In this document: positions 1 through 64,000 of the stretch, one piece after another
Numbering within the stretch: position 1 is the first letter of the stretch
Layout of the letters: every line of letters starts with the position of its first letter
DNA from: Cyanophora paradoxa CCMP329
Lineage: Eukaryota > Plantae > Glaucophyta
Reading direction: 5' to 3'
Length of the DNA stretch: 64,000 nt
Assembly: GCA_004431415.1 (NCBI GenBank)
Contig: QPMI01000165.1
Span: 186,001 to 250,000 of the forward strand
Translations under genes and position numbers: made by a program
Notes under the pieces: generated by a model
Database searches by the model: none
What the model was told of the DNA's origin: nothing
Seen by the model: the letters and a program-made list of their open reading frames with translations, nothing else

Positions 1-145
1 CCGCTCGAGGGGCCATTGGTCTGGATTGAAATCATCATGGAGGATGCGGGCCCCTCCATCAAAAGGCTTATCCAGGACAGGCAGATCAGCCTTGCTTCAT
101 CAGAGGGCACTGGAAGGGACCTCATGAGGAGCCTGGTGAGACGAT
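1..145 (+). pseudogene. Protein kinase internal fragment
   Basis: Frame 1 reads LVWIEIIMEDAGPSIKRLIQ, resembling kinase subdomain V; cut near 145. Confidence 0.4.
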
Positions 146-645
146 GGCCCCCTCCACACATCCGTTGAGCGGGCTGGAGCCCGGGGGGCAGCCGTTGGCA
201 CACGTGCCGTCCGTGGAGCAGATGGGCTTCCCCTGCCCCTCCGTGCACCCGTTCAGGGGGCTGGATCCGGGGGGGCAGCCGTTGGCACACCTGCCGTCGG
301 TCGAGCAGATGGGCCCCTCGGCGCATCCACTTAGGGGGCTGGAGCCGGGGGGGCAGCCGTTGGAACACCTGCCGTCTGTGGAGCAGATGGGCTTCCCCTG
401 CCCCTCTGCACACCCGTTCACGGGGCTGGAGCCGGGGGGGCAGCTGTTGGCGCACCTACCGTCGGTGGAGCAAACCGGTTTTCCCTGCCCCTCTGTGCAC
501 CCGTTCAGGGGGCTGGAGCCCGGGGGGCAGCCGTTGGCACACCTGCCGTCGGTTGAGCAAATGGGCTTCCCCTGTCCCTCTGCACACCCATTCACGGGGC
601 TGGAGCCCGGGGGGCAGCCGTTGGTGCACATGCCGTCGCATGTTG
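146..645 (-). repeat. Coding Cys-rich tandem repeat (87-bp/29-aa unit, about 6 copies), fragment of a surface protein
   Basis: Repeated CxNGCPPGSSPxNGCxEGQGKPICSTDGR. Confidence 0.85.
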
Positions 646-686
646 ATTGTCTGTCGCCCAGCGCTGAAAAAAAGTCGCACGTACAC

Positions 687-1225
687 CTAGGACCGCCACT
701 TGATCCGCTCCTGCAGGTCGCGTTCGTCGTCGATCGAGACGCCGCCCCCGTGCCACCGCCTGAGGATCTCGAGGGCCGGCCCGTCGTAGTAGCCGCTGGC
801 CAGCACGGAGCGCCGGACGTCGCGCGCTGTCACGCGGCTGAAGGCGTCGTGGACCGCCAGCGAGACGTTCAGGCGCCGCCGCCGCATCAGGGCGGAGATC
901 CTGCGCTTCACCTTGCCGAAGATGCGCTCGATCGGGTTGAACTGCGGCGAGTAGGGGGGCACGTAGTCCAGGGGGCTCGTCTGCTTGCCGTGGCGGTCAA
1001 GCCGCGGGCGGGGGTCCCGCCCCAGGAGGACGCGGGCGAGCTCCGGGATCGCCGGGTCGTTGGGGTTCGCCGCCGCCCTCGCCGGGATGCCCCCCACGAT
1101 CCCGTTCCAGTTGGCCTTCTTGTCGTGGTAGGAGGCCCCGTCCATGATCAGCACCTTCCCCTCGACGAACGACTGCGGGAGGACGCTCGCGATGAAGTCC
1201 CTGAACCACGGCTTCGTCTTGCTCA
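687..1225 (-). mobile_element. IS630/Tc1-mariner DDE transposase, C-terminal segment
   Basis: VLIMDGASYH and YVPPYSPQFNPIERIFGKVK motifs; the N-terminal part of ORF 687..1721 is an unrelated segment. Confidence 0.85.
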
Positions 1226-1721
1226 CGGGGTACCCGTAGTTGTCCTCCTTGTGTATCAGGAGGCGGGCCTTGCCCCTGCTCCAGCGCCGGTCGCGGCGGC
1301 CCGGCCTCGCCGCCTTCTGCCGCGACGCTGGGCTCATCCACTCGAACGGTTCTTTCTCCAGGAACATCTCCACCATCATCTTCCTGTCCATTTCGTCCAG
1401 CCGTTCGTCGGGGTCCGGGTTGCCCTCCTCTCCCCCCCTTGCGTGCTTCTTCACCCACATCATGGAGAGGAACTTCCGGACGTTGCCGATCGGGAACGGC
1501 CGCCCCGGCCGCCTCTTTCTCAGCTGCTGCAGCACCCATTCGCGGTTATTCCGTGCCCACCCCGTCACCACCGCCGCCTGCCCGGCGTCCTCGGAGGGGG
1601 GCTGGGGCACATTCTGTGGCTTCACCTCATCCCCGCTGCCGGTGCCGGCGCCTACATGCTCCCCGACAAGACCGCCGTCGCTCCTGTTCCGGTTTGCCAC
1701 CGGCACCTCAAGTTCTGCCAT
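1223..1721 (-). pseudogene. Hypothetical gene 5' segment; continues at 17289 (+)
   Basis: Ends YGYPV; 7-bp overlap CCCGTGA with 17289-17295 gives YGYPVTSEVTGK in frame. Confidence 0.6.
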
Positions 1722-1749
1722 GGCATATCCTCCCTCACTTTCTCACAGG

Positions 1750-1960
1750 TAAAGGGCGCTGCTGTCCTGGCCACGTTGGAGGCCGCCCTGGCACGTGTTC
1801 GCAAGGTCGACATCCACGGGCGCACGTGGATCTCTGCGTTGGACTGGTGCGCGGAGATTGCAGGCGGAGAGCACACAAACCCTTCGAAGATCTGGCACGA
1901 CATGAAGGACAAGGTGAAGGTGAGTGAAGTTTCATGTATCCCCCTCAAGTACCTAGGAGC
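1750..1960 (+). pseudogene. Bro-N-like DNA-binding domain fragment
   Basis: RVRKVDIHGRTWISALDW...NPSKIW pattern. Confidence 0.4.
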
Positions 1961-2073
1961 CCGGTCGAGGCGACCTAACTTTTTAGAAGACACTTAGCAG
2001 CGAGCTCTTAGGTACCTCTTTAGCTCGCCGGCCGCCGCCGCTGCCGCGACCGCCGCCGCCCGCCTGACGCGGC

Positions 2074-2600
2074 TCGCCTGCACGGAAGACCACCCCCCTG
2101 GAATTGCACTCGATGGTGACGGCATCGGCGATCGACTTCATGTCACGGATGTTGTGCTGGAAGTCGACGGCGTTCATGTTGATGACGAACTCGAACTCAC
2201 GCTCGGGGATCTCCAGCTGCTCCTCGTCGATGTCCATCAGGCACAGGGAGTATACCTTGTCGATGTTCTTGTCCTCGTTCCTGATGCGGATCTCGAGCTC
2301 GGGCGTCGCAGGGTCATACGCCAGCGTGAGGACCTCATTGACGGCGACCGTCTTGATGATGGCGTGGAGGTTCATCATGTTCAGCCCGAGGACATGGTTC
2401 CCAACACACGTGTACTCCTCGATGTTGTCCTTGGGGAGCGAGACGTACACAAGGCAGACGTGGGCGCTGTCCATCGCCGCCACGCGCACCCCCTCCTCCC
2501 CAAAGGTCATGTTCACCTCCGTGACAATGTCCTTGACGGCCTCGACCAGGCTCTTCACCGCCTGGACCTGCGTCGTACGGAAGACGAATCCGCGGGCCAT
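2074..2600 (-). pseudogene. PCNA: PCNA sliding clamp, 5' segment (about 175 aa)
   Basis: KSLVEAVKDIVTEVN...AMDSAHVCLVYVSL...YSLCLMDIDEEQLEIP; cut after VVFRA. Confidence 0.92.
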
Positions 2601-2920
2601 CTAGAAGATCTGCGGAACGGGAGCAGGGGCATCAGCCGCCGCCGGGAAATATTGTCGGTCATCTGCATCTATATCGAATGAGCGGCCTCCTAGCGCTGCC
2701 CCCCCGGTACGCCGCCGCCGCGTCCGTGCCTGCCATCGTCCCGGACCCCGCGCAGATCGGCACAGGCCTGTCGGCTGATCGCCGCAGTCGGGCCGGTCGG
2801 TCCGCCCTGCTCACAGCCCGGGGGTACGTGAATGGCCGGCTGCAGTCGCCCCCCCCCCGGTCCGCCCGCCGGTGCGCTTTAAATTTAATTTCTTGGGGTT
2901 TAATAAAATCATGATCAGCT

Positions 2921-3295
2921 ATGACATACACCCAGCCGCAGCTCCGTGCTTTAAGTCAAAGAAGGTATCGGGCCCTCCATTACGCATACGAGCGAAGGAT
3001 ACGCGAGGCATACGAGCGAGGTGTACAAGAAGGGCGGATGGTAAGAAGAAGAACCCCCCAGGAAATCTCACTGGCTGCACGGCGGGCGCTTCACCGGGAT
3101 TTAGCTGAGAACCGCCTGAGCGTCTACAACTACGAGGCGGTCCAAGCAATGATGGCGGATGATGACGAACATCCTGCCGACCTGGAGTACAACGACGTAT
3201 TTCTAGAACAAATAGCAGAAGCCAACGGAGTTGGAGCGGATCGGTCATTCCAGCGCGTCCGGCGCACCCCTCCAACTGAGTGCGTCCTCCAATAG
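2921..3295 (+). CDS. Small hypothetical protein, apparently intact
   Basis: ATG-to-stop ORF after an AT-rich promoter-like stretch at 2878-2920. Confidence 0.65.
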   Translation: MTYTQPQLRALSQRRYRALHYAYERRIREAYERGVQEGRMVRRRTPQEISLAARRALHRDLAENRLSVYNYEAVQAMMADDDEHPADLEYNDVFLEQIAEANGVGADRSFQRVRRTPPTECVLQ

Positions 3296-3421
3296 TCAGT
3301 CGGCGCTGCTCTTGCTGCTCATCTGTTGCGCGCACAGGACGATCATCACCGGGTCGGTCGGTCGGAGGCACACAGGGGTACGCGAATTTTTTCCTGGGGT
3401 GTACACGTATCGACGACGACG

Positions 3422-3790
3422 ATGACGCACCTAGAAGGCCTGCCGCTTGGGCTCGTCGGTTCCATATCGGATCGCCTCCCGTACGAGAGTGCAAGCAACC
3501 TGTCGGCCACGAGCTCGCGTATGCGTGCAGAGGTGCGCCCGAACCTCCACAACCGGCAAGTGAAGAGTGGGTTGTTCAGCCTCCCTTACCGACTTGTTGA
3601 GCGCGAGATCCTCCCCAGGCTTGACATCGACGACCTCCAGCGACTCTCAAATGTGAACAGGCGCACGCGCACACTGGTCGGGCCCGAGGCGGCCGCGGCG
3701 AAGGCGTGGGAGGACCTCCGAGCTCTTGATGCGTGGGCCGTGTGCAAGTCTCTCCGCGCGGCGGTGAGCAGTTTTGGCGGCAGCCGCGGT
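3422..3790 (+). pseudogene. Tandem F-box protein, 5' segment
   Basis: LEGLPLGLVGSISDRL and LFSLPYRLVEREILPRL...LSNVNR. Confidence 0.6.
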
Positions 3791-3825
3791 TCATTGCTGC
3801 ATCATGCTGAGCGGCCTGCCGCCAG

Positions 3826-4068
3826 ATCGTGCTCGCGGAGTGCCTGCCTCGCAAGGCCACCGTCTGGGTCCACCCGGACCCCGAGGAGTCGAACTGGGGC
3901 TCCCGCGCGCGGTACTTCAGGTTCGTTCGGTCGCCTGCGCGCACCTGCGCGCCTGCCCTGGAATGTGCGGCCGCAGGTACGAGCAGAAGCTCGGGACCGC
4001 CGGCGACCTGGAGCAGCACGAGTACATCGACGAGGACAAGCACTTCGGGTCGAACTACCAGCTGGCCG
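3826..4068 (+). pseudogene. Hypothetical gene segment with a 56-nt intron (3921-3976)
   Basis: Removing GTTCGT...CCGCAG joins RYFR to YEQKL in the GC3-rich frame. Confidence 0.6.
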
Positions 4069-5830
4069 GCCGGGAGGCTGTCCCGGCCGGGCGGCTCGAG
4101 CGCGCCCGCGAGGCCGTCAAGGCCCTCCTCGTTGAAGGCAAGGCCCGCTTCACGCCTCGCGTCCGCTCCTTCGCCGAGAGGGCCCTCCGCGCCGCCGGCC
4201 CGGCGGGGCGCGTCACCGAGCGCCGCTCGGACGACTTTGTCTGGCCCGAGAGCACCTGCACGGGGGCCATCGTGGTGCGGCCCGGCCGGTGCGCATGCGG
4301 CGGCTGCGGCATCGGCAACGTGCTCAACGTGGTGCTGGTGGAGGAGCTCGGCCCCACCGACGACGTGAAGAGCAACGTGGTGGGCATGTACGCCCGCAGC
4401 TCCTCCAAGGTGAACTACACCGACCAGTTCCGCAAGCTGGGCGGCACGCTCGCGTTCGAGATGCACGGCAGTGACTAGCTAGAGTTGTCTGTCTGTGCTT
4501 GAATGTATGGTGCCTCACTGCCACTCTTCGGGCGCCTTCTCGTACCGATGGGGCCCTACTTCGTCGGGTGGCGGCCGGCGGAACCCGTAGGGCAGGCTCG
4601 GGACGTAGTCGTATACGTTACTACCGCTCAGGTAGGAGGGGCGGCTCTTGTAATCAGGGCCGCCGGCGCCCCCCATCCTCTCGGCGTCGCCCTGGTCGCC
4701 CAGCCAGGCGTGCGGCCCAAGGATCCGAATAGCGGCGTCGAGGCGCGCCCGGACTTCGTCGTCCAATCTCCGCCCCTCGAGCATGGCCCTAGCCTCTCTC
4801 AGCGACCTCAGGTTGCCCGCAGTCGGGTAAAGCACCCACGCCTGGTACGCGTTCTGGGCCCTGCGAAAGAGCTCCATGCCCGCCCTGTCCAGCGGGTTCC
4901 CGGGGGCGCGCGGAGGCCCGTCGAACCTCTCCCGATACCGCTCCCGGACCCCCTCAGGCCGCTCGCCGCCGCCGTGCTGGCACCGGCCAACGGCCCGAGT
5001 GGCCCCTCCAGCTGGCTCGAGGCTGCCAGCGCGACGACCCGGGCCGTGCTGGAGACATGGCGGCGCCTGCGCGACAACATGGTCGCGCTCGTCGAGAAGG
5101 GCGATGCCACCGCCGAGGACGCCCAGTACCTGCCGGCCGTCTGGAACACCGTCTGCGAGGCCCGCCTGCCGCCGATGGTGGCGGGGCTCGTGGAGGCGGC
5201 CGGTGGCGACGTCGAGGCATGCGGCCGCCTCTGGGCCCTCGCGCGGATCGGGGCCTCCGAGCTGTACGAGTTCCTCGACGCGTTCGGCGCCGACGACGAG
5301 GAGGAGGAGGAGGAGGAGGAGAAGGAGGGCCGCCGGGGGACGGGATCCTCCGCGATGGGCAATGGGCTCGTCCGGTGGACCAGCCCGAATGTCGGCAAGA
5401 TGTTCTCCCCGCCGGCCACTGCGGTCATCAGCGCCGTTGCCGTCTACCTCATCTCAGACTTCTTCACCATCAACTTTGGCGATTCGCCACACCCTTTCAC
5501 CGAACTCTTCGCTCGACATGTACAGTGGGCCGTGCACGCGCCCGATGCCGCTGCCGAAGGGGGCGAGCTCGGAGTAGGCGTCCCCGATAGCCCTGGCCGC
5601 AACGGCCCTGGGCTCCTGCAGAAGTCTCTCTATCGCAATCACGGTCTCATCCACAAACTCCTCGCAAAAGTCTCTAAACCCGTCGGCCGGGGCCCCGTGC
5701 GCCTGCAAGTGGGCCTGCATGCGCCTGCTGACCGCCCGCAGCTCGTCCAGCTGCCCCGGCGATGCCTTGCTCCATTGCGTGAGGGGTCGTTATTAGTGTG
5801 GTCACAAAAAAGTGACCGACCCCCTACCCC

Positions 5831-6103
5831 CTACGCAAACCGAATCACGACGAGCCCGTTGCTGCCATAGGCGTGGTTTGGACCGCCCACGCCCGCCGCT
5901 TCGACGTAGTCGCCGTCCTCCTGCATGGGGGGCACCCTGCGATTTCCGGTCACGGTGTAGCCCTGGGTCACCCCGGCGCCTCCGATAAAGCCCGAGCCGC
6001 CCGAGGCCCCCGACCAGCTCGAGCCGCCGCCGAAGTAGCCGCCGCCGCCGCCGGCCACCCAGCTGGTGTTCGGCCAGCTGCCGCCCAGGTAGGCGGAGCC
6101 CGC
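5831..6103 (-). pseudogene. Gly-rich domain protein, 3' segment
   Basis: GGGGGYFGGG...GGSGFI...GSNGLVVIRFA*; preceded by segment 17441-17635. Confidence 0.8.
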
Positions 6104-6229
6104 GTCAAGGAGGAGGAGCCCATTGGCTGCACGTACGAGCACGTGCACTGCCTCCTGAGGAGCGCGGCCAAACACGGGCTCCCCCTCCCCGCCGAGGTCA
6201 ACTACGTCGACGGCGCCTGGCTCGGTCCG

Positions 6230-6575
6230 GCCCCCTCCTGGTCTCCCTCCTCTTGCACTATGCGTTCTTTGTGTTCCTCCACCTCTTCCCCCTGTGGGCC
6301 CTGTTCAGGCGCTGGCCCGGCCGGCGGCCCTACCTCCTCCACGCCGCGATCACCCTGGCCGTAGTGGTCCAGCATGTGGCCCTCGACAACCGCTGCCTCT
6401 GGACCGAGCTCGAGACCCGGCTGAACGGGGGCCGGCCAGTCCCATTCGTCTACGAGCACCTCAAAAAGATCGGCCTCATCGGCAGGGACGTGACCAAGGG
6501 CCAGTTCTTCCGGTTCGGCCGCGGCCTCCTCCTCTTCCTCGTGACCGTCGATGTCGTCGCCATCGGACTCGCTGC
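6230..6575 (+). pseudogene. Small membrane protein fragment (DUF2784-like)
   Basis: Hydrophobic helices followed by RCLWTELETRL. Confidence 0.45.
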
Positions 6576-7022
6576 TCGTCGAGCGCCTCTTCCGGCCCCT
6601 GCTCCAGGCGGCGCTCGAGGACCCCGCCGTGCGGATGCAGATCGCCGCCGCAGTGGCCGATATCGTGCGGACTAGCCCCGAGGTCCGGGCCGCCGCCGCC
6701 GACGTCGTCCGCGCGGCGCTGGCGGGCCTGTCGTCGAGGTGAACCAGGCCGAGCGTGGGCCCGGCTCCCCTTCCCCTTGGCCTTGGTAGACCCGTCAGAT
6801 CGCCGACGCCCGGTCGCGCCTCGCGAACCGCACCACCACGCCCTCCAGGAGCACGCCGCCGGATGCGATGCAGCTCCTCCCGAGCGACATCAGGGACGAC
6901 TGGATCGCGTACCGCAACTCCTACCCGCCCGTACTTGGCCGGCCCGCGCATGTGCTGTTCAACACGATATAGGCGCCCCGTACCCCCCCCCTCCCAGACC
7001 GTCCGCGCGCGCCCGGGGCGAG

Positions 7023-7620
7023 ATGGAGACCGCCGCCGCCTCCTCCTCCCACGGCGCCGGCGTGGCGCTCTCCCCTTCGTCGTCATCCTCGTACGTGTCT
7101 GCGGCCGCCTCGCCGGCGACGCCGGCGTCGTCGGACTCGGACTCGCCCGGCCCGCTCGAGCGCCGCCGCCGCCGCCGCAGGGCGCGCGAGTCGTCGCCGA
7201 CGCTCCTCACACCGGCGCTCGCCAAGTGCGCGCGCACCCTGCGCTTCGGGGAGGCGGCGGCCGGTAGTGCTAGTACCGGCGCCGCCCTCCTCAACCTCAA
7301 CCTGCTGGACCTCCCCGACGAGCTCCTCGCGCACATCATGCGCTTCGTCTGCCACCACCCTGCGGGCACCCTGCGCGGCGCCCTGGGCCTGCGCCTCGTC
7401 TCGCCCCGGCTCTTTGGCGTCGCGTCGCGCGCCGGCTGCGTCCTCGGCCCGGGCCGCGCCCTCGCCGTGGACGTGTCCACGGTGGCCCAGGAGTACCTGC
7501 GGCGGGGCATGTGGGCCGCGCCGGCCGGGGTGGTCTCGCCCCACGAGCGCCTCCGCGCCCTCGTCGCGGCGATCTGCGCCGGCCGCGGCCGCGGGGAGCC
7601 GGTCGAGCTCTGCATCCGCA
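7023..7620 (+). pseudogene. F-box protein 5' segment; continues at 28117
   Basis: LLDLPDELLAHIMRFV; 9-bp overlap GCATCCGCA. Confidence 0.75.
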
Positions 7621-8495
7621 GCCCGACCATCGCCCGGTCCCCGCTCGCGGCCCGCGAGCTGGTACGAGACGCGCAGGCGGCGCAGGTCATGGGCGTGTTC
7701 GCCGCCGCCGGCCGCCCCACCGTGGTCCAGCAGGCGCTCCAGCCGGTCGCGGACCGCCTGCAGCAGGTGCGGGTGGAGCCTGGCCAGGTCGGAAGCGCTG
7801 GCCTCGCCCGGGATGCATGATTTCTTGACGCTCATCACGCGCTCCATGGTCAGGCGCTGCGTATGCGTACGTAAGAGAGGGCGGCGCGGGCGGCCGATCG
7901 GTGCGCGCAGGGCCGCACCTTTGCGCGGGCCTCCCAATCGCGGTCGGTCAGGCCGATCACCGTGCGCGCGAGCGCGGCGACCTCTTCCGGGATCGGGGGG
8001 CTCCCCGGCTCCATGATCGCATGCTCGCTCTCCTCGAGCTCGTGATGCAGCTGCAGGTCGATGATCGTCATCACGTGGGCGGCCATGGTCGGTCCGGGTC
8101 TGGTCGGGCGGGGGGTACACCCATGGCGCCCCGGATCGATCATGTCGTAAGGTTGCTTGCTTGCTTGCTTGCTGGCTTGCAATCATTGCACTGCCGCTGG
8201 CCGGCTGACGGCAGTGGCGCGCCTCAGGGACCGACTCTTCAAGTCGGTGGAGAAGGTTGGACGGTATGCATGCGTGTGCCTGTGCGCGCGCGGCGCGGCG
8301 CGGATCGCACGGCTGACCCGGGATGAGCCCGTACTCGGCGGCGGCCGCCGCCGGCAAAGCGCAAGCGGCCGGGCGGGAGTGCTCCGGACTATGGCCGCCA
8401 AGCGCAAGCGGCCGGGCGGGAGTGCTACTTCAGATTGAATATCAAAACCAATCGCGTCACCTGTATCTCCCACTATTTCCCAGCCCATATTAACC

Positions 8496-8798
8496 ATGAC
8501 CGCAACCGTCTTCATCGTCTCAAAGCTCTACTCCTACTCCTTGCCCCTTGGTGTCTACAAAACCTTCGCAGAGGCCCGCACCAGGGTAAAAGAGCTTGCA
8601 AAGAGCAGCGAGGACACTTTCATCGTCCTGTGTGCCATGGTGGGTGGCAGTGGGATCCGGGAGGTGGCAAGGAACGAGGTGCGGAAGGTTCGCGCGTGGT
8701 TGATGCACGGAGAGGACACAAAGGGCGAGACAGGCAGCGAGGATCCTGAGAACACTGAAGGCCCCGAGATCCGTGAGGAGACCCACGACGACGAGTAG
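8496..8798 (+). CDS. Small hypothetical protein
   Basis: Intact ORF after an AT-richer upstream region. Confidence 0.6.
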   Translation: MTATVFIVSKLYSYSLPLGVYKTFAEARTRVKELAKSSEDTFIVLCAMVGGSGIREVARNEVRKVRAWLMHGEDTKGETGSEDPENTEGPEIREETHDDE

Positions 8799-8839
8799 GC
8801 GGCCCGTGGGCGTCCTCTGTACATATATTGTAGCAGCCT

Positions 8840-9057
8840 CTACTCGCCTGCGCGCGGCCCCGGGGGGAGGCGCCGGAGGGAGAGGGCGTTTAAGACGGCC
8901 GCGTATAGGAGCCAGGTACCGTAGGGGATGGTGCAGAAGCGCAGGCGGTGGCCGGTGAGGCGGTCGATCTCGTAGAGGGTCCAGAGCATCGCCAGGATGA
9001 GCACGAGGGCGGGGCCGGGGCGCCGCGCGGCGAAGAAGGTCGGGGTCCAGGCGTAGT
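8840..9057 (-). pseudogene. tspO: TspO/MBR protein, 3' segment
   Basis: YAWTPTFF...ALVLILAML...IPYGTWLLYAAVLN. Confidence 0.85.
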
Positions 9058-9923
9058 GGGTAGGTCGTACGTGGGGATGATCTGGAACGGGCGCCCGGCC
9101 TTGAGCTCCTCCATGGCGCGCACGGCGAGGGGCACCTCCCATGGGTTCGGCCTCGGCGGCGGCGGCCGCAGGCCCCGCGCGGCCGCCGCGGGGTTCACCG
9201 CCCAGGCAAAGTGGCGGGGCGACCCTGGGGGAGAGCTCAGCTCCCCTAGCAGGACCATGTGCAGTAGTTGTTCTTCTGTCTGTTGAACGAACGCGCTTGA
9301 AAATATTTCCAGGGTGCCCCCTGCACAATCGGGCGACGGGCTAGGGCGCCTGAGGTCCCCCCCCAGTAGGCGCGGCGCTCCTGCACAACCGCCTCGTCCA
9401 TGCGGGACAGGGACGCCGATATCTCGTCACGCAGACGCTCCAGGGCCACGTACGTCGCCTTGCGCATCCTGTGCCTGGCAAACGCGTACGGTATGGCCGG
9501 CAGCAGCCAGCCCCGCCTCTCGTGCCCCACTACGCCGCCGCCCTTGCGGTACTCGTTGATGAGCTCCGCCGCCGCCCCTGCCGCCGCTGGAGGGGCCGCC
9601 GCTGCAGGGGCTGGCCCCGCCGCCGCCCCTGCCGCCGCTGTCGACCAGCAGCCCCCCGGCCCTGTACCCGAGGACGACTACAGCGCCTCGACGGCCCTCT
9701 TGATCCCCGACGGCAGCGCCCAGGCCCCGCGCCTCGCTGATCGCCCCGACCTCTCCAACCTCGGGGCCCGCGATGAGCTGGCCGGCGCCGCCCCGGCGCC
9801 CGACGTGATGCACGACGCCGCCGACGCGCTGCGCGCCGCGTTCCGGCCGCTGCCGGCGCCCCGTGAGGTGCGTGACGAGCCCGTCGGGTCGGTCCGCGAG
9901 CTCTCGCACCTGGCCCCGTCGTA

Positions 9924-10036
9924 CGACCCTGACCTCGGAGGACGCCGCCCGTGGCGACGAGGTCTTCTCTGTCACCGTCCGCTACCGCCCGGGGCCAGGC
10001 CAGGACGCCGCCTCACTTGCCCCGGCCGGCGACCTC
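9924..10036 (+). pseudogene. Segment 5 of the seven-piece gene
   Basis: Pointers CGACCCT (9924-9930) and GCGACCTC (10029-10036). Confidence 0.8.
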
Positions 10037-10675
10037 GGCGCGCCGGAGGGCGTGCTCGGCGGGGCGGAGGGCCTCGATCCGCCGCAGCCGGTCCCGGATC
10101 CCCTCGGGCCCCAGGGCCCGCAGCAGCTCGGGGACCTCGCGCAGGCTCGCGGTGAGCTCCGCCACCTCGAGGGCGAGCCTGTCAAACTCCGCCCTCACCT
10201 CGAACTCCTCGAGCAGGGCGAACTTCGACGGCAGCACGGGCTCGAGCAGGGCGAGGAGCTCGGGGTCCCGCCCCGTCAGTGCCCGCACCCTACCCATGAA
10301 CTCAAGGGCCCCGATGCGGCGCGCCTCCATCTCCTCCATGCTCCTGCACAGGTCCGCAACGTCGCCCTCGGGGAGCGTGGCCCGCGCCCTTGCCGCGAAC
10401 CGATCCATGCTCACTAGCTGCAGGCGGCCCAGCAGGTCCCCCACCGTGTCCGAGTCCGCCCGCTGATTCGCACCGGGGCTCGTGCCCCCTTTTCTACTAC
10501 CGCTGATACCTACACCACGGGCGCCAGTGGTGGCCCCCGCTGTCGTCGTCAGCGGGGCCGCCGCCGCTGGCGGCGCCCTGAGAGCCCCCCCTCCCCGTTC
10601 GGGGGCCGCGGTCGAGGAACGCCCACCATCCCCCTGCGCATGCCTTGTTGAGGCAGTACTGTTAACCGCGCTCAT
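10030..10675 (-). pseudogene. Helical protein 5' segment with a PAH-like stretch
   Basis: RVRALTGRDPELLALLEPVLP followed by coiled coil. Confidence 0.35.
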
Positions 10676-10741
10676 TGTGACCCACGCCCCCCCCCCTGCT
10701 CCCTGAATGCGAAATCCATTCTCCCATACAAAACGCGAGGA

Positions 10742-11008
10742 CTACACCAGGTACACCGTCGCACGGAGGGGCCCTGCCTGCACGCCCAGAGCCCGGCGCC
10801 CGTCCAAGGACAACGAGGAGAGGGACAGGAGCCCCGAGGCGCGGCCGCGCGCTGGGATCCGAGAGTACTCCTCCAGCACGCCGTAGCCGCTGTCGGCGCC
10901 CCGCTGCAGGGTCCCCGTCCTGCTCCAGGCGCCAAGGGCCCCCTCCCCGCTCGACGTGTCCCAGCAGAGGACCGCCCGGGGCGGCCGAAGCTGATGGCGT
11001 GCACCTCG
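10742..11008 (-). pseudogene. Segment 7 (3' end) of the seven-piece gene
   Basis: Pointer CGAGGTGCAC; ends RATVYLV-TAG; needs +1 nt near 10975. Confidence 0.75.
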
Positions 11009-11619
11009 CGCCGACCGACATCGGCCTCGCCGCCGAGGAGACGGGGCGCGTTTTCCTCGACTGCGCCGTCAAGAGTGCCTCGGGCGAGCTCGTCGTCCTG
11101 GAGCGCGGCTGGGCGCGCGGCCGCGACCGGTACCGCCTCTTCTGCACGCGGGTGCGGCTCTCCTGGGACGGGGGCGTCGGCGACGCCGATCTGCACTCGC
11201 GGGCACGCCCGACCCTCTCCGGCGAGGCCGTCGCGGTCGTGCCCCTCGCGGCCCCCGAGGGCCACGACCTGGTCGTCGTGGGGAGCCGCAACCGCGTCAT
11301 GGCCGAGTGCCGCGCCGGGACGGCGGCGTTCGCGAGCCTGCGGCCGGCCCCCGGCAGCCGCGGGGCCGTCGGGCGCCTCGCCAACTCGTGGAGCGAGGGG
11401 ACGTGCGCCGCGCTCGCCGACGGGACCCTCGTGCAGGCCATCGACGCGGGGGGCGCGACGATCCTGCGGGAGCTGGCTCGTGGGGACGGGAGCCTCCTCC
11501 TCTCCGAGACGGGCTTCGTCGTCAACCAGCCGCTCTCGGACGACGAGCTGGCGGTCGTACTCGGGGCGGACGGCAGGGTCGCGACGCTCGTCGCGCCGAA
11601 CCAGGAGACCGCGGTGGTC
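11005..11619 (+). pseudogene. Segment 3 of the seven-piece gene
   Basis: Pointers CTCGCGCC (11005-11012) and GGTC (11616-11619). Confidence 0.75.
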
Positions 11620-11960
11620 GTGGGACGGGCGGCGGGACGTAAGGTGGCGGTGCGGGCGGCGGGACGGGCGACGGCGCCTGAGGCGGGACGGGCACGTAAG
11701 GTGGCGGTGCGGGGGGGAGAGCCGCCTGCATTATACTGCCTGCGGCACATGGAAAATTCTAGCGCCCCTGGTACGGCGGCCCCGTCAACATGGCCGGCTC
11801 CTCTGTTCTCCTAGCCGCCGCGTACGCCGTGCTGGCGATCGCGGCGATCCTGGTCTGCGCCGGCCTGTACCTCGCGCTGGCGCTGAGCCCCCCGAGCTCC
11901 AGGCGGCGATGTAGTGTCTGTATTTGTAAGAACGAACAAAGACCGTTTTTCTTTCCTGCT

Positions 11961-12070
11961 CTACGCGCCAACGCGAATCACGACGAGGCCGTTGCCGCCA
12001 AATTTGTGGTGCGGGCCCCCCACGGCCACCCCGTCGATGTAGTCCTCGTCCCCCGTCTTGGGCAGAAGGT
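11961..12070 (-). pseudogene. Gly-rich protein paralogue, 3' end
   Basis: DEDYIDGVAVGGPHHKFGGNGLVVIRV, paralogous to 5831-5920. Confidence 0.75.
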
Positions 12071-13017
12071 GGTTGTGGTCGCGGCAGTAGTAGAGTCGGA
12101 ACTGGGACTTGGATATCCACTCGCGGGCCGTGGTCTTGTTTATGTCGCTGTATGCAACCTTTGGATGGTATCCTTGATACTGGGACACGATCTCCGCAAT
12201 GCCTTCAGCATCCGGCGTGCCCGTTGACCTGACATGAAAGGCAGGCACTCTCCAGGGGATCAAGAGACGCCGATCCGGCTGAGGCTCGCCGGCGCGGGCT
12301 GCAGGGGCGGTCTTCTTCTTGCCGCTGGGCGGTCCTCCATGTCGCGCTCTCTTCTTGGCCGCCATCCGCGGCTGTTGCGCGTCGTACCAGCTGCCGGCAC
12401 CGTCGTCGTCGTCGTCGTCGCCGTCGTCGGGCACAGTGGAGGAGGAGGAGAAGATCGTGAACCGCGGCTGCGGGGTCCGGAGAAGGGGCGGCGCCGGTGC
12501 CGGCACCGGGGTCGCCTGGTCAGCCTGGCAGCCGGTCAGTGTTGTTGCATGCGCGCGCAGTGCGGGTCCGCCGCCGGCGAACCTGTTGATTGCCGCCTCC
12601 CGGAAAGTTCTCATCCGCGGCGCCCCTTTCGACTTCACAGACGTCATTCCAAATCCCCGCTGACTCTGCAAGTTCGCCGTCTAACGGCTGCAGATTCAAC
12701 TCGTAGCCAGCGGTTCTCCAGGCGGCCAGCGGTTCTCCAGGCAGTCGGGATGGCAGCGAGGAGAATGCTTCTTGCAGCGGATCGTATGGTGGGTCTTGCA
12801 GCGGATCGAACGGTTCGAACCGCGCCAAATCGTCGCTCATTCGATCGCGCGAGCTCGCGCCCGTCGCCCGCCGCGGCCGGGCGACGCCGACGTGCGCGCG
12901 CGCGGCGCCCGATCCGCGCGGTCCGTCCGGTGGTCGGTCCACGACGAAGAAGAAGGGGGGGGGTACGTGTTTTTCGCCCCACGTGACTTTTTTCGTCCCA
13001 CGGGGTACGTCATCGTG

Positions 13018-13809
13018 ATGGCGGCGGCACCAGCTGCAGCTCCGGATCCGGATCTAAACCCCGCGACTGGAGTCCAGCGGCGATGGTTTGCAATCTTCTG
13101 GGCGCTCGAGGGCGCCGGCGACGTGCCGACGGCCTTCACCCTCCACAGGACGCAGCGCCAGCCAAACCCCCCCGCGGCGCCGGCGCCGGCGCCTTACCGG
13201 ATCCCCTTCAGCGCCGCCCAGCGGGACGAGCTGCAGCGCATCCGGGACGGGCCCGAGGGCATCCACCACATCAAGCTAGACCCCCGCGGCATCGTGGTCA
13301 ACGACATCATCTCCCGACGGAAGGACTCGGACGGGAGGGAGGTGTGGCACAACCGCACGTGCGGGCCCGGGAACGAAAGGTGCACTTTTCGCATCGGAAT
13401 CATCCCCTTCGACGAGGCCCAGCGGGGCCAGATCAGGCAGGCGGTTCGCGAGTTCTTCAATGAATCGAATCCGCCGCCGAAGGCGAGCGAGATCTACATG
13501 CTACCCTGGCACGGTACGCTTTTTCCGGTACGGGAGGGGTGCACGAGGGTTCGGTACGCGCAATCGGGGACGGAGGCGTGCGCCCCGAAGCCCTGGGTCA
13601 AGTTCGCTGGCCAGGGCTCGCACGCGCCGACCTGCTGGAGGGACGAAACGCGGCAGAGGGGCCTGCTCCAGATCCAGGCCAAGGGCAACCCCTCGGGCAC
13701 GGAGGCGTGCACGCGCTTCCCGCCGGCGTACTACGGAGACCGGTGGCCGGCGGCGCCGCCCCGCCGCGGCGGTTTCTACGACAACGCCTGGCTGGCCGGC
13801 GGCGGCTAG
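13018..13809 (+). CDS. Hypothetical protein, apparently intact
   Basis: Continuous GC3-rich ORF to TAG. Confidence 0.55.
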   Translation: MAAAPAAAPDPDLNPATGVQRRWFAIFWALEGAGDVPTAFTLHRTQRQPNPPAAPAPAPYRIPFSAAQRDELQRIRDGPEGIHHIKLDPRGIVVNDIISRRKDSDGREVWHNRTCGPGNERCTFRIGIIPFDEAQRGQIRQAVREFFNESNPPPKASEIYMLPWHGTLFPVREGCTRVRYAQSGTEACAPKPWVKFAGQGSHAPTCWRDETRQRGLLQIQAKGNPSGTEACTRFPPAYYGDRWPAAPPRRGGFYDNAWLAGGG

Positions 13810-13985
13810 CTAGCTGGCCGCAGGCTCCGCCGCCGCCCCCGCGACCGCCCGGCAGAAGAAGCGGAACTCGTCATCCGACATGTCGGCCTTCATGAGGTTG
13901 CACTGGGCGCAGACGAGCCGCACGTTGCCGGGCACGTAGCCCAGCGCTGGGTCGATCCTGTCCACGGACATGTTGTAGGCTGCGG
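13810..13985 (-). pseudogene. HNH-like endonuclease 3' segment
   Basis: SVDRIDPALGYVPGNVRLVCAQCNLMK. Confidence 0.75.
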
Positions 13986-14159
13986 CGGTGCCGTAGTCCT
14001 GCTCGTAGCCCCAGTTGGAGGAGGAGGCGCCGGCGCCGCCGTAGTTGTCCTGGCTGTAGTTGTAGTCCTGCAGCTGGGCACCGGTAGCCCGCATCGACGA
14101 CGTGCGGAAACCGGCCGTATCGGCCCTGCTCCACGCTCGTGGCTGCCCGTCCAACTGCA

Positions 14160-14679
14160 CGACGACCAGGTCCACCGCGGTCGCGGCCACGTAGGCCGGG
14201 CCGAGGAGGCCCGCGAGCGTGGCGTGGAAGATGCGCATGGCGGGCTTGGTAACACCCGCCTTGCCCATCCGCCAGTACGACAGGAACCAGGCGAAGATAC
14301 CAAAGGCGATCCAGGCGAACATCAAATTGACCTTGTTCTGGGCACCCCATGTCGCCATGTTGCCGAGCGGCGCGGCCATGGTGCCGATGACGCCGTCCTG
14401 CTTGAAGGCCGCGGCCGGCCGGGCGGCAACGACGGGGGGGCGGAGTGGCACGGCCACTCCGAACTGCTGCTGGGCCCGGCCGAGGCGCGGGGCCGCGCCG
14501 GCGATGGCCGCCGCAGAGGAGTGGCCATGGCCGCCGGCGGCGGCGGCGGCCCGCTGGGCGACCATGGCCTGCGCCTGCACCTGCGCCTGGTGCTGCTGCT
14601 GGCCGGGGCGGCCCGCGTTGAAGACCTCGCTGATGGGCGCGGCGCTGTCGACGGTGGAACCGGCAGTGGGGGATGCCAT
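14160..14679 (-). pseudogene. Membrane protein 5' segment
   Basis: FAWIAFGIFAWFLSYW...LAGLLGPAYV. Confidence 0.55.
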
Positions 14680-14748
14680 GGGGGTGCTGCGGGGCTGCTA
14701 TATATATCGAACTAGGATCAAAGAAAAAAACTTTGCCCAGGTCGAACG

Positions 14749-15130
14749 ATGTCGGCCGCAAGGTACACCGCCGGTCAGGAGGACGACGTGGCGCCTGCCG
14801 AGGGGGCGCTCGGCATGGCAGGCCCCTGCCGACAGGGCTCCGAGAGCAGCGGCACCAGCGACACCCCCACAGCGGCAAATTCGTTGCCGCTGTCGTCCGA
14901 CGGCACCTCGGCGTCCCAGGCGTCATTGGAGCGCACCCAATGGACGAGTGAACAGGAATCGCTCCTGGTCGGATGGGGGAGGGCGCTGGCCCGGCTGCGG
15001 GAGTACCACCTCTCAGCCAAGCGCTTCTACTGGGCCTGGGAGTACGCGATGACGGTGCCTAGCCTCCTCCTCTCCACGACAGTGACGGTGCTAATAGCCA
15101 TTCAAACCTTTTCTGGCAAAACAGACGACT
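14749..15130 (+). pseudogene. SLATT-like two-TM protein, 5' segment
   Basis: WTSEQESLLVGW...HLSAKRFY...TVPSLLLSTTV. Confidence 0.6.
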
Positions 15131-15356
15131 TGCTGCGTGCGATGCCCTGCTCCTGCCGCGGGACGTTCGATCCTGGGACGGGCGCCTGGGCCTTCCCCGG
15201 GGTCTCCACGCCTGTTCCAGGCGTGGTAGCGGTCGCCTCCTCGCACCGACGCCGCGGGCCGCACCTGCACACGCCCGCCACGGCCGCCGCCGTCTTCGTT
15301 GTGGCCGGAACCGCCGCCGTCGCCGCCGCCGCCCTCTGGCGGCCAGCAGCAACACC

Positions 15357-15648
15357 ATGGTCGCGCCGGCGGCCTCCTGGCGCCGGACGGCGGTGATGCG
15401 CTGGATCCACGACAGCGGCTTCTCCGTGAAGGACCAGAAGTCGGCGACGCACCTGCTCATGACCGGCGGCAAGATCCGCATCCCGCCCGAGCGCGAGGAC
15501 GAGTTCCTCGCGCGCTACGCGGCCGACGTGGCGCTCGGGCACGGCCAGCTCTTCTTCGTGGAGAAGCGCACGCCCGTCTTCCGCCTCTTCGCCGACCTGG
15601 ACTTCCTGGACGACCGGCCCTACGACCTGGCCACCGACGTGCGCCCGT
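15357..15648 (+). pseudogene. NCLDV A468R-like archaeo-eukaryotic primase, 5' segment
   Basis: THLLMTGGKIRIP...FFVEKRTPVFRLFADLDF. Confidence 0.8.
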
Positions 15649-16006
15649 TGAGGCGCCGCTGGCGGCGGGCGCCCTCCGTAGAGACCGACAGGAGCGCAAG
15701 GAGCGCCACCACAAGGTACGTCTGGCCGTAGGTGATCTGGCGAGTAGTAAGTAAGCGTGCGCGGGCCGTCCGCTCTCCACTCTTACCTCGAAGGACGAGC
15801 CCGCCGCGACCAGAATGGCCTGCACGATGACCCGCCCCACGAGCGGCTTGACCGCCAGCACCAGGGCGAGCTCCAGCGCACAGAAGAGGAAGTCCTCGCA
15901 ATCCATCCGGCTCGCACACACAAGACCACCCCTGTACCCCCCCCCCTACCGCGTCGGACAGGTGGTGCGATTTATAGCGGCCATACGGCAACCGCAACAA
16001 CACAGC

Positions 16007-17292
16007 ATGGAGCCGGCCGATCTCGTATCCATCCGAACGTGCATCGAGCGTTGCGCCCCAGCTGAGGGAATGCCAGCAGGACAGGACGCGGCTGCAGGAG
16101 CGAATCGCGGTCGTCGATCGGGAGCGGGATGTGCTCGCGGGCAGGGTTGCAGTACTGGAGGCTGATCTTGCGGTGCGCCAGGTGGAGGTTGGAAGACTTG
16201 GGGGGGAGCTGGCAGCGTGCCAGGGGGAGGCTGCAAGGCTTCGGGCTGCCCTTGAGCAATGCCGGGAGAATCTGCGTGTTCAGAACGACCGGGCCAACGA
16301 AGCTGAGCGCCGGAGGGCCGTGGCCGAACAGCAAGTGCAGGCCTTGCAGCAGCAAGTCCGAATGGCCGTCGCAGACAGGCTAGAGTTCGAGCGTCGGGCA
16401 GAGGAGGCCGTGCAGGCGCTGGGGGAGGCGCGCCTTGCAGTGGAAGCCGCACGGGCAGAGGCCAATGCCGAGCGGCAGCGCCGGGTGCCCGTCGAGCAGG
16501 AGCGCGACGACGCGCGCCGCCAGCTGGAGGAAGAGCGAGGGCGCCGGGCGCCCGTCGAGCGGGAGCGCGACGACGCGCGCCGGGAACGCGACGAGGCACG
16601 CCGCCGGCTGGAGGCTGGTGAGCTGGAACGGGATCGCGCCCGGGCACAGGTGGACGCTGCAGACAACGTGGCCATGTTCGATCTGTTGGAAGGGAGGCTG
16701 CGGGACCTTCTTGAAGATCAGGACCTCGCTCCCCAGGGAAATCGAGATCTCATCCGCCAGCTTCTTGGCGTTGTCGTCGACCAGGCCGCAGATTATAGGA
16801 CTCAGGCGGCGATGAATTCTTGGAGGGTACTTGCCGAGTTTTGGCTGGGCAGATTGAACGCGGTCATTCGTTTGGTCCCTGCCGACGACCCTCTTCGGGC
16901 CGAGGTGCCTGAACAAGACGGCCGCCGCGGCCGGGTCCGTTTCCTCATGGCAGTGGTCCGTGCTTACCTGCGTGATCGCCGCCAGCTGGACGCTGCAAAC
17001 TATGCAGCCATGCACGTCCATCTACAAGGGAGGCTGGATGCACTTTTAGCACTGCCCTTTGAGCCTGCAGTGATAGAGGAGCTCCGGCAGATTCGCCAAA
17101 CCGTCGAGGCTGACAATCTTCCTGCAACAATCACTGCCTGGATTCGGGTCGTCGGGATTTTGCAGAGGCAGGTAAACCTGGACGCAAATCAGTTTCTTCA
17201 GGCACTCCGCCGCCGCATAGAACCCGCCCTCAATGGCTTACGTAATGCACTTCCCGCAGACGACCCTCTCCGGGCCCTGCTCATGTTGCCCG
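16007..17292 (+). pseudogene. Coiled-coil protein 5' segment
   Basis: Heptad region plus PADDPLRA repeats; one extra C near 16056. Confidence 0.55.
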
Positions 17293-17440
17293 TGACGAGC
17301 GAGGTCACCGGGAAGGCCCAGCAGATGCCGTCCTCGCGGTTCGCGGCGTGGCGCGAGCGCTGGGAGAACGACATCCCCTACGTGCACGAGAAGATCCTCT
17401 CGGACGGGGCGCAGCGCTGGGAGGTGCGCATCGACGACCG

Positions 17441-17635
17441 GCCCGCCGTGCCGTACCCCCCGTGCGTTGCGCCGCCCGCGGTCTGCGTGCCCCCAAAAGC
17501 GCCGAGGTTCGATCTCGCCCCCTGCAGGCCGCCGCCGGCCCCTCCATTTGAACCGATGTAACCCCCGCCGCCGCCGCCGCCGGCTGTGATTAGATCGGCC
17601 ACGGGCGCTACACCGACCTTGAAGAGGCCCCCGAC
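17441..17635 (-). pseudogene. Gly-rich domain internal segment
   Basis: LITAGGGGGGG...GGTQTAGG...GYGTAG; pointer GCGGGC to 6103. Confidence 0.8.
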
Positions 17636-18449
17636 GCGGATGCCTTCTGCCGAGCCGGGCGCGTCTTTCGCCGGTCCCGTCCGGGGCTCCTTGTTCTCCC
17701 CACCTGTGGACGCTGCCCGCGCTGCTCGCCCCGTACAAGGCCCGCAATCAAGGCGCCAGGCTGGAGTTCTGGCAGATCGAGGTGTCGGAAGCAACCTGGC
17801 GGGACCCGTCAATTGCATCATTTGACGTGTGGTACGGCACCGGCATACCTGGCATCCAAGTGACAGTGCAGAAGGCCGCCGGCCAGGCGGCCGAGGAGGT
17901 CCCCGTGGGGTTGATTCGCACCACCGAAATGTCCCGGCCGATTCCCGGCGGAAATGCCAGACTACACCCGATGTACTTCGATGCTGGTTCCGGCAATTCG
18001 AACACGGCGGTCATCGAGGGCTACGTCCGGGTGCACGTTCGCCCCCCTCCAGGGGCGCTCACGGACGGATTTACGGTCCATTTCCGTGTCGTCGGGCCCA
18101 ACGGGGAGCCGAGAAACAACGGCGATCGGTCGAACAAGACAGTGGATGTCCCCAGGCTGGAGAGGGAAGAATACCTACCCCGGGCGTACCAGGGCCGAAG
18201 GGAGCTCCCCAAGTGGGACAGCGATGAGCGCGTCCTCCAGGCCCTAATCCAGCAGACGGCCAAGGAAGATGCGGCGGCCGCACAGGCTCCGGCCCCGGCC
18301 CCGCCGGCCGCCGCGGCCCCGCCCCCGCCCCGGCCCGGCCGACGGCCTCTGGCGCGCACAGCGGGACAGGCTCGAGGAGTCGATCCGACTCGAGTTCCGC
18401 GACAGGGAGAACGCCGCCGCCGGCCGGCCGGCGCCGCTGGCCCCCCGCC

Positions 18450-18785
18450 CACGAAGCGGGAGGCGGCGCGCCTGCGGCGGGCAGCGTCCGAGGCCGCCCG
18501 CCAGCGCCGGCAGGAGGACGCGCTCCGTATGCGGCAGGAGGGGCTCCCGCTCGCCCGCATCGCGGGCGCGATGGGCGTCGGGGTCTCGAGCGCCTGCAGG
18601 ATGATCCGGCGCGCCGGGCGTCCACGCCGGCGCCCGGCGCCCGGTCCGGCGGCGATCAAGGCCCTGGCCCTTGGGGGCGACGCCGCCCTGCGGGAGAAGG
18701 TGCTGGACCTCCACCTGCACCACCCGACAATCTCGGGGCGGGAGGTGGCGGCGCTCCTGAACGGCGGCGGGGGGGCGGCGGCGGC
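18450..18785 (+). mobile_element. Transposase-like double HTH N-terminal segment
   Basis: GLPLARIAGAMGVGVSSACRMIRR...HPTISGREVAALL; architecture typical of IS630/Tc1. Confidence 0.55.
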
Positions 18786-18825
18786 CGACTTGGCCGTCGA
18801 GGTGGAGGAGGGCCAGCGGGGGGAG

Positions 18826-19355
18826 CTGGAGCGCACGAAGAAGATGCCCGCGTTGAACTCGGCGTTGAAGCTCGAGGTGTGCACGTTGGGGGGGTCATCG
18901 CCCCCGAAGAAGGAGCGCGAGGGGAAGGGGCTCACAACGTCCTCGATGGCCCAGCTGCCCCGGTGAAAGGCGGCGTCCGTGTCGACCCAGCAGACGAGGT
19001 CGTAGTGCCCCCCCTCGAGGTGGTGCTGAACGAGCCAGACTTTGGCCCAGTAGGGCGGCATGCCCCCGACCCGCTCCCGGTGGAAGATGTACGTGTACCC
19101 GTGGCGGTCCGCATACGCCGCGTTCAGCCGGCAGAGGTCCACCTGGTGCCCCAGGAGCTCGTCGGGGCGGTCGTCGTACTGCAGCACCAGGATGCGGGGC
19201 CCACGTCGTACACTGGCGGCGCCGGGGGGGCCGGGCAGGGGGGCGAGCATGCGCCTGCGGTACAGGCGGTAGCGGAAGAGGCCGACTCGCAGGCACACGA
19301 GCGCGGCGAGGAGCGCGGCAGCCACCAGGAGAAGCGCGACCCTCTTCTTCTTCAT
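18826..19355 (-). pseudogene. GT34 (GMA12/MNN10) glycosyltransferase, 5' segment
   Basis: TM anchor, YADRHGY, PYWAKV, WVDTDA, FNAGIFFVR. Confidence 0.85.
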
Positions 19356-20571
19356 GTCATCAGCTTGTGGGCAGCGGAAAATTACGCCGCCTTCCGCTTC
19401 TTCTTCTTCGAGGATGACCCCGCTGCATGGCCCGCGCGATCGCCGCACACAGCTCGGCGCGCCTCATGCGCGAGATGCCGCCCTGCACGCCGCACCGGAC
19501 CGCGAAGGCCCGGAGGGCGTCCATGTTGAGTGGGGGCGGGGCGATCTGGGTGGAGGAGGTGGAGGAGGTGGAACAGGAGGAGGCCGCCGGCGCCGGCGCC
19601 GGTCGCGGCCGCGGCGGCTGCTGCTGGAGGAGCGTGTGGCCGCCGCGGCGGCCACCGCGGCCGTGGGCGGCGCCGCCGCCGCCACCGCGTCGGCATGCTG
19701 CTGCTGTTGCCTGGGGCCCATGCCTTCACCGGTACCGCTACCTGCCGCCCAGAAAATTCGCGGCGCGGTCAGTACGCGAGGCGTGCGGCGGGCTAGGGGC
19801 TGGGGCGGGGCCTGGCGGCAGCGCCACGGCATCGCGAAGGGCAGTGGCCTCGGGCCGTGTCGTGCCCCGCAAAGAAGCCGGCCTGGTAGTTGGGCTCGGC
19901 CGGCAGCAGGCCGGCGCCGATGCGGGCGGTCGCGGCTGGCCCGCCGATGGGGACCGGGGGCGCGAACGGCGAAACGAAGGGCGCCGGCGCCGGCTGGGTG
20001 CGGTCGACCCGACCGCCCCTGCACGTTGGTGCCGGCGGCGCCCAGCCAGGCCGGCTGCGGCTCGGGGCGCATCATCGGCTGGGTGGCGGCCGGCGCTGGC
20101 GCGCTCTGCTGGAAGGAGGTGCCTGCGGCCTCCGCCTTCTTGCCGTACCTGCTCAGCCAGGTACCGACCGGGTCCGGGTCCGGGAAGCGCGGGTTCAGGG
20201 CGCCATCCTGCGCGTACGACGCCTGCGCCTGCGCCTGTGCCTGCGCCGCCATGTACGCCGGGCAGTCGGGCCGGCCGCAGCGGGTGCAGCCGGTGGCGCG
20301 GGGGGCTGCCGGGTGCTGGACGTGGTGGAGGACCACCTCGGCGGGGGCGCCCGCCCCGGTGGAGGGAGGGGAGAAGAAGAGGAAGTAAATGACCAGCCCG
20401 AGGAGGAGGGAGGCAATCCCCACCTTCAGCGCCGCCGAACACGATGCGGAGGGCGAGCCGGAATCCATGTCGAGGTCACCGCCGGCACCACGGAGAGACA
20501 TAGCAGCAACACACAGTACAGTTGTACACTCGATATTTTTTCGGCAGCGGGTCGGCCGCATACTACACGTG

Positions 20572-20966
20572 CTAGATGGGGCTCGGGGGCGGGGCGGAGA
20601 AGGTCAGGAGCATGGTCAGCGAGCTGGGAAGGCCGGTGATGGCGGGGTTCGCCCACACTGACGACTGCCCGTCCGGGCCCGTGACCTTGATAACGGCGTT
20701 CTTCAGGGAGGCGACCCCAAGGCGCCCGAACGGGCGGCCGGTGCCCTTGTAGGACTCTGCGAATCGCGGGTTGACAAGCGTCTCGGCGAAGAGCGGGAGG
20801 GCCCCCGAGACGCCCTGGAGGTTGGAGCGGAGGGCCGTGTCCACGCCGTCGATGGAAATAAGCACGTATGGGAGCTCCACCTTAATGCCCTGGAGGCTGA
20901 AGGCGGAGAGGTGTACACGGGTGCCGAGGGGGAAGACGGGGGAGTCGCTGATCGCGAAACGGAGGG
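20572..20966 (-). pseudogene. Beta-rich, possibly penton or minor-capsid-like, 3' segment
   Basis: PYVLISIDG...SLKNAVIKVTGPDG...LLTF pattern; weak. Confidence 0.35.
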
Positions 20967-21589
20967 TCGCGACGCGGCGGTAGACGACCCGCGGCGGCGC
21001 CGGCACCGCGCCGGCGCCCGAGGCCTCCTCCTCCGACTCGATCACCTCGGCGCGGCAGAGGGTCACGAGCTCGCCGCTGTCGCCGCAGACCACGAGGTGG
21101 TGGCCGTCGTCGGAGACGCAGATGGGGGCGACCTCGTCGAGGCCGGCCGTCGTCGCCGCGATGCAGGCCTCGTGCGGGATCGCGCCGCTCTCGACCGTGA
21201 CCTCGGCGAACCGCGTCCGGTCCATGCCGATGCCGATGAGCGCCCCCTGCCCGAGCGCCGGGTTGAGCAGGAGCGCGAGGGCGCCCAGGAGGGTCGCCCC
21301 GGGCCCGCCCCGCAGCGGGAAAATCTCGGCGCCGCCCGGCCCGCCCTCGCTCTGCTCGGGGCCGCCAGGCGACGGCAACGAAGCCTCTGCCGGCAGGTCG
21401 ATCGCGTAGAGGGGCTGCACGCCCCGGGGCGAGAGGGCGAAGAGGACGGCGCACTCCGCGCCCGTCCAGACCAGGGGCCCGCCCCCGTGCGGGGACGCCC
21501 CCACTTCCCGGGCGCCGTAGAAGCAGAGGAGGAGCGGGGTCGCGGGCGAGCGGGTGCCGCGCCCCCCGACGAGGGCCGCGTCGTAGACC
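20963..21589 (-). pseudogene. Segment 4 of the seven-piece gene
   Basis: Starts VYDAAL, ends RRVATL; pointer CGACCCT at 20963-20969. Confidence 0.75.
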
Positions 21590-21796
21590 CCGATCTCTGC
21601 GGCACCTGCGGCGGCGACAGCTCGGCATGCACATCCGCCGGCTGCCTCCCTGGCCAGCTTCGTGACGTCTGTGGCACGTGCGGGGGCGATGGGCTCGCAT
21701 GCTCCGACCCGGGGTGCCCACCCGGCCAGCGCCGCGACGGGTGCGGGCTCTGCGGCGGGAACGACAGCACCTGCCGGGACCCCGAGTGCCCCCCCA
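21588..21796 (+). pseudogene. Cys-rich repeat segment (DxCGxCGGD)
   Basis: Three repeats of CGxCGGDxxxC. Confidence 0.75.
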
Positions 21797-23470
21797 TCGC
21801 CAACCAAGGTTCTCAAGGACCGAGTGGATCCGATCCCTGCCGAACGGCCGGATTCGAGCACCCCACCACGGGTTGTCGAGGATGTTGATCCAGTTGATCT
21901 TCCCAGCGGCCACTAGAGCGATGGCGAAAACCAGGCCCGGCAGCGGCACGTCCAATACCCTCGGGGGTAGCGCTTCGATGACCTCCTGCACCCGCATCGC
22001 TCGTCTGACGCTATAGAAAAATCGTGTGCGGTTGGTTGGCTGCGGGGTGCGTCACGTGCCGGCACCGGGCCGCGCCGTGAACTGCTGGCGGGGGGATTTG
22101 ACCATGAAACAAACCACGATCTCCCAGATGCCCGGCGGCCCGATGGGGGGGGAGTTGGACCCGAGCACGAGGGGGTTCAGGGGCCAGACCAGGTGCGGCA
22201 TTCGGAATCGCGCAATGTCGATGAACCGGCCGTAGGCCACGTCGAACCACGCCTGGTCACGGGGATCGGGGACCCCCTGTGAACCTCTTATTGGGTGCCC
22301 TGCGGGGTCCATGAGCGCCGCGCCTCGGAGGGGGCCGCAGCGGGCGCAGACGCGGCCGCAGCGGCAGGCGAGGCGCCCGCACCCGTTGCATGGGTCCCGC
22401 TCGGCCCTGGGGGCCTTCTTTGGGCGCAGGACGAGGCGCGGCCACCCGGCGAGGGTGGACCCGGCGGCGCGCCAGGCGAGGGCGGCCGGCTGGGTGCCGA
22501 CAAATAGCGCCGAGGCCTCCACAAGGGTGCAGAGGGTGGCACCACGGTCCAGGTCATCGACGCGAAGGGCGAGGAGTGGTCGCTGCGGGGTCGCCGCGGG
22601 GCGGAGGGCCTTGGCGGCGGCGCAGGAGGCCTGGTCGGCGAGGCCGAACAGGGCGATTGTCCGCAGAGGGTACCGACCTCGGCACGACCCTGTGCCGTCC
22701 CTGCCTGGGGCGCGACCGCATCAAGGCCTGGGCACCCCCGCCCGGCCCCGAGGCCCTCGAGCGGCCGGAGGCCCCCGTGCTGTTCAGGTGTGCGCCGCCG
22801 CCGCCGCCCCAGCGCCCCCCCCCCCCCCCCCCTCATGCGGGCGCGCCCCCTCAGGCGCATCCACCTGTTGAACGACTCCTGCCGCATCAACCAGTACGCC
22901 CCGGTCCTGCCGATGGTGTGTATATGTATGCGCGCCCGCCCGCCCGCCGCCCCCCGCCGCCCCCCGGACCGTGCTGGCCGCTGCAGGTCCTGGCGACCCT
23001 CCTGGACTTCACGGACGCCGCCGCGCCGCCCGTCCTGCAGCTGGAGGGGACGCCGACGGCGGGGGCCCTGCGCGAGATCGTGGAGGGCCTCCTCGGCATC
23101 CTGGGGTGCTCTTCGGCCCGGGCCCCGTCTACGTGATGTACCTGGGCAGGGACGAGGATGTGGTGGTGGTGGGCGACCGCACCCCGTGGGCGAACATGCG
23201 GGCCCGCCTGGGGCAGCCCAACCGGGACGGGGTGGTGCCCATTGTGCTGCAGTAGTAGTAATAGTCGCCTGTGTTCTCGATGAATAACATATCACACGCA
23301 GGGAAACCTAAACTCAGCCCCCCCTCAGTCACCCCCCTCCTCCATTGGGTCGACTAGTTCATGATCATCGTCGCCCACCGCCGCCGCCGCCGCCGCCGCC
23401 GCCTGCAGGATCGCGATGAGCCCCGGAGCGAGCTCGAGCAGCGGCGCCTCGCTGCCGCCGCTGCCGCCGC

Positions 23471-23504
<34 letters not shown>

Positions 23505-23648
23505 GCCGCTGCCTGGGCCTCCAAAAGGATCGGGCCGGTTGGTGATGTGGAAGGTCACGCGCTCGAGCCTCCCCGAGGTCAGGAGGGAGTGGATCGGCCC
23601 TTCATACTGGCGGAACTTGCTGGCCGCCGAGCCAGCCCCGGGCCCAGC

Positions 23649-24200
23649 ATGCTGTCGATGGAGAGCATGTCCTCCACGGCGCTCTTCGTCTTCCTCTTCA
23701 GCGCCATGCGTGGCAGCATCGTACCTGCGCTCTCATGCAAGCTGCAGTACATCCTGACGAACTCGATGATCTTCAAGCACGTAATCGGGTTCTTCGCGAT
23801 GCTCACCTTCGTCGTGATGCCCGACCCCGACTACGAGAAGGAGAGCTTCCTGAAGCAGCTCGGGATCAACGCCCTGTACTACACCTGGTTCCTGCTCCTC
23901 AGCCGCTCGCACTGGACGGCGATCCTCGCCGTGCTCGCCGCCATCCTCGCCAACTACGTCCTCACGCTGCGGATCCGGAGCTTCAAGAAGCGGCAGGAGC
24001 GGCCGGAGGAGGTCGAGAAGATGCAGACCGCGACCCGGTGGATCACGATCGGCTCCATGGTCATCACCAGCATCGGCTTCGTCTACTACCTCGTGGATAA
24101 GATGCGAGAGTACGGCAACGGGTTCCAGGTCAAGACGTTCGTGCTCGGGAGCCTGGCCTGCCGGAACGACGACGTGGACAGCATCCCGATTATGGATTTC
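23649..24200 (+). CDS. NCLDV-type multi-pass membrane protein, 3' end truncated
   Basis: LSCKLQYILTNSMIFKHVIGF...IGFVYY...EYG. Confidence 0.65.
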
Positions 24201-24359
24201 ACGACGGCCCCTCGCCGCCATCACGGCCGGGGGCCACTCCCTCGGCGGCGCGATGGCGCACATCTGCGCCCTCGACCTCGCTGCCAACTCGACGCGCGGC
24301 CTGGGGGCGCCCCGCACGCGGATCGGGGCGTACTCGTGGGGCGCCCCCGCCGCCGGCGC

Positions 24360-24998
24360 GGCCACCTGGATGCAGCTCGCGGGGATGATGCCGCCGTTCG
24401 CGTCCTGGCCGTACGCCGAGTTGTAGAGGTCCTGCTGGAACTTCCAGCAGGCGCACTCGGGCTTGGTGGGGTTCGACTTGCAGTGCGTGTCGATCTTGGC
24501 GTTCAGGAGCGCGTACGACGAGGGGAACTGCGTCACCCCCGTCTTGAGGTACATGTTCGACCAGCGCGCGCACCGGGGGTCGGTGATGTTGACCCCCTCC
24601 GAGCAGATGCGGGGCATCTGCTCGAGGCACCACCCCTGGGTCACCCGCCGCGGGTCCTGGCCCGTCTGGTCGACGCACGCGCTGGCGCAACTGTACTTGA
24701 TCCGGATGGTCTTGCCTTCGCCCCAGGCGGGGTCGCCGGCGACGGCGCTCCAGGAGCTGGTGTGGCCCCCGTACGCCCCGCTGACCCACGGGCTCAGGCT
24801 CTCCCCCTGCCAGCCCACCGCCGGGTCGGTCATCCTGTCCTGTATGGCCTTCGTGAGGTCAATGTACCTGGAGGACGACCCGTAGTGCGCCTGCGTGACC
24901 ACGGGGAAGGGGCACTGGAACCGGATGGTGGCCCCCGCCCCGTCTTCCGACCCCGTGAAAGTGAGGTCGAGGGGGGTGATGACGGCAGGGCTCATCAT
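24360..24998 (-). pseudogene. Lectin-like plus poxvirus A16/G9-like Cys-rich protein, 5' segment; continues at 52292
   Basis: QAHYG...GDPAWGEGKTIRIKYSC then CARW...HCKSNPTKPECAC. Confidence 0.55.
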
Positions 24999-25257
24999 TA
25001 TTATTGGTGTGTCGTACTTGTTGCTACTACAGCAAATAAATAAACGACCACTAGAGCCCCAGAAACCCCGGGTCCGACTCCAGGAAGGCTCGCACAGGCC
25101 GGGCGGGCCGGGGACCCTCTTGACGAAGAACTTGGCGTGCGCCATGCAGTACCGCCAGAACTGCGTGGGGCCGCAGCTGCCGTGGAACCAGGCCCGGCAC
25201 CGCTTCTTCGTCACGTTGCCGTTCTTGTCCTTGGTTGGAGCACGTGGTGGCGTCACG

Positions 25258-25492
25258 TTGGAGCTACGGCTGAAGCTCCTGGCGCGCTTCTTCGCCGAGG
25301 GAGACCACTGGGCGACCTTTCTGGCCGCCGTGGCCGGGAAGCGCCCGGCGGCGGTGGGCGGCGCCGGCGGCGGCGGAGAAGACGAGGAGGAGGAGGAGGA
25401 GGAGGAGGAGGAGGAGGAGGAACGGCAGCAGACCGTCTCCCTCCGCGCGCTGGACTGGCTGGTCACCAACTACTCCAAGAAGCACAACACCG
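25258..25492 (+). pseudogene. Conserved NCLDV protein fragment
   Basis: VSLRALDWLVTNYSKKHN motif. Confidence 0.7.
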
Positions 25493-25759
25493 CCCCGGCA
25501 CCGGCGGCGATTCAAATTGAGTGATTGGCATGTTTAGATGTTGAACGAGGGGGGGCCGGCGGCGAGGGTGGGGGCAGCCGGGGAGGAATCCGCCGCCGCC
25601 TTGTGGGCCTTCTTGGGGGACGAGGCCTCGTCGCTTGCTGGGTCCGCCGCGCCCTTGCGCGCCCGCGCCTTCTTCGGGGGCTTCGGGCCGCCCTCCGAGC
25701 CGCCCTCGCCCTCGCCTGCGCCCGCGCCGCCGCGAAGGATGAAGCGGCCCTTCTCGTCG

Positions 25760-25970
25760 CGCACGACGCGTCGTTCCCTTCCGGGGAAGGCAGCAACAAC
25801 AACGCGGTCACCGTTAGCCTCCCCGGGGACCCCGATCGCCTGTGGGTGGTTGCAAAGAAGCCCATCGCAACGGACGGAGAGATCTACCTCGCGTACGGAG
25901 AGACGTACTGGCATCAGAGGGGTCATCCGCAGTTCGTCTTCAGGGACTCCGACGATCACGATGCCTCTAG
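25760..25970 (+). pseudogene. SET-domain protein, C-terminal segment
   Basis: VVAKKPIATDGEIYLAYGETYW. Confidence 0.75.
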
Positions 25971-26460
25971 GCAGCATGCGGGGGCCGGTCTGCAGCAGCT
26001 TCAGGAAGTAGGGGCAGTCCTCCGTCACGCGCTTGCAGATGTGTTCGATCATGCCGGACGGCCAGCGCTTGACATCCGCAACCCTGGAGAGGAAGAGGCC
26101 CGTCGACGTCGACGTACCCCCCCACCCTGGTCGGACGGACCGACGGACCGATCACAACAACCAACCGAGGAGACTGCAATATGCAGCCGCCCAGGCCTGC
26201 TGCTCCGGCGCCGGCAGTCCAGTACGTGTCGCGCGAGGCCCTTGCAGCGCAGGCGCCGCCCGCGCCGAGGCCGCCAAGGCCCAGGCCGAGGCCGCCAAGG
26301 CCCGCGCCGCCCTCGAGCTCGAGGCCGCCAAGGCCCGCGCCGCGCGCGAGGCGGAGCGCGAGGCCCAGCGCGCGGCCCTCGAGCTGGAGGCTGCCAAGGC
26401 CCGCGCCGCCCAGGAGGCCCAGCGCAAGGCCGAGCGTGCCGCCCTCGACCTGGAGGCCGC

Positions 26461-26887
26461 CGTGTGGGAGGTGCGGGTCCAGGTTGAAGTCTCTGAGGTA
26501 CTCCGAGCCGCCATTCCCTCCTTGTTCTGGGTCGTAGGCACCGCGTGCCCAGATCCTGTCCCTGTTGATGAAGATCTCCGCCCCGCTGACGGGATTAGTG
26601 AGGCTGTACTGCAGATACAGGGCACCCTCCTCGTCCTCTATGACCTCTGTGTTTGCGAGAGTGTACCGCATGGCCGACAGCAAGTTTTTCGCAGCACACT
26701 CATCCATTGAAGAAAGCATGAAAGCCTTCTTCACTGTGCCGCTTTCCACAAGGGCAACCCTGATTGCGCTGGCCGCATCCAGCTCCTCCAGGCATTTAGT
26801 CACTTCCCTTGCCATGGGGACATTAATGGCAGCCCCGACGGGGCCGCCAGTGCCGGCGCCGTTGCCGTTGGGGTTTCCGATTGCCAT
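26461..26887 (-). pseudogene. Hypothetical gene 5' segment; continues at 46124 (+)
   Basis: 8-bp overlap CCCACACG; joined ORF is 228 codons, ATG to TAG. Confidence 0.75.
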
Positions 26888-27872
26888 ATGTGTGCATACA
26901 TTACAGAGGTACGCATACAAAATTAATTGCGGCTCTACTCCCGCGAGTCCAGGGGGGAGGCCCGCGCCGAGGCCCGCGAGGCCCGCGAAGAGGTCGCGCG
27001 CCTCGAGGTCGCCCTGGAGGCGGCAACGGTGGAGGTTGAGGCGGCCCGCGAGCGGGAGGCGGCGCTCCTGGCCTCGGCGTGGGAGCGGGGCGCCCACCAC
27101 GGGCCCACCGCGGACGGCGACCAGGACTGCCTGGACCACCCCGAGGCGGCGGCCGACCCACACGCTTCCCCGAGGTGGTCTTCGTCGTGGTCACGGAGAG
27201 AATACCGGCCTTCTTGGGGCCGCGGCCGTGGACACCGACCGCGTTCTGGTACCGGATCCACTGGGCCAGAGTGGTGCGCTTGCCGCTGGGGTAGGCGTAG
27301 TAGGTGGCCCCATTTGCGCGACGTTTGCGTTGAATGGGCGCGCGGGCGGCCGCGGTCACGGTCCAGGTGCGGCCGTACGCAGCCTTCGTCGGCTTCTGAG
27401 CGACGATCGCGCTCTGCCGGAGGCCCTTCTTCAGGCCGATAACGCCCATACGGCGGTGGCCGCCGCTGGTGAAGTAGACGCGCTTGACGCGCGAAAGGCC
27501 GGCGTAGCGCCACCGCCGCCCCCGGAGCCGGCGGCGAACGCAACCCCGCCCACGGCGGGGCACTCCCTGCCGCCACGCAGGGCGCCGGCCGTCCCATCGT
27601 CGATGATCTCGCTTCTGGCACAGCGGCTGGGGGCGGCGCCGCCCGTGGGTGGGCCCAGACCGGGCCCGTCTCCACGGGGCGGGACCACCGCGGCCACCGC
27701 CGCCGGTGGCGACAACACCGCCGCGACCGCCGCCGCCGGCCAGATTACCCTCAAACGCCCCCCCGGCCCCCCTCGCACTAGTGCCCCCTCGATCGCATCC
27801 TTTCTGAACGTAGAGGTTTCCAAAAGGGTGAAGAAATCCCTCTGAAACCAGTCTTTGTGTGACACTACAGAG

Positions 27873-28120
27873 CTAAGCTAGCTCCTGCATCGCCGCGAGG
27901 ATGCGGGGGAGGGCCTCCCGCGCGAGGTCCCTCGCCGGCTGGCGAGAGTCAAGGCGCAGAACGGGGATCTTGCGCCGCCGCTCGACGCTGCCGATCCACT
28001 GGGTGTACCGGTCCGCGAGCCCCGGGATGGTGTCGATCGCCTCCTGTGGGTCGCCCCGCCCCTGGGCGCGGACCTGGCAGAGCTCCGGGGGCGCCTCCAC
28101 GGAGACGATCAGGATGGCAT
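27873..28120 (-). pseudogene. Deoxynucleoside/thymidylate kinase, 3' segment
   Basis: ILIVSVEAPPELCQVRAQGRG...YTQW...VLRLD. Confidence 0.6.
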
Positions 28121-28349
28121 CCGCAACAAGGCGGCCTCCGTCCGCGTCCGCGGCTGCGTCCTCGACCCGCGCCGGCCGGCCGGCGACCCGACCATCGACG
28201 TGCGGGAGGCGCTCCTGGCCCTCCGGGCGACGGACCGGCTGTGGAACAGCGAGCCGCGGCCGGGCGGCCGGCGCGGCTCGGCCCTCGCCCCCCCCGAGGA
28301 CCCCGAGGACGTGGCGGCGCTGGCGAGGCGCTACGATCGCCAGGAGTAG
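28117..28349 (+). pseudogene. 3' segment of the F-box gene starting at 7023
   Basis: Pointer GCATCCGCA at 28117-28125; ends RRYDRQE-TAG. Confidence 0.7.
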
Positions 28350-29204
28350 GAGCAAGTGTATATGTGTACAGTGCCGAAGTTACAGGGGCCGCCGGTGCCT
28401 CGTCTGCCAGAACGAGTGGCCGAAGTGAGGTCGCTCGCCGCGGGCCAGGCGCATGTCGCGCTCGACATCCGCGCGGGGGATGGGGAACGGGTACTCGGGG
28501 TTGTAGGCGGGGGGCGGGAAAACAGTACCGGGCGGCAACCCCCGGTAGGGGCGCGGCCTGTCGTCGCGCACGTAATTCGACGGCATCGGCGGCGCAGAGG
28601 GGGCGGGGGGCACGTATGCGGGCCGGGGTGGGGGCAGCGGGGGCGCAGAGGGGGTGCGGTGCACGTAGTAGGGGGGGTCAGCGAGGTAGCCCGAGGGATC
28701 AGTGAAGTGGTACCGGTAGGAGTCGGACATCGTTTTACAGGCTCGGGAAGAAAAAAACAAAGAGCGAACGCTTACGATACGCGCGCGACGGCTCTGAAGA
28801 AGCTCTTCTGCGCGCGCGGCAGGCCCCTGGGCCGCGCTGGAGGCGAGATGACGTGGCGCGAACGACGTACCCCCCTTACACCATACCCCCCCCTCGCAAG
28901 CGGATGCAGCCGGAGCGTGCTCGCAGCGGCTCTCCTGACCCGAAGCGGAGTCGGTTGGACCCAGATAGCTCGTTTGGAGCTGGAGGGGGCGCTCCCCGGG
29001 GCCCCGAGGTGCGCGCGCGCGTGTTCACCTGCTGCGGACGTGCGTCCGGCCGCTGACGCGACCTGAACGCAGCCCGCTGGCAGTTTGCAGCCCGTTGACG
29101 CGCCAGGGAACCTCCCTGGAAGCCAGGCGAGTGGTGCATGTGCGCGTTCGCATGCGTCACCCGATGCCGCGCGCGCAGGGGGAGCCTGCTGTTGCTGTTG
29201 CTTC

Positions 29205-30930
29205 TGTGGAGGTCGAGCAGGCACGCCCGCCGCCCCCGGCCCCGCCGCTGGCTGCAGCTGCTAGCTGAGGGCCGCCGCGCGCAGGCCGACTGCATGCTGC
29301 TGTCCATGCTGCCCCCCGAGCTCATCACGAAGATCATCCTCGCCCCCGGAGCCGACGCGCGGCGCGTGCTGGCCCTCTTCCGCTCAACGTGCCGCCTGGC
29401 CCGCCGCCTGGTCTGCGCGCGCGTGTTTGTTCGCCGCTGCCCCGCCCGGCCCGCCTCACCGGGGCGGCCCCCTAGGGCGAGGACGTGTTCCCGATGCTGG
29501 ACCCCGGGGCGCCGCTCGCCGTCTGCATCTCCGGCCCCCGCGGCCACCACGGCCTCGAGGACCGCATCGGCAACCTGGAGCTCGCGAACGTCGACGCCGA
29601 GCGGACCAGGCTGATCCAGGAGCGCCCCTCTGACGCGAAGGCCTGCGCCAAGCGCGGCATCTTCTTCTACAGCGACAGGGAGGACCCGTACCGCCTCGCC
29701 GACCTGGTAAAGGTGAAGCGGGGCGCCAACGTCTTCGTCGACACCATCGCTGAGGTGCGCGGGCCCGGCCCCCGCTTCGTCCCGTCCCTCTCACGCACGC
29801 GGGCGCCCTCCAGGCGGCCCGCCTCATCGTGGGCGAGGACGGCAGCGGCGGCCCCGGCAGCGAGTACTTTGCCACCGCCACGAGGCTCCGCCTCATCCTG
29901 GCCACCAACGAGGCGCTGGACGACGCCAACACGGCGATCCTCGCGTTCCGTGGCCGCTTCAAGGAGATCACCTTCGAGCTCGTCAACTTCATCCTGGACT
30001 ACAGGCGGCCCCCCTTCGTCCGCGTGCCGGACAAAGGCGCCGTCAACGGGCTCGCCCCGTGGATGCAGGAGCACCTCTTTGTGCGCCCCCCCCCTCCCTC
30101 CCGTCCCGCCCTCCAGCTTACCGCCTCGGCGCAGGCCCCCTACCCCCCCGACGAGAGCTTGCTCGGCTGCTGGCCCGAGCGCATCCGCATCGCGGACAGC
30201 ACGTGGTTGCCGCAGCGCGCCCCCTGCGCCATCCGCGAGCCCGGCGGCGGCTTCACCGGCCTTGCCTTCCTCGACGAGGTCCGCCTCCGCCCCGGCCCCG
30301 CCCCGCCCAGCCTGACCCTTGCACCCCCAGTTCACCATGCCGCCCCCCGGCGTCAAGGAGCTCGGCTGCATCCTCGCCCTGGTCCCCGAGACTTCCGGCG
30401 CGGCGATCGCCAGCAAGCTGCACTGCACGGCGGAGGACCCGCTCGTCGTCGAGGGCCTCGGTGTGAACATGAACTTCCCCCACGTGCCCTTCTTCGCCGA
30501 CTACGGCGGCGTCATCAAGCCCCTGGCGGACCTGGCCGCCGGCCGGCTGCGGGCGCGGAGGGCCCTGCTCGAGCTCAGCGGCTGGGAGCCGGACACTCCT
30601 TTTGTCGAGTCGGTCATACCGCCGGCCGACCTGGCCGACGCCATCCTCAAGCTCCTCGTGAAGACCGGCGGCGAGGTGCGGGTCTTCTTCTCCGCGTACA
30701 CCGCGACCGGCGACTACCCGGGGCGCTGGGGGCGGGCGCTCGGCCGCTTCGTCCCGCTGGTGCGGCGCCCGCGCTGCGGCTATATAATCGGCCACTACTT
30801 CTTCTCGGTCCTGGCCGCCATCGTGCGCGGCTACGGGGGAGGCGGCCTCAGGATCGTCCTCGAGGGGTGCGTGCGGGGCCGGGGGCCGGCCGGCTGCCGG
30901 GGCGCTTACCCGGTCGACCGCTCGCAGGCT
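29205..30930 (+). pseudogene. Intron-containing F-box protein segment
   Basis: LLSMLPPELITKII; introns ending 29475 and at 29755-29813, 30081-30134 and 30279-30330 give one continuous frame. Confidence 0.7.
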
Positions 30931-31554
30931 CGATATCGGCGAACTCGAATGGCATATGAAGAACACGGGCCTCGTCGAGGCGCTGGCGGCGCGCCCGCCC
31001 CGCGAGATCCTCCTGCTCAACTGCCCTGATGATGATGATGCCGCGGCGGGAGGCGGCGGACCGGGCGCAGCGGGCAGCTGATCCTGAGACTGGCTATTCC
31101 GCTTCACACTGGAGCCGCCGCCTCCTCCGCCGGTGACCGGAGCGGCCGCGGCGGGCTGCTGACCCTTCGGCCTGGACTCGCCGACGCCTCCTCCGGTGGT
31201 GGCCGGAGCGGGAGGCGGAGCGGCAGCGTGCTGATTCGGTCGCTTCACAGGAGCGGCCGCAGCGAGCTGCTGGCGCAAGATCCAGAACCTGGGGCTGGAT
31301 GTGCGGGCCTTGCCCAACGACCACCCGATCTTCGACTTCAGTGGGAGAGTGGGATTCTGGGAGACTGTCCGTGCTGCCCGTCAGAGCTTCGAGGACTACT
31401 ACAGGCCCAGGGGCCTGTGGACGCCCGCCTTCATCCAGAGCCGCATGCTGCAGAACCCTGCCGCCTGGTATTTCTGGGCGCGCGAAGATATGCCGTCGCG
31501 CCTCGGTCAAAACATGTTCGATCCACAATACGCAAGAGACATCAACGCCGGCAG

Positions 31555-32030
31555 CATCCTCTCGGACCCCGCCCTGATGTACCTCCCCGCCGACCTGACC
31601 GCCGTCGGGCAGGTCTGCCGCGCCTGGCGCGCCTGGCCGGGGGCCCGGGAGGAGCTCGCGGCGGCCGCCCTGAACGCCGCGCTGGGGCTCGGGCCTGAGG
31701 ACCCCTGCCCCCTGGAGCCCTGGGCGCGGGCCGGCTACCCGGGCGGGCTCGAGGGGCCCTCCGGGACCTCGAGGGCCGCCCCGGCCAGCCGAGCGCCTCC
31801 CTCCTCCGCATCCGCCACCTCCTGTGGGAGGAGGGGGCAGCCTGCCCGGCGGCGGCGCCCTGCGCTACCCGATCCGGGCCGCGTCGGCGGCGGAGGCGAA
31901 CGCCGCCGTCGAGGCCGAGGTGGCGCGCTTCGTCGCGGCGGGGGACGCTGTCGAGTCCGGGCTGCTCACGGGCACCGGCGCCGGGACGGCCCTGGGCCTC
32001 GCCGCCGCGTGGCAGCTGACCACGCGCGGC
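31555..32030 (+). pseudogene. F-box protein segment
   Basis: DLTAVGQVCRAWR; two G-run frameshifts. Confidence 0.5.
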
Positions 32031-32202
32031 CCCGTCGGGCGCCCTATCGTCCGTTTCATGTACTACCCCGACCAGGAGGACGAGGTCTCCCTCGACGGGT
32101 CCCCGTCGGATCCGGAGTAGCGTAGGCGCATGTCATTGTTAATGCAGTCCAGCAGTGCGCGTACTGGTCGCCGCGCGTCCGGGCAGTCGTCGGATTTCTG
32201 CA
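32025..32202. repeat. 178-bp exact inverted duplicate of 48999-49176
   Basis: Direct reverse-complement identity. Confidence 0.95.
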
Positions 32203-32721
32203 GTCCCACTCTAGTGGAGGCCGCCGCCGCCATGGCCCTCAGCTCTGATGCCTGCCCTGCCCCGCCTGTGCATGTTCGCATGCTGCTGCTTCTATATAGG
32301 CTGAACTGCCTCCGCTTGTGAGAACATGATTCTAATGCACTCCACTGCACGCCGCCCGCCCCCCCCCCACCGCCCTCCACACCGCCCCACTCAGCCCACC
32401 CAGCCCCGCGGCCCTCCCCCCTACCCTCCCCTACCCCTCCCCCGGGCCCCTCCCCCCCTACCCGCCCAACCGCTATGAACCACTTTCACAGCTGGGAACC
32501 GGTTGTGCTTTCCGAAGGCATCTGCAGCCTTAAGAGACGACCGCCGAGTCTGCTGTGGGAGGAAGCATAGTAATTCACGATGGGGGCCGCGGTCTCCTGG
32601 AACAGGACCACGCCGTAGTGGTACGCCCAGTACGCGGGGTCCCCCGCTGAGTAGGGGTTAACGGGCCCGTCGCCTCCGCGGCCACCGCCGCCGCCGCCGC
32701 GGTCCAGCAGGCGCTGATAGC

Positions 32722-33383
32722 CGTTGGGGGGTACCCTGGGGGTGACCGGGGCGACCACCCTTGCGAACGCCTCAGTGGGGGGCACGCTTGGGGTGACGGG
32801 GAACACCACGCTGAGCACCCTTGGGGTGACGGGGGCCACCACGTTGGGGGGTACCCTTGGCGTGACCGGCGCGACCACCCTGGCGAACGCTTCGGTGGGG
32901 GGCACGCTTGGGGTGACGGGGGCCACGACGCTGGCCGGCACATCGGTCGGGGGTGCGCTCGGGGTGACAGGGAACACCACGTTGGGGGGTACCCTTGGCG
33001 TGACCGGGGCGACCACCCTGGCGAACGCCTCGGTGGGGGGCACGCTTGGGGTGACGGGGGCCACGACGCTGGCGGGCACCTCGGTGGGGGGTACGCTCGG
33101 GGTCACAGGGAACACCACGTTGGGGGGTACCCTTGGCGTGACAGGGGCGACCACGCTGGCAAACGCTTCGGTGGGGGGAACGCTAGGGGTGACCGGAAAC
33201 ACGACACTGAGCACGCTCGGGGTGACGGGGGCCTCGACACTAGCCGACACCTCGGTGGGGGGTACGCTGGGGGTGACAGGGTCGACGACGCTGGGGGGTA
33301 GCCTGAGCGTGACAGGGTCAACTACGCTGTCGGGTGGTCTCCAGTCCACAAACGTTTCCAATGCCACTGACGTGACAAGTGGC
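32722..33383 (+). repeat. Fibre-protein repeat segment (GGTLGVTGATTLANASV)n
   Basis: More than 12 coding repeat units. Confidence 0.85.
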
Positions 33384-33893
33384 TGGTGCTCGCCGGAGCT
33401 GGCAGCGGCCCGGCTCCCCCGCCTCCTCGCGTGCGCGGGATTGCCAGCGCGGTCGGTCGGTGCCCCCGGTCCGGCCGTCGTCGGCCCGGGGGGCGTGATC
33501 GACCTCGTTCTCGCCGCGGATGCCGCCCAGCTCGCGGTGTTCGGCGGCGAAGAGCCCGGGAACCCGTACGCGACCGCACAGTGCCTCGCCGAGTTTGCGG
33601 CCGCCGCGGGCCTGGACCCCCGCGCCATCGAGGCCCGCCTGCGCCGCGCCGGCAAGGGCGGGGCACCCGGCAGCAGCACGCCGGGGTCGGTGTCCCCTGC
33701 AACCACGGCGACGACCCCATCCCCGCTTGCTTCTGGCGGCCCTGGCGCGCCCCCCACGCCTTCTCCCCGCTCCGCCTCCCGAGCGCGGCCGCGGCGGCTT
33801 CGTCGTGCCTGGTCCCGCGAACGCCGCCCCCGAGGCGCCCCCCCCGCTCGTCGCTCGCCATGTGGGTGGCGCCGGTCGGACGGACCGGGCCTG

Positions 33894-36800
33894 CTAGAAC
33901 CTGTACCCCCTCCGAGCGCCCCCCCGCCCTCCTAGACGGCTTCCTCGGCGGTGCATACCCCCCTCCGGCTCGGGCCGCCACGCAGCCACCGGCGGCGGCG
34001 GGCGAAGGGGCGGCGGCGGCGGCGGCTCGGCTCGCCAGGCGGCCGGCGACGGCGGGCCAGGGGGCACCGGCTGCGGCTCGGCTCGCCACGCGGCCACCGG
34101 CGCCGGCGGCGCCGGCGGGCGCTGTGCGGGCGGTGCCGGGCCCCGCCCCGCCGGTGGGCGAAGAAGGGGCGGCGCCGGGGCCGGCGCCGGGGGCGCCCCC
34201 ATGCTGTACCCCATGTACACCCTCCCGAGCGCCGCCTCGAGGTCGTCCAGGGTCCACGGCCGGCCCGGCCGCCGCCTGAGGAAGTGCCTGATGTTGGCGT
34301 CTTCCAGCGCCCCGGGCCCGCCCCCCAGCCGGTCCATGCAGTGGTCCGGCGGCATCAGCGAGTTCGACGCCGACGCGAGCGGCCTCAGGTGGTCGGCCCG
34401 CACCCGGCAGTGGACCGCAGTTTGGCCCTGGCCGTACATCGTCTGGCCCCTGGCGATGATGTCGGCCGCGAGCGAGGCCAGGCCGATCACGTCGAACTCC
34501 TCGTCGCACCGCATGCAGGGGGTGCGCGGGCGGTCGGGGACGTGCTCAAGGTGGGCCCCGGCTCCGGCCCCGCCGGCTGTGTTCGCCTTGGCGATCTCCT
34601 CGGCCACGCACTCGTGGGGCAGGAACGCGCCCCTCGTCGGGGGCTCGCTGCCGGGGTCGAGCGCCCCGCGGAGGCGCCCCGGCAGCTTGCTGTCGCCGCC
34701 GCCTCCGGATGCGTTCTTCAGCGCGCCGCCGCCAAAGTCAAGGAGGACGAGCCTGCGCGCCGCCTCGAGGGGGTTCTCGTTGATGTTCAGGGGGGCGTAC
34801 TGCCCCGGCCGCGGAGGGAGGGGCCGGATCCCCACGTTCTCGAGCTTGAGGTCGCAGTGGGTGAAGCCGGCCAGGTGCAGGGCGCGGACGGCGGGGATGA
34901 GGCGCAGGACCGCCGCCAGGGCGAAGAAGACGAGGTTCCCGTGCTCCACGCGCACCCTGCCCCCCTTGATGGCATCCATCTCCTTCTTGAGGTCCGCGCC
35001 CTCTTGGTCGTCCCCCGGCCTCCTGCCCGGCGCCAGCTGCAGGAGCTCGGAGATCACGCAGGGGGCGGGCGCCCCCCTGCCCTGGTTGTTCGCGCCCCAC
35101 CCGATGCGCGACGGGCGCTCCAGGGTCCAGCCGAGGGTATTCGGGAGGGCGGGGGCCGCCCTGCGGGAACCGCCGCCGCCGATCAGCTCGCGGGCCCACG
35201 GCTTCCCCGCGGCGAGGTCGGCGTCCTCGATCCGAATGAGCGCGTTGAAGGCGGCCATCGCCCCCGCCAGCTCGAAGATCGCGTCCCGTGCCCCCGCCTC
35301 GGGGTCGTACGGGAGCTTGACGGCGACTCTCCGGGGGCCGTATTCCGCCACGCAAACCTGGGCGTTCTTCCCCCTGCCCAGCTCCTGGTTGAAATCGATC
35401 CGGATGCTCCCGGGGTTCACGTACAGGGACCCCTGCCCCAGCTGGGCGAGGGCGTTCCCGATGGGCGTGCCCCGGACCCCGGGAGCCTCCGAAACGAGCC
35501 TCCACCAGCCCATGCAGTCCTTCGCAGTGACGGGTTCCTTGACGTAGTCGCGGGTACGACCGCCGGCCCCGAACAGCCGGCCCACGCCGGACGCGAACGG
35601 AATGCGGAAAGACGCCGCGGGTGTGGTCGGGCTCGGGCGCCTGCTCATCTCCACGGGCCCAACTGGGCGTGCCGCCACTGGGCGCCTGCTCGTCGATCTC
35701 TCCAGGCCTTGGGGCGCGACTGTGCGAGCTGTCGCACGCGGATCGCCCGCGGCGGTACTCCCGCTCCTGATCCAGGGGTGGTTCTCCATGGCCCGGAGCG
35801 TGCGCGTCCGCCCTCTGTCGCTCGTGTACATGAGGAAGTCGTACAGGAACTTCTGCAGCGCCGGAGAGGCCTCCCCACGGGTGCACTTCGAAGGGTCTTG
35901 CTGTCCCATGCCCAGGGAGGGCGGACTGAGGCGAATGCCAAACAGCATTGCCATCGTTAACGAGCACGTCGGGGAAACGCCGGCGATCCTCCCGTCGGGG
36001 TGGATATCAGTAGGCTCCCATAATGGCACGCCCGCCGGCAGTGTCAGCCCGAGAACGATCGCTGCGATCTGGTACACGAGCCTTGCCTCGTCGCATTGGC
36101 AGTCGGGGGCCGAGTGGCCGTAGGTAGGTCTCCCGTCCGGGTAGAACATGCACTCGGGGTTGACGAGGGTCGTGGCGTAGTCCGTGCTGTGTTCGCCATT
36201 GATGCCACGTATCCACACGTCCCCAAAATCTATAAGGACCGGCGTCATCGTGGAAGCCGAGCGGCGGAGCCCAATGTTCATTGTCTTGAGATCACAGTGC
36301 CGGATGCCGCCGTCGCCGTGGGCCGCTCCCAGGAGCCGGCAGCCCTCTACGAGCTGGAGCACTATCCGCTTGAGCTCCTCCTCAGACAATCGACGAGCCC
36401 CCTGGCGCGGTTTTCCGTCGTTTTCCGTCGGTCGCAGGTCATGAAGTGTACCGTAAAGCCTCTCCATGACTATGGCAGGGGACGGGTCCGCGCCAAAGGT
36501 GGTGTAACCCAGAACCCGCATGATGGGGGCCGCGTCCCCCCGGTCAAGTGCAGCGGCATGTGCAGCCAGCGGAACGCACAGCTCGCGGACGACATCAATG
36601 CCTACAGCTGGGGCCACGGAATTATAACTGGATGCCGCAGCCGGGGCAACGGACCCAGCCCCGCGACCCGCCTGGCGCTCGGGCGGTTTGGCTTGCTTCA
36701 CAGCCACTTCCTGCCCCTGGTACGTCCCCAGCACGACTTTCCCAAATGATCCCGTGCCTAGCACGTTTTTTGCAAACACCCGGACCTTGTTCGAATCCAG

Positions 36801-36932
36801 CCTGAAACCTCCCTCCAGGACCTTCATTAGCACCCCGACTAGGTGTGAGTTCTCCGCCGTGAACCCGGCGGCCTTCAGCCTAGCGTATGCCACCTCGCAC
36901 TGGGCGCGGACAAGGGGCGGCACAGGGTCCAT
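33894..36932 (-). CDS. Intact tandem Ser/Thr protein kinase (two domains), 1012 aa
   Basis: LGTGSFGKV..VAVK..HCDLKTMNI..DFG and LGRGKNAQV..VAVK..HCDLKLENV..DFG. Confidence 0.9.
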   Translation of the reverse strand: MDPVPPLVRAQCEVAYARLKAAGFTAENSHLVGVLMKVLEGGFRLDSNKVRVFAKNVLGTGSFGKVVLGTYQGQEVAVKQAKPPERQAGRGAGSVAPAAASSYNSVAPAVGIDVVRELCVPLAAHAAALDRGDAAPIMRVLGYTTFGADPSPAIVMERLYGTLHDLRPTENDGKPRQGARRLSEEELKRIVLQLVEGCRLLGAAHGDGGIRHCDLKTMNIGLRRSASTMTPVLIDFGDVWIRGINGEHSTDYATTLVNPECMFYPDGRPTYGHSAPDCQCDEARLVYQIAAIVLGLTLPAGVPLWEPTDIHPDGRIAGVSPTCSLTMAMLFGIRLSPPSLGMGQQDPSKCTRGEASPALQKFLYDFLMYTSDRGRTRTLRAMENHPWIRSGSTAAGDPRATARTVAPQGLERSTSRRPVAARPVGPVEMSRRPSPTTPAASFRIPFASGVGRLFGAGGRTRDYVKEPVTAKDCMGWWRLVSEAPGVRGTPIGNALAQLGQGSLYVNPGSIRIDFNQELGRGKNAQVCVAEYGPRRVAVKLPYDPEAGARDAIFELAGAMAAFNALIRIEDADLAAGKPWARELIGGGGSRRAAPALPNTLGWTLERPSRIGWGANNQGRGAPAPCVISELLQLAPGRRPGDDQEGADLKKEMDAIKGGRVRVEHGNLVFFALAAVLRLIPAVRALHLAGFTHCDLKLENVGIRPLPPRPGQYAPLNINENPLEAARRLVLLDFGGGALKNASGGGGDSKLPGRLRGALDPGSEPPTRGAFLPHECVAEEIAKANTAGGAGAGAHLEHVPDRPRTPCMRCDEEFDVIGLASLAADIIARGQTMYGQGQTAVHCRVRADHLRPLASASNSLMPPDHCMDRLGGGPGALEDANIRHFLRRRPGRPWTLDDLEAALGRVYMGYSMGAPPAPAPAPPLLRPPAGRGPAPPAQRPPAPPAPVAAWRAEPQPVPPGPPSPAAWRAEPPPPPPLRPPPPVAAWRPEPEGGMHRRGSRLGGRGGARRGYRF

Positions 36933-37582
36933 TGGACGTCTTTCACCACATCACACATGGAAAAAATTAGCCTAGCTGCCGGGCCCGCCCCACGACGAGG
37001 GCCCGCGGCCCCGCGATGCGGCGCACGGCCGCGAGCGTCGGCGCGTCCGCGCCATCGGCCGAGAAGACGACGAGGGCCGCCGCCGGCCCCGCGCGTCGGC
37101 CTCCTCGGCCGCCCGCTGCACCCGCCGGAACGCCCGCTCCCCGCCCACGAGGGCGCCCTCCGTCCACTCCTCCAGCAGCCGTGCGCGGCCCCCGGGCCCC
37201 GGGATGTAGAACGTGATCGCCTGGAGCTCCGGATTCTCCTCCATGAACCGCACCACCGACTCGCCGTCGGGGTCGGCGCCGCCGTGCCACCAGCAGTTGC
37301 GGAACTCCAGGTGCGTGGCCCCCCTCATGAAGGGAGGGAACGGAGAGGCACGCGTTCCGTGCGGTGAGCCCCACGGCGTGGCGCACCAGGCTGTTCAGCA
37401 CGCCGGTCACCTCCCTGACCTGGTCCTCGAGGGCGCGGAGGCGAACAAGCGTGTCGGGCGAGGCAGACATGGTTTATATATGCGAGCGTAGGATGGGATG
37501 GGGCGAGAACATTTCGCGGCCCGCGCGTCCGCACCTGCGCCGGGAAAGTCGGGGTTTGGAAGTGCATACGGCGGCGATATCG

Positions 37583-37822
37583 ATGCCAACGAGCTACCAC
37601 CCCGAGCTCGGGCTCCACCCGGCGACCGCCCGCCTGCTGGCCCTGCCTCCCCGCCCCGAGCAGGGCACGGCCGGCTGGCTGCAGCAGCGGGAGGGCATGC
37701 TCACCGCCAGCGACATCCCGGCCGCCCTCGGGGAAAACCCCTACCAGTCCCCAGCCGCCCTCATCCGCCGCAAGCTGGGCCTGGACCCCCCCTTCGAGGG
37801 CAACTTCCTGACGCGCTGGGGT
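37583..37822 (+). pseudogene. YqaJ-like viral recombinase/exonuclease, 5' segment
   Basis: EQGTAGWLQQREGMLTASDIPAALGENPY...TRWG. Confidence 0.88.
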
Positions 37823-37970
37823 TGTTCGCCGTCATGTAGGTGAGGATCGCAGCCTCCAGCTCCTTTCGCTGGCCCCGGATCGGCTTCGTGCGGCTGCTCG
37901 CCGCCCGCAACTGGTCGTCCAGGATCGTGAACTCCCGGATGTTCTCCCCGAACGTCTGTGGGTCCTCCAT
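37821..37970 (-). pseudogene. Conserved NCLDV small protein (DUF5760-like), 5' segment
   Basis: IREFTILDDQL...IRGQRKELEAAILTYM. Confidence 0.6.
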
Positions 37971-38618
37971 GCTTGTCTTCGCCGCTGGCCTCCGCCGTGC
38001 TGGCCGCTTTCGGGCGCCGTGCTCACTTAACTCTGATGCTTCCACAATTTCTGGGCTCACTGTGCCGCGGGGGGGATGGCGCCGATGAAGGAGGTTGGGT
38101 TGACAGGGACGCTCACCGTCGGACGGAGGCCGAGGTTCCAGTTGGCGACCTCCTTGTTCGGGGGCGGGATCGTCACCTGCCGCCGCGGGTCGTCCGCCCG
38201 GCCGAGGAAGTTGCTGGCGATACGCCCGGCGACGGCCTCGAGCGCCGACGAGGCGCCAGCCCCGGGGGCTACACCCGGTGCCTGCTGCAGGAAGCGGCCC
38301 TGCTGGAAGGCGTGGCCAGCCGAACCCCAGCCTGCGCCGCTCTGTCCGCTGGCTGGGGCTCTTCCACGACCTCGAGAGCGCGGCGCGGGCGGCGCTTGAC
38401 CACATGCGGGCGCGGGGCGACCCCCGCCAGCGCCGGATCCCGAGCCCCGGGGCCCTCTGCCGCAGGCCGCGGCGCGGGATGGGCCGCTGGTCCGGTCACA
38501 TGCCGCTTTCGCCCGGCGCGCGGCGGCGGCGGCGGCGGCAGCAGCAGCAGCGGCGGCAGCGGGAGCGCGAGGCGGCGGAGGAGGACGGTGCAGGCGCCGT
38601 GCAATGAATTACACATGC

Positions 38619-39259
38619 CTAAACTGGGTGCTCGTTGAAGCGGGGCGGCGTGCGGACTAGGAACACGGGCGGGTCCTGCCTGGCCCTCTTCCGCGGCCTC
38701 GGCGCCGCCTCCTCCCCCTCCGCGACGGCCGCCGCCGGCCGCAGGGCCGCCGCGCGGATCTCGTTGGTCGCCTCCCCCCACTTGTAGTAGACGCTGCCCC
38801 CGAAGCGGCGCGCCACGGCCCGCGTGCTCTCGTTGAAGAAATCCCTCAGCGATGCGACCTCGCCGGCCCAGCGCCGGAGCTCGGCGATCCAGAGGGGGAG
38901 CGCCTGCTTGGGGGGGCCCGCGATGCGCACGGCGAGCAGGTTGTTGAGCAGGTCGATGCCGCACGCCACGAGCATCTGCATGACCTGCACGCGGGCCCGC
39001 ACGCGCTCCCGCCTCCGCTCCCGCATCAGCACCAGGGACTTGAAGCGTTCCTCGGTGAGCTCCTTGGTGAGGTACTTGAGGCGGATGTCCTCGTTCGAGC
39101 GGGGGTTGTACGCCGCGACGTTGGCCGCCGCCCCCTCGATCTCCACGCGCTGGACGTGCACGACGAGGCGGTGCAGCTCCGTCACGGGGCGGACGGCCTC
39201 GTGGACGTGCGGCGGGCCCCCCGAGTCCACGATGTGGGCCACGATGTCCGCAAGGCGCG
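38619..39259 (-). pseudogene. NCLDV RING-IBR (RBR) E3 ligase, C-terminal segment
   Basis: LHRLVVH...NEDIRLKYLTKELTEERFK; abuts segment 56359-56608. Confidence 0.7.
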
Positions 39260-39458
39260 AGCTCCGCCTCGGCCCCGCCCCGGGCCCCCGGCTCCGGCTC
39301 CGGCGCCGGTGGGGGCTCGGGGGCCTTGAGGCGCCCCCGCCGCCGACCGCGCCGAGGGCCTCGCGCGCCGCGCCGGCGAGGCTCATCCACGCGTCGGGCG
39401 GGGCCGGCGCGGCGCTGGCGGCGAGCTCGTCTGGCCGGAAGTCTTCGTCGACCAGCCG
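39254..39458 (-). pseudogene. Segment 2 of the seven-piece gene
   Basis: Pointers CGGCTG (39453-39458) and CTCGCGCC (39254-39261). Confidence 0.7.
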
Positions 39459-39614
39459 ACGGCGCTCAAGATGCGCGCGGGGCTCGTGCACCGGCTGGTC
39501 GAGCGCCTCGGCGAGCGCCCCAGCGGGCACAGCACCGTGCGCGAGGTGCTGGACGCCTCGGTCTACATCGGCAACGGCCTGCGCATGCTCGAGTCGGACA
39601 AGTTCTCGCCGCGG

Positions 39615-39845
39615 CGGGGATGATGGCGGGGTAGGCGCCAGGGGCCCTTGGCTCCAGGAACTCGGCGTCCACGATGGCAAGGTCGCAGCCCCGCGCCTTG
39701 CGGACCATCTCTGCGTGCCGGGGCCTCGAGTACCGGAAGTCCCCCGTGTGGAGCACGCGGCGCCCATCGTTGGACTCGAAGAGCAGGCACACCGCCCCCG
39801 CGCAGTGGTTGGCGTCGAAGGCGTGCACCTGGTGCGCCCCCCTCG
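39615..39845 (-). pseudogene. Artemis/SNM1-type metallo-beta-lactamase nuclease, internal segment
   Basis: FDANHCAGAVCLLF...VLHTGDFRY...DLAIVD. Confidence 0.85.
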
Positions 39846-40921
39846 CCTCGCGCACGTCCGCAACGATCTCCCGCACGCACGAGTCCACGTAGCCGGCCGG
39901 CGGCTGGCCGGCGAGCTTTCCCGCTGCCTCGTGCAGCGCGCGGCGCACGAGCTGGTGGAGCAACGCGAGGTCGCCGAGGGGCGCCCCGTCGAGCTCGCGG
40001 GCCGCGGCCTCCTCGAAGCCGGCCCGCGAGGCCCCCGGGCGGAAGAGGGCGGCGAAGAGTGCGCGGAGGGAGGCGAGGCAGCGCGCGGCGGCGCGGCCCT
40101 CGACGCCCGAGGCCTCCTCGAGGCCGCGCGCGAGGCGGCGCGCCCGCGCAAGGGCCCCCGCGGCGCGCGAGGCCGCCGCGACCGGCAGGACGCCGGCCTC
40201 CAGCACGAGGCCCAGCACGAAGGCGTCGACCTCGGTGTAGTACGCACGGTTGCGGCCCTCGGCCGCCGCCGCGAGGAGCGGCTGGAGGACCCCCTGGGCA
40301 GTCTCCAGGAGCTCCTCCTGGGAGCCCCCGGCGGCGAGGGCGGCGGCGGCGGCGGCCGGAACCGGCACCTCGACGAGCTGGCCCGTCGCGGGGAGGCTGG
40401 CCGTCAGCACGCGCATCTGGGTTCGTCCATTCGGGGCGGGGTTTTTTGTGCGGCCTTTCCAGACGAGAGCAGGGAGGGCCGATGTCCGCCTCCAAGGCCT
40501 TCAACGCCATGCTGGAGAGCTTCCTCGAGGAGCTCGGCAACGGCGGATGTGCATGCGCACAACACACCCCAATGCCTCCACCCGTTACGAGAGATATATA
40601 TATATATATATATATCGATTTATCGGCTTCGAGGAGCCAGCGGATGGGGGGGGCGGGTGCGGGTGCGGGCATGAACGGAGCGGGAGGCGCGAAGATCCGG
40701 AATCCCTGCTCCGGGCGTGCCGCTCCAGTGAGGAGATCAAATTGCACACGCGCCACACGTACCCCCCCCCACGCACACACACACGACAGCAGAAGATGAC
40801 CGTCACCACGCGCAGTGGCGGCGGTGGCGGCCGCAAGCGCCAGGCGACCGAGCAGGAGCAGGTCGCCGGTCTGGAGCAGCCGCAGCGGCAGCCGCAGCAA
40901 GAGCTCGAGCAGCGGCCGGCG

Positions 40922-40990
40922 GCCGAGGAACAGCACATCGAGAAGCACCGCGACTCCTTCACGGTGAACTCCGCCTTGGCGTAGTCGCCT
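40922..40990 (-). pseudogene. Probable second PCNA segment
   Basis: GDYAKAEFTVKES; 6-bp overlap AGGCGA with 2074-2079. Confidence 0.5.
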
Positions 40991-41036
40991 TGAGAGGGGG
41001 GGTCGGGTCGCGAGCGATGTTGCTCGATGCACGTCT

Positions 41037-41662
41037 GCGACCTCTGCGTCAGCGAGCCGGGCCCCATCGGCGAGCGGGCCGCCCTCCTCATCGGGACCCC
41101 GTCGCCGGCCGCGTCGCCCCCCGCGCCCCTCCTCATCCCCCTCGTCTACATGGAGCCGGCGGGGGCCGGCGCCGGGATGCCCGACGAGGACCCCGAGTTC
41201 ATCCGGCTCACGGTGCACGTCCTCGACGCCTCCCGCCCGCCGCTCGTGCGCGCCGTGCGCGCCGCCCGCTCGCCCCACAACTACGCCAGCAGCTTCGACC
41301 TGCGGGCGGCCGCCGTGCTCGCCTCGGGGGACGCCGTGCTCGCGGCCGGCCGCAGCGAGGACGACAAGCTCGTCGTGTGCACGTGCGACTGGAGGGGGCC
41401 GGGGGGGGAGGCGCGCTGGGACTTCCTCCGCATCAACGTCGACCTGCTGGAGGAGCCCGACTGGGCGGGCGGCGCGGGGGACTCGCCCTACGACGCCCCG
41501 CCCCGGTTCCACATCATGCCCCACGCCGCGGGGGCGCACGCCGTGGTGCGCGTCTCCTCCCCGCGCTGGGACCCCTGGGCGGCCTCCGAGGAGGGGGCGC
41601 CCTCGGCCGAGGTCCAGTACTTCCTCGTCCGCATCACGCCCGCCGGGCGGGTCGAGGTGCAC
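41037..41662 (+). pseudogene. Segment 6 of the seven-piece gene
   Basis: Pointers GCGACCTC (41037-41044) and CGAGGTGCAC (41653-41662). Confidence 0.8.
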
Positions 41663-42419
41663 ACGCACGCCGACCATCGCGCACGTGCACACGCAGCTGT
41701 TGCGTTGAGGCGCTGGAAAAAACGCGCCTACCCCCCCCCCTCCCCCGTTCAGGGTGACGTTTGGGCCGGGGGGGGGGTCCGTTTTGCCATTTGCAAAATC
41801 CAGTTTACACCCCAACCGAAACTCTATAGCTAAGGCGATACGCAGCCGGGGCTCTTCTTCCGCGGCCTGCCTCGCCGCCTTTTCGCCTTGTGCTCGATCT
41901 CCCCCCTCCCGGGCGAGTGGGCCCACTCCTGGCGCCTTTTGTGACTCTCCTGGTCGATCTCTTGCCGTGTACGGCGGGGCCGCTTCGGGGGCGTCGTCGC
42001 GGCCCGCCACACTTCAGGCAAGTGGGCGTCGTCGTCTCAGGGCCGCCGCCTGCAGCCGCCGGGTCCTCCCCGCCCCTTGCTCGCCGGATCGACTCGTCCA
42101 GCCGCCTACAGTCGCCGCAGATCACTTTCGAGATGTACGGCGACCCGCAGCGAGATGTCGGACATCCACAGCAGACTCGGCGGTCGTCTCTTAAGGCGCC
42201 CTGCGCACCTTGTGCATGCCGCAGAGGGCGCATGCTGGCATCGGCGCCATGTGTGCGTGTGCACACACACGGATTACCATATACCACAGAAATCCGCCAG
42301 AGCGGCTCAACCGCACAGGAGGGGGAGGGGGGGCGATTTGCGGCCCACTCCAGTTTAGACCCCTACCGAAGTTGTAGGTCGGCAAGGGTACCCCCCCCCC
42401 CCTACTCACCCTAGGGCCC

Positions 42420-42735
42420 CTAGGCAACCAGCGGCAGGCAGCTGGAATCCGTCTGCGGGATACAGCCGACGCAGGCGCCTCCCGCGCTCTCCTCCTCGGG
42501 GGTTGAGCATACATAGATCCCCAGCGGGCACAACGTGGCAGATGTGCCCGGAGGGCAAGATCCACACACGCGCTCGTACCCCAGCTGAAACTCCCCCGGG
42601 GGGCACCCTGTCACTATGCACGCGACTCTGGGGTCGATGAGCTTGTCCCAGCGCGCAGAGACGAGACCGTCCTGGCCCACCGGGCCTGTACAGGACCCGC
42701 ATGCATCGAGCACGCCGCCCCCTTTGCATGGCTGC
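42420..42735 (-). pseudogene. Cys-rich surface protein, 3' segment
   Basis: DACGSC...GCPPG...VCGSCPPG ending at TAG. Confidence 0.6.
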
Positions 42736-42739
42736 GGGC

Positions 42740-43939
42740 CGAAGTCCGGCGGTACCGATGGCGTCGGTGGCGCCGGCGCTGCAACTGGGGCTGGCGGCGG
42801 CACGACTCGTTCCATTCCGCCGCGACGGGCCCGTCCCACGTCTGCATCAGCATGTTGGAGAGGCGCGGCTCGATCCCGTGGCCGCGGAAGTCGTCCAGGA
42901 CGCACACGGCGACGACGAGCGGTGCGTCGGGCACGGCGGTGTCGAGGATGTGCACCACGGGGGGCAGGGGGTGGGCTGCCTGCGGCTGGGGCTGCTGCTG
43001 ATGCTCCTCCTGGACGACCAGGGCCGCCCAGGGGCGCGGGTCGCCGCCCCCGGCGCCCGGGGCGACCCCGACGTCGAGGGTGCCGCACTGGGTGGAGGGG
43101 TCGACCTCGGCGAGGAACGGGGCCAGCGCGAACGTCCCCGCCAGGCGGTCCGACGAGACCGCCCCCGTCGCCGGCCAGGCCCGCCCCTCGGCCTCCGTCG
43201 AGGCCACCGATGCCACGAGCTCCGAGAGCCCCGCCGCGCGCACGCGCTCGCCGACGACGGCGTTCAGCTCGTCGACGAAGCCATCGTCGAGGAGCGCCGG
43301 GCGGGCGAGGTGCGGGCCGAGGAGCGGGAGGGGGCAGGTGGCGGCCGCGACGGCGCCGCCGATCAGCCAGGGGCCGCGTAGGCGACGCGGATCTCGGAGG
43401 CGCGCACGGGCGCGCAGGCCCCGTCGCGCCGCCTCGCGCCGGCGCCGTCGAAGAACCGGGCGAGGGCGCGGAGGATGCGGAAGGGCCCGCGGAAGCGCGC
43501 GACGAGGCGCTCGGCCATCCCGCCGTCCGGGTGCGAGGGCCCGAACGCCTCGTCGAGCCACGCGGCGAGCAGCACCAGCGCGTGGCGCCCGACCAGGGCG
43601 GCGAGCTGCCGGCACGAGGCCGCGGCGCGCGCGAGGTTCGCCAGGCCCTGCAGGCGGTCCGCTTCGTCCTGGCCGGCGTGCGAGAGGATCTGCGGGGGCC
43701 GGCGCAGTCGGCGGTCGGCCGGCGAACGGCGCGCGAGTGCGTGTGCCGACCTTCACGATCAGCGAGTCCGGCAGGAGGTTCAGTCGTGCGGGGCGGGCCA
43801 GGGGCGCCGACTTCTTCGGGCGCTTGCTGCAACGGCGGCACGGCGGCCCGGCCGGCGCCGGCGCCTGCTCGGTGGCGGCGATGCGCGCCAGGTGGCCCAG
43901 GCACTCGCGCTGCAGTTCCCGGGAGACGGAGGGCCCCAT
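42740..43939 (-). pseudogene. F-box protein with a 61-nt intron (43690-43750)
   Basis: Splicing gives LNLLPDSLIVK|ILSHAG...AAASCRQL; one homopolymer frameshift near 43370. Confidence 0.7.
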
Positions 43940-44832
43940 TGCGCGGTCGGTCCGCCTGGCCCGCGCTGTTCTGTGTACCCCGGTTCGAAGAGTGGATTAT
44001 AACGTGAGTATACTCACGGTTTTTGTGGGCTGAGCAGCAGCAGGGGGGGGGGGGGGGGGGGGAGGACGCACCTCAGCTGTCGTCGTCGGGCCTTTTAATG
44101 CCGCTCCCCCCCACCCCCCACCTGCGAGCAGTGGAAAGCCAGTTAGCAGATCGCGCACCTGGCAGTCGACGATGATGTTGATGATATCAACCTGCGCAAG
44201 GGGTGGTAGGGGCCGGCGCACGGCTGGGTGGCGCACCTGCTGCTGCTGCTGGCCAGCCCCTGCAGCGGCGGCCCCTCCAGCGGCGGCAGGGGCGGCGGCG
44301 GGGCCAGCCCCTGCAGCGGCGGCAGGGGCGGGGGCGGCCCCTCCAGCGGCGGCAGGGGCGGCAGGGATGATGGCCACCCCCAGAACGCCGGCGCCCACAT
44401 CAGCGGCGGCGGCCGGAACAGCGGGGCCGGCAGCCGCAGCGTTGAAGACTTTGAATCCTTTTGGGAGACGACAGGGATTCCAGAGAGCGACCCTGGCCGC
44501 CGAGACGGGGGCGGGGGCGGGGGCCCCAACCCCCCACTGGCGGACGACGGCGTTCTAACTCATGCAGGGGCGGGCGATGATGGGGCACGTGTTGAGTTTT
44601 TCCCCGCACAAGTGGCGGGCTTCATCCATTGAGCACTCCCACCAAGCGTTGCCACCGGCGGCGGCCGCAAGGTCGGTGGTTTCCGGGCCGAAGACGAGCC
44701 GCGCGCCGGCGGCAATCCGGTCCTCGTCGGACCCGGCGCACCCCCGCCCAGCGGCCTTTGCGACCGTGATCAACTGCAGCGGAGGCGTGAGGCGGGAGGC
44801 GCGCGAGGGCGGGGGGGGGGGGGGGGGGGGGG

Positions 44833-45095
44833 TGCGTCTCGACAGGGTGCCCTCCGGGCCAGCGCCGGAACCTCTGCGGGGAGTGCGCCCCGCTGACCTC
44901 CGACGCCGGCCGCTGCCTCAACGGGTGCTACCACACCACCCCCCTCCAGACCGCGTGCGGCGAGTGCGCCCCCGCTAGCTGGGGCGACCTCTCGATCTGC
45001 CTCAACGGGTGCCCCGCGGGCCAGCGCCGCAACCTGTGCGGCGCGGGGGAGTGCTCGCCCAACCAGGACCTCTCGATCTGCAACAACCTCTGCCC
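44833..45095 (+). pseudogene. Cys-rich repeat segment flanked by G22 and C18
   Basis: GCPPGQRRNLCGEC repeats. Confidence 0.75.
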
Positions 45096-45921
45096 CCCCC
45101 CCCCCCCCCCATTCTACATTGGAAGGAATGCACTCGGAATTCACACACACACACACATACTACTCGTCGTCCGCCGCCGCCGCCCCCGAGGGCGCGCCCA
45201 GCAGCTTCTCGGGCGCGCACGCCCTCCCGAGCCTGACGTACAGGTCGGCGAGCCGGGTGGCAGTGTCCTTGGTCAACCGCTCCTTGTGGTGGTCGATGAA
45301 GCTCTGGCGCGCCTCCTCGACCGTCATCATCCTCGGAGTCGACGCCACAAGAGCTTCGTACGTCCGCATCGCGTCCTTGAACGAGCGCCGCCGCTCGTCG
45401 CCGCCGTCCGGGCCGTCCTCGCACTCGAGCAGAAGGCGCTTCCGTTTCAGGAGCCGCGCGTGCATTTCGGGGGTCCCTGCCGGGGGCAGCGGTTCGGCGA
45501 GTTCATTATCGAACTCCGTCTCCAGTTCCCGCAGCCCCCCCAGCACAATCCTGGCCGCCGCCGCGCGCGATGAGCAGGGGGGGGGGGGGGGGGGGTGTGA
45601 GGACGCGGCGTGTGCACACACCTGGCTTCCGCCAACAAACAGTCGGCCGTTGCCCGGACCGATGGCGGCACCGTTGGGCCGGGCGCCGAGCCGGAGGCGG
45701 GGGCCGGGGCCAGGGCCGGGGCCGGGGCCTCGGCCGGGGGGAGGGCTGCAGGGCCGGCGGGCCGGGGGAGGGCTGCAGGGGCCGGGCCCAGGACCGCACC
45801 CGGCCCGGCCGGGGCCGGAGCCGGAGGGGCGGGGCCGCAGCCGGGGCCGGGGCCGCAGCCGGCACGGCCGGGGCGCTCTCAGCCGGAGGGGCCGGGGCCT
45901 CGGCCGGGGGGGGGTCCGCAT

Positions 45922-46100
45922 CCGGCGCGATAGATATCTTCGACTTGCGATATCCCAAGAACGCGTGCGGCGAATGTAAGCCCGAGGCCGAGGCGAGCGA
46001 GCCGTGCAAGCTGGTGTTCCCGTTCACCGGCCGGGACCAGCTCTGGACCGTGCCGGCGGGGGTCACCAGCGTGGCGGTCAAGATGTGGGGCGGCGGCGGG
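45922..46100 (+). pseudogene. Cys-rich to Gly-rich domain transition segment
   Basis: NACGEC...FPFTGRDQLWTVPAGVTSVAVKMWGGGG. Confidence 0.7.
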
Positions 46101-46123
46101 GTGAGTGGGGCCCGCCCGAACGA

Positions 46124-46388
46124 CCCACACGACAAGCAGGTTCTCGACACCATCGCCTTATACGACAACAGAGGCTACAGGGAACGACCGGGGCGGGCCC
46201 AGCGCCGGCGTGAACGAGTGTTTCCGTTGAACGACGCGTCAGCGACCATATTGGACTTCATTCGCTGGTTCCTCAACGCTCGCCCCCGCTGGGCGTGGAC
46301 TCTGCCGGCGATGTACAGGGGCATGTCCCTGATCGGCGTCGTCCGCCGCAGGCTCTACGAGCAGTTCGACGAGCCGGACTCGGACTAG
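46124..46388 (+). pseudogene. 3' segment of the gene starting at 26887
   Basis: Pointer CCCACACG at 46124-46131. Confidence 0.7.
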
Positions 46389-47659
46389 GGCGGCAGACTG
46401 CGGCCGCCGGCGCGGCGCGCGCCCGCCCCGTCTTTCTTTGTTTCTCCTTTTGTTGAATACATACGCATTTCTGCGCGCACTGCACATGGAGAGCGGCTCG
46501 GATCTGGCGGAAGGCGCACCGCAGCGGGCCCCGCGCGGCGCGGGCACGGGCAGGGGCGGCGGCGGCGGCCGGGGAAGGGCCCCGCAACAGCCGCAGCGCG
46601 GCGCGGCGGGCCCGGCTTCCTTTGCCGACACCTTCCTTAGCCGAGACTACTACTACACGTACACCACCACGGCCGCCTCGAGGTCGCGCGCCTCCCGCAC
46701 GGGCACGCCGGGGGGCCAGACGGGGGGGTCGCCGGGGGGGGCGGGGGCCAGGGCGAGGACGACGGGGCCGGTACGGGCGTCTGATCGTTCGCGCCTATTT
46801 TATGTTCACCCCGTATTATTGATTGATACGCTGCTGCTGCTGGGGCCCGGGCGCCGGGACCGGCTCCCACGGCTCTTCCTCTTCGAATTCTTCATCGTCG
46901 CTCGGTTCGAGTTCGACTAGCCTCATCGGGCTGCCGCTGGGGCCTGCTCCCGTCCAGCCCTCGTCGTCTTCGGCCAATGCCCCGGACGGCCCGGCGGCAG
47001 GGGGGGTACCGGTGGGCTCCGGGAGCGGGGCCATACCGTCTTCTTCTTCTTCTTCTTCTTCTTCCGGCCCCCACCAGGTCCACGAGCCGCCGCCCGCGAC
47101 CGCCGGCACCTCGGTGGGCCCGGCCTCGCCTTCGAATTCGTCGTATGAATACGGCGGGGGCGGTTCGCTTGAGACGCCCGCTGGCGGCCACACCCTCAGC
47201 GGCGGCGTCTGCGGCGCCGGCCCCGGGCCGGCCAGCGCGTACGGCGGCGGCGGTGCCGACACCGAGGGGCCGGCCAGCGCCGCGTACGGCGGCCGTGTCG
47301 CCGAGGGGCCGGCCAGCGCCGCGTACGGCGGCCGTGGCGCCGAGGGGCCGGCCAGCGCCGGGTACGGCGGCCGTGGCGCCGAGGAGGAGGAGGAGGAGGA
47401 GGAGGGGGGGTCGGCCAGCGCGTACACCGCTGCGGCCGCCGGCGGCGGCGGAGGAAGATCGCACAGCCGGAGCGGCTCGCCCAACCCCCCCAACGGCGGC
47501 GGCACCATGGCCCCGCGCTCGCGGAAGAGGAAGTGGAACGGGAAGTAGATCGGCAGGCCCTCCGCCTCCGAGAACTCCCCGGCCGGCCGGGCCTCGGCGC
47601 CGCCGGGGCGGTAGTAGAGGTGCAGGATGGCGGACTCCGGCGCCGGCACCTCTGTGCCC

Positions 47660-48480
47660 TCTACCTGCCCGGCGAGCTCCTTGACCGCCTCCACAAGGAG
47701 CCCCACCAGGTTGCCGTAGGCGAGGGAGAGGTAGCCGTCCGGGTGCTCCAGCACGGCCTCGGGCATCACGCGCCGCACCTCCTGCGCGATCAGGCCCGTG
47801 CGGCGCCTGCCCCCCTCCTCATCCTCTTCTTCGGCGCGCCGGAACGTCACGCCCCGGAGCGCCCCCACCTTCTCCAGGGCCCCCTCGATGACGCGCACGT
47901 CCCGCTTCAGGCGCTCGTCGGAGAAGGCCGTGATGTCGTTCTGCGCCGTGATGTTGCCGAAGGCCGTTGCCTCGGTCTCGCCCGTGGCGCCCCCCACAAA
48001 GAGGTTGCGGCTGATGTAGGCCCCACCGCGGCAGACCAGGGCGCCGGCCGGCGTTGTGGCCCCCTGCGTCGTGTTCGTGATCGTCACCACGCCCCCGATC
48101 GTTGCGGCCCCGTTTGTCAGGGTCATCGTGCCGTTCGTCGAGCTGTAGTTGCCGGTCACCGTCACGGAACTCCCCAGCGTTGCAGCCCCCGTCACGCCCA
48201 AGGTACCCCCCACCGAGGTGTTGTTGGACAGTGTCGCGACCCCCGTCACCCCAAGCGTGCCCCCGACGGAGGCATTGGCCAGCGTCGTGGCCCCCGTCAC
48301 CCCGAGCGTCCCCCCCACCGAGGCATTGGCCAGCGTCGTGGCACCGGTCACACCAAGGGTGCCACCCACAGAGGTGCCAGCAAGTGTGGAGGTCCCAATA
48401 ACCTGCAGGGTCCCCCCCACAGAGGTGTTGCTTAGAACGGAGGCCCCCGCATTGAGAGTTTTCAGGGTTGTGGTCCCGGC
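47660..48480 (-). pseudogene. Tail-fibre-like protein with peptidase S74 chaperone domain (segment)
   Basis: GGTLGVTG repeats, then FSDERLKRDV...GLIAQEV...PEAV...YGNLVGLLVEAVKEL. Confidence 0.9.
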
Positions 48481-48589
48481 ATCCTCTCCCTCCGGGGCCG
48501 CCCCTGCCCGCAGCGGCCCTCCCCGCCCCTCCTCCTGCTGGGGCCGTCAGGCCAGGTCTGCGGCCCCGGCCAGCGGCGGCCCCGGCCTT

Positions 48590-48745
48590 GCCGCCCGCCA
48601 AAGAAGAGGGCGACTCCAACAAAGGAGAGGTGCTCACCTCTGTGCACCCCGGCGCGTGCGTGTACACGTACGAGAGGATGGGCTACCTGTACGTGGCCCC
48701 CTCCAGGCTCCCAGGCAACACCGGCAACGGCCTCTTCACACGAGT
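48590..48745 (+). pseudogene. SET-domain N-terminal segment
   Basis: LYVAPSRLPGNTGNGLFT. Confidence 0.6.
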
Positions 48746-49080
48746 GGGGCCGCGCCCGTCTGCGTGCACGTCCAGCGCCAGGAGGCGGATGGCGCCGTCG
48801 GGCGCCGGCACGAGGAGCGCGCCGCCGGCTTCCTCCTCCCGCAGCGAGCGCAGGGTCAGGCGCAGGGCGAACGCCCCGGCCGGCCGGTCCCGCAGCAGCG
48901 AGGCCAGCGGCCCAGCGCGCTCGTGCGGCGCGCGCTTGGTGCGCTCGTAGAGCTCGTAGGCAGGGCTGCCATCGCCGCCGAGCGTGCTCTTGAAGAAGTG
49001 CAGAAATCCGACGACTGCCCGGACGCGCGGCGACCAGTACGCGCACTGCTGGACTGCATTAACAATGACATGCGCCTACG

Positions 49081-50362
49081 CTACTCCGGATCCGACGGGG
49101 ACCCGTCGAGGGAGACCTCGTCCTCCTGGTCGGGGTAGTACATGAAACGGACGATAGGGCGCCCGACGGGGCCGCGGGCGATGCCGCTGAGTGCCATGAG
49201 GTCGCGGGCGGGCATTGCCTGCCAGTGGACGAACTCCTCGGCGAGGCGGGCGATGCGGCGGTCGAAGGAGCACTTGCGGACCCTGCCGTGGACGCGCCAG
49301 ACATCTGGGTTGAACCTCAGCCAGACGAGTGGGACGCGCGAGGCCGCCGCAAGGACCGCCTCGCGCATGCGCTCATCGGCGAAGTCGTAGTCCCTGTGCG
49401 CGTGCTGGTCGACCTCCACGACGATGATGCGGTCGGGGAAGAGGAAGAGGTTGTCCGGACGGCGGACTTCGGGGTCGAAGAGCCGGACCTCGCTCGGGAG
49501 GGCGCTGAATGACCTGTTGCGGTAGGTGGGCCGGCGCCCACCGAGCGCGGCCGTGAGGGCCACGATGACGCGGTCATCGGCGGTGTCGCAGCCCTGCTCC
49601 ACACGTGCCTGGTGCCTGGGGCAGAAGCGTGGACAGGGCCCCTCTCCCTGGGCGGGAACGGTGCAGCCGCTGTCGTGGGTGCAGCGGAACTTCAGGCGGC
49701 GGCACCCAGCAGCTGATCTGCTGAGGAGCCGATGGTTCAAGCAGTAGAACATGCTCCGAGGGGGGCCGTCGGGGTCGGGGCTGCGGCCGCAGCGCTCGTC
49801 GAAGGTGCAGTCCGCCGCACCGTGCTCTCTGCAGAAGCGACTGTCTGGGAGCGAGGGGGGCCATCGAGGGACAGCCGCCGTCGAACTTGCAGACGCTGGG
49901 CTTGGAGAGGAGGTGGTTCGCGCAGAGGGGGGCACCCGCTGCGGCGTCTTTGTCGCAACCGCTCGGCCAGCAGCAGCGCCGCTTGCCGTCGCCACAGGCG
50001 TGGCAGAGGCCGCCGCCGCCGCCGGTAGCCGACAGGCCCCCGCAGCAGGAGCAGCGCGGGCCACCGCCGTGGCGTGTGCAATTGGAGACGCCCCCCGCCG
50101 CCGGCCAGGGGCATCCTTCCGTGCTGCAGGCGACAGGCTGCTGCTGCTCCTCCTGCTGTATACCCCAGGTCCGGTGGTGCCAACAGAAGCGGTGGACTTC
50201 CCCGGCGCTGGTCAGGTGCGCCCGCAAGATGCACCCGTCGAGCTGACACAGAGGGTGCGTGTTCTCCTTGCGACGATGACTCCAGCACAGGCGACCACGT
50301 GTTGGCCGCGGTGAAGTGCATCCATCGACCCGGCAGCGCAGACCTGTGCTCGTATGCGGCAT
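49081..50362 (-). CDS. Cys/His-repeat protein with C-terminal PD-(D/E)xK (Vsr-like) endonuclease; frameshift at G-run 49855-49860
   Basis: CxxxGC...FCxxH repeats, then RRPD...IVVEVDQHAH...WLRFNPD. Confidence 0.8.
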
Positions 50363-50492
50363 CGGACCACTCGCCCCCCTGCACACCAACTGCACGGATA
50401 ATACGCCCGCCCGCACGGCCGCGGTCGTCCAGTGTACTGGGATAACCATGTACCCCGCCCACAGCGACGTCCACAGCACTGGGCGCCCGTCC

Positions 50493-50577
50493 CCATCTGC
50501 ATGCCCACCACGCCGGACGTCAGGCGGGGTGCGGGCGTGGCCCCGCCTGACGTCCGGCGTGGTGGGCATGCAGATGG
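50493..50577. repeat. Perfect hairpin with 37-bp arms and 11-nt loop
   Basis: 50493-50529 is the exact reverse complement of 50541-50577. Confidence 0.95.
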
Positions 50578-52291
50578 TCCGGCGACGTCCGGCATAGGTC
50601 CTGCTGCTGCTGCCCCTTTAGCCCCCCCTCCTCCTCCTCCGCCGCCACCAGGTGGTGGCCCGCCGGGCGGCGGCCCAGGTGGTGACCCGCCGGGCGGGCC
50701 CGCCTTCCGCCCAGGTGCTCCTCCCCCACCCCCATCCCCACCCGATGCGGGCGGTGCGGAGGGCGTGGCTGCGGTGCTCGAACAAGTAGGAGCCGGCGGA
50801 CCTCGCCGGCGTGCTCCGGCTCCAGCTCGATCCGGTTGATGACGCCGGCCACGACGAGCGAGACGGCCGCCGCCACGCCGGGGCGCTCAGTGAAGACGAC
50901 GGGATCTCGCGTTGCCATGCCGCGATGGGCAGCTGTTGGAAAGACAAAAAAAAACACCCGAACCGGGGTACCGCGCCGTCTTGCCTCGGACCGTCCGACA
51001 CATGCAGCCGCATCAGCGCCGCCGCCTCCGCCTCCGGCGCCAGCTCGAGCTGGAGCTCGCCGGCGCCGCCGCGCGCTACAGGGAGATGGAGAGCGCGTGG
51101 CTCGGCGAGCTGCAGCGCCTCGTGACGGGCTCGGCGGACTTCCCCTCCTCCTTCGTCCTGGTGCGGAACAGGAGCACCGGGGCCATCAAGATCGGCACGG
51201 GGGCGCAGATCTACTGCCTGGAGATCCTGGCGTGGATCAGGAGGCACTGGGCCGAGCTGGGCGCGCGCTTCCGGGCCGTCGCCGGCGAGGACCTGCCGGC
51301 GGCGCCGGACGACAACATGGTCTGCAACATCCTCGTCGACATCACGGAGAACGCGCAGTTGGCGCTGGGGTACGAGGGGGGCGGCAGCTAGAAAATTATC
51401 TTAGGGGCATGGTGTATGTACTATACATCAGCCCATGAACAAGGCGGCTGCGGCTGTGGCGGTGGCCCTCGTCGTGGCCGTGGCCATCGCGATCGGCGAG
51501 GCAGCGTCGGGGAAGGCTCGCCCCATTGGGACATCGTCATGCAACTCCGGAACAGGCCGTTTCTATTCACACGATTCACCAGCACAGGCAGGCCGGAACC
51601 GGACCTGATTCTTAAAGAAATCACCTTCGCCCTTCAGCGCACTCTAAAGAGCGAAGGTGGGTTCGCCGCGATCAGAAACCAGAGTGTGCTGGAGTACCTG
51701 CACGGAAGGTTCATGCGCGGCGAGCTCGTGCGCTCCAGCAACATGCGTGGCGGCGGGGGGCACCGGCGCTGGTGAAATCGGCTGCGGCTCCTCTATCACG
51801 TACACGCGGGCGGCCCGCGCGCTGCCGCGGCAGAACGCCGGGGCCGGCGGGCGCCAGCTGCAGCTGGGGTCCAGCGCCGGCTTCCGGATGAACCGCTCGA
51901 GGTCCGACCGCGTGAGGCCCTCCACGAGCTGCCCGTACAGCTCGAGCAGCTTCGGGGCCATGCGCGCGCTGTCGAAGGGGCCCGCGCCGACGAACGCATC
52001 CGCCTCCGCGCCGTTGCCCAGCAGCACGCCCGCGGCGAAGGACTCGGCCGAGCGGCCGCGCGCCCACATGACCGCCGCCGCGAGCACGCCGCGCACTGCC
52101 TGCTCCGTCATCGGCTGCTGGGGCACCGGCGCCGGCGCCGGAGCGCGGCCGGCCGGCATCATGCGCGCGCGGGTTGGGTGTTCCATCGACCCCGCACGCA
52201 CTGCGCAGGTCCGTCCGGGAGTGGAGGGGGGGGGGGGGGGGGGGACGGTCGGGGGTACGCAATCTCACGCGCCGGCCTCCCTCCACTCGGC

Positions 52292-52375
52292 GGTGGCCCC
52301 CGGCTACCGCTACCGGCCCCGCTGCAACCTCACGGCCCTCTACGAGTTCCAGCCGAGCGACCCGGCCTGCACGGG
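52292..52375 (+). pseudogene. Continuation of the A16/G9-like protein
   Basis: Pointer GGTGGCC; SCIQV|APGYRYRPRCNL. Confidence 0.65.
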
Positions 52376-52755
52376 CGGCGACCCGGCCCTCATCGACGAG
52401 ATCGCGCGCACGCACGGCAAAGCCTCGTTCTTCTCCGATGCCGTGGAGGAGATGCGCAACTCCGGCGCCGCCCCGCGGCCGTCCGCGGCGGCGGCGGCCG
52501 CTGCCGCCGCGGGCGGCGCCGATGCCGCCCCCATCCCCGCCGGCGGCGGCATCTGCATGCTCCCCAACACGCCTGCCGTCGCCCAGGCGGCCATACGCGT
52601 CTTCAAGCTCCGGGAGGAGACGGAGGCCGCCCGCGCCAGGCACGCGGAGGCCGACGCGCAGGCGGCCGAGGCCGTCCGGCAGCACGAGCTCGCGGAGGCG
52701 GCGGCGCACCGGGAGGCCGCCGAGGCGAATCGCCGGGGCAAAGAGGAGATTGCCC
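52370..52755 (+). pseudogene. Bro-family protein internal segment
   Basis: GGDPALIDEI motif followed by coiled coil. Confidence 0.5.
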
Positions 52756-53175
52756 GAGCTCCTCTTCGTGCGGGAGAGGGCGCTCCTCCCGGGGACGCAG
52801 CGGGCGCTGGAGGCGCAGCGCGAGTCGCTCGAGGAGCGGGCCCGGCTGAAGGAGGCCATCATCGAGTCGGTGCGGCTGGAGCAGGCGGCCCTCCGCACCG
52901 AGGCCCGGGCCGTCGGCCTGGCGACCACGTCCGAGGAATACAAGGGGCTCATCGCGCGGGCGCGGGATCTGATGGCCCAGGCCGACCAGGTGAAGAAGGA
53001 GGGGAACGACGCGATTGGCATCGTCGCAGCGGCTGGTGGCGGCGGGGTGCGCGGCATCATCGCCCAGGCGGCGGCGGTGGCGACCTCCTCGGCTGCCGCC
53101 CGCTTCCCATGCCCCGGGCAGGACTGCCGTGGGTTCATGGGCCGCCGCCTCCGCGGCGTGCGCAAGTGCGGGGCC
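52755..53175 (+). pseudogene. RBR E3 ligase, pre-IBR segment
   Basis: ELLFVRERALLPGTQ...FPCPGQDCRGFM...KCG. Confidence 0.75.
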
Positions 53176-53376
53176 GCCGCGGAGGTGGAGGAGATGGAGA
53201 TATTGTTCATCGTTGCGTTTGCGGGCTAGCGCTGCAGCTGGCTCTTACAGGTTGGGGGCGGGAAAAGATGAATCAGAGGAGGCGGAAGACAGGGACGAGT
53301 TTCCAGTACGTCGGGCCGAGGTCAGGGCGGTAGCGCGATCGGACCCGGTAAGGGAAGCGGAAGCTCGCAATGCGCA

Positions 53377-54000
53377 TCAGGCGCACAGGCAGTCCGTGCT
53401 GTTGCCGCGGACGACGATGACCACCGGGGCCTCCGCCCCGCCGCGGCCGGCGGCCGGCGCCGTGCAGAGGATGCCCATGGGCCGCGGGCGCCCGTCGTCG
53501 CGAGGGCCCGCAGCTTGAGCTCCTGCACCGCGCACCACGCCTCCCACGTCCAGGGCCGGGCCTCCGGCGGGGAGGCCGTCGGCGGCGAGCGGCAGGACCA
53601 CGTGGGCGAGGTGCCAGATGCTAGACCCGGAGCCCCCGCCGGAGATGGGGAACTCGGGGCGGGTGAAGTTGATGCGGTAGACCGGGGGGCCCGGGCCTCG
53701 ACGTGGACGCCCCACATCAGGTTCGCGTGGGCGGCGCCCAGCGCCCTCACGGGCGCGGGGCGGGGCACCTGCGCCGGCCTGTCAGCCGCTGCCGGCCAGC
53801 AGCGGAACCGGTGCGCTGCCCCTTACCTGCAGCAGCAGCAGCGAGACCTCCCTGCGCACCGCGGCGAGCACGCACCCCTCGAGGGCGGCGCGCGCGGCGC
53901 GGCACGTTCGGGCGAACCGCGCCACGTCGGCGGACGAGAGCGGCGGCGCCCCGGCCGGCGCCGCGATGGCGCGCAGGAGCTCGGCCGGCAGCAGCTCCAT
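53377..54000 (-). CDS. F-box protein with a 58-nt intron (53769-53826) and a homopolymer frameshift near 53686
   Basis: MELLPAELLRAI...FARTCR; CAG|GTAAG donor, GCTGAC branch site, GCAG acceptor. Confidence 0.7.
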
Positions 54001-54076
54001 TGCAAGGTCGATACCCGTACCCCGCCCGCCTGGACCGTCCGACCGGTCGTTCTAGCTAGATGACACCGCTGGCACT

Positions 54077-54109
<33 letters not shown>

Positions 54110-54670
54110 TGCGTCGGCTCGTCCCGTCCGTCTGACGGCCGGCGGGGGCGGGGGCGGCCGGCGGCCGGCGGCGTACTGCCGTAGGCGGCGTTCGCGGCCG
54201 TTGTGACCGCGGCGATGACAGCCGCGGTCAGGGTCTCTGGCTGGTGGCGGGACCGGCCGGGTCTGGCGGGACCGGCCGGCGGGCGGGATGCTCGCTGCGA
54301 AGGAGGTGCGTGTCGGGTTGTCGGCGTCGAGGTGCACCAGCAGGGGTGGGAAGGAGAGCTCGGGTCTCCCAGGGACAACCGATTTGGAGCCGTATACGTC
54401 GACCTCCTCCTGCCACATCCGGTGGTGCGTTTGCCAGGACATGAGAAATGTCCGCGTGGGGCACAAGAAGTTCCGTTCCAGCCTTTTTGCGTGAGGCGGC
54501 CCTAGGGCCCGATGCTTGTCCCCGCCCCGCCTGTTTCTGGCTGATTTGTTGCAATCGAAGCAAATCGGACGCGCCCCAAAAATCTCATGCACATGCGGCC
54601 CCCCTCGCGATTTTTTTCTCTGCACTAGTGTGCAACCCATATATAGGCCCGCGCTCGCCTGTCCCTCACT

Positions 54671-55010
54671 ATGTCCGGTGGTTCGTTGACCCATCTCGCC
54701 GCCGTCGGCGCCCCCGATGCGTACCTTTTCGGTGCGCCGGCGGTCACCTTCTACAAGGGCGTGTACCAGCAGCACACCAACTTCGCCATGGAGTTCATGG
54801 AGACGACCTTCAACTCGGCCAACTACGGCCACAGCGTTACCGCCGAGATCATCCGCACCGGCGACCTCCTCTCGAGCATGTACCTCGTCCTGAAGATCCG
54901 CCCGCTCCTCAACGGAAGCAACACGGGCAGCGTCTTCTTCGTCGACAAGCTCGGGTACGCCATCATCAACAAGATCGAGCTCTCCATCGGTGGCACCCTC
55001 ATCGACACCA
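54671..55010 (+). pseudogene. MCP: NCLDV major capsid protein, N-terminal segment
   Basis: LAAVGAPDAYLFGAPAVTFYKGVYQQHTNFAME...RTGDLL...IELSIGGTLID. Confidence 0.95.
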
Positions 55011-55922
55011 TCCTGCCGGTGTTTGCAGCACCGAACACCACCGATGCGACGTCCAGCATCGTGCCGACCTGCTCGGCAGTCGCGCGGCCCGCGTCGAGCT
55101 CGCGCCGCAGCAGGGCCGGCCACGCTGCGGCCGCCGCCTCTTCCTCCTTGGCGGCGGCGCAACCGGTGAACCATGCAAAGGGAAGGCAGCTCGCGACGGC
55201 CTGCGCATGCGCTTGAAGTCGCCGATCATGCCGAGGAACTTGCGAGCCACGCGCACCGCCCCCTCGATGCTCTTGTGCGTGCCGAGGTTCGCCTTGCCAC
55301 ACTCGATGTTGTCGAAGCGCACCAGGTAGCGGCACGGGCCCCCGGGCTTCCTCGCGGGCACGCGGTACACGTAGGGCGGCAGGTTGCGGCCGGCGGCCGG
55401 CGCGGGGAGCTGCAGCGGGGAGGCAGCGGCCTCCTCCTCGTCCTCCTCCTCCTCCTCGTACTCCTCGGTGCCTTCGCAACAGCGGCGCGAGAGCTCACGG
55501 GCGCGGTGCGCGCGGCGCTCCCGGTCAACGCACGCTGGCACCGCAACGACCGGCTGGCCTTCTACGACATCTGCATCCTGCGCACCGTTGCGCCGACGGC
55601 GCAATCGCTCCTTGCCGGCCTCCGGGGCGGTCCGGCCGGCGCGCCGCTCGTCGAGGCGCTCTCTCGCATTTTGGCGGGAAACCGACGGACCGTCGAGAAC
55701 CTCGCGACCGTCCTCGCCAAGGGCTTCATGTCCTCGTACAAGATGAGGATGGCGGCAGGCGAGCGGCCGGAGGCGCGGGCGGGCCGCCTGCTGCTCGACC
55801 TGGCGGCCCACATGACTTCCCACGCCGGCAGCGACGCCCAGGTGCGTGCCGCGGCGTGTCGCATGATGCAAGGCTGAAAACTGCCCGCGCGCAGGTGCGC
55901 CCCGCGGCCGCCGGATAGCAAC

Positions 55923-56359
55923 ATGGCGTGTCACATGATGCGCGCGCCGCAGATCATCATCGCCGAGGGCGGGGTTGGGCGCGCCGCGCGCGTGCTCGGC
56001 ATGCACATGGCGATCCTCGGGCTGGTCGACCCCGCAGACCCCCTCGTCGACTTTGACATGTGGGTGGCGCTCCGAGGCGACCTCCGCCCGCCGCCGGCCG
56101 CTTCGGATCTGGCGGCGGCGCTGGCGGCGGCGGCCCGGGGCCCGCGGGGCGGATGCCGCGGCCCGCCCCGCCCTCGCACGTGCCCGTCGTCGGGCAGCCC
56201 GCGGGACCGCCGCCACCGCCGCCCCTCCCATCGTGGCCCGGCGACCTCGTCGCCGCCCTGCTGGTCGGCCTCGTGCCGGCGTGGGGCGCCGCCCCGAGCG
56301 GCCTCCCCGACCCCGACCAGGAGGCGCGGGCCCTGCTGGCGGCGCGGGGGCTGCGGCTG
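55923..56359 (+). pseudogene. Segment 1 (5' end) of the seven-piece gene
   Basis: ATG at 55923 (or 56153); ends ARGLRL; pointer CGGCTG at 56354-56359. Confidence 0.6.
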
Positions 56360-56608
56360 CGGGAAGCCGCCGCACGGGACGTCCCCCCGCGCCCGGTCCA
56401 GGCCGCCGTTGCGCCGGTACCAGTCGTAGTAGTGGGGGTTGTGCACGACGCCCTGCTCGACCCTCCCCGTCTTCCACGAGAAGGCCGTGTGGCAGGCCGT
56501 GCACCACATCTGGTCGCAGCCGCTGATCTTGAAGATGAGGGCGCGGCACGAGGGGCAGGACTTGCAGTCCCGCAGCATGGTGGAGACGGAGGCGGCGACG
56601 TCCGGGTC
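56359..56608 (-). pseudogene. RBR E3 ligase, RING2 segment
   Basis: KSCPSCRALIFKISGCDQMWCTACHTAFSW...HNPHYY...DVPCGGFP. Confidence 0.9.
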
Positions 56609-56794
56609 ATCCCGAAGCGCCCAATCTATGTCTACTCCTTCGCCCTCGACCCCGAGGACTGGCGCCCGACGGGGACCCTCAACTTCAGCCGCATCAACGA
56701 GGCGCTGCTCAAGTTCAACATGCCCGTGGGCGACAACGGAGAGCCCGCCACGCCTGCCGGCGAGATCTTCATCTTCGCCCGCTACGTCAACATC
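56605..56794 (+). pseudogene. MCP: NCLDV major capsid protein, near-C-terminal segment
   Basis: IYVYSFALDPEDWRPTGTLNFSRI. Confidence 0.92.
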
Positions 56795-58082
56795 GGCGCC
56801 GTGCTGAGCTCCAAGGCCGAGCCCAACGTCGTGCTGGACTCTGGCGTTCTGCGCGCGGGCCTGGAGCGCATGGGGGTCGACGCGGTGGACTCGGCCCTCC
56901 AGGAGCTGGAGCGCGCGGGGAGGGCGGACCGCCTGGCGCCCGCGTCCGAGTTCCGGCGCCTGCTGGACCGCTGGCTGACGGCGCAGACGAACGACGAGTG
57001 CTTCGACGTCCTCGCGGACCCGATCGGCCGACGGGTACCCGCCTTCTTCGACGATCGCCGGCAGCAGCCGCGCACGCGCGTGCTCGCCGAGTGGCTGAGG
57101 GTGCTGCAGGGTCGCGGTACGTCTGCAGCCGTGCGGGGGTCATGAGGATGCAGCAGCAGCAGGCGGCCGCCCGCGCGGCAGGGCACTGGCACCATGGCCA
57201 CCAGTTCAACTATTGACACACACACACACACACACTAGGCGAGGGAGGGCGGGTCCACGCGGCGGCGGCGGTGGCGCCGCACCGCGGTCGCTTCCGCCTC
57301 CGCCGCCGCCGCCGCCGCCGCCGGTCTCCTCTCGAACCGGCGGGCGGCCGGTCCGCAGCGGCCCACGCCCGCCGCGTCGCCGGGTCGGCGGCGCTCGGCG
57401 CTTCGTAGCGCTCGAAGGAGCCCGACGAGACGCTGCTGCTCACGTCGTCGTCGCTGTCGTCGCAGGCGCCGGCGGCGCCACTGTCGGCGCTCCGGCGGGC
57501 GGCGCGGCGGGTGCGGCGCTGGCGCGCGCGTGCGCGCTCGCGCTCCAGGGCGGCCCGTCCTGGCACGGTCCCGATCGGCCGTGCAGGCGGGTAGGCAGGG
57601 AGCGGGCGGGTCTGGCTGCTGACGATCTTCAGCCGCCCGAGGGCCTCCAGCTCGGCGTGCGCGTCCGAGTCGGTCTCTGTATCGTCATCCTCGACGTCGT
57701 GCGGCGCCGCCGCCGCCGCCGGCAGGGGCAGCGCCATTTGCGGACGGACGGACGGGGGTCCGTGTCGGTGTACCCCTTCCCCACCTCCTCCCCGCCGCTC
57801 CCGGCCGCGCTCCCTGCCGGCCCGGGCTCGGATGAGGGCACAATGGACGCCTCGGACAACTAGGGCGGCCGCCAACCACACCCTCACCCCCGCCCCCGGC
57901 TGGGGCGGAGGCGGGTCCCTCCATTCGTCCGGGCGGTCGGCGATGAATACAACCCGACCCCCCGCTTCCCGCCTCGCGCGGAAGACCGTTTCGTGCATTA
58001 TTGTTCATTCTGTGATAAAAACAGACCCGCGCCCGCGCCCCTGCGAGCTTTTTCGCACACACACACACGTAATTATCGCACC

Positions 58083-58200
58083 ATGCCGACCACCGAGGTC
58101 TGGTTCTCCGGGCTCCCCGAGGGGCGCGTCACCGTCCTCAGCTTTGACGTCGGCATTCGCAACCTCGCGTACGCGCTGGTGTCCCGCGAGCCGGATGAGA
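58083..58200 (+). pseudogene. RuvC/poxvirus A22-like Holliday junction resolvase, 5' segment
   Basis: VLSFDVGIRNLAYAL. Confidence 0.8.
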
Positions 58201-60088
58201 TTCGGCCCAGGCGGGGCGCCAGCGCCAAAGGTAGTCGACTGCCCTCTGGAGCTCGTCTTCCGTGAACATCCCCCGGAAGTCCCCAAGAACTTGCTCGATT
58301 GAGGGGAATGGTTGGCCATGGTAATCGTTTTCTATCCAGACGGCGAGCTGCTCGACGAAGTCCGGCCTGTCTCGCATGGATGCATGGGCAATGCGTGGTT
58401 TCTCCCCGACCAAGAATTCCCCTCTCTTGTCCAGTTCCCGGATGGCCTGCCTGATCGCGGCCCAGTTCCCCAACAATGTGGGCCAATCACTGCCGGTCGC
58501 CGACACCGGTTCTGCAGCTGCCTGGGCCATCAGCTTCCTCGCAAGGCCGCCCAAGTCTAGGCTGTCTGGATCGTACTTCTTAAGCTTAAGCTTGGGAGGG
58601 GGGGCCGGGGTTTTTCCGCGCAACGTCCAAGGCAAATTGAACGTTCTGTAGTGCCGTCGCGTCCGTCATGGGGCATGGCCAGGGGGTTGCTGCCATCGAC
58701 GTAGACGGGCCGGCCGGCCCTCCGGGACAGGACGGGGTGGAACAGGCTATTTGACCTGAGGGGGACGCTGAAAAAGAGCACTGTGTTGCCGGCCTCGAAA
58801 TCGGGCCGGGGCGGGCGGGGGCCAGGGGGCTCATTTTCCGGCTCGAGCACGTAAAAGCACTGCAGGCGGCCGAAGTAGGGCTCGCCCCCGAACGGCCCGG
58901 GCGCGGCGGAGGAGCAGCGGCCCAGCGGCGGCCCGCCCCCGCCGGCGGCCGAGCGCCCCAGCCGGCGGACTCGGAGCTCGGTCGCCGCATCCATCGCCGA
59001 GCTGGAGGCGGCTCGTGTCGCGCCGGACGCAATGCGGTCGACGGGGCCGCACCCGGTAGGGCGGCTCCACGTCCTGGATGTGCTATCTCACGGCCGGCCT
59101 TTCCCGGCAGAGGAGCTGGTGGGGGGGGTACCCCCCATTGTAAAACAAATAATGACCGACGCGTCCGGGCTGCCATCGCTTCCGGCGGACAGGGGGCTCT
59201 AGGCCGCCGGCGCCGGCGTGGCGCTTTCCGAGCCGCCGGCCGCCGCCTCCATCGCAGCCCTGATGCGCGCCACGTCGGCCATCGTCAGGACCTCCGTCGC
59301 GGGATAGAGGGGGTGCGCGTGCGGGCGGCCCCGCCCCGACGCGAGCCCCCTCGACGCGTGCTCGAGCCGCAGGCAGTCGCGGAAGCGCCCCCGGACGCGC
59401 ACGCCCTCGAGCGGGACGGCGAAGAAGAGCTCGTCGAGGGGCAGCTCGTCCAGGTCCGGGCCATGCAGCAGCAAGAACGCGAGTCGTCTGTCGGCGCCCC
59501 GCGGAGGGGGCCCGGGGCGGGCGGCGGGACGGCCAAGGGGTCGGCCGCCGCCGCCGCACCGTTGTCCTCTGGCTCCGAGGACGGCGGCGAGGGCAGTGGC
59601 GAGGAAGGCAGTGGCGCCGGCGAGAAGTAGGCCCAGCCCCTTTGGATGTTTTTTTTCTAGGGTCTCTTATCGCGAGAAGACCGGCCCCGTATATATATAT
59701 ATATATACACCGCACCATGGAATTGATTCCACTCTTCGACGGACAGAGGGCCACGGGCGCGATGGCGATTACGCCGTACGACCGGTACATGAAGGTCCTC
59801 AACAAGGGTGATAGCAGCAAGCACGCCGGCAACGAGATCTCCGAGCTCTCCCCGCACGAGCGCGAGGCCCGCAAAATCGCCCGCGCCGCCCGCGCCGCCG
59901 CCATCGAGGCCGCCAAGCAGGAGCTGGAGACGAAGATGATGATCGAGGAGGCGTCGAAGGCCGCCGAGGCAGTGAAGGCCGCCGGCCGCTCGACAGCCGC
60001 CTGCTCGCTCCGCCGGAAGAAGAAGTCGTCGTCGTCGACGGCGACGGCGACGACGAAGCGGAAGAAGAAGTCCGTGCCGATATCGGCG

Positions 60089-60571
60089 ATGGCCGGGCCC
60101 CCGGCGCCCCCCGTGCCCCGCATCCTCTTCCAGACGTGGAAGACGCGCGAGGTCCCCGAGCGTTGGCGCGATGCGCAGGCCTCGGTCGTTCACGCACACC
60201 CCCACTGGGAGTACCGCCTGCTCACCGATGAGGACAACGACCGGCTGGTGGCCGAGCACTTCCCCGAGTTCCTGGCCCGCTTCCGCGGCTTCCGGTACCC
60301 GATCCAGCGCGCCGACGCGATCCGGTACGTTGTACTGTACGTCTTTGGGGGCGTCTACCTCGACCTCGACTACGTCTGCGTGCGCCCGCTCGACGGCGTC
60401 CTCGAGTCCATGCCGGCGGACCGCTCGGTCGGGCTCCTGGCCAGCGCAAACCCCGGGGCCGTCACCACCAACTCCATGATCGTCGCCCGCCCGGGCTCCC
60501 CCTTCTTCCTCGAGTGCATCCGCCGCATGCAGCGCCCGCGGCCCTTCTGGGCGTGCACGCGCCACGTTGAG
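60089..60571 (+). pseudogene. GT32 DXD glycosyltransferase, 5' segment
   Basis: PRILFQTWK...QRADAIRY...GGVYLDLD. Confidence 0.9.
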
Positions 60572-60698
60572 GGCGAGGTTCAGGAGGAACAGGAGCACGA
60601 CGGGGTCGTGGCGGGCGGGGCGGCCGGCCGGTGCCCGTGCCGCGGCGGCGGCGAGGGCCAGGGCGATCAGCACGTAGAGGATCCCCCACGCGATGGGG
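60566..60698 (-). pseudogene. tspO: TspO/MBR protein, middle segment
   Basis: PIAWGILYVLI...LFLLNLALN. Confidence 0.8.
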
Positions 60699-61184
60699 TC
60701 TTTGACGGCGGCGACGGGAGGCTGCTGGAGGCCCTCGAGGTGGCCACGACGCCGCGCCTCGCCAGCCCCTGGTACCTCCTCTGCCTGCCGGGCTCCTCGC
60801 CCCCCTCGCTCCTCGCCCACGACGGCGCAGGGGGCGTGGCGATCGCCCCCATCGAGGTCGTCTGGGCGCTCGCCGGCGCCGGCCGGGCCAGCATGGAGCC
60901 AGTGCTCGTGGCCAGCATGGAGTCCTACGCCACGGGCAAGGAGCTGCTCACCGTCCAGTCATTCGCCAACTACTTCTCGCGCGCCTACGCCAGCCCGTCG
61001 AACCGCTACGACCCGCGCGGCGACCGGGAGGCGGCGGCCGCCAAGGGGCTCGGGCGCCTGATGATGCGCGCGACGCTGGACGAGTTCGCGGGCGACGGCA
61101 CCGCCGTCCTCGAGTTCGCGTCGGTGGCGGCGGCCGCCGTGCCGCACCTGGAGGCGGCCTACGGGCTCGTCCCCGCTTTCAGGG

Positions 61185-62170
61185 CGTCCTCCTCCGCCTG
61201 GGCGGCGCGGAGGACCTCGCCGCCGCGGCCCGCGGGTGCGAGCGGTTCATGGCCAACAACAACCAGCAGACGCCGCCCCCCTCCCGCTCAAGCGCGACGT
61301 CATCGAGCTCGCCATGCGCCGCATGATCGCGCGCTGGGCCACCCTCTCCGGCACCGGCGGCGGCCTGCAGCAGCCGGCCGAGCCGGCCGTCGCCTCGCCC
61401 GCACCCGGAGCCGGCTGCGGCTGCCCCTGCCCGGCACCGGCAACTGCGGCCGGAGCCGGCGTCGTCCCGCTCGCGGCCGCCGCCGTGCGCCGCGCCGCCG
61501 CCGCCGAGGAGGAGGCGGTCGCGCTCCTCCTCGCCAAGAGCCCCTCCCCCTACGACCGGGCCGACCCGGTCCTCTGCGAGCGCATCCGCGCCCTCGAGCT
61601 CCTCAGCCGCGGCGAGCGCCACGAGGCCGTGCGCATCGTGCGCGACCACTGCGGCTGGCGGCCCCTGGGGCCCAACGTGCGCATGGTCACCGAGGGCCTC
61701 CTCTTCTCGATCGAGCGCGGCGCCGGGCGCGACCTCGGTTTCGCCGCCGCCTTCCGCGAGCAGCGGGACGAGATCTCCGCGGCCGCCGACGAGATGGCCC
61801 GCTCGCTGGCGGCGGTGCCCCTGGCCTGCGGCGGCGACCCGGCCGGAACATGCCCCGCCCCCGCCCTCCTCCTCCACGCCGTCCAGACCTGCAACCTGGC
61901 CCGCGAGTGGGCCGAGCGCGGCGAGGCCGAGGCGCTCCTCCGCCTCGAGGCCGCCGAGACGGCCGTCATGCGCCTCGCGGGGGCGGCCTTCCAGCCCTGC
62001 GCCCGCCCCGCCTGCGGCGCCCACGTGCCCCTCTTCCACTACGAGCGCTACTACTTCCCGTGCGGGATGCACTTCCTCTGCGCGGCCTGCCACCGCAAGG
62101 GGCTGGAGGAGCGCCGGGGGGTCCGGCGAGGCGACGCCTGGGAGTGCCCCCAGTGCCCCCCCGGGATGGG
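61185..62170 (+). pseudogene. RING-finger protein segment
   Basis: FPCGMHFLCAAC...ECPQC. Confidence 0.6.
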
Positions 62171-62315
62171 CGGGGGCCCGGGCGCAGGCGGCTGCTGCTG
62201 GTCCCGCCCCCCCCAGCGCATCGTGCTCGAGCCGTGAGTGAGGCGGTTAACCAGCCGCCTGGCGCCGCCGGCGCGGCGCGCGGCGTGTATATATGTATCG
62301 ATGAATCTATTACAA

Positions 62316-62414
62316 TTATTACGAACAGTAACCCTACTGGGGCGGCCGGGGCAGGCGCCGCGGGTTATTACGAACAGTAACCCTACTGGGGCGGCCGGGG
62401 CAGGCGCCGCGGGT
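62316..62414. repeat. 49-bp perfect tandem duplication spanning a stop codon
   Basis: TATTACGAACAG...CGCGGGT at 62317 and 62366. Confidence 0.95.
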
Positions 62415-63145
62415 AAAGTGGCTGGCGGCCACCAGGGGCTGTGAGCATGAAGTAAACCACGATTTCCCAGCGGCTCGGTTGTACTAAGCCCGCCACCTGA
62501 ATCTGGTGCGGCATTTGGAATCGCGCCAGATCGAGAAGTCGGTCGTACGACGAGTCGAACCACGCCTGGTCCCGCGCATCGACATGCCCCGTTGACCCAG
62601 GGATGTACCGGCGGCCGGATCCGGAGCCCTGCTGCCATGCCGGGTCCCCTTGCGACGCAGGGTCCCTGAGCGCGCTGCCTCGGAGGGGGACGACGATTGT
62701 GATGATCGAGGTCAGCGGGCCGCCGAGCTTCTCGAGGACTCGTGGGGTTCCGCGCGGCGCCTGGCCGGCGGGGATCGGAACGGCGTAGTACCAGATGGTG
62801 AGCCTCTGCTGGATAGCGTCAGATGCTCTGTCCCATCCGAGGGGCGGCAGCCCGTACGCCTCTGTCAGCCAGCTGTCAACGTCGACCTCTTGGGGGTGTT
62901 CCGTCGGCACGAGGGCTGCAGGTGGTGGTGCCGGCAGCGAAAACCCGTCCGCGCAGAGGTGCGTCGTGCTCAAGAGCAGCGCGCGATGTTCAAGTGGGGC
63001 CCTCCCAAAAGGCCATCGCCCGCCGCGCTCCCGCAACACGAGATCGCGCACGCGGCGGTCCAGTCCTGTCCAACACTCGTACCTCCATGTACCCTCGCCC
63101 TCCACGGTCCGATAGTATCGGTACTCGTTCTTCGCGTCCACAAGG
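62383..63145 (-). pseudogene. Unknown paralogous family, 3' segment
   Basis: PLRG..DARDQAWFD..ARFQMPH..WEIVV, shared with 22052-22335. Confidence 0.6.
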
Positions 63146-64000
63146 GCAGCCGAGTTCGACGCCCAGTGGGGGGCCGCCGCGGACGACGAGGAGGAGCCCG
63201 AGGAGACGCCCCCCGCCGAGATCACCGATGCCTTGACGAGCCGCTCGTCGTCATCGTCAGCGTTGTCGTCGACAGCGGCAGCGACGAAGTGGCGCCAGAC
63301 GGCGACCTCGCCGGGGCCGAAGCCGGCGTCGAGGCGCGGGGCGCCGGCGGCCCCGTCGGCGGGGCTCACGGCGACGTCGGCCTCGTGGAAGCCGGCGGCG
63401 CCGTAGGTGGTCTCGATGAGGCGGCAGGAGACCGAGGCGAGCGGGGCCCCCCGCACCGAGTAGTAGAGCGCGATCGAGAGCAGCCGGTGGCCGAGGTTGC
63501 GCACCGGCTGGGATGCCTCGAGCCCGACCTCGAACGAGGCGGCGCGGGGGTTGCGGAGCGCCCGGAAGCAGCGGGCCAGGAAGGGGCGGCTGCCGTCGAC
63601 GACCGCCGGCCCGCGCTCGACCGCCGAGGCGCCCCCGGGCCCAACGAGACACACGGCGTGGCGCGCCCCGGAGACGAAGCGCGTCTGCACGACCTGCGCG
63701 GCGCTGAAGAGGTGCTCGTCGGGGCGGGCGAGCGTCAGGGCGAGGCCGTCGACGGAGGCCGAGTACAGGGGCCGGCCGGCGGCCCTGTCGTAGGCGCCGA
63801 AGGCGGCGAGCCGGAGCTCGGCGAGGAGGTAGAAGGGCCCGCGGAAGGGCGCGGGTGCGGAGACGTAAGTCTGGGAGACGAGGTCGAATCGGGGGGCGGT
63901 GGCCTCCTCCGCCGGCTGTAGCGCCGGCATCTTCCCCTCCTCCCAGCCGCCCACACGGTGCTCCAGGGTGGGCTTCTCGTCGCCGGCGTACGTGGGGGCG

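Follow-up and report, generated by a model that had tools for sequence, protein, structure and literature searches.

How do the genes of a resident giant virus come to lie in short pieces, scattered in both orientations, and do the few bases shared by piece ends guide a reassembly or record a repair? The window, the whole 64,000-nt stretch analysed here, raises this question (contig QPMI01000165.1 of GCA_004431415.1, 186,001-250,000, forward strand, Cyanophora paradoxa CCMP329). Pfam search of the window revealed the Nucleocytoviricota hallmark genes Capsid_N, Capsid_NCLDV, AEP_C962R and DUF7197, and its RING-IBR ligase shares 55-64% identity with 80 IMG/VR loci. No close relative of the virus was found: the capsid piece reaches at most 51% identity, and among longer proteins only the window's own turned up. 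The window is likely giant-virus DNA resident within a GC-rich eukaryotic genome, probably that of an alga, although neither a virus-host junction nor a host flank is seen within the 64 kb. The sequencing depth at the locus (91-114) lies within the range of other contigs in the same runs, CpG is not depleted (1.05), and no Rfam match was found in the window. No RNA run is among the listed holders of the locus, which carries no weight as evidence, and two RNA-like runs yielded no long contig piece of it.

The giant endogenous viral elements (GEVEs) of algae and protists resemble the window in that capsid, PCNA, AEP, YqaJ and RING-IBR ligase genes cluster in a eukaryotic assembly. GEVEs generally erode through point mutations, deletions, duplications and introns while their genes stay largely collinear; in the window, genes are severed and scattered but show little point decay. 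Methylated GEVEs have been described in several lineages, including the glaucophyte Cyanophora paradoxa, in a report whose main text does not contain the word “fragment” (PMC12344493).

The scrambling of viral genes in the window is real. Profile searches placed five genes in separate pieces, namely TspO, the RING-IBR ligase, a primase-like AEP, the major capsid protein and a glycine-rich domain. The pieces of one gene lie up to 52 kb apart, some of them inverted, and adjoin unrelated pieces, which bears out the claim of the initial annotation that genes break off mid-domain, abut an unrelated segment and continue far away or inverted. Three of these genes are distributed as follows.

52741..53148, plus strand: RING-IBR ubiquitin ligase, piece 1 (profile 72-208 of 464, E 9e-8)
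56345..56611, minus strand: RING-IBR ligase, piece 2 (profile 236-320, E 3e-47)
38796..39259, minus strand: RING-IBR ligase, piece 3 (profile 330-451, E 9e-16)
54668..55009, plus strand: major capsid protein, N-terminal piece (Capsid_N 1-93; profile 25-139 of 449)
56606..56809, plus strand: major capsid protein, near-C-terminal piece (Capsid_NCLDV 114-151; profile 362-426)
15429..15617, plus strand: primase-like AEP (C962R type), first piece (profile 8-69 of 355, E 1e-13)
39402..39602, plus strand: AEP, later piece (profile 106-163, E 6e-9)

The ligase profile was built from 60 virus homologues; the frame of piece 3 is open upstream, so that its start may extend to ~39430, and the join of pieces 2 and 3 carries a 6-bp word at a register not fixed by homologues. 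The near-C-terminal capsid piece adjoins ligase piece 2 head to head. The ~36 residues that separate the two AEP pieces were not found in the window. Homologous pieces adjoin directly at 60560, 24360-24366 and 56606-56611. Neither spacers at the examined junctions nor stops inside homologous pieces were seen. Compared to intact virus loci, which were analysed by different methods, neighbouring coding pieces change strand more often (56/90 vs 401/1019) and the median coding piece is shorter (342 bp vs 750 bp). Many clustered breaks with mixed order and orientation, a hallmark of the chromothripsis type, are thus present in the window.

Several further genes are represented by a single piece.

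37652..37822, plus strand: YqaJ exonuclease, first third only (profile 37-92 of 260)
24207..24366, plus strand: class 3 lipase, internal piece (Lipase_3 56-110 of 140), its end meeting the end of a cysteine-rich gene (24360-24995, minus strand)
25252..25494, plus strand: DUF7197, first third only (profile 34-56 of 176)

Sub-profile search of the window found no continuation for the middle and end of the capsid protein, the PCNA C-terminus, the RING and first IBR half of the ligase, the middle and end of AEP, SET, YqaJ, two glycosyltransferases, DUF7197 or the lipase. No further gene pair was revealed in the window by PHROGs, NCBIfam, a repeat Pfam scan or Atlas, and a possible nucleoside-kinase link fell short of significance (E 6). 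Because many continuations were not found in the window, the absence of loss could be checked at few breaks only; eight junction pairs were examined in detail, compared with the ~17 breaks initially annotated.

Homologues fix the register of only two adjacent pairs, in TspO and the glycine-rich domain, in addition to a doubtful pair in PCNA.

60560..60721, minus strand: TspO, first piece (Pfam PF03073 30-83, E 9e-4)
8885..9057, minus strand: TspO, second piece (Pfam PF03073 82-141, E 2e-7), inside the short-read contig 5337-9595
60110..60560, plus strand: DXD glycosyltransferase, 3'-truncated (profile 29-177 of 281), the rest not found in the window
46029..46112, plus strand: glycine-rich domain, N-terminal piece (profile 18-45, E 7e-11; Gly_rich_2 7-30)
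17441..17632, minus strand: glycine-rich domain, middle piece with GCGGGC at its end (profile 123-178, E 5e-9)
5846..6103, minus strand: glycine-rich domain, C-terminal piece with GCGGGC at its start; compared with L122 and L139 it runs collinear with the middle piece, and the scores add
2085..2600, minus strand: PCNA, N-terminal two thirds, breaking near 2080 (PCNA_N 7-124, PCNA_C 2-45 of 128; profile 3-167 of 247)
40950..40995, minus strand: candidate PCNA continuation, 40 bp, by a homologue motif (rank 3 of 110,686 windows)

The two TspO ends, 52 kb apart, meet without residue loss and have 2 bp in common, which is at chance level. The first TspO piece adjoins the truncated glycosyltransferase tail to tail, and the remaining two arms of the pair, each 3'-truncated, point towards one another, an arrangement that a single reciprocal exchange cannot produce. 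The middle and C-terminal pieces of the glycine-rich domain share 6 bp (GCGGGC) at the homologue register (p ~0.01). The putative PCNA continuation was missed by the PCNA sub-profile search, and its adjacency to the N-terminal piece is doubtful: 2 bp are common to the pair at the homologue register, and joining on a 6-bp word one codon off register would lose one codon relative to 8/8 homologues. The initial annotation held that merging on the overlap restores the frame with no loss, which stands for TspO (2 bp) and for the glycine-rich pair (6 bp) and fails for the 6-bp word of PCNA.

A general pointer rule across the window is not shown. Overlap exceeds chance in one of the three registered pairs, whereas scrambling of the ciliate type calls for a repeat at every consecutive pair of ends. 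A blind comparison of 52 open ends with 54 open starts, a test of low power, gave no excess of long in-frame words; in-frame words of at least 17 bits numbered 4 at junctions, where 5 were out of frame, compared to 8.4 for displaced controls. Most pointers of 7-11 bp are thus indistinguishable from chance. Blind pairing by codon bias gave no signal either, with an in-frame to out-of-frame ratio of ~1:1.4-1.5 at 5-9 bp, and the excess in a four-arm test was weak (k=9: 16 vs 8.25) and confounded by codon phase. A general excess of long pointers, as expected from the pattern previously proposed for the locus, is confirmed by none of these three tests.

Outside tandem-repeat genes, only three clear duplicated blocks (32, 54 and 178 bp) occur in the window, which would therefore be mostly a partition of one viral copy. 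Two of these blocks and two shorter shared words are located as follows.

32025..32202, plus strand: exact 178-bp copy of 49176-48999 (minus strand), probably an extra inserted copy
32527..32558, plus strand: exact 32-bp inverted copy of 42166-42197, a long overlap or a templated insertion
41653..41662, plus strand: 10-bp word CGAGGTGCAC common to 11008-10999 (minus strand), a candidate reciprocal exchange without homologue
27154..27164, plus strand: 11-bp in-frame word common to 46121-46131, a candidate pair without informative homologue

The 178-bp copy apparently contains a junction, hinting at more than one round of rearrangement; as a long overlap it was dropped, since coding continues past the first copy (9.9 nats) and not past the second. 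The CGAGGTGCAC join (41653/11008) is out of frame relative to the main coding frame of the downstream piece. There is probably no break at the word GCATCCGCA (7612), because the native frame goes on coding (7.3 nats vs -0.1 for antisense).

Sequencing data leave an assembly or amplification artefact with almost no credibility. All sampled words of 2000-11900 are present in 20 of the 24 listed runs, all DNA and from 20 studies, although these cover one organism and one year, and a single strain may be the source of them all. Moreover, contigs assembled from two runs are identical to the window over 600-5281, 5337-9595, 9611-12108 and 12120-18276, at a depth of 96-114, and depth is even over 600-18276. 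Short-read contigs thus cross several junctions unchanged, providing independent support and, together with the 20 runs, arguing against an assembly chimera; at 100% likeness, few long contig pieces are listed over 38000-57900, where the capsid and ligase 2-3 junctions are uncrossed. The window does carry 1-bp errors relative to these contigs, so some same-strand frame switches are false, a point in favour of an artefact. No unscrambled junction is among the joints listed for four DNA runs, which were sampled without an induced or sexual stage, and contigs drop rare molecules.

Taken together, the window is probably explained by an endogenous Nucleocytoviricota genome that was fragmented as in chromothripsis, with hardly any change in copy number, and whose pieces were rejoined by end-joining. 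One viral copy would have been cut around or soon after integration into fragments of ~40 bp to 3 kb, and host end-joining would have rejoined them in random order. Blunt or staggered ends would leave former neighbours with 0 to ~10 bp in common, pieces would be ligated to unrelated ends, and a few stretches would be copied later. The shared words would then be repair scars rather than guides, and the viral genome would be inactivated for good. The wide variation of overlap length among pairs (2, 2 or 6, 6) counts for such shattering, as does the precedent of lambda DNA in rice, which on shattering gave a mean piece of 410 bp in random orientation (10.1101/379644), whereas the hint of more than one round from the 178-bp copy counts against it. 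No nuclease or timing of the process is seen in the window. Like chromothripsis, the window has many pieces in random order and orientation joined end to end; unlike it, the substrate is viral, breaks occur every few hundred bases throughout, and every culture sampled has inherited the product. Chromothripsis shows chains of short insertions of 0.1-1 kb and breakpoints that overlap occasionally; in humans its overlaps seldom reach 10 bp, which counts against the comparison (PMC12807874; definition in PMC13390643). A rather unlikely alternative is a series of many stepwise inversions and translocations at microhomologies of 6-10 bp, in which four arms would carry the same word after each swap. 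It would account for the 6-bp word found on or close to the join of three out of four homology-linked pairs, the in-frame GGTGGCC and CCCTCGC pairs on both joins, the other arms of the GCGGGC pair, both coding and head to tail, those of CGAGGTGCAC, which would supply a start codon to the start-less piece 10996-11622, and the several rounds suggested by the 178-bp copy. Against it, the TspO pair shows no reciprocity and overlaps by 2 bp, codon phase confounds the weak four-arm excess, a GT90 link between the reciprocal arms of the GCGGGC pair failed against 310 decoy joins, and the GCATCCGCA case fell away.

It is improbable that debris of many viral genomes was captured during abortive infection and ligated into an array whose meeting ends are partly coincidental. 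Piece size and orientation do resemble those of biolistic lambda DNA in rice, for which the available portion of the study gives pieces of 31 bp-11 kb (mean 410 bp), four equally frequent orientations and junction microhomology mostly of 0-4 bp (10.1101/379644), and 49177-50522 has ~2x the depth of neighbouring stretches while many continuations are missing. However, those man-made arrays hold many genome copies, whereas the natural locus is mostly single-copy, with few duplicated blocks in 64 kb, even depth over 600-18276 and TspO ends that meet exactly. Highly improbable is programmed, reversible scrambling, with the virus stored encrypted and reassembled at pointers under the guidance of RNA or DNA templates, the mode known from spirotrich ciliates. 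The exact meeting of the TspO ends, the 6-bp overlap at register, homologous pieces without stops and undepleted CpG would suit it, as would the fact that ciliate pointers go down to 2 bp (PMC5940158). Interleaved, inverted segments with short repeats at paired ends resemble Oxytricha, where the repeats measure 2-20 bp (PMC5940158). Nevertheless, the IES spacers, RNA guides and somatic unscrambled product required there are not seen in the window, and contigs run unbranched through junctions with no joined form among the listed joints of the four DNA runs. In addition, there is no blind pointer excess, a codon is lost on joining at the PCNA word, extra block copies exist, and the best-proven pair overlaps by 2 bp. 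We know of no guide system for unscrambling outside ciliates. It is just as hard to credit that host or virus divides the integrated genome, without loss, into jigsaw pieces with shared ends and reassembles it under some unsampled condition, so that a giant virus would lie latent in encrypted form. Of the two readings first offered for this locus, the one in which staggered cuts shatter viral DNA that is then rejoined agrees with the testable data, and a latent virus stored scrambled is without support.

Gene-level shattering of an endogenous giant virus with little point decay is a fate that our targeted literature search did not find described in print. If a host process is responsible, it would be an irreversible disarming of viral DNA, beside methylation. 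A reversible system, if true, would be of far greater importance and the first pointer-type system outside ciliates, with little in its favour. Shattered elements yield chimeric gene models, two of which EukProt holds among its models of the locus, and escape completeness estimates. Since the locus is fixed, rich in junctions and carried by an organism that can be cultured, it allows direct measurement of how an alga end-joins foreign DNA. One stretch of ~2.8 kb has no evident break.

34173..36947, minus strand: two kinase-like genes in tandem

The window has a GC content of 70% throughout, and profile search assigned it a Nucleocytoviricota gene content with both capsid domains, AEP_C962R, DUF7197, PCNA and YqaJ, in addition to glycosyltransferases, kinases and an S74 fibre. 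The claim of the initial annotation that genes lie in separate pieces on mixed strands is borne out by profiles of TspO, a RING-IBR ligase, AEP, capsid and a glycine-rich domain. The ligase profile was built from the 60 of 80 fetched loci that have a long frame.

Dispersed gene pieces located by profile (glycine-rich domain: profile/alignment)
60721-60560, minus: TspO, first piece, profile 30-83
9055-8885, minus: TspO, second piece, profile 82-141
52741, plus: RING-IBR ligase, piece 1, profile 72-208
56611, minus: RING-IBR ligase, piece 2, profile 236-320
39224, minus: RING-IBR ligase, piece 3, profile 330-451
15429, plus: AEP, first piece, profile 8-69
39402, plus: AEP, later piece, profile 106-163
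54668, plus: capsid, N-terminal piece, profile 25-139
56606, plus: capsid, near-C-terminal piece, profile 362-426
46029, plus: glycine-rich domain, one of three pieces
17632, minus: glycine-rich domain, one of three pieces
6103, minus: glycine-rich domain, one of three pieces

The two capsid pieces are separated by 1.6 kb with unrelated pieces in between, and the two minus-strand glycine-rich pieces align collinearly to the homologous loci L122 and L139, their scores adding from 105 and 98 to 186. YqaJ, two glycosyltransferases, DUF7197 and the lipase are truncated, and a sub-profile search of the window found no continuations. The homology-identified pieces contain zero internal stops, and two kinase-like genes form a 2.8-kb block without an evident break. 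Coding pieces have a median of 342 bp (n=91 well-scoring pieces), and strand changes between neighbours in 56 of 90 cases, compared to 401 of 1019 in intact loci. The sets that were searched contained no close relative, and identity between the capsid piece and 149 other matches reached at most 51%. EukProt contains gene models for two of the locus's proteins, so the host is probably an alga or protist with a GC-rich genome. No virus-host border was seen within the 64 kb.

Sampled words of 2000-11900 were all present in 20 of the 24 listed runs, which represent 20 studies, one year and one organism and may derive from a single strain. Contigs of runs X19 and X4 are identical to the window over 600-5281, 5337-9595, 9611-12108 and 12120-18276, spanning the PCNA, TspO, AEP and glycine-rich breaks located there, and the breaks at 41653 and 53148 are spanned by contigs of runs X18 and X1. 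Comparison with run contigs revealed 1-bp errors of the window near 18440 and 19658-19851; some of the breaks that appear as frame switches on one strand are therefore false. Run X21, from 2012, contributed two short exact contigs in 4582-4977 (depth 3-5) and small contigs over 49177-49912. The region 49105-50522 holds an endonuclease-like gene preceded upstream by a cysteine-rich repeat gene; its depth is about double that of neighbouring sequence, and it is possibly a multi-copy mobile unit. At 143-638, a tandem array of ~90-120-bp units, cysteine-rich on the minus strand, varies between contigs.

Joining without loss, as originally proposed, is partly borne out at homology-fixed joins. The TspO ends share 2 bp with zero residues lost, and for the glycine-rich pair the overlap is 6 bp when the register is set by an ungapped match, in low-complexity sequence. 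The 6-bp word of the PCNA candidate continuation (rank 3 of 110,686 windows) makes the spacing one codon shorter than in 8 of 8 matching homologues; at the right spacing, 2 bp are shared. The join of ligase pieces 2 and 3 carries a 6-bp word, its register free over ~200 bp. By chance, overlaps at fixed register reach at least 2 bp in 75-82% of trials and at least 6 bp in ~1%.

A general excess of long in-frame pointer words, expected from the initial annotation, did not clearly emerge from blind tests, which are weak, as the majority of partners probably fall beyond the window. Blind pairing gave an in-frame to out-of-frame ratio of ~1:1.5, and the end-start test gave 4 in-frame words versus 8.4 in displaced controls and 5 out of frame. 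The four-arm test, which takes in both sides of two paired breaks, gave 16 versus 8.25 at k=9, a comparison confounded by codon phase. In-frame words of 9-11 bp occur here by chance. Candidate pointer pairs are the 10-bp word 41653/11008, the 11-bp word 27154/46121 and the 7-bp words 24366/52292 and 24209/53506; the 9-bp word found at 7612 is probably not the site of a break. Past the 10-bp word, at 41653-41680, the partner's downstream sequence recurs as 7- and 5-bp words, a pattern resembling the templated insertions that polymerase theta makes.

At junctions with homologues on both sides, pieces adjoin without spacer (60560; 56606-56611), as does the lipase end (24360-24366). The other TspO arms are two 3'-truncated pieces lying face to face, which a single reciprocal swap cannot produce. 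No unscrambled joint was found among the joints listed, none of which matches a paired break; in the best supported of them the shorter side spans no more than 33 bases. The search used contigs, which drop rare forms. We therefore favour, as the probable origin, nearly copy-neutral shattering followed by end-joining, then, in descending order, exchange, capture, reassembly and artefact. The viral genome would have been shattered and its fragments rejoined; the cutting, when it happened and what part the host played are inferred. Exact copied blocks measure 178 and 32 bp, with one 54-bp near-copy. The block of 178 bp appears to be an additional copy; it contains a start-less piece directly after a stop codon, and thus perhaps reflects a later event.

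Serial microhomology exchange would suit the pairs 41653/11008 and 17446/6103 (the latter joining the glycine-rich middle and C-terminal pieces), which look reciprocal, without homologue proof; the TspO arms speak against it, and we consider it rather unlikely. Capture of multiple copies appears more doubtful. Programmed reassembly, the other reading first offered beside shattering, is improbable given the lack of an unscrambled joint among those listed, and an assembly artefact is scarcely credible, as independent run contigs cross several of the breaks without any difference.

The locus architecture is real and unusual, joining two known kinds. In the portions of the sources available, the nearest parallels in pattern are arrays of lambda DNA shattered in rice (10.1101/379644) and chromothripsis accompanied by short insertions (PMC12807874; PMC13390643); chromothripsis was rejected for the Ostreococcus outlier chromosome (PMC13390643). 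Ciliate scrambling, as far as the accessible text goes, shares interleaving and short repeats, but requires spacers, guides and a product (PMC5940158). C. paradoxa GEVEs are described as methylated clusters, with fragmentation unmentioned in the available part of the text (PMC12344493), and a term search of PMC6704402 returned none of virus, viral, capsid or scrambl. Searches of the literature outside most subscription papers turned up no published case of an endogenous giant virus that is shattered or scrambled.

Two stretches, 32720-33330 (plus) and 48145-48460 (minus), share their short repeat units, and the second runs into the S74 fibre domain; the two are either paralogues or parts of a single fibre gene. 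A SET-domain-like start was seen by eye at 48627-48737 (plus) and an end at 25765-25920 (plus; E 0.11), with no middle found in the window. A DDE_3 (IS630-like) transposase piece lies at 699-1652 (minus; E 6e-10), and an Endonuclease VII/HNH domain at 13825-14115 (minus; PHROGs E 8e-14) is in frame with an upstream region that looks unrelated. Two paralogous proteins of unassigned function, at 22091-22291 and 62430-62604 (both minus), share 48% identity. A lysine-/arginine-rich basic piece at 27159-27509 (minus), with no Pfam match, may perhaps encode a DNA-binding protein.

What the first reader, a model, noticed from the sequence alone, without database searches (positions are those of the whole stretch)
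8840..60698. TspO split 51 kb apart rejoins exactly at a conserved motif
Segment 60698-60566 ends NLALN and segment 9057-8840 starts YAWTPTFF. The 2-bp overlap AC gives NLALNYAWTPTFF, matching the TspO LNxxWxxxFF motif with no residue lost. Because the family motif is well known, this is an independent test of lossless breakage.
Basis: partly seen in the sequence, partly recalled or inferred. Interest (0 to 1): 0.72.

Follow-up and report, generated by a model that had tools for sequence, protein, structure and literature searches.

The report
Giant virus shattered, randomly restitched
Two pieces of one viral membrane-protein gene lie 51 kb apart yet fit end to end with no residue missing, one of several such pairs in a stretch of giant-virus DNA that was likely chopped into short pieces and glued back in random order inside a eukaryote's genome.

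Summary
The TspO piece ending at 60566 stops at Pfam position 81 and the piece starting at 9055 begins at 82. A no-indel register scores best. The 2-bp overlap itself is chance-level: 21% of random pairs share 2 bp or more. The split is one symptom of a window-wide state. The DNA is giant-virus-like (capsid, PCNA, primase, YqaJ, RING/IBR), and most recognised genes are in pieces, joined in the strand mix expected of random joining. A second pair (RING/IBR, 17 kb apart) and two weaker repeat-protein pairs fit with 0-bp overlap. Contigs of 5 of 5 DNA runs cross the TspO break they were laid on, so it is no assembly artefact, and no joined DNA form shows. The joins look non-reciprocal and lack splice or pointer signals. 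Best reading: a viral genome was cut at near-blunt ends and re-ligated at random (chromothripsis-like end joining) into a eukaryote's genome. I found no such shattered endogenous giant virus in 9 literature searches; biolistic lambda arrays are the closest analogue.

The parts
60566..60697 (-). TspO/MBR middle piece (model 40-81); 3' end broken, abuts the broken 3' end of a GT32 piece head-to-head
8840..9057 (-). TspO/MBR C-terminal piece (model 82-141) with stop codon; 5' end broken
9058..9258 (-). N-terminal piece of an unrelated unknown gene, fused out of frame in front of the TspO C piece
   Evidence: no Pfam or PHROG match
60110..60565 (+). DXD glycosyltransferase (PF04488) piece, C-terminal part missing
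60701..61171 (+). piece of an unknown gene abutting the TspO middle piece tail-to-tail
52741..53145 (+). NCLDV RING/IBR protein, piece 1 (HMM 87-204 of 511)
56360..56608 (-). RING/IBR piece 2 (HMM 234 to about 317)
38628..39443 (-). RING/IBR piece 3 (HMM 332-459 plus a variable lead-in); likely directly adjacent to piece 2 in the original gene, overlap 0
54677..55012 (+). double-jelly-roll capsid-family protein, N-terminal piece (Capsid_N 1-93 of 207)
56609..56790 (+). capsid-family protein, internal C-terminal piece (Capsid_NCLDV 114-151 of 196)
2079..2600 (-). PCNA, truncated after position 45 of 128 of the C domain
15447..15617 (+). primase (AEP_C962R) piece, model 1-58
39444..39602 (+). 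primase piece, model 118-178 (E 0.0056), tail-to-tail with RING/IBR piece 3
37676..37819 (+). YqaJ exonuclease piece, model 2-56 of 150
32700..33377 (+). repeat-rich fibre protein piece; candidate partner of 47503-48477
47503..48477 (-). fibre protein C-terminal piece with S74 chaperone domain
44251..44370 (-). proline-rich repeat gene piece; candidate partner of 9566-9667
9566..9667 (+). proline-rich repeat gene piece, in repeat register with the piece ending at 44251
32025..32558 (.). fragment F: its first 178 bp duplicate 48999-49176 and its last 32 bp duplicate 42166-42197 (both exact, inverted); likely from a second viral copy or a templated copy

Best explanation
The two TspO pieces fit end to end with no residue missing and are likely the two sides of one near-blunt double-strand break in a giant-virus (Nucleocytoviricota) genome that was likely cut into hundreds of short pieces and re-ligated at random order and orientation into a eukaryote's genome. 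Shown: viral identity of the pieces, their adjacent profile positions, the reality of the new junctions in sequencing runs, and the strand mix of the joins. Inferred: one burst of shattering mostly from one genome copy, joining by non-homologous end joining with little or no resection, chromosomal integration, a recent date, and an element of a few hundred kb. The TspO gene is then dead, and the split is a scar rather than a working split gene.
For: Adjacent profile positions with no gap. Second pair: RING/IBR piece 2 ends on a proline conserved in 198 of 209 homologues that show the motif (251 examined). Piece 3 begins in frame with the commonest next residue (93 of 209), followed by an aromatic residue (134 of 209 have W, Y or F), with overlap 0. 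Two repeat proteins fit in repeat register with overlap 0. Overlaps of 2, 0, 0, 0 match the blunt-break null (P(0)=0.50). Only 6 of 127 coding segments run ATG to stop (median 246 bp). 75 abutting switches split 37 same-strand, 21 head-to-head, 17 tail-to-tail, which fits random joining (p=0.21 and 0.80 for two nulls). By a stricter count the window has 65 such switches against 12, 12 and 19 in three ~61-kb sets of intact viral loci. Non-reciprocal: the GT32 HMM finds no C-terminal GT32 piece beside the TspO C piece. Contigs cross 60566 in 3 of 3 DNA runs and 9057 in 2 of 2 with no substitutions. The truncated PCNA product is on record from EukProt. Matched pieces are stop-free with GC3 0.90-1.00. 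Capsid pieces match only algal-virus capsids in the PDB.
Against: Only 2 pairs are backed by homologues. The RING/IBR join lies before a variable region, and the two repeat pairs were picked by eye. Fragment F overlaps neighbours by 178 and 32 bp, so at least one piece did not come from a single blunt-cut molecule. The control loci are 40-54% GC against about 70% here, and high GC makes segmentation noisier. Some same-strand switches are sequence errors: the run contigs carry 1-bp insertions at 6 places in the 32 kb laid. Partial profile coverage can also reflect divergence. No host flank lies in the window, so integration is inferred. All 20 holding runs are flagged as possible sources of this DNA. 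No close intact relative was found (best 68-71% identity on the IBR piece), so base-level loss at junctions is unmeasured.
Confidence: 0.7

Rival explanations
1. Serial rearrangement: an integrated virus was scrambled step by step by many inversions and translocations over a long time, each break being lossless.
For: Repair-type changes still occur in the region: run X16 lacks 5501-5741 and carries a 14-nt templated insertion there. Fragment F could be a later templated copy. A DDE transposase lies at 690-1742. Erosion and rearrangement of GEVEs is described (PMC12455990, PMC12210455, passages).
Against: A single inversion or translocation gives reciprocal junction pairs; the TspO pair and, by reading, the RING/IBR pair are not reciprocal. 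Pieces show no stop codons or GC3 decay. Only two exact duplications over 30 bp passed the low-complexity filter.
Confidence: 0.14
2. Programmed unscrambling: the pieces are an encrypted but functional genome, reassembled at DNA level as in ciliate scrambled genes (recalled), so the virus or the genes can be reactivated.
For: All information at the tested breaks is retained, and reading frames are clean.
Against: No pointer repeats: 3 of 4 pairs overlap by 0 bp and the fourth at chance level. Contigs run unbroken through both TspO breaks in 5 of 5 DNA runs, which argues against a joined form at comparable abundance, though rare forms are dropped from contigs. The strand mix is random.
Confidence: 0.04
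3. Splicing: the 51.5 kb between the TspO pieces is a giant intron, or the pieces are trans-spliced.
For: Same strand and correct order. One of the three possible cut positions leaves GT on the donor side.
Against: The acceptor side is AC, CA or CC, never AG. The other three pairs have no GT donor or AG acceptor, and two of them lie on opposite strands.
Confidence: 0.03
4. Mixture of fragments from many viral copies (as in biolistic arrays) or from two TspO paralogues, with the exact fit a coincidence.
For: Fragment F shows two-ended overlaps. A second, diverged capsid-like sequence exists in the same runs (58 bp, 4 differences).
Against: Only 210 duplicated bp of this kind in 64 kb. Two homologue-backed exact fits and two repeat-register fits are improbable by independent breakage.
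Confidence: 0.07
5. Assembly or library artefact.
For: The window has small indel differences from the run contigs, and the runs may be its source.
Against: Contigs of 4-5 kb cross many junctions at full depth with no substitutions in five separately assembled runs listed under different studies.
Confidence: 0.02

Closest known systems
Giant endogenous viral elements (GEVEs) of algae and protists (PMC12455990 Euglena, PMC12210455 Acanthamoeba; keyword passages read)
   Same: NCLDV hallmark genes (capsid, PCNA, primase, YqaJ) in a eukaryote's genome record; non-functional as it stands.
   Different: The passages I read describe decay by truncation, deletion, duplication, transposon and intron invasion, and chimerism between insertions. 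They do not describe sub-genic pieces shuffled in random orientation with both sides of breaks retained.
Biolistic lambda arrays in rice and maize (10.1101/379644; keyword passages read)
   Same: Foreign viral DNA in pieces (mean 410 bp), four join orientations nearly uniform, 25% blunt joins and 50% with 1-4 nt microhomology, attributed mainly to NHEJ.
   Different: Artificial and built from many lambda copies. Here it appears natural and mostly single-copy, so the two sides of a break can be matched.
Chromothripsis (definition as given in PMC13390643, passage)
   Same: [quoted passage not shown]
   Different: Substrate is viral DNA, pieces are sub-genic, and copy-number oscillation could not be tested.
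Mosaic NUPT/NUMT insertions (PMC6215612; search listing and start of abstract only)
   Same: Multi-fragment foreign DNA inserts in nuclear genomes, made partly by end joining.
   Different: Organelle DNA from many copies, not a viral genome.
Ostreococcus small outlier chromosome (PMC5498103, PMC13390643; passages)
   Same: Virus-associated massive rearrangement in an alga, once likened to chromothripsis.
   Different: Mostly host repeats and translocations with only small viral inserts; the 2026 paper rejects chromothripsis for it.
TspO/MBR family (PF03073)
   Same: Both pieces match the family, and the break falls inside the conserved motif region.
   Different: Split in at least three pieces; no intact gene in the window.

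Membership tests
TspO/MBR (PF03073) | match to the family profile | tested here: met
   C piece 30.7 bits (cut-off 24); middle piece 21.1 bits alone, E 2.7e-4
TspO/MBR (PF03073) | one continuous ORF covering the whole domain | tested here: not met
   pieces 51 kb apart; model 1-40 not found in the window
Nucleocytoviricota-derived DNA | double-jelly-roll capsid-family gene and other NCLDV-shared genes | tested here: met
   Capsid_N E 1.7e-16, Capsid_NCLDV E 3.4e-9, AEP_C962R, YqaJ, PCNA; 471 RING/IBR relatives in IMG/VR
GEVE | contiguous with host chromosome | not testable with these tools
   no genome held; EukProt record and presence in 20 runs of one organism label are indirect
GEVE | whole, largely collinear viral genes | tested here: not met
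   6 of 127 segments complete; conserved genes in pieces
Chromothripsis-like rearrangement | join orientations random | tested here: met
   37/21/17 of 75, p=0.21 and 0.80; control not GC-matched
Chromothripsis-like rearrangement | blunt or near-blunt breaks | tested here: met
   overlaps 2, 0, 0, 0 in 4 of 4 pairs examined; small n, two pairs chosen by eye
Chromothripsis-like rearrangement | single event (non-reciprocal joins, walkable derivative, copy-state oscillation) | tested here: inconclusive
   two pairs look non-reciprocal; the whole element is unavailable; fragment F is an exception
Ciliate-type scrambled genes (features recalled) | pointer repeats at consecutive segments | tested here: not met
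   0-bp overlap in 3 of 4 pairs, chance-level in the fourth
Ciliate-type scrambled genes (features recalled) | an unscrambled DNA form in the same cells | tested here: inconclusive
   unbroken contigs across both breaks in 5 of 5 DNA runs; rare forms are dropped from contigs
Spliceosomal cis/trans-splicing | GT donor and AG acceptor | tested here: not met
   no AG acceptor in 4 of 4 pairs

The most novel reading that the evidence does not exclude
The host has a dedicated shred-and-archive response to giant viruses: it cuts an incoming viral genome into sub-genic blunt pieces and ligates essentially all of them into a heritable scrambled array that can never reactivate but could serve as a sequence memory (for example a small-RNA or methylation template) against that virus.
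Probability: 0.12. Interest if true: 0.9.

Novelty: new variant of a known kind. Interest (0 to 1): 0.62.

Why it matters
Endogenous giant viruses are usually read as inserts that arrive whole and erode slowly. A viral genome that was shattered to sub-genic pieces and re-ligated would be a different entry route, one that disables the virus at once while keeping its sequence. It would be a natural, readable case of chromothripsis-like end joining on foreign DNA. Such elements would be under-called by ORF-based virus detectors, and they seed protein databases with chimeric or truncated 'host' proteins (the truncated PCNA is on record). It makes a standing question testable: whether viral DNA enters protist genomes by viral integration or by host capture and repair.

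Tried and rejected
No own genome is held, so neighbouring windows, host flanks and the TspO 5' piece could not be sought. Close intact relatives: IMG/VR scans with the TspO C piece, PCNA and the capsid N piece confirmed nothing. The TspO alignment found 2 distant loci, a 19-nt pattern found 0, and the capsid piece found 0 of 2047 candidates. PCNA found only itself and one 35% hit. P0004 is a repetitive false hit and was left out. The ESM Atlas gave no usable hit for RING/IBR piece 3. Self-tblastx was too noisy to use. Regex hunts for partner pieces gave nothing convincing. A look-alike of the TspO 5' motif at about 60770 (+) was considered as an in-place inversion and rejected: the TspO HMM does not score it. 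PHROGs added no new pairs (77 proteins). RNA: no RNA holder listed; the RNA-like runs laid (X22, X23) may be another strain, so they say nothing on expression. Contig depths in the window resemble those of unrelated contigs of the same runs, but depth is not a copy number and I do not rely on it. Earlier scan findings: 4 look-ups, all empty. Literature: 9 searches returned no report of a shattered endogenous giant virus; one search returned only irrelevant papers. Most subscription papers are not held, one GEVE paper could not be read, and no supplements were opened. PMC12085832 and PMC13213038 were checked by keyword and do not bear on this.
Full report
1. The observation. Against Pfam PF03073 the piece 60697-60566 covers model 40-81, and the piece from 9055 covers 82-141, so the two abut with no gap. 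An HMMER search of 1.84 billion representatives with the C piece gave 3 hits; the best, P0003, is a whole 150-aa TspO. In tblastn of P0003 against the window the two top hits are these two pieces, at adjacent residues (39% and 51% identity). Mouse TSPO aligns from residue 93 to the first residue of the C piece. With X at the break, the no-indel spacing scores 75.6 bits and the other 5 spacings 67.4-70.7 (4-sequence HMM). The 2-bp overlap is real but 20.8% of 19,942 random pairs do as well, so it is not evidence of a pointer or staggered cut. The first 40 model positions were not found in the window.

2. What the window is. GC is about 0.62-0.78 throughout. Pfam scans of 550 stop-free frames of 70 aa or more and of 127 coding segments find giant-virus genes, mostly partial: Capsid_N 1-93/207, Capsid_NCLDV 114-151/196, PCNA ending at 45/128 of its C domain, primase 1-58 and 118-178/190 at places 24 kb apart, YqaJ 2-56/150, lipase 56-109/140, GT34 33-98/238, DUF7197 47-67/245. 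Three short domains are covered nearly whole (S74, PF04488, PCNA_N), and a kinase ORF of 1012 aa is uninterrupted. The capsid pieces match only algal-virus capsids in the PDB; 1m4x is labelled PBCV-1, and I recall 8rbs as a coccolithovirus. The truncated PCNA product is on record from EukProt, so the source is a eukaryote's genome record; the host is not identified.

3. It is a mosaic of short pieces. A self-trained codon model splits the window into 127 coding segments, median 246 bp, of which 6 run from ATG to stop. Of 126 neighbouring pairs, 75 abut within 8 bp: 37 same-strand, 21 head-to-head, 17 tail-to-tail, compatible with random joining (p=0.21 and 0.80). The same method with a stricter rule gave 65 such switches here and 12, 12 and 19 in three ~61-kb sets built from 11 of the 161 fetched loci, with 15-26 complete genes among 66-79 segments. 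The control is not GC-matched, and some same-strand switches are indel errors of the window (6 single-base insertions in run contigs over the 32 kb laid).

4. More matched pairs. An HMM from 146 intact RING/IBR homologues finds three pieces: 87-204 at 52741-53145 (+), 234-319 at 56608-56351 (-), and 332-459 at 39209-38787 (-). Piece 2 ends at 56360 on a proline found in 198 of 209 homologues with the motif. Piece 3 starts at 39443, in frame, with the residue commonest at the next position (93 of 209) and then an aromatic residue; the overlap is 0. A fibre protein (33377 +, 48477 -) and a proline-rich repeat protein (44251 -, 9566 +) fit in repeat register with overlap 0; these two were chosen by eye and are weaker. 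Overlaps of 2, 0, 0, 0 are what blunt breaks give. One fragment differs: 32025-32558 shares its first 178 bp exactly with 48999-49176 and its last 32 bp with 42166-42197, best read as a piece from a second copy or a templated copy. Of 8 neighbouring pieces testable by profile, 2 were in the window, which suggests an element several times larger, about the size of a giant-virus genome; short pieces can be missed, so this is rough.

5. It is in the DNA. Twenty DNA runs of one organism label hold 0.98 of the words of 56000-64000; all are flagged as possible sources. A 5-kb contig spans 57333-62345 with no substitution in 3 of 3 DNA runs laid, and contigs span 9057 in 2 of 2. A joined form of similar abundance would have split these contigs at the break (inference from how such contigs are built); rare forms are not excluded. 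Run X16 alone lacks 5501-5741 and has a 14-nt templated insertion there.

6. Mechanism. A single inversion or translocation makes reciprocal joins. The TspO middle piece abuts the 3' end of a GT32 piece, but the TspO C piece follows an unrelated gene's N-terminal piece, and no second GT32 piece is found in the window. The RING/IBR pair also looks non-reciprocal by reading. That needs several free ends at once. Splicing fails: no AG acceptor in 4 of 4 pairs and two pairs on opposite strands. Ciliate-type pointers (recalled) are absent. Matched pieces are stop-free with GC3 0.90-1.00, so the event looks recent. I therefore commit to shattering of mostly one viral genome into near-blunt pieces, random re-ligation by end joining, and inheritance in the host genome (0.7). 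The nuclease, the ligation pathway and the integration itself are inferred, not shown.

7. Comparison. Described GEVEs decay by truncation, deletion, duplication, mobile elements and introns (PMC12455990, PMC12210455; keyword passages). Biolistic lambda arrays have the closest anatomy: mean piece 410 bp, uniform orientations, 25% blunt and 50% 1-4 nt microhomology joins (10.1101/379644, passages), but they are artificial and multi-copy. Chromothripsis is defined the same way, and was proposed and later rejected for the Ostreococcus outlier chromosome (PMC5498103, PMC13390643; passages). Mosaic organelle inserts are a natural analogue (PMC6215612, listing only). Nine searches found no shattered endogenous giant virus; the library lacks most subscription papers and I opened no supplements, so prior description is not excluded.

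8. Verdict. The TspO split is a scar within a scrambled giant-virus element, a new variant of a known kind. Interest 0.62. The boldest reading not excluded, a host shred-and-archive defence, has probability 0.12.

Noticed in passing
window 5483-5742: Run X16 lacks 5501-5741 and carries a 14-nt templated insertion copied from just upstream, a polymerase-theta-like repair scar (recalled signature); X2 has the window's form.
   Followed up: partly
window 32025-32558, 48999-49176, 42166-42197: One fragment overlaps two other fragments exactly, by 178 and 32 bp; the only long exact duplications passing the filter.
   Followed up: yes
window 18440, 19658, 19789, 19827, 19851, 61275: Run contigs have one extra base at these places, so the window carries small indel errors that mimic frame switches.
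   Followed up: partly
window 56615-56672: Another contig of about 4.9-5.8 kb in the same runs matches the capsid piece over 58 bp with 4 differences: a second capsid-like gene or viral element elsewhere in the organism.
   Followed up: no
window 690-1742 (-): DDE_3 transposase (E 5.7e-10), next to 165/87-bp direct repeats at 149-653.
   Followed up: no
window 33894-36932 (-): A 1012-aa ORF with two kinase-like regions seems uninterrupted, the longest apparently unbroken coding stretch.
   Followed up: no
window 4582-4742 and 4767-4977: Two tiny low-depth contigs of run X21 (kind unknown) match here; the only real matches from that run in 1-20000.
   Followed up: no
window 48561-48779 (+) and 25765-25908 (+): Likely N- and C-terminal pieces of a SET-domain gene (C piece E 0.0034 by local HMM; N piece by recalled motif only).
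   Followed up: partly
window 5836-5929 / 11969-12062 and 22192-22285 / 62505-62598: Two pairs of diverged paralogous stretches (74-76% identity), one in glycine-rich genes.
   Followed up: no
window 13864-13968 (-) and 49105-49599 (-): An HNH/endonuclease VII piece (PHROG E 5.6e-13) fused behind unrelated sequence, and a PD-(D/E)XK-like endonuclease piece recognised from recall only.
   Followed up: no

Follow-up and report, generated by a model that had tools for sequence, protein, structure and literature searches.

This locus raises the question of how gene pieces came to lie directly beside unrelated pieces, and by which process they were joined. The initial annotation proposed that neighbouring segments share 4 bp at 11005-11008, 6 bp at 39254-39259 and 1 bp at 56359, and that staggered cuts with fill-in were followed by microhomology-mediated joining with little resection. 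The key example of this proposal is wrong, yet it points to a real and unusual object. The window (the whole stretch of 64,000 nucleotides) is DNA of a giant virus (Nucleocytoviricota), the genes of which are cut into sub-kilobase pieces, shuffled in order, often placed on opposite strands and located far apart.

Pfam searches of the window detected the NCLDV major capsid protein as two separate pieces, both above the cut-off, as well as truncated PCNA, YqaJ, lipase and glycosyltransferases. TspO and an AEP primase are also present in two pieces each. The capsid and primase pieces are:

54671..55013, plus strand: major capsid protein, N-terminal piece (PF16903, E 1.7e-16)
56609..56794, plus strand: major capsid protein, late piece (PF04451, E 3.4e-9), adjoining the second IBR piece (below) without spacer
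15447..15617, plus strand: AEP primase piece, profile 1-58 (PF23162, below the curated cut-off)
39426-39602, plus strand: second AEP primase piece, profile 118-178 (PF23162, below the curated cut-off)

The gap of about 60 residues between the primase pieces could be resection loss. Profile matches to A22-type (resolvase) pieces were below the cut-off, and PolB and the packaging ATPase had no match in the 64-kb window, which is part of the element. The window has a GC content of 70% and no match to tRNA or Rfam. Its exact DNA patterns had no match in viral or metagenome contigs, and no close relative was obtained from scans with capsid, PCNA or P0003 (a protein described below), or when the 11008-11622 piece or PCNA served as query in protein searches. 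For two pieces, atlas matches gave weak leads only.

No host flank is found within the 64,000 nt, and no host genes were recognised among the pieces in the Pfam searches. Protein P0007 is 100% identical to the window and bears a EukProt gene-model name; therefore, the window DNA likely lies within the assembly of a eukaryote. The sequencing runs containing words of the window carry 93-124 Mb of contigs. The shuffled viral DNA likely sits inside the chromosome of a single-celled eukaryote.

The window also encodes an unbroken kinase frame of 1012 codons, 33894-36932 (-), which is its longest piece, and a DDE_3 transposase frame, 687-1721 (-; E 5.7e-10), which adjoins a tandem repeat of 87 nt located at 149-653. 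Fibre-like proteins carrying repeats of 17 residues are encoded at 32722-33370 (+) and 47505-48546 (-), the latter with a Peptidase_S74 chaperone domain (E 6.7e-17). A TspO/MBR gene is carried by the virus (pieces 8867-9062 and 60560-60717). (TA)n tracts at 40593-40616 and 59689-59708, directly upstream of viral frames, are possibly promoter elements. At 37583-38604, the public gene model P0007 is a chimera with a truncated YqaJ start spliced to unrelated frames.

The gene at 11005-11008 was resolved by a search of 1.84 billion proteins, which gave four matches, including an intact relative of 600 aa, P0003. This protein aligns in order with 31586-31827, 41033-41674 and 10993-11622, all on the plus strand. 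The features of the gene are:

31586..31970, plus strand: F-box-like/propeller-like gene, piece 1 (P0003 22-103; two frame changes)
41030..41674, plus strand: the same gene, piece 2 (39% identity to P0003 151-357, E 4e-34; alignment from 41033)
10993..11622, plus strand: the same gene, piece 3 (41% identity to P0003 357-560, E 7e-33)
10991..10997: true join, head-to-head (P0003 alignment starting at 10993, and codons; bridged by a single contig in X1, X7 and X15)
10745..10990, minus strand: unrelated coding piece that terminates with a stop and is the new neighbour across the join (codon model only; without homologue)
10999..11008: forms, with 41653-41662, a 10-bp inverted repeat within the gene, and does not represent a duplicated end

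Residue 357 of P0003 is both the end of piece 41033-41674 and the start of piece 10993-11622, and these old neighbours (41674/10993) have 0-2 nt in common, according to which of the codons is taken as the original one. A further stretch of piece 1 corresponds to P0003 about 109-150 (score 59, reached by 0 of 1000 shuffles). The homology at the first join of this gene stops near 31970, followed by 54 nt (31971-32024) without assigned origin, which may be filler. The two segments named in the initial annotation thus do belong to one gene, but not in opposite orientation, as P0003 places both on the plus strand. The claimed junction is misplaced by about ten bases: the join is at about 10991-10997, and there is no join at 11005-11008. 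The initial annotation left its partner matches unnamed, and the matches assessed here are those ending at its coordinates; the 10-nt match probably behind this claim is the inverted repeat. The 10-mer at 10999-11008 lies within the coding piece and matches 41653-41662 in reverse complement; a third copy is found at 54328 (0.63 copies expected). A continuation from 41662 to 11008 with a local inversion, needing two frameshifts, was refuted by the P0003 alignment.

Three further observations concern this gene. Its break falls between the arms of the 10-bp inverted repeat (41653-41662 / 10999-11008), which has a null of 0.5% per site and is seen at one of five pairs. An 11-nt direct repeat straddles the 41674 join (41657-41695) and is possibly a templated insert. 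The database protein P0002 ends at 41686 without a stop codon, which hints at a contig end there.

The other two claimed overlaps involve an IBR gene. A profile built from 136 full-length viral IBR proteins matches three places in the window, on two strands:

52741..53172, plus strand: IBR/RING-type viral gene, piece 1 (HMM 75-175, iE 6e-7)
56359..56608, minus strand: IBR gene, piece 2 (HMM 205-290, iE 3.6e-48)
38623..39259, minus strand: IBR gene, piece 3 (HMM 299-433, iE 1.9e-17), with 3 nt in frame common with piece 2

The edge at 39259 fits the start of IBR piece 3, which has 3 nt in frame in common with piece 2 at its 56359 end. The 6-bp overlap is not demonstrated: the 11-mer that defines the edge at 39254 has rival copies at two places, 55096-55106 and 12851-12861 (0.8 expected), the first of which lies inside an unbroken coding frame. 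Similarly, 56359 fits as an edge of the IBR gene, but its 1-bp overlap depends on a partner edge defined by an 11-mer that also occurs at 51446 and 61413, and chance alone gives one shared base in 50% of flush joins. A gap of about 24 residues between IBR pieces could be resection loss rather than a piece elsewhere.

Further joins and old neighbours could be anchored with the following pieces:

60560..60717, minus strand: TspO piece, profile 35-83, adjoining the glycosyltransferase piece 60113-60565 (+) without spacer
8867..9062, minus strand: TspO piece, profile 82-141, with 2 nt common with TspO piece 60560-60717
23105..23250, plus strand: piece with the old neighbour 22335-22055 (-), about 1 nt common (read by eye against the intact paralogue 62386-63150 (-))

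In total, five old-neighbour pairs are anchored by a homologue, a profile or a paralogue, with the in-frame register chosen by eye. The shared length is 3 nt for IBR pieces 2 and 3, 2 nt for TspO, 1 nt for 23250/22335 and 0-2 nt for each of the two P0003-like joins, and no lost codon is seen in any of the five. Adding up these overlaps of 0-3 nt gives 6-10 nt, where flush cuts would yield 4.1 (P 0.26 to 0.03). At two new joins, 56608|56609 and 60565|60566, the pieces on either side are both identified by homology; these joins lack a spacer and permit 0-2 and 0-5 shared nt, respectively. The statements of the initial annotation that spacer DNA and IES-like spacers are lacking, and that ends were joined with little loss, are in agreement with these joins and pairs, with the 54 nt at 31971-32024 as a possible exception. 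Adapter words were not found in the window, nor was an adapter or restriction signature. Concerning hairpins at break sites, a 10-bp stem is present at one of the five anchored pairs (null 0.5% per site), and no stem above 6 bp was found at the others. A hand count biased towards testable genes placed the partners of 10 out of about 31 anchored open ends inside the window, from which the whole element would be roughly 200 kb, a few times the length of the window.

Long exact overlaps are found at a minority of ends:

32025..32202: 178-nt exact overlap, inverted, with 48999-49176
9566..9616: 51-nt exact overlap, inverted, with 44251-44301, inside a short tandem repeat (fitting contig break 9595|9611 in three runs)
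32527..32558: 32-nt exact overlap, inverted, with 42166-42197
12079..12149: inferred 71-nt repeat starting at a join (contig break 12108|12120 in three runs, k=31 arithmetic and a paralogue edge)

The long overlaps are 100% identical, and the terminal position of the 178-, 51- and 32-nt overlaps in both copies was read from coding boundaries. The contig break 9595|9611 predicts a repeat at 9566-9640, which agrees with the content of the window. The 12079-12149 repeat starts where the paralogue match ends; no second copy is present in the window, and its partner would lie outside. The duplication relative to the old neighbour, as described in the initial annotation, is real for this minority of ends (178, 51 and 32 nt, and probably 71 nt). 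The three long exact overlaps amount to 261 nt of 64,000, a copy gain below 0.5% of the window, whereas 3,400-6,800 nt would be expected from independent draws of a genome of 300-600 kb. The pieces were drawn once: almost all sequence is single copy and contig depth is flat. Positions 50493-50577 harbour a perfect 37-bp inverted repeat with an 11-nt loop, which is either a fold-back join or a natural hairpin.

Regarding the window as a whole, a self-trained codon model predicted 107 coding segments with a median of 254 nt. In a second codon-model run, 46 of 76 coding segments had open 3' ends, compared with 11 of 54 in eight intact control loci, a contrast inflated by control loci of at most 50% GC, three of which look like duplicates. 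Of 45 boundaries between two coding segments, 27 involve a change of strand (14 of one kind and 13 of the other). Many clustered breakpoints with random order and orientation are thus present in the window. In-frame exact matches between 76 open ends and 72 open starts were fewer than in the null, whatever the length and window. Within +/-10 nt there were 152 matches versus 260 at 7 or more nt, 8 versus 15.3 +/- 4.1 at 10 or more and 1 versus 2.4 at 12 or more, the null being a shift of 30-75 nt inward, which biases it upward. As matches of 7-12 nt show no excess, matches so short cannot define partners. Blind pairing of ends by shared words was dropped as chance-dominated, which leaves 10026/56238 (12 nt), 7749/43662 (15 nt), 26465/9141 (10 nt) and 5501/4926 (5 nt) as unproven candidates. 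An 11-nt match, 27135/37596, is probably due to chance, as the YqaJ frame begins with a start of its own at 37583 and has relatives of similar length.

Sampled 31-mers of 6001-16000 were present at 0.99-1.00 in 20 of the 24 runs listed, filed under 20 studies and all flagged as a possible source of this DNA. In three of four runs, single contigs cover 600-5281, 5337-9595, 9611-12108 and 12120-18276 of 1-20000 without difference. No branches at joins were found in these three runs over 1-20000, in contigs that drop rare forms. The fourth run, from 2012, contains short pieces only; one of them, 4767-4977, is unchanged across the strand switch near 4922-4950 and extends 27-55 nt beyond it. The shuffle therefore exists in the DNA itself, and the joins in 1-20000 are present in read-derived contigs. 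This read-level support covers 1-20000; 39259, 56359 and the 178- and 32-nt overlaps lie beyond. Frameshifts, for example near 3973 and 9927, are confirmed by the contigs. Single bases at 18440, 19658, 19789, 19827 and 19851 are missing from the window relative to read contigs and are assembly errors; therefore, frame changes beyond 20000 may not be real. Viral contigs have a depth of 52-108 (1-20000), and many unrelated contigs of the same runs touching the stretch reach as much as roughly double, which weakly hints that one of two homologues carries the element. Among the runs listed, no RNA runs contain words of the window.

We consider it probable that a process blind to sequence shattered a single viral genome, the pieces of which were joined by non-homologous end joining into the host chromosome, given the single-copy content, the mixed orientations, the lack of a motif, the near-flush ends and the little loss. 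The pieces mostly measure a few hundred bases. Most breaks would be flush or nearly so, and joined in a blunt manner with little resection. At a minority of breaks, nicks on opposite strands 30-180 nt apart may have left overhangs that were filled in, giving the long overlaps. Shattering and religation would have taken place largely in one event, and the inserted element would be inert and decay by frameshifts. For the mechanism, only five pairs and two joins could be anchored, each with the help of a distant homologue or a paralogue; the single event, the repair pathway and the timing relative to integration are inferred. More speculatively, and with a small probability, this could be a protist defence, in which a host nuclease shreds the incoming viral genome and the pieces are stitched and stored almost without loss in the chromosome. 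If true, an inactivated, sequence-complete archive could seed silencing against re-infection, and chimeric reading frames would be created in one step.

Stepwise scrambling after integration, in which small inversions and transpositions accumulated in great number over a long period while the viral insert was silent and unpaired, is unlikely. The contig-confirmed frameshifts indicate some age, and some old neighbours are no more than 1 kb apart. Nonetheless, the long overlaps are 100% identical, no codon was lost at five pairs, host genes were not recognised among the pieces, and partners are 17-51 kb apart.

Replicative template switching on the viral DNA (MMBIR or breakage-replication/fusion), with a mosaic that was copied rather than cut and pasted, has a low probability. 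The long overlaps, the perfect 37-bp fold-back at 50493-50577 and the 11-nt local repeat beside the 41674 join are compatible with it, and 'adjacent overlapping breakpoints' are described in the available part of PMC12807874. However, extra copies make up less than 0.5% of the window, the ends at the anchored pairs are near-flush, and a local repeat is present at only one of 17 joins (null 1.5% per join).

Staggered cuts with fill-in, joined through microhomology as a rule, as proposed in the initial annotation, are similarly improbable. The three or four long overlaps favour this model, staggered breaks with fill-in being a plausible source of them; the five short overlaps may sum to 10 nt versus 4.1 expected (P 0.03 at best), and 60565|60566 allows up to 5 shared nt. 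As a rule the model is not supported, since the short overlaps are near the flush expectation and overlaps vary (0-3, 32, 51, 71 and 178 nt) without a fixed stagger. No cut-site motif was found: no 4-mer was enriched at 11 breakpoints (the best at 4 of 11, with at least 4 in 1910 of 2000 of the null), and GATC and CATG occur at 0 of 11. Microhomology-mediated joining is likewise not supported as the rule. Each of the three quoted cases either fails or does not exceed chance, end matches of 7-12 nt show no enrichment, and at the testable joins 0-2 and 0-5 nt can be shared, where the threshold for such joining, taken from 10.1101/379644, is 5 nt or more. Its hallmark, deletion at broken ends, was not observed, with no lost codon seen at 5 of 5 anchored pairs.

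A laboratory or assembly artefact, such as amplification chimeras, ligation concatemers or mis-joined contigs, is very unlikely. The fold-back at 50493-50577, the five single-base indels between window and contigs at 18440-19851 and the fact that the runs containing the words may be the source of this DNA would fit an artefact, but the words occur in 20 runs under 20 studies, contigs are without branch at joins, the 2012 run is unchanged at 4767-4977 across a strand switch, and there is no adapter or restriction signature. Programmed ciliate-like scrambling, with overlaps as pointers for later unscrambling, is extremely improbable: little sequence is lost and some neighbours share ends, but a pointer repeat at each consecutive pair is absent (0-3 nt at five pairs, at chance level and without enrichment), frameshifts are present, and contigs of three runs, in which rare forms would drop out, have no collinear branch.

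In ciliate scrambled genes, pieces lie out of order with shared ends (pointers), IESs are located between segments and an unscrambled somatic copy exists. The window is similar in having gene pieces out of order with shared ends, and differs in that there are no IESs, no pointer at most pairs and no unscrambled copy seen.

Biolistic lambda arrays in rice and maize, according to the available part of 10.1101/379644, have a mean piece of 410 bp, with 25% blunt and 50% 1-4-nt joins. Similar to the window, these shattered arrays consist of foreign linear DNA in sub-kilobase pieces, in all orientations and with mostly blunt or 1-4-nt joins. In contrast, rice lambda-4 has 37 copies, whereas one copy of natural viral DNA is present here, and insertions are given for 21% of lambda joins. 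Chromothripsis, as described in the accessible sections of PMC13390643 and PMC12807874, likewise yields many randomly ordered and oriented pieces at close to single copy, with occasional overlapping breakpoints; overlaps of 10 or more bp are given for under 5% of insertions (PMC12807874). There the substrate is a host chromosome and here a viral genome, pieces here are sub-kilobase, and a single event is a conditional reading here. The 32-71-nt overlaps fit staggered-break fill-in in mammalian cells, where overhangs of 43-50 nt are filled in before Ku-dependent NHEJ and give tandem duplication (PMC8355091, in the part available). However, one break is rejoined to itself there and ends have new partners here, and 178 nt exceeds those overhangs.

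A literature search, with subscription journals largely outside its reach, found no report of a shattered endogenous giant virus. Similar to giant endogenous viral elements, the window contains eroded Nucleocytoviricota genes in a eukaryote gene set. For such elements, the available portions of the reports on Euglena (PMC12455990), Acanthamoeba (PMC12210455) and methylated GEVEs (10.1101/2025.04.15.648976) describe transposon erosion, duplication, truncation and chimeric regions, and not the gene-level shuffle of a nearly lossless single copy seen here. Gene models here are chimeras, as in P0007, where the YqaJ nuclease start is joined to unrelated frames, and marker-gene searches will undercount such elements. 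The element records how a non-model eukaryote repairs hundreds of breaks. Since its reciprocal ends can be counted, it also opens the entry of giant-virus DNA into host genomes to testing. Descriptions of endogenous giant viruses usually present them either as intact and latent or as subject to slow erosion; reshuffling of a single copy at sub-gene scale with almost no loss would represent a third fate, immediate inactivation by shattering and religation.
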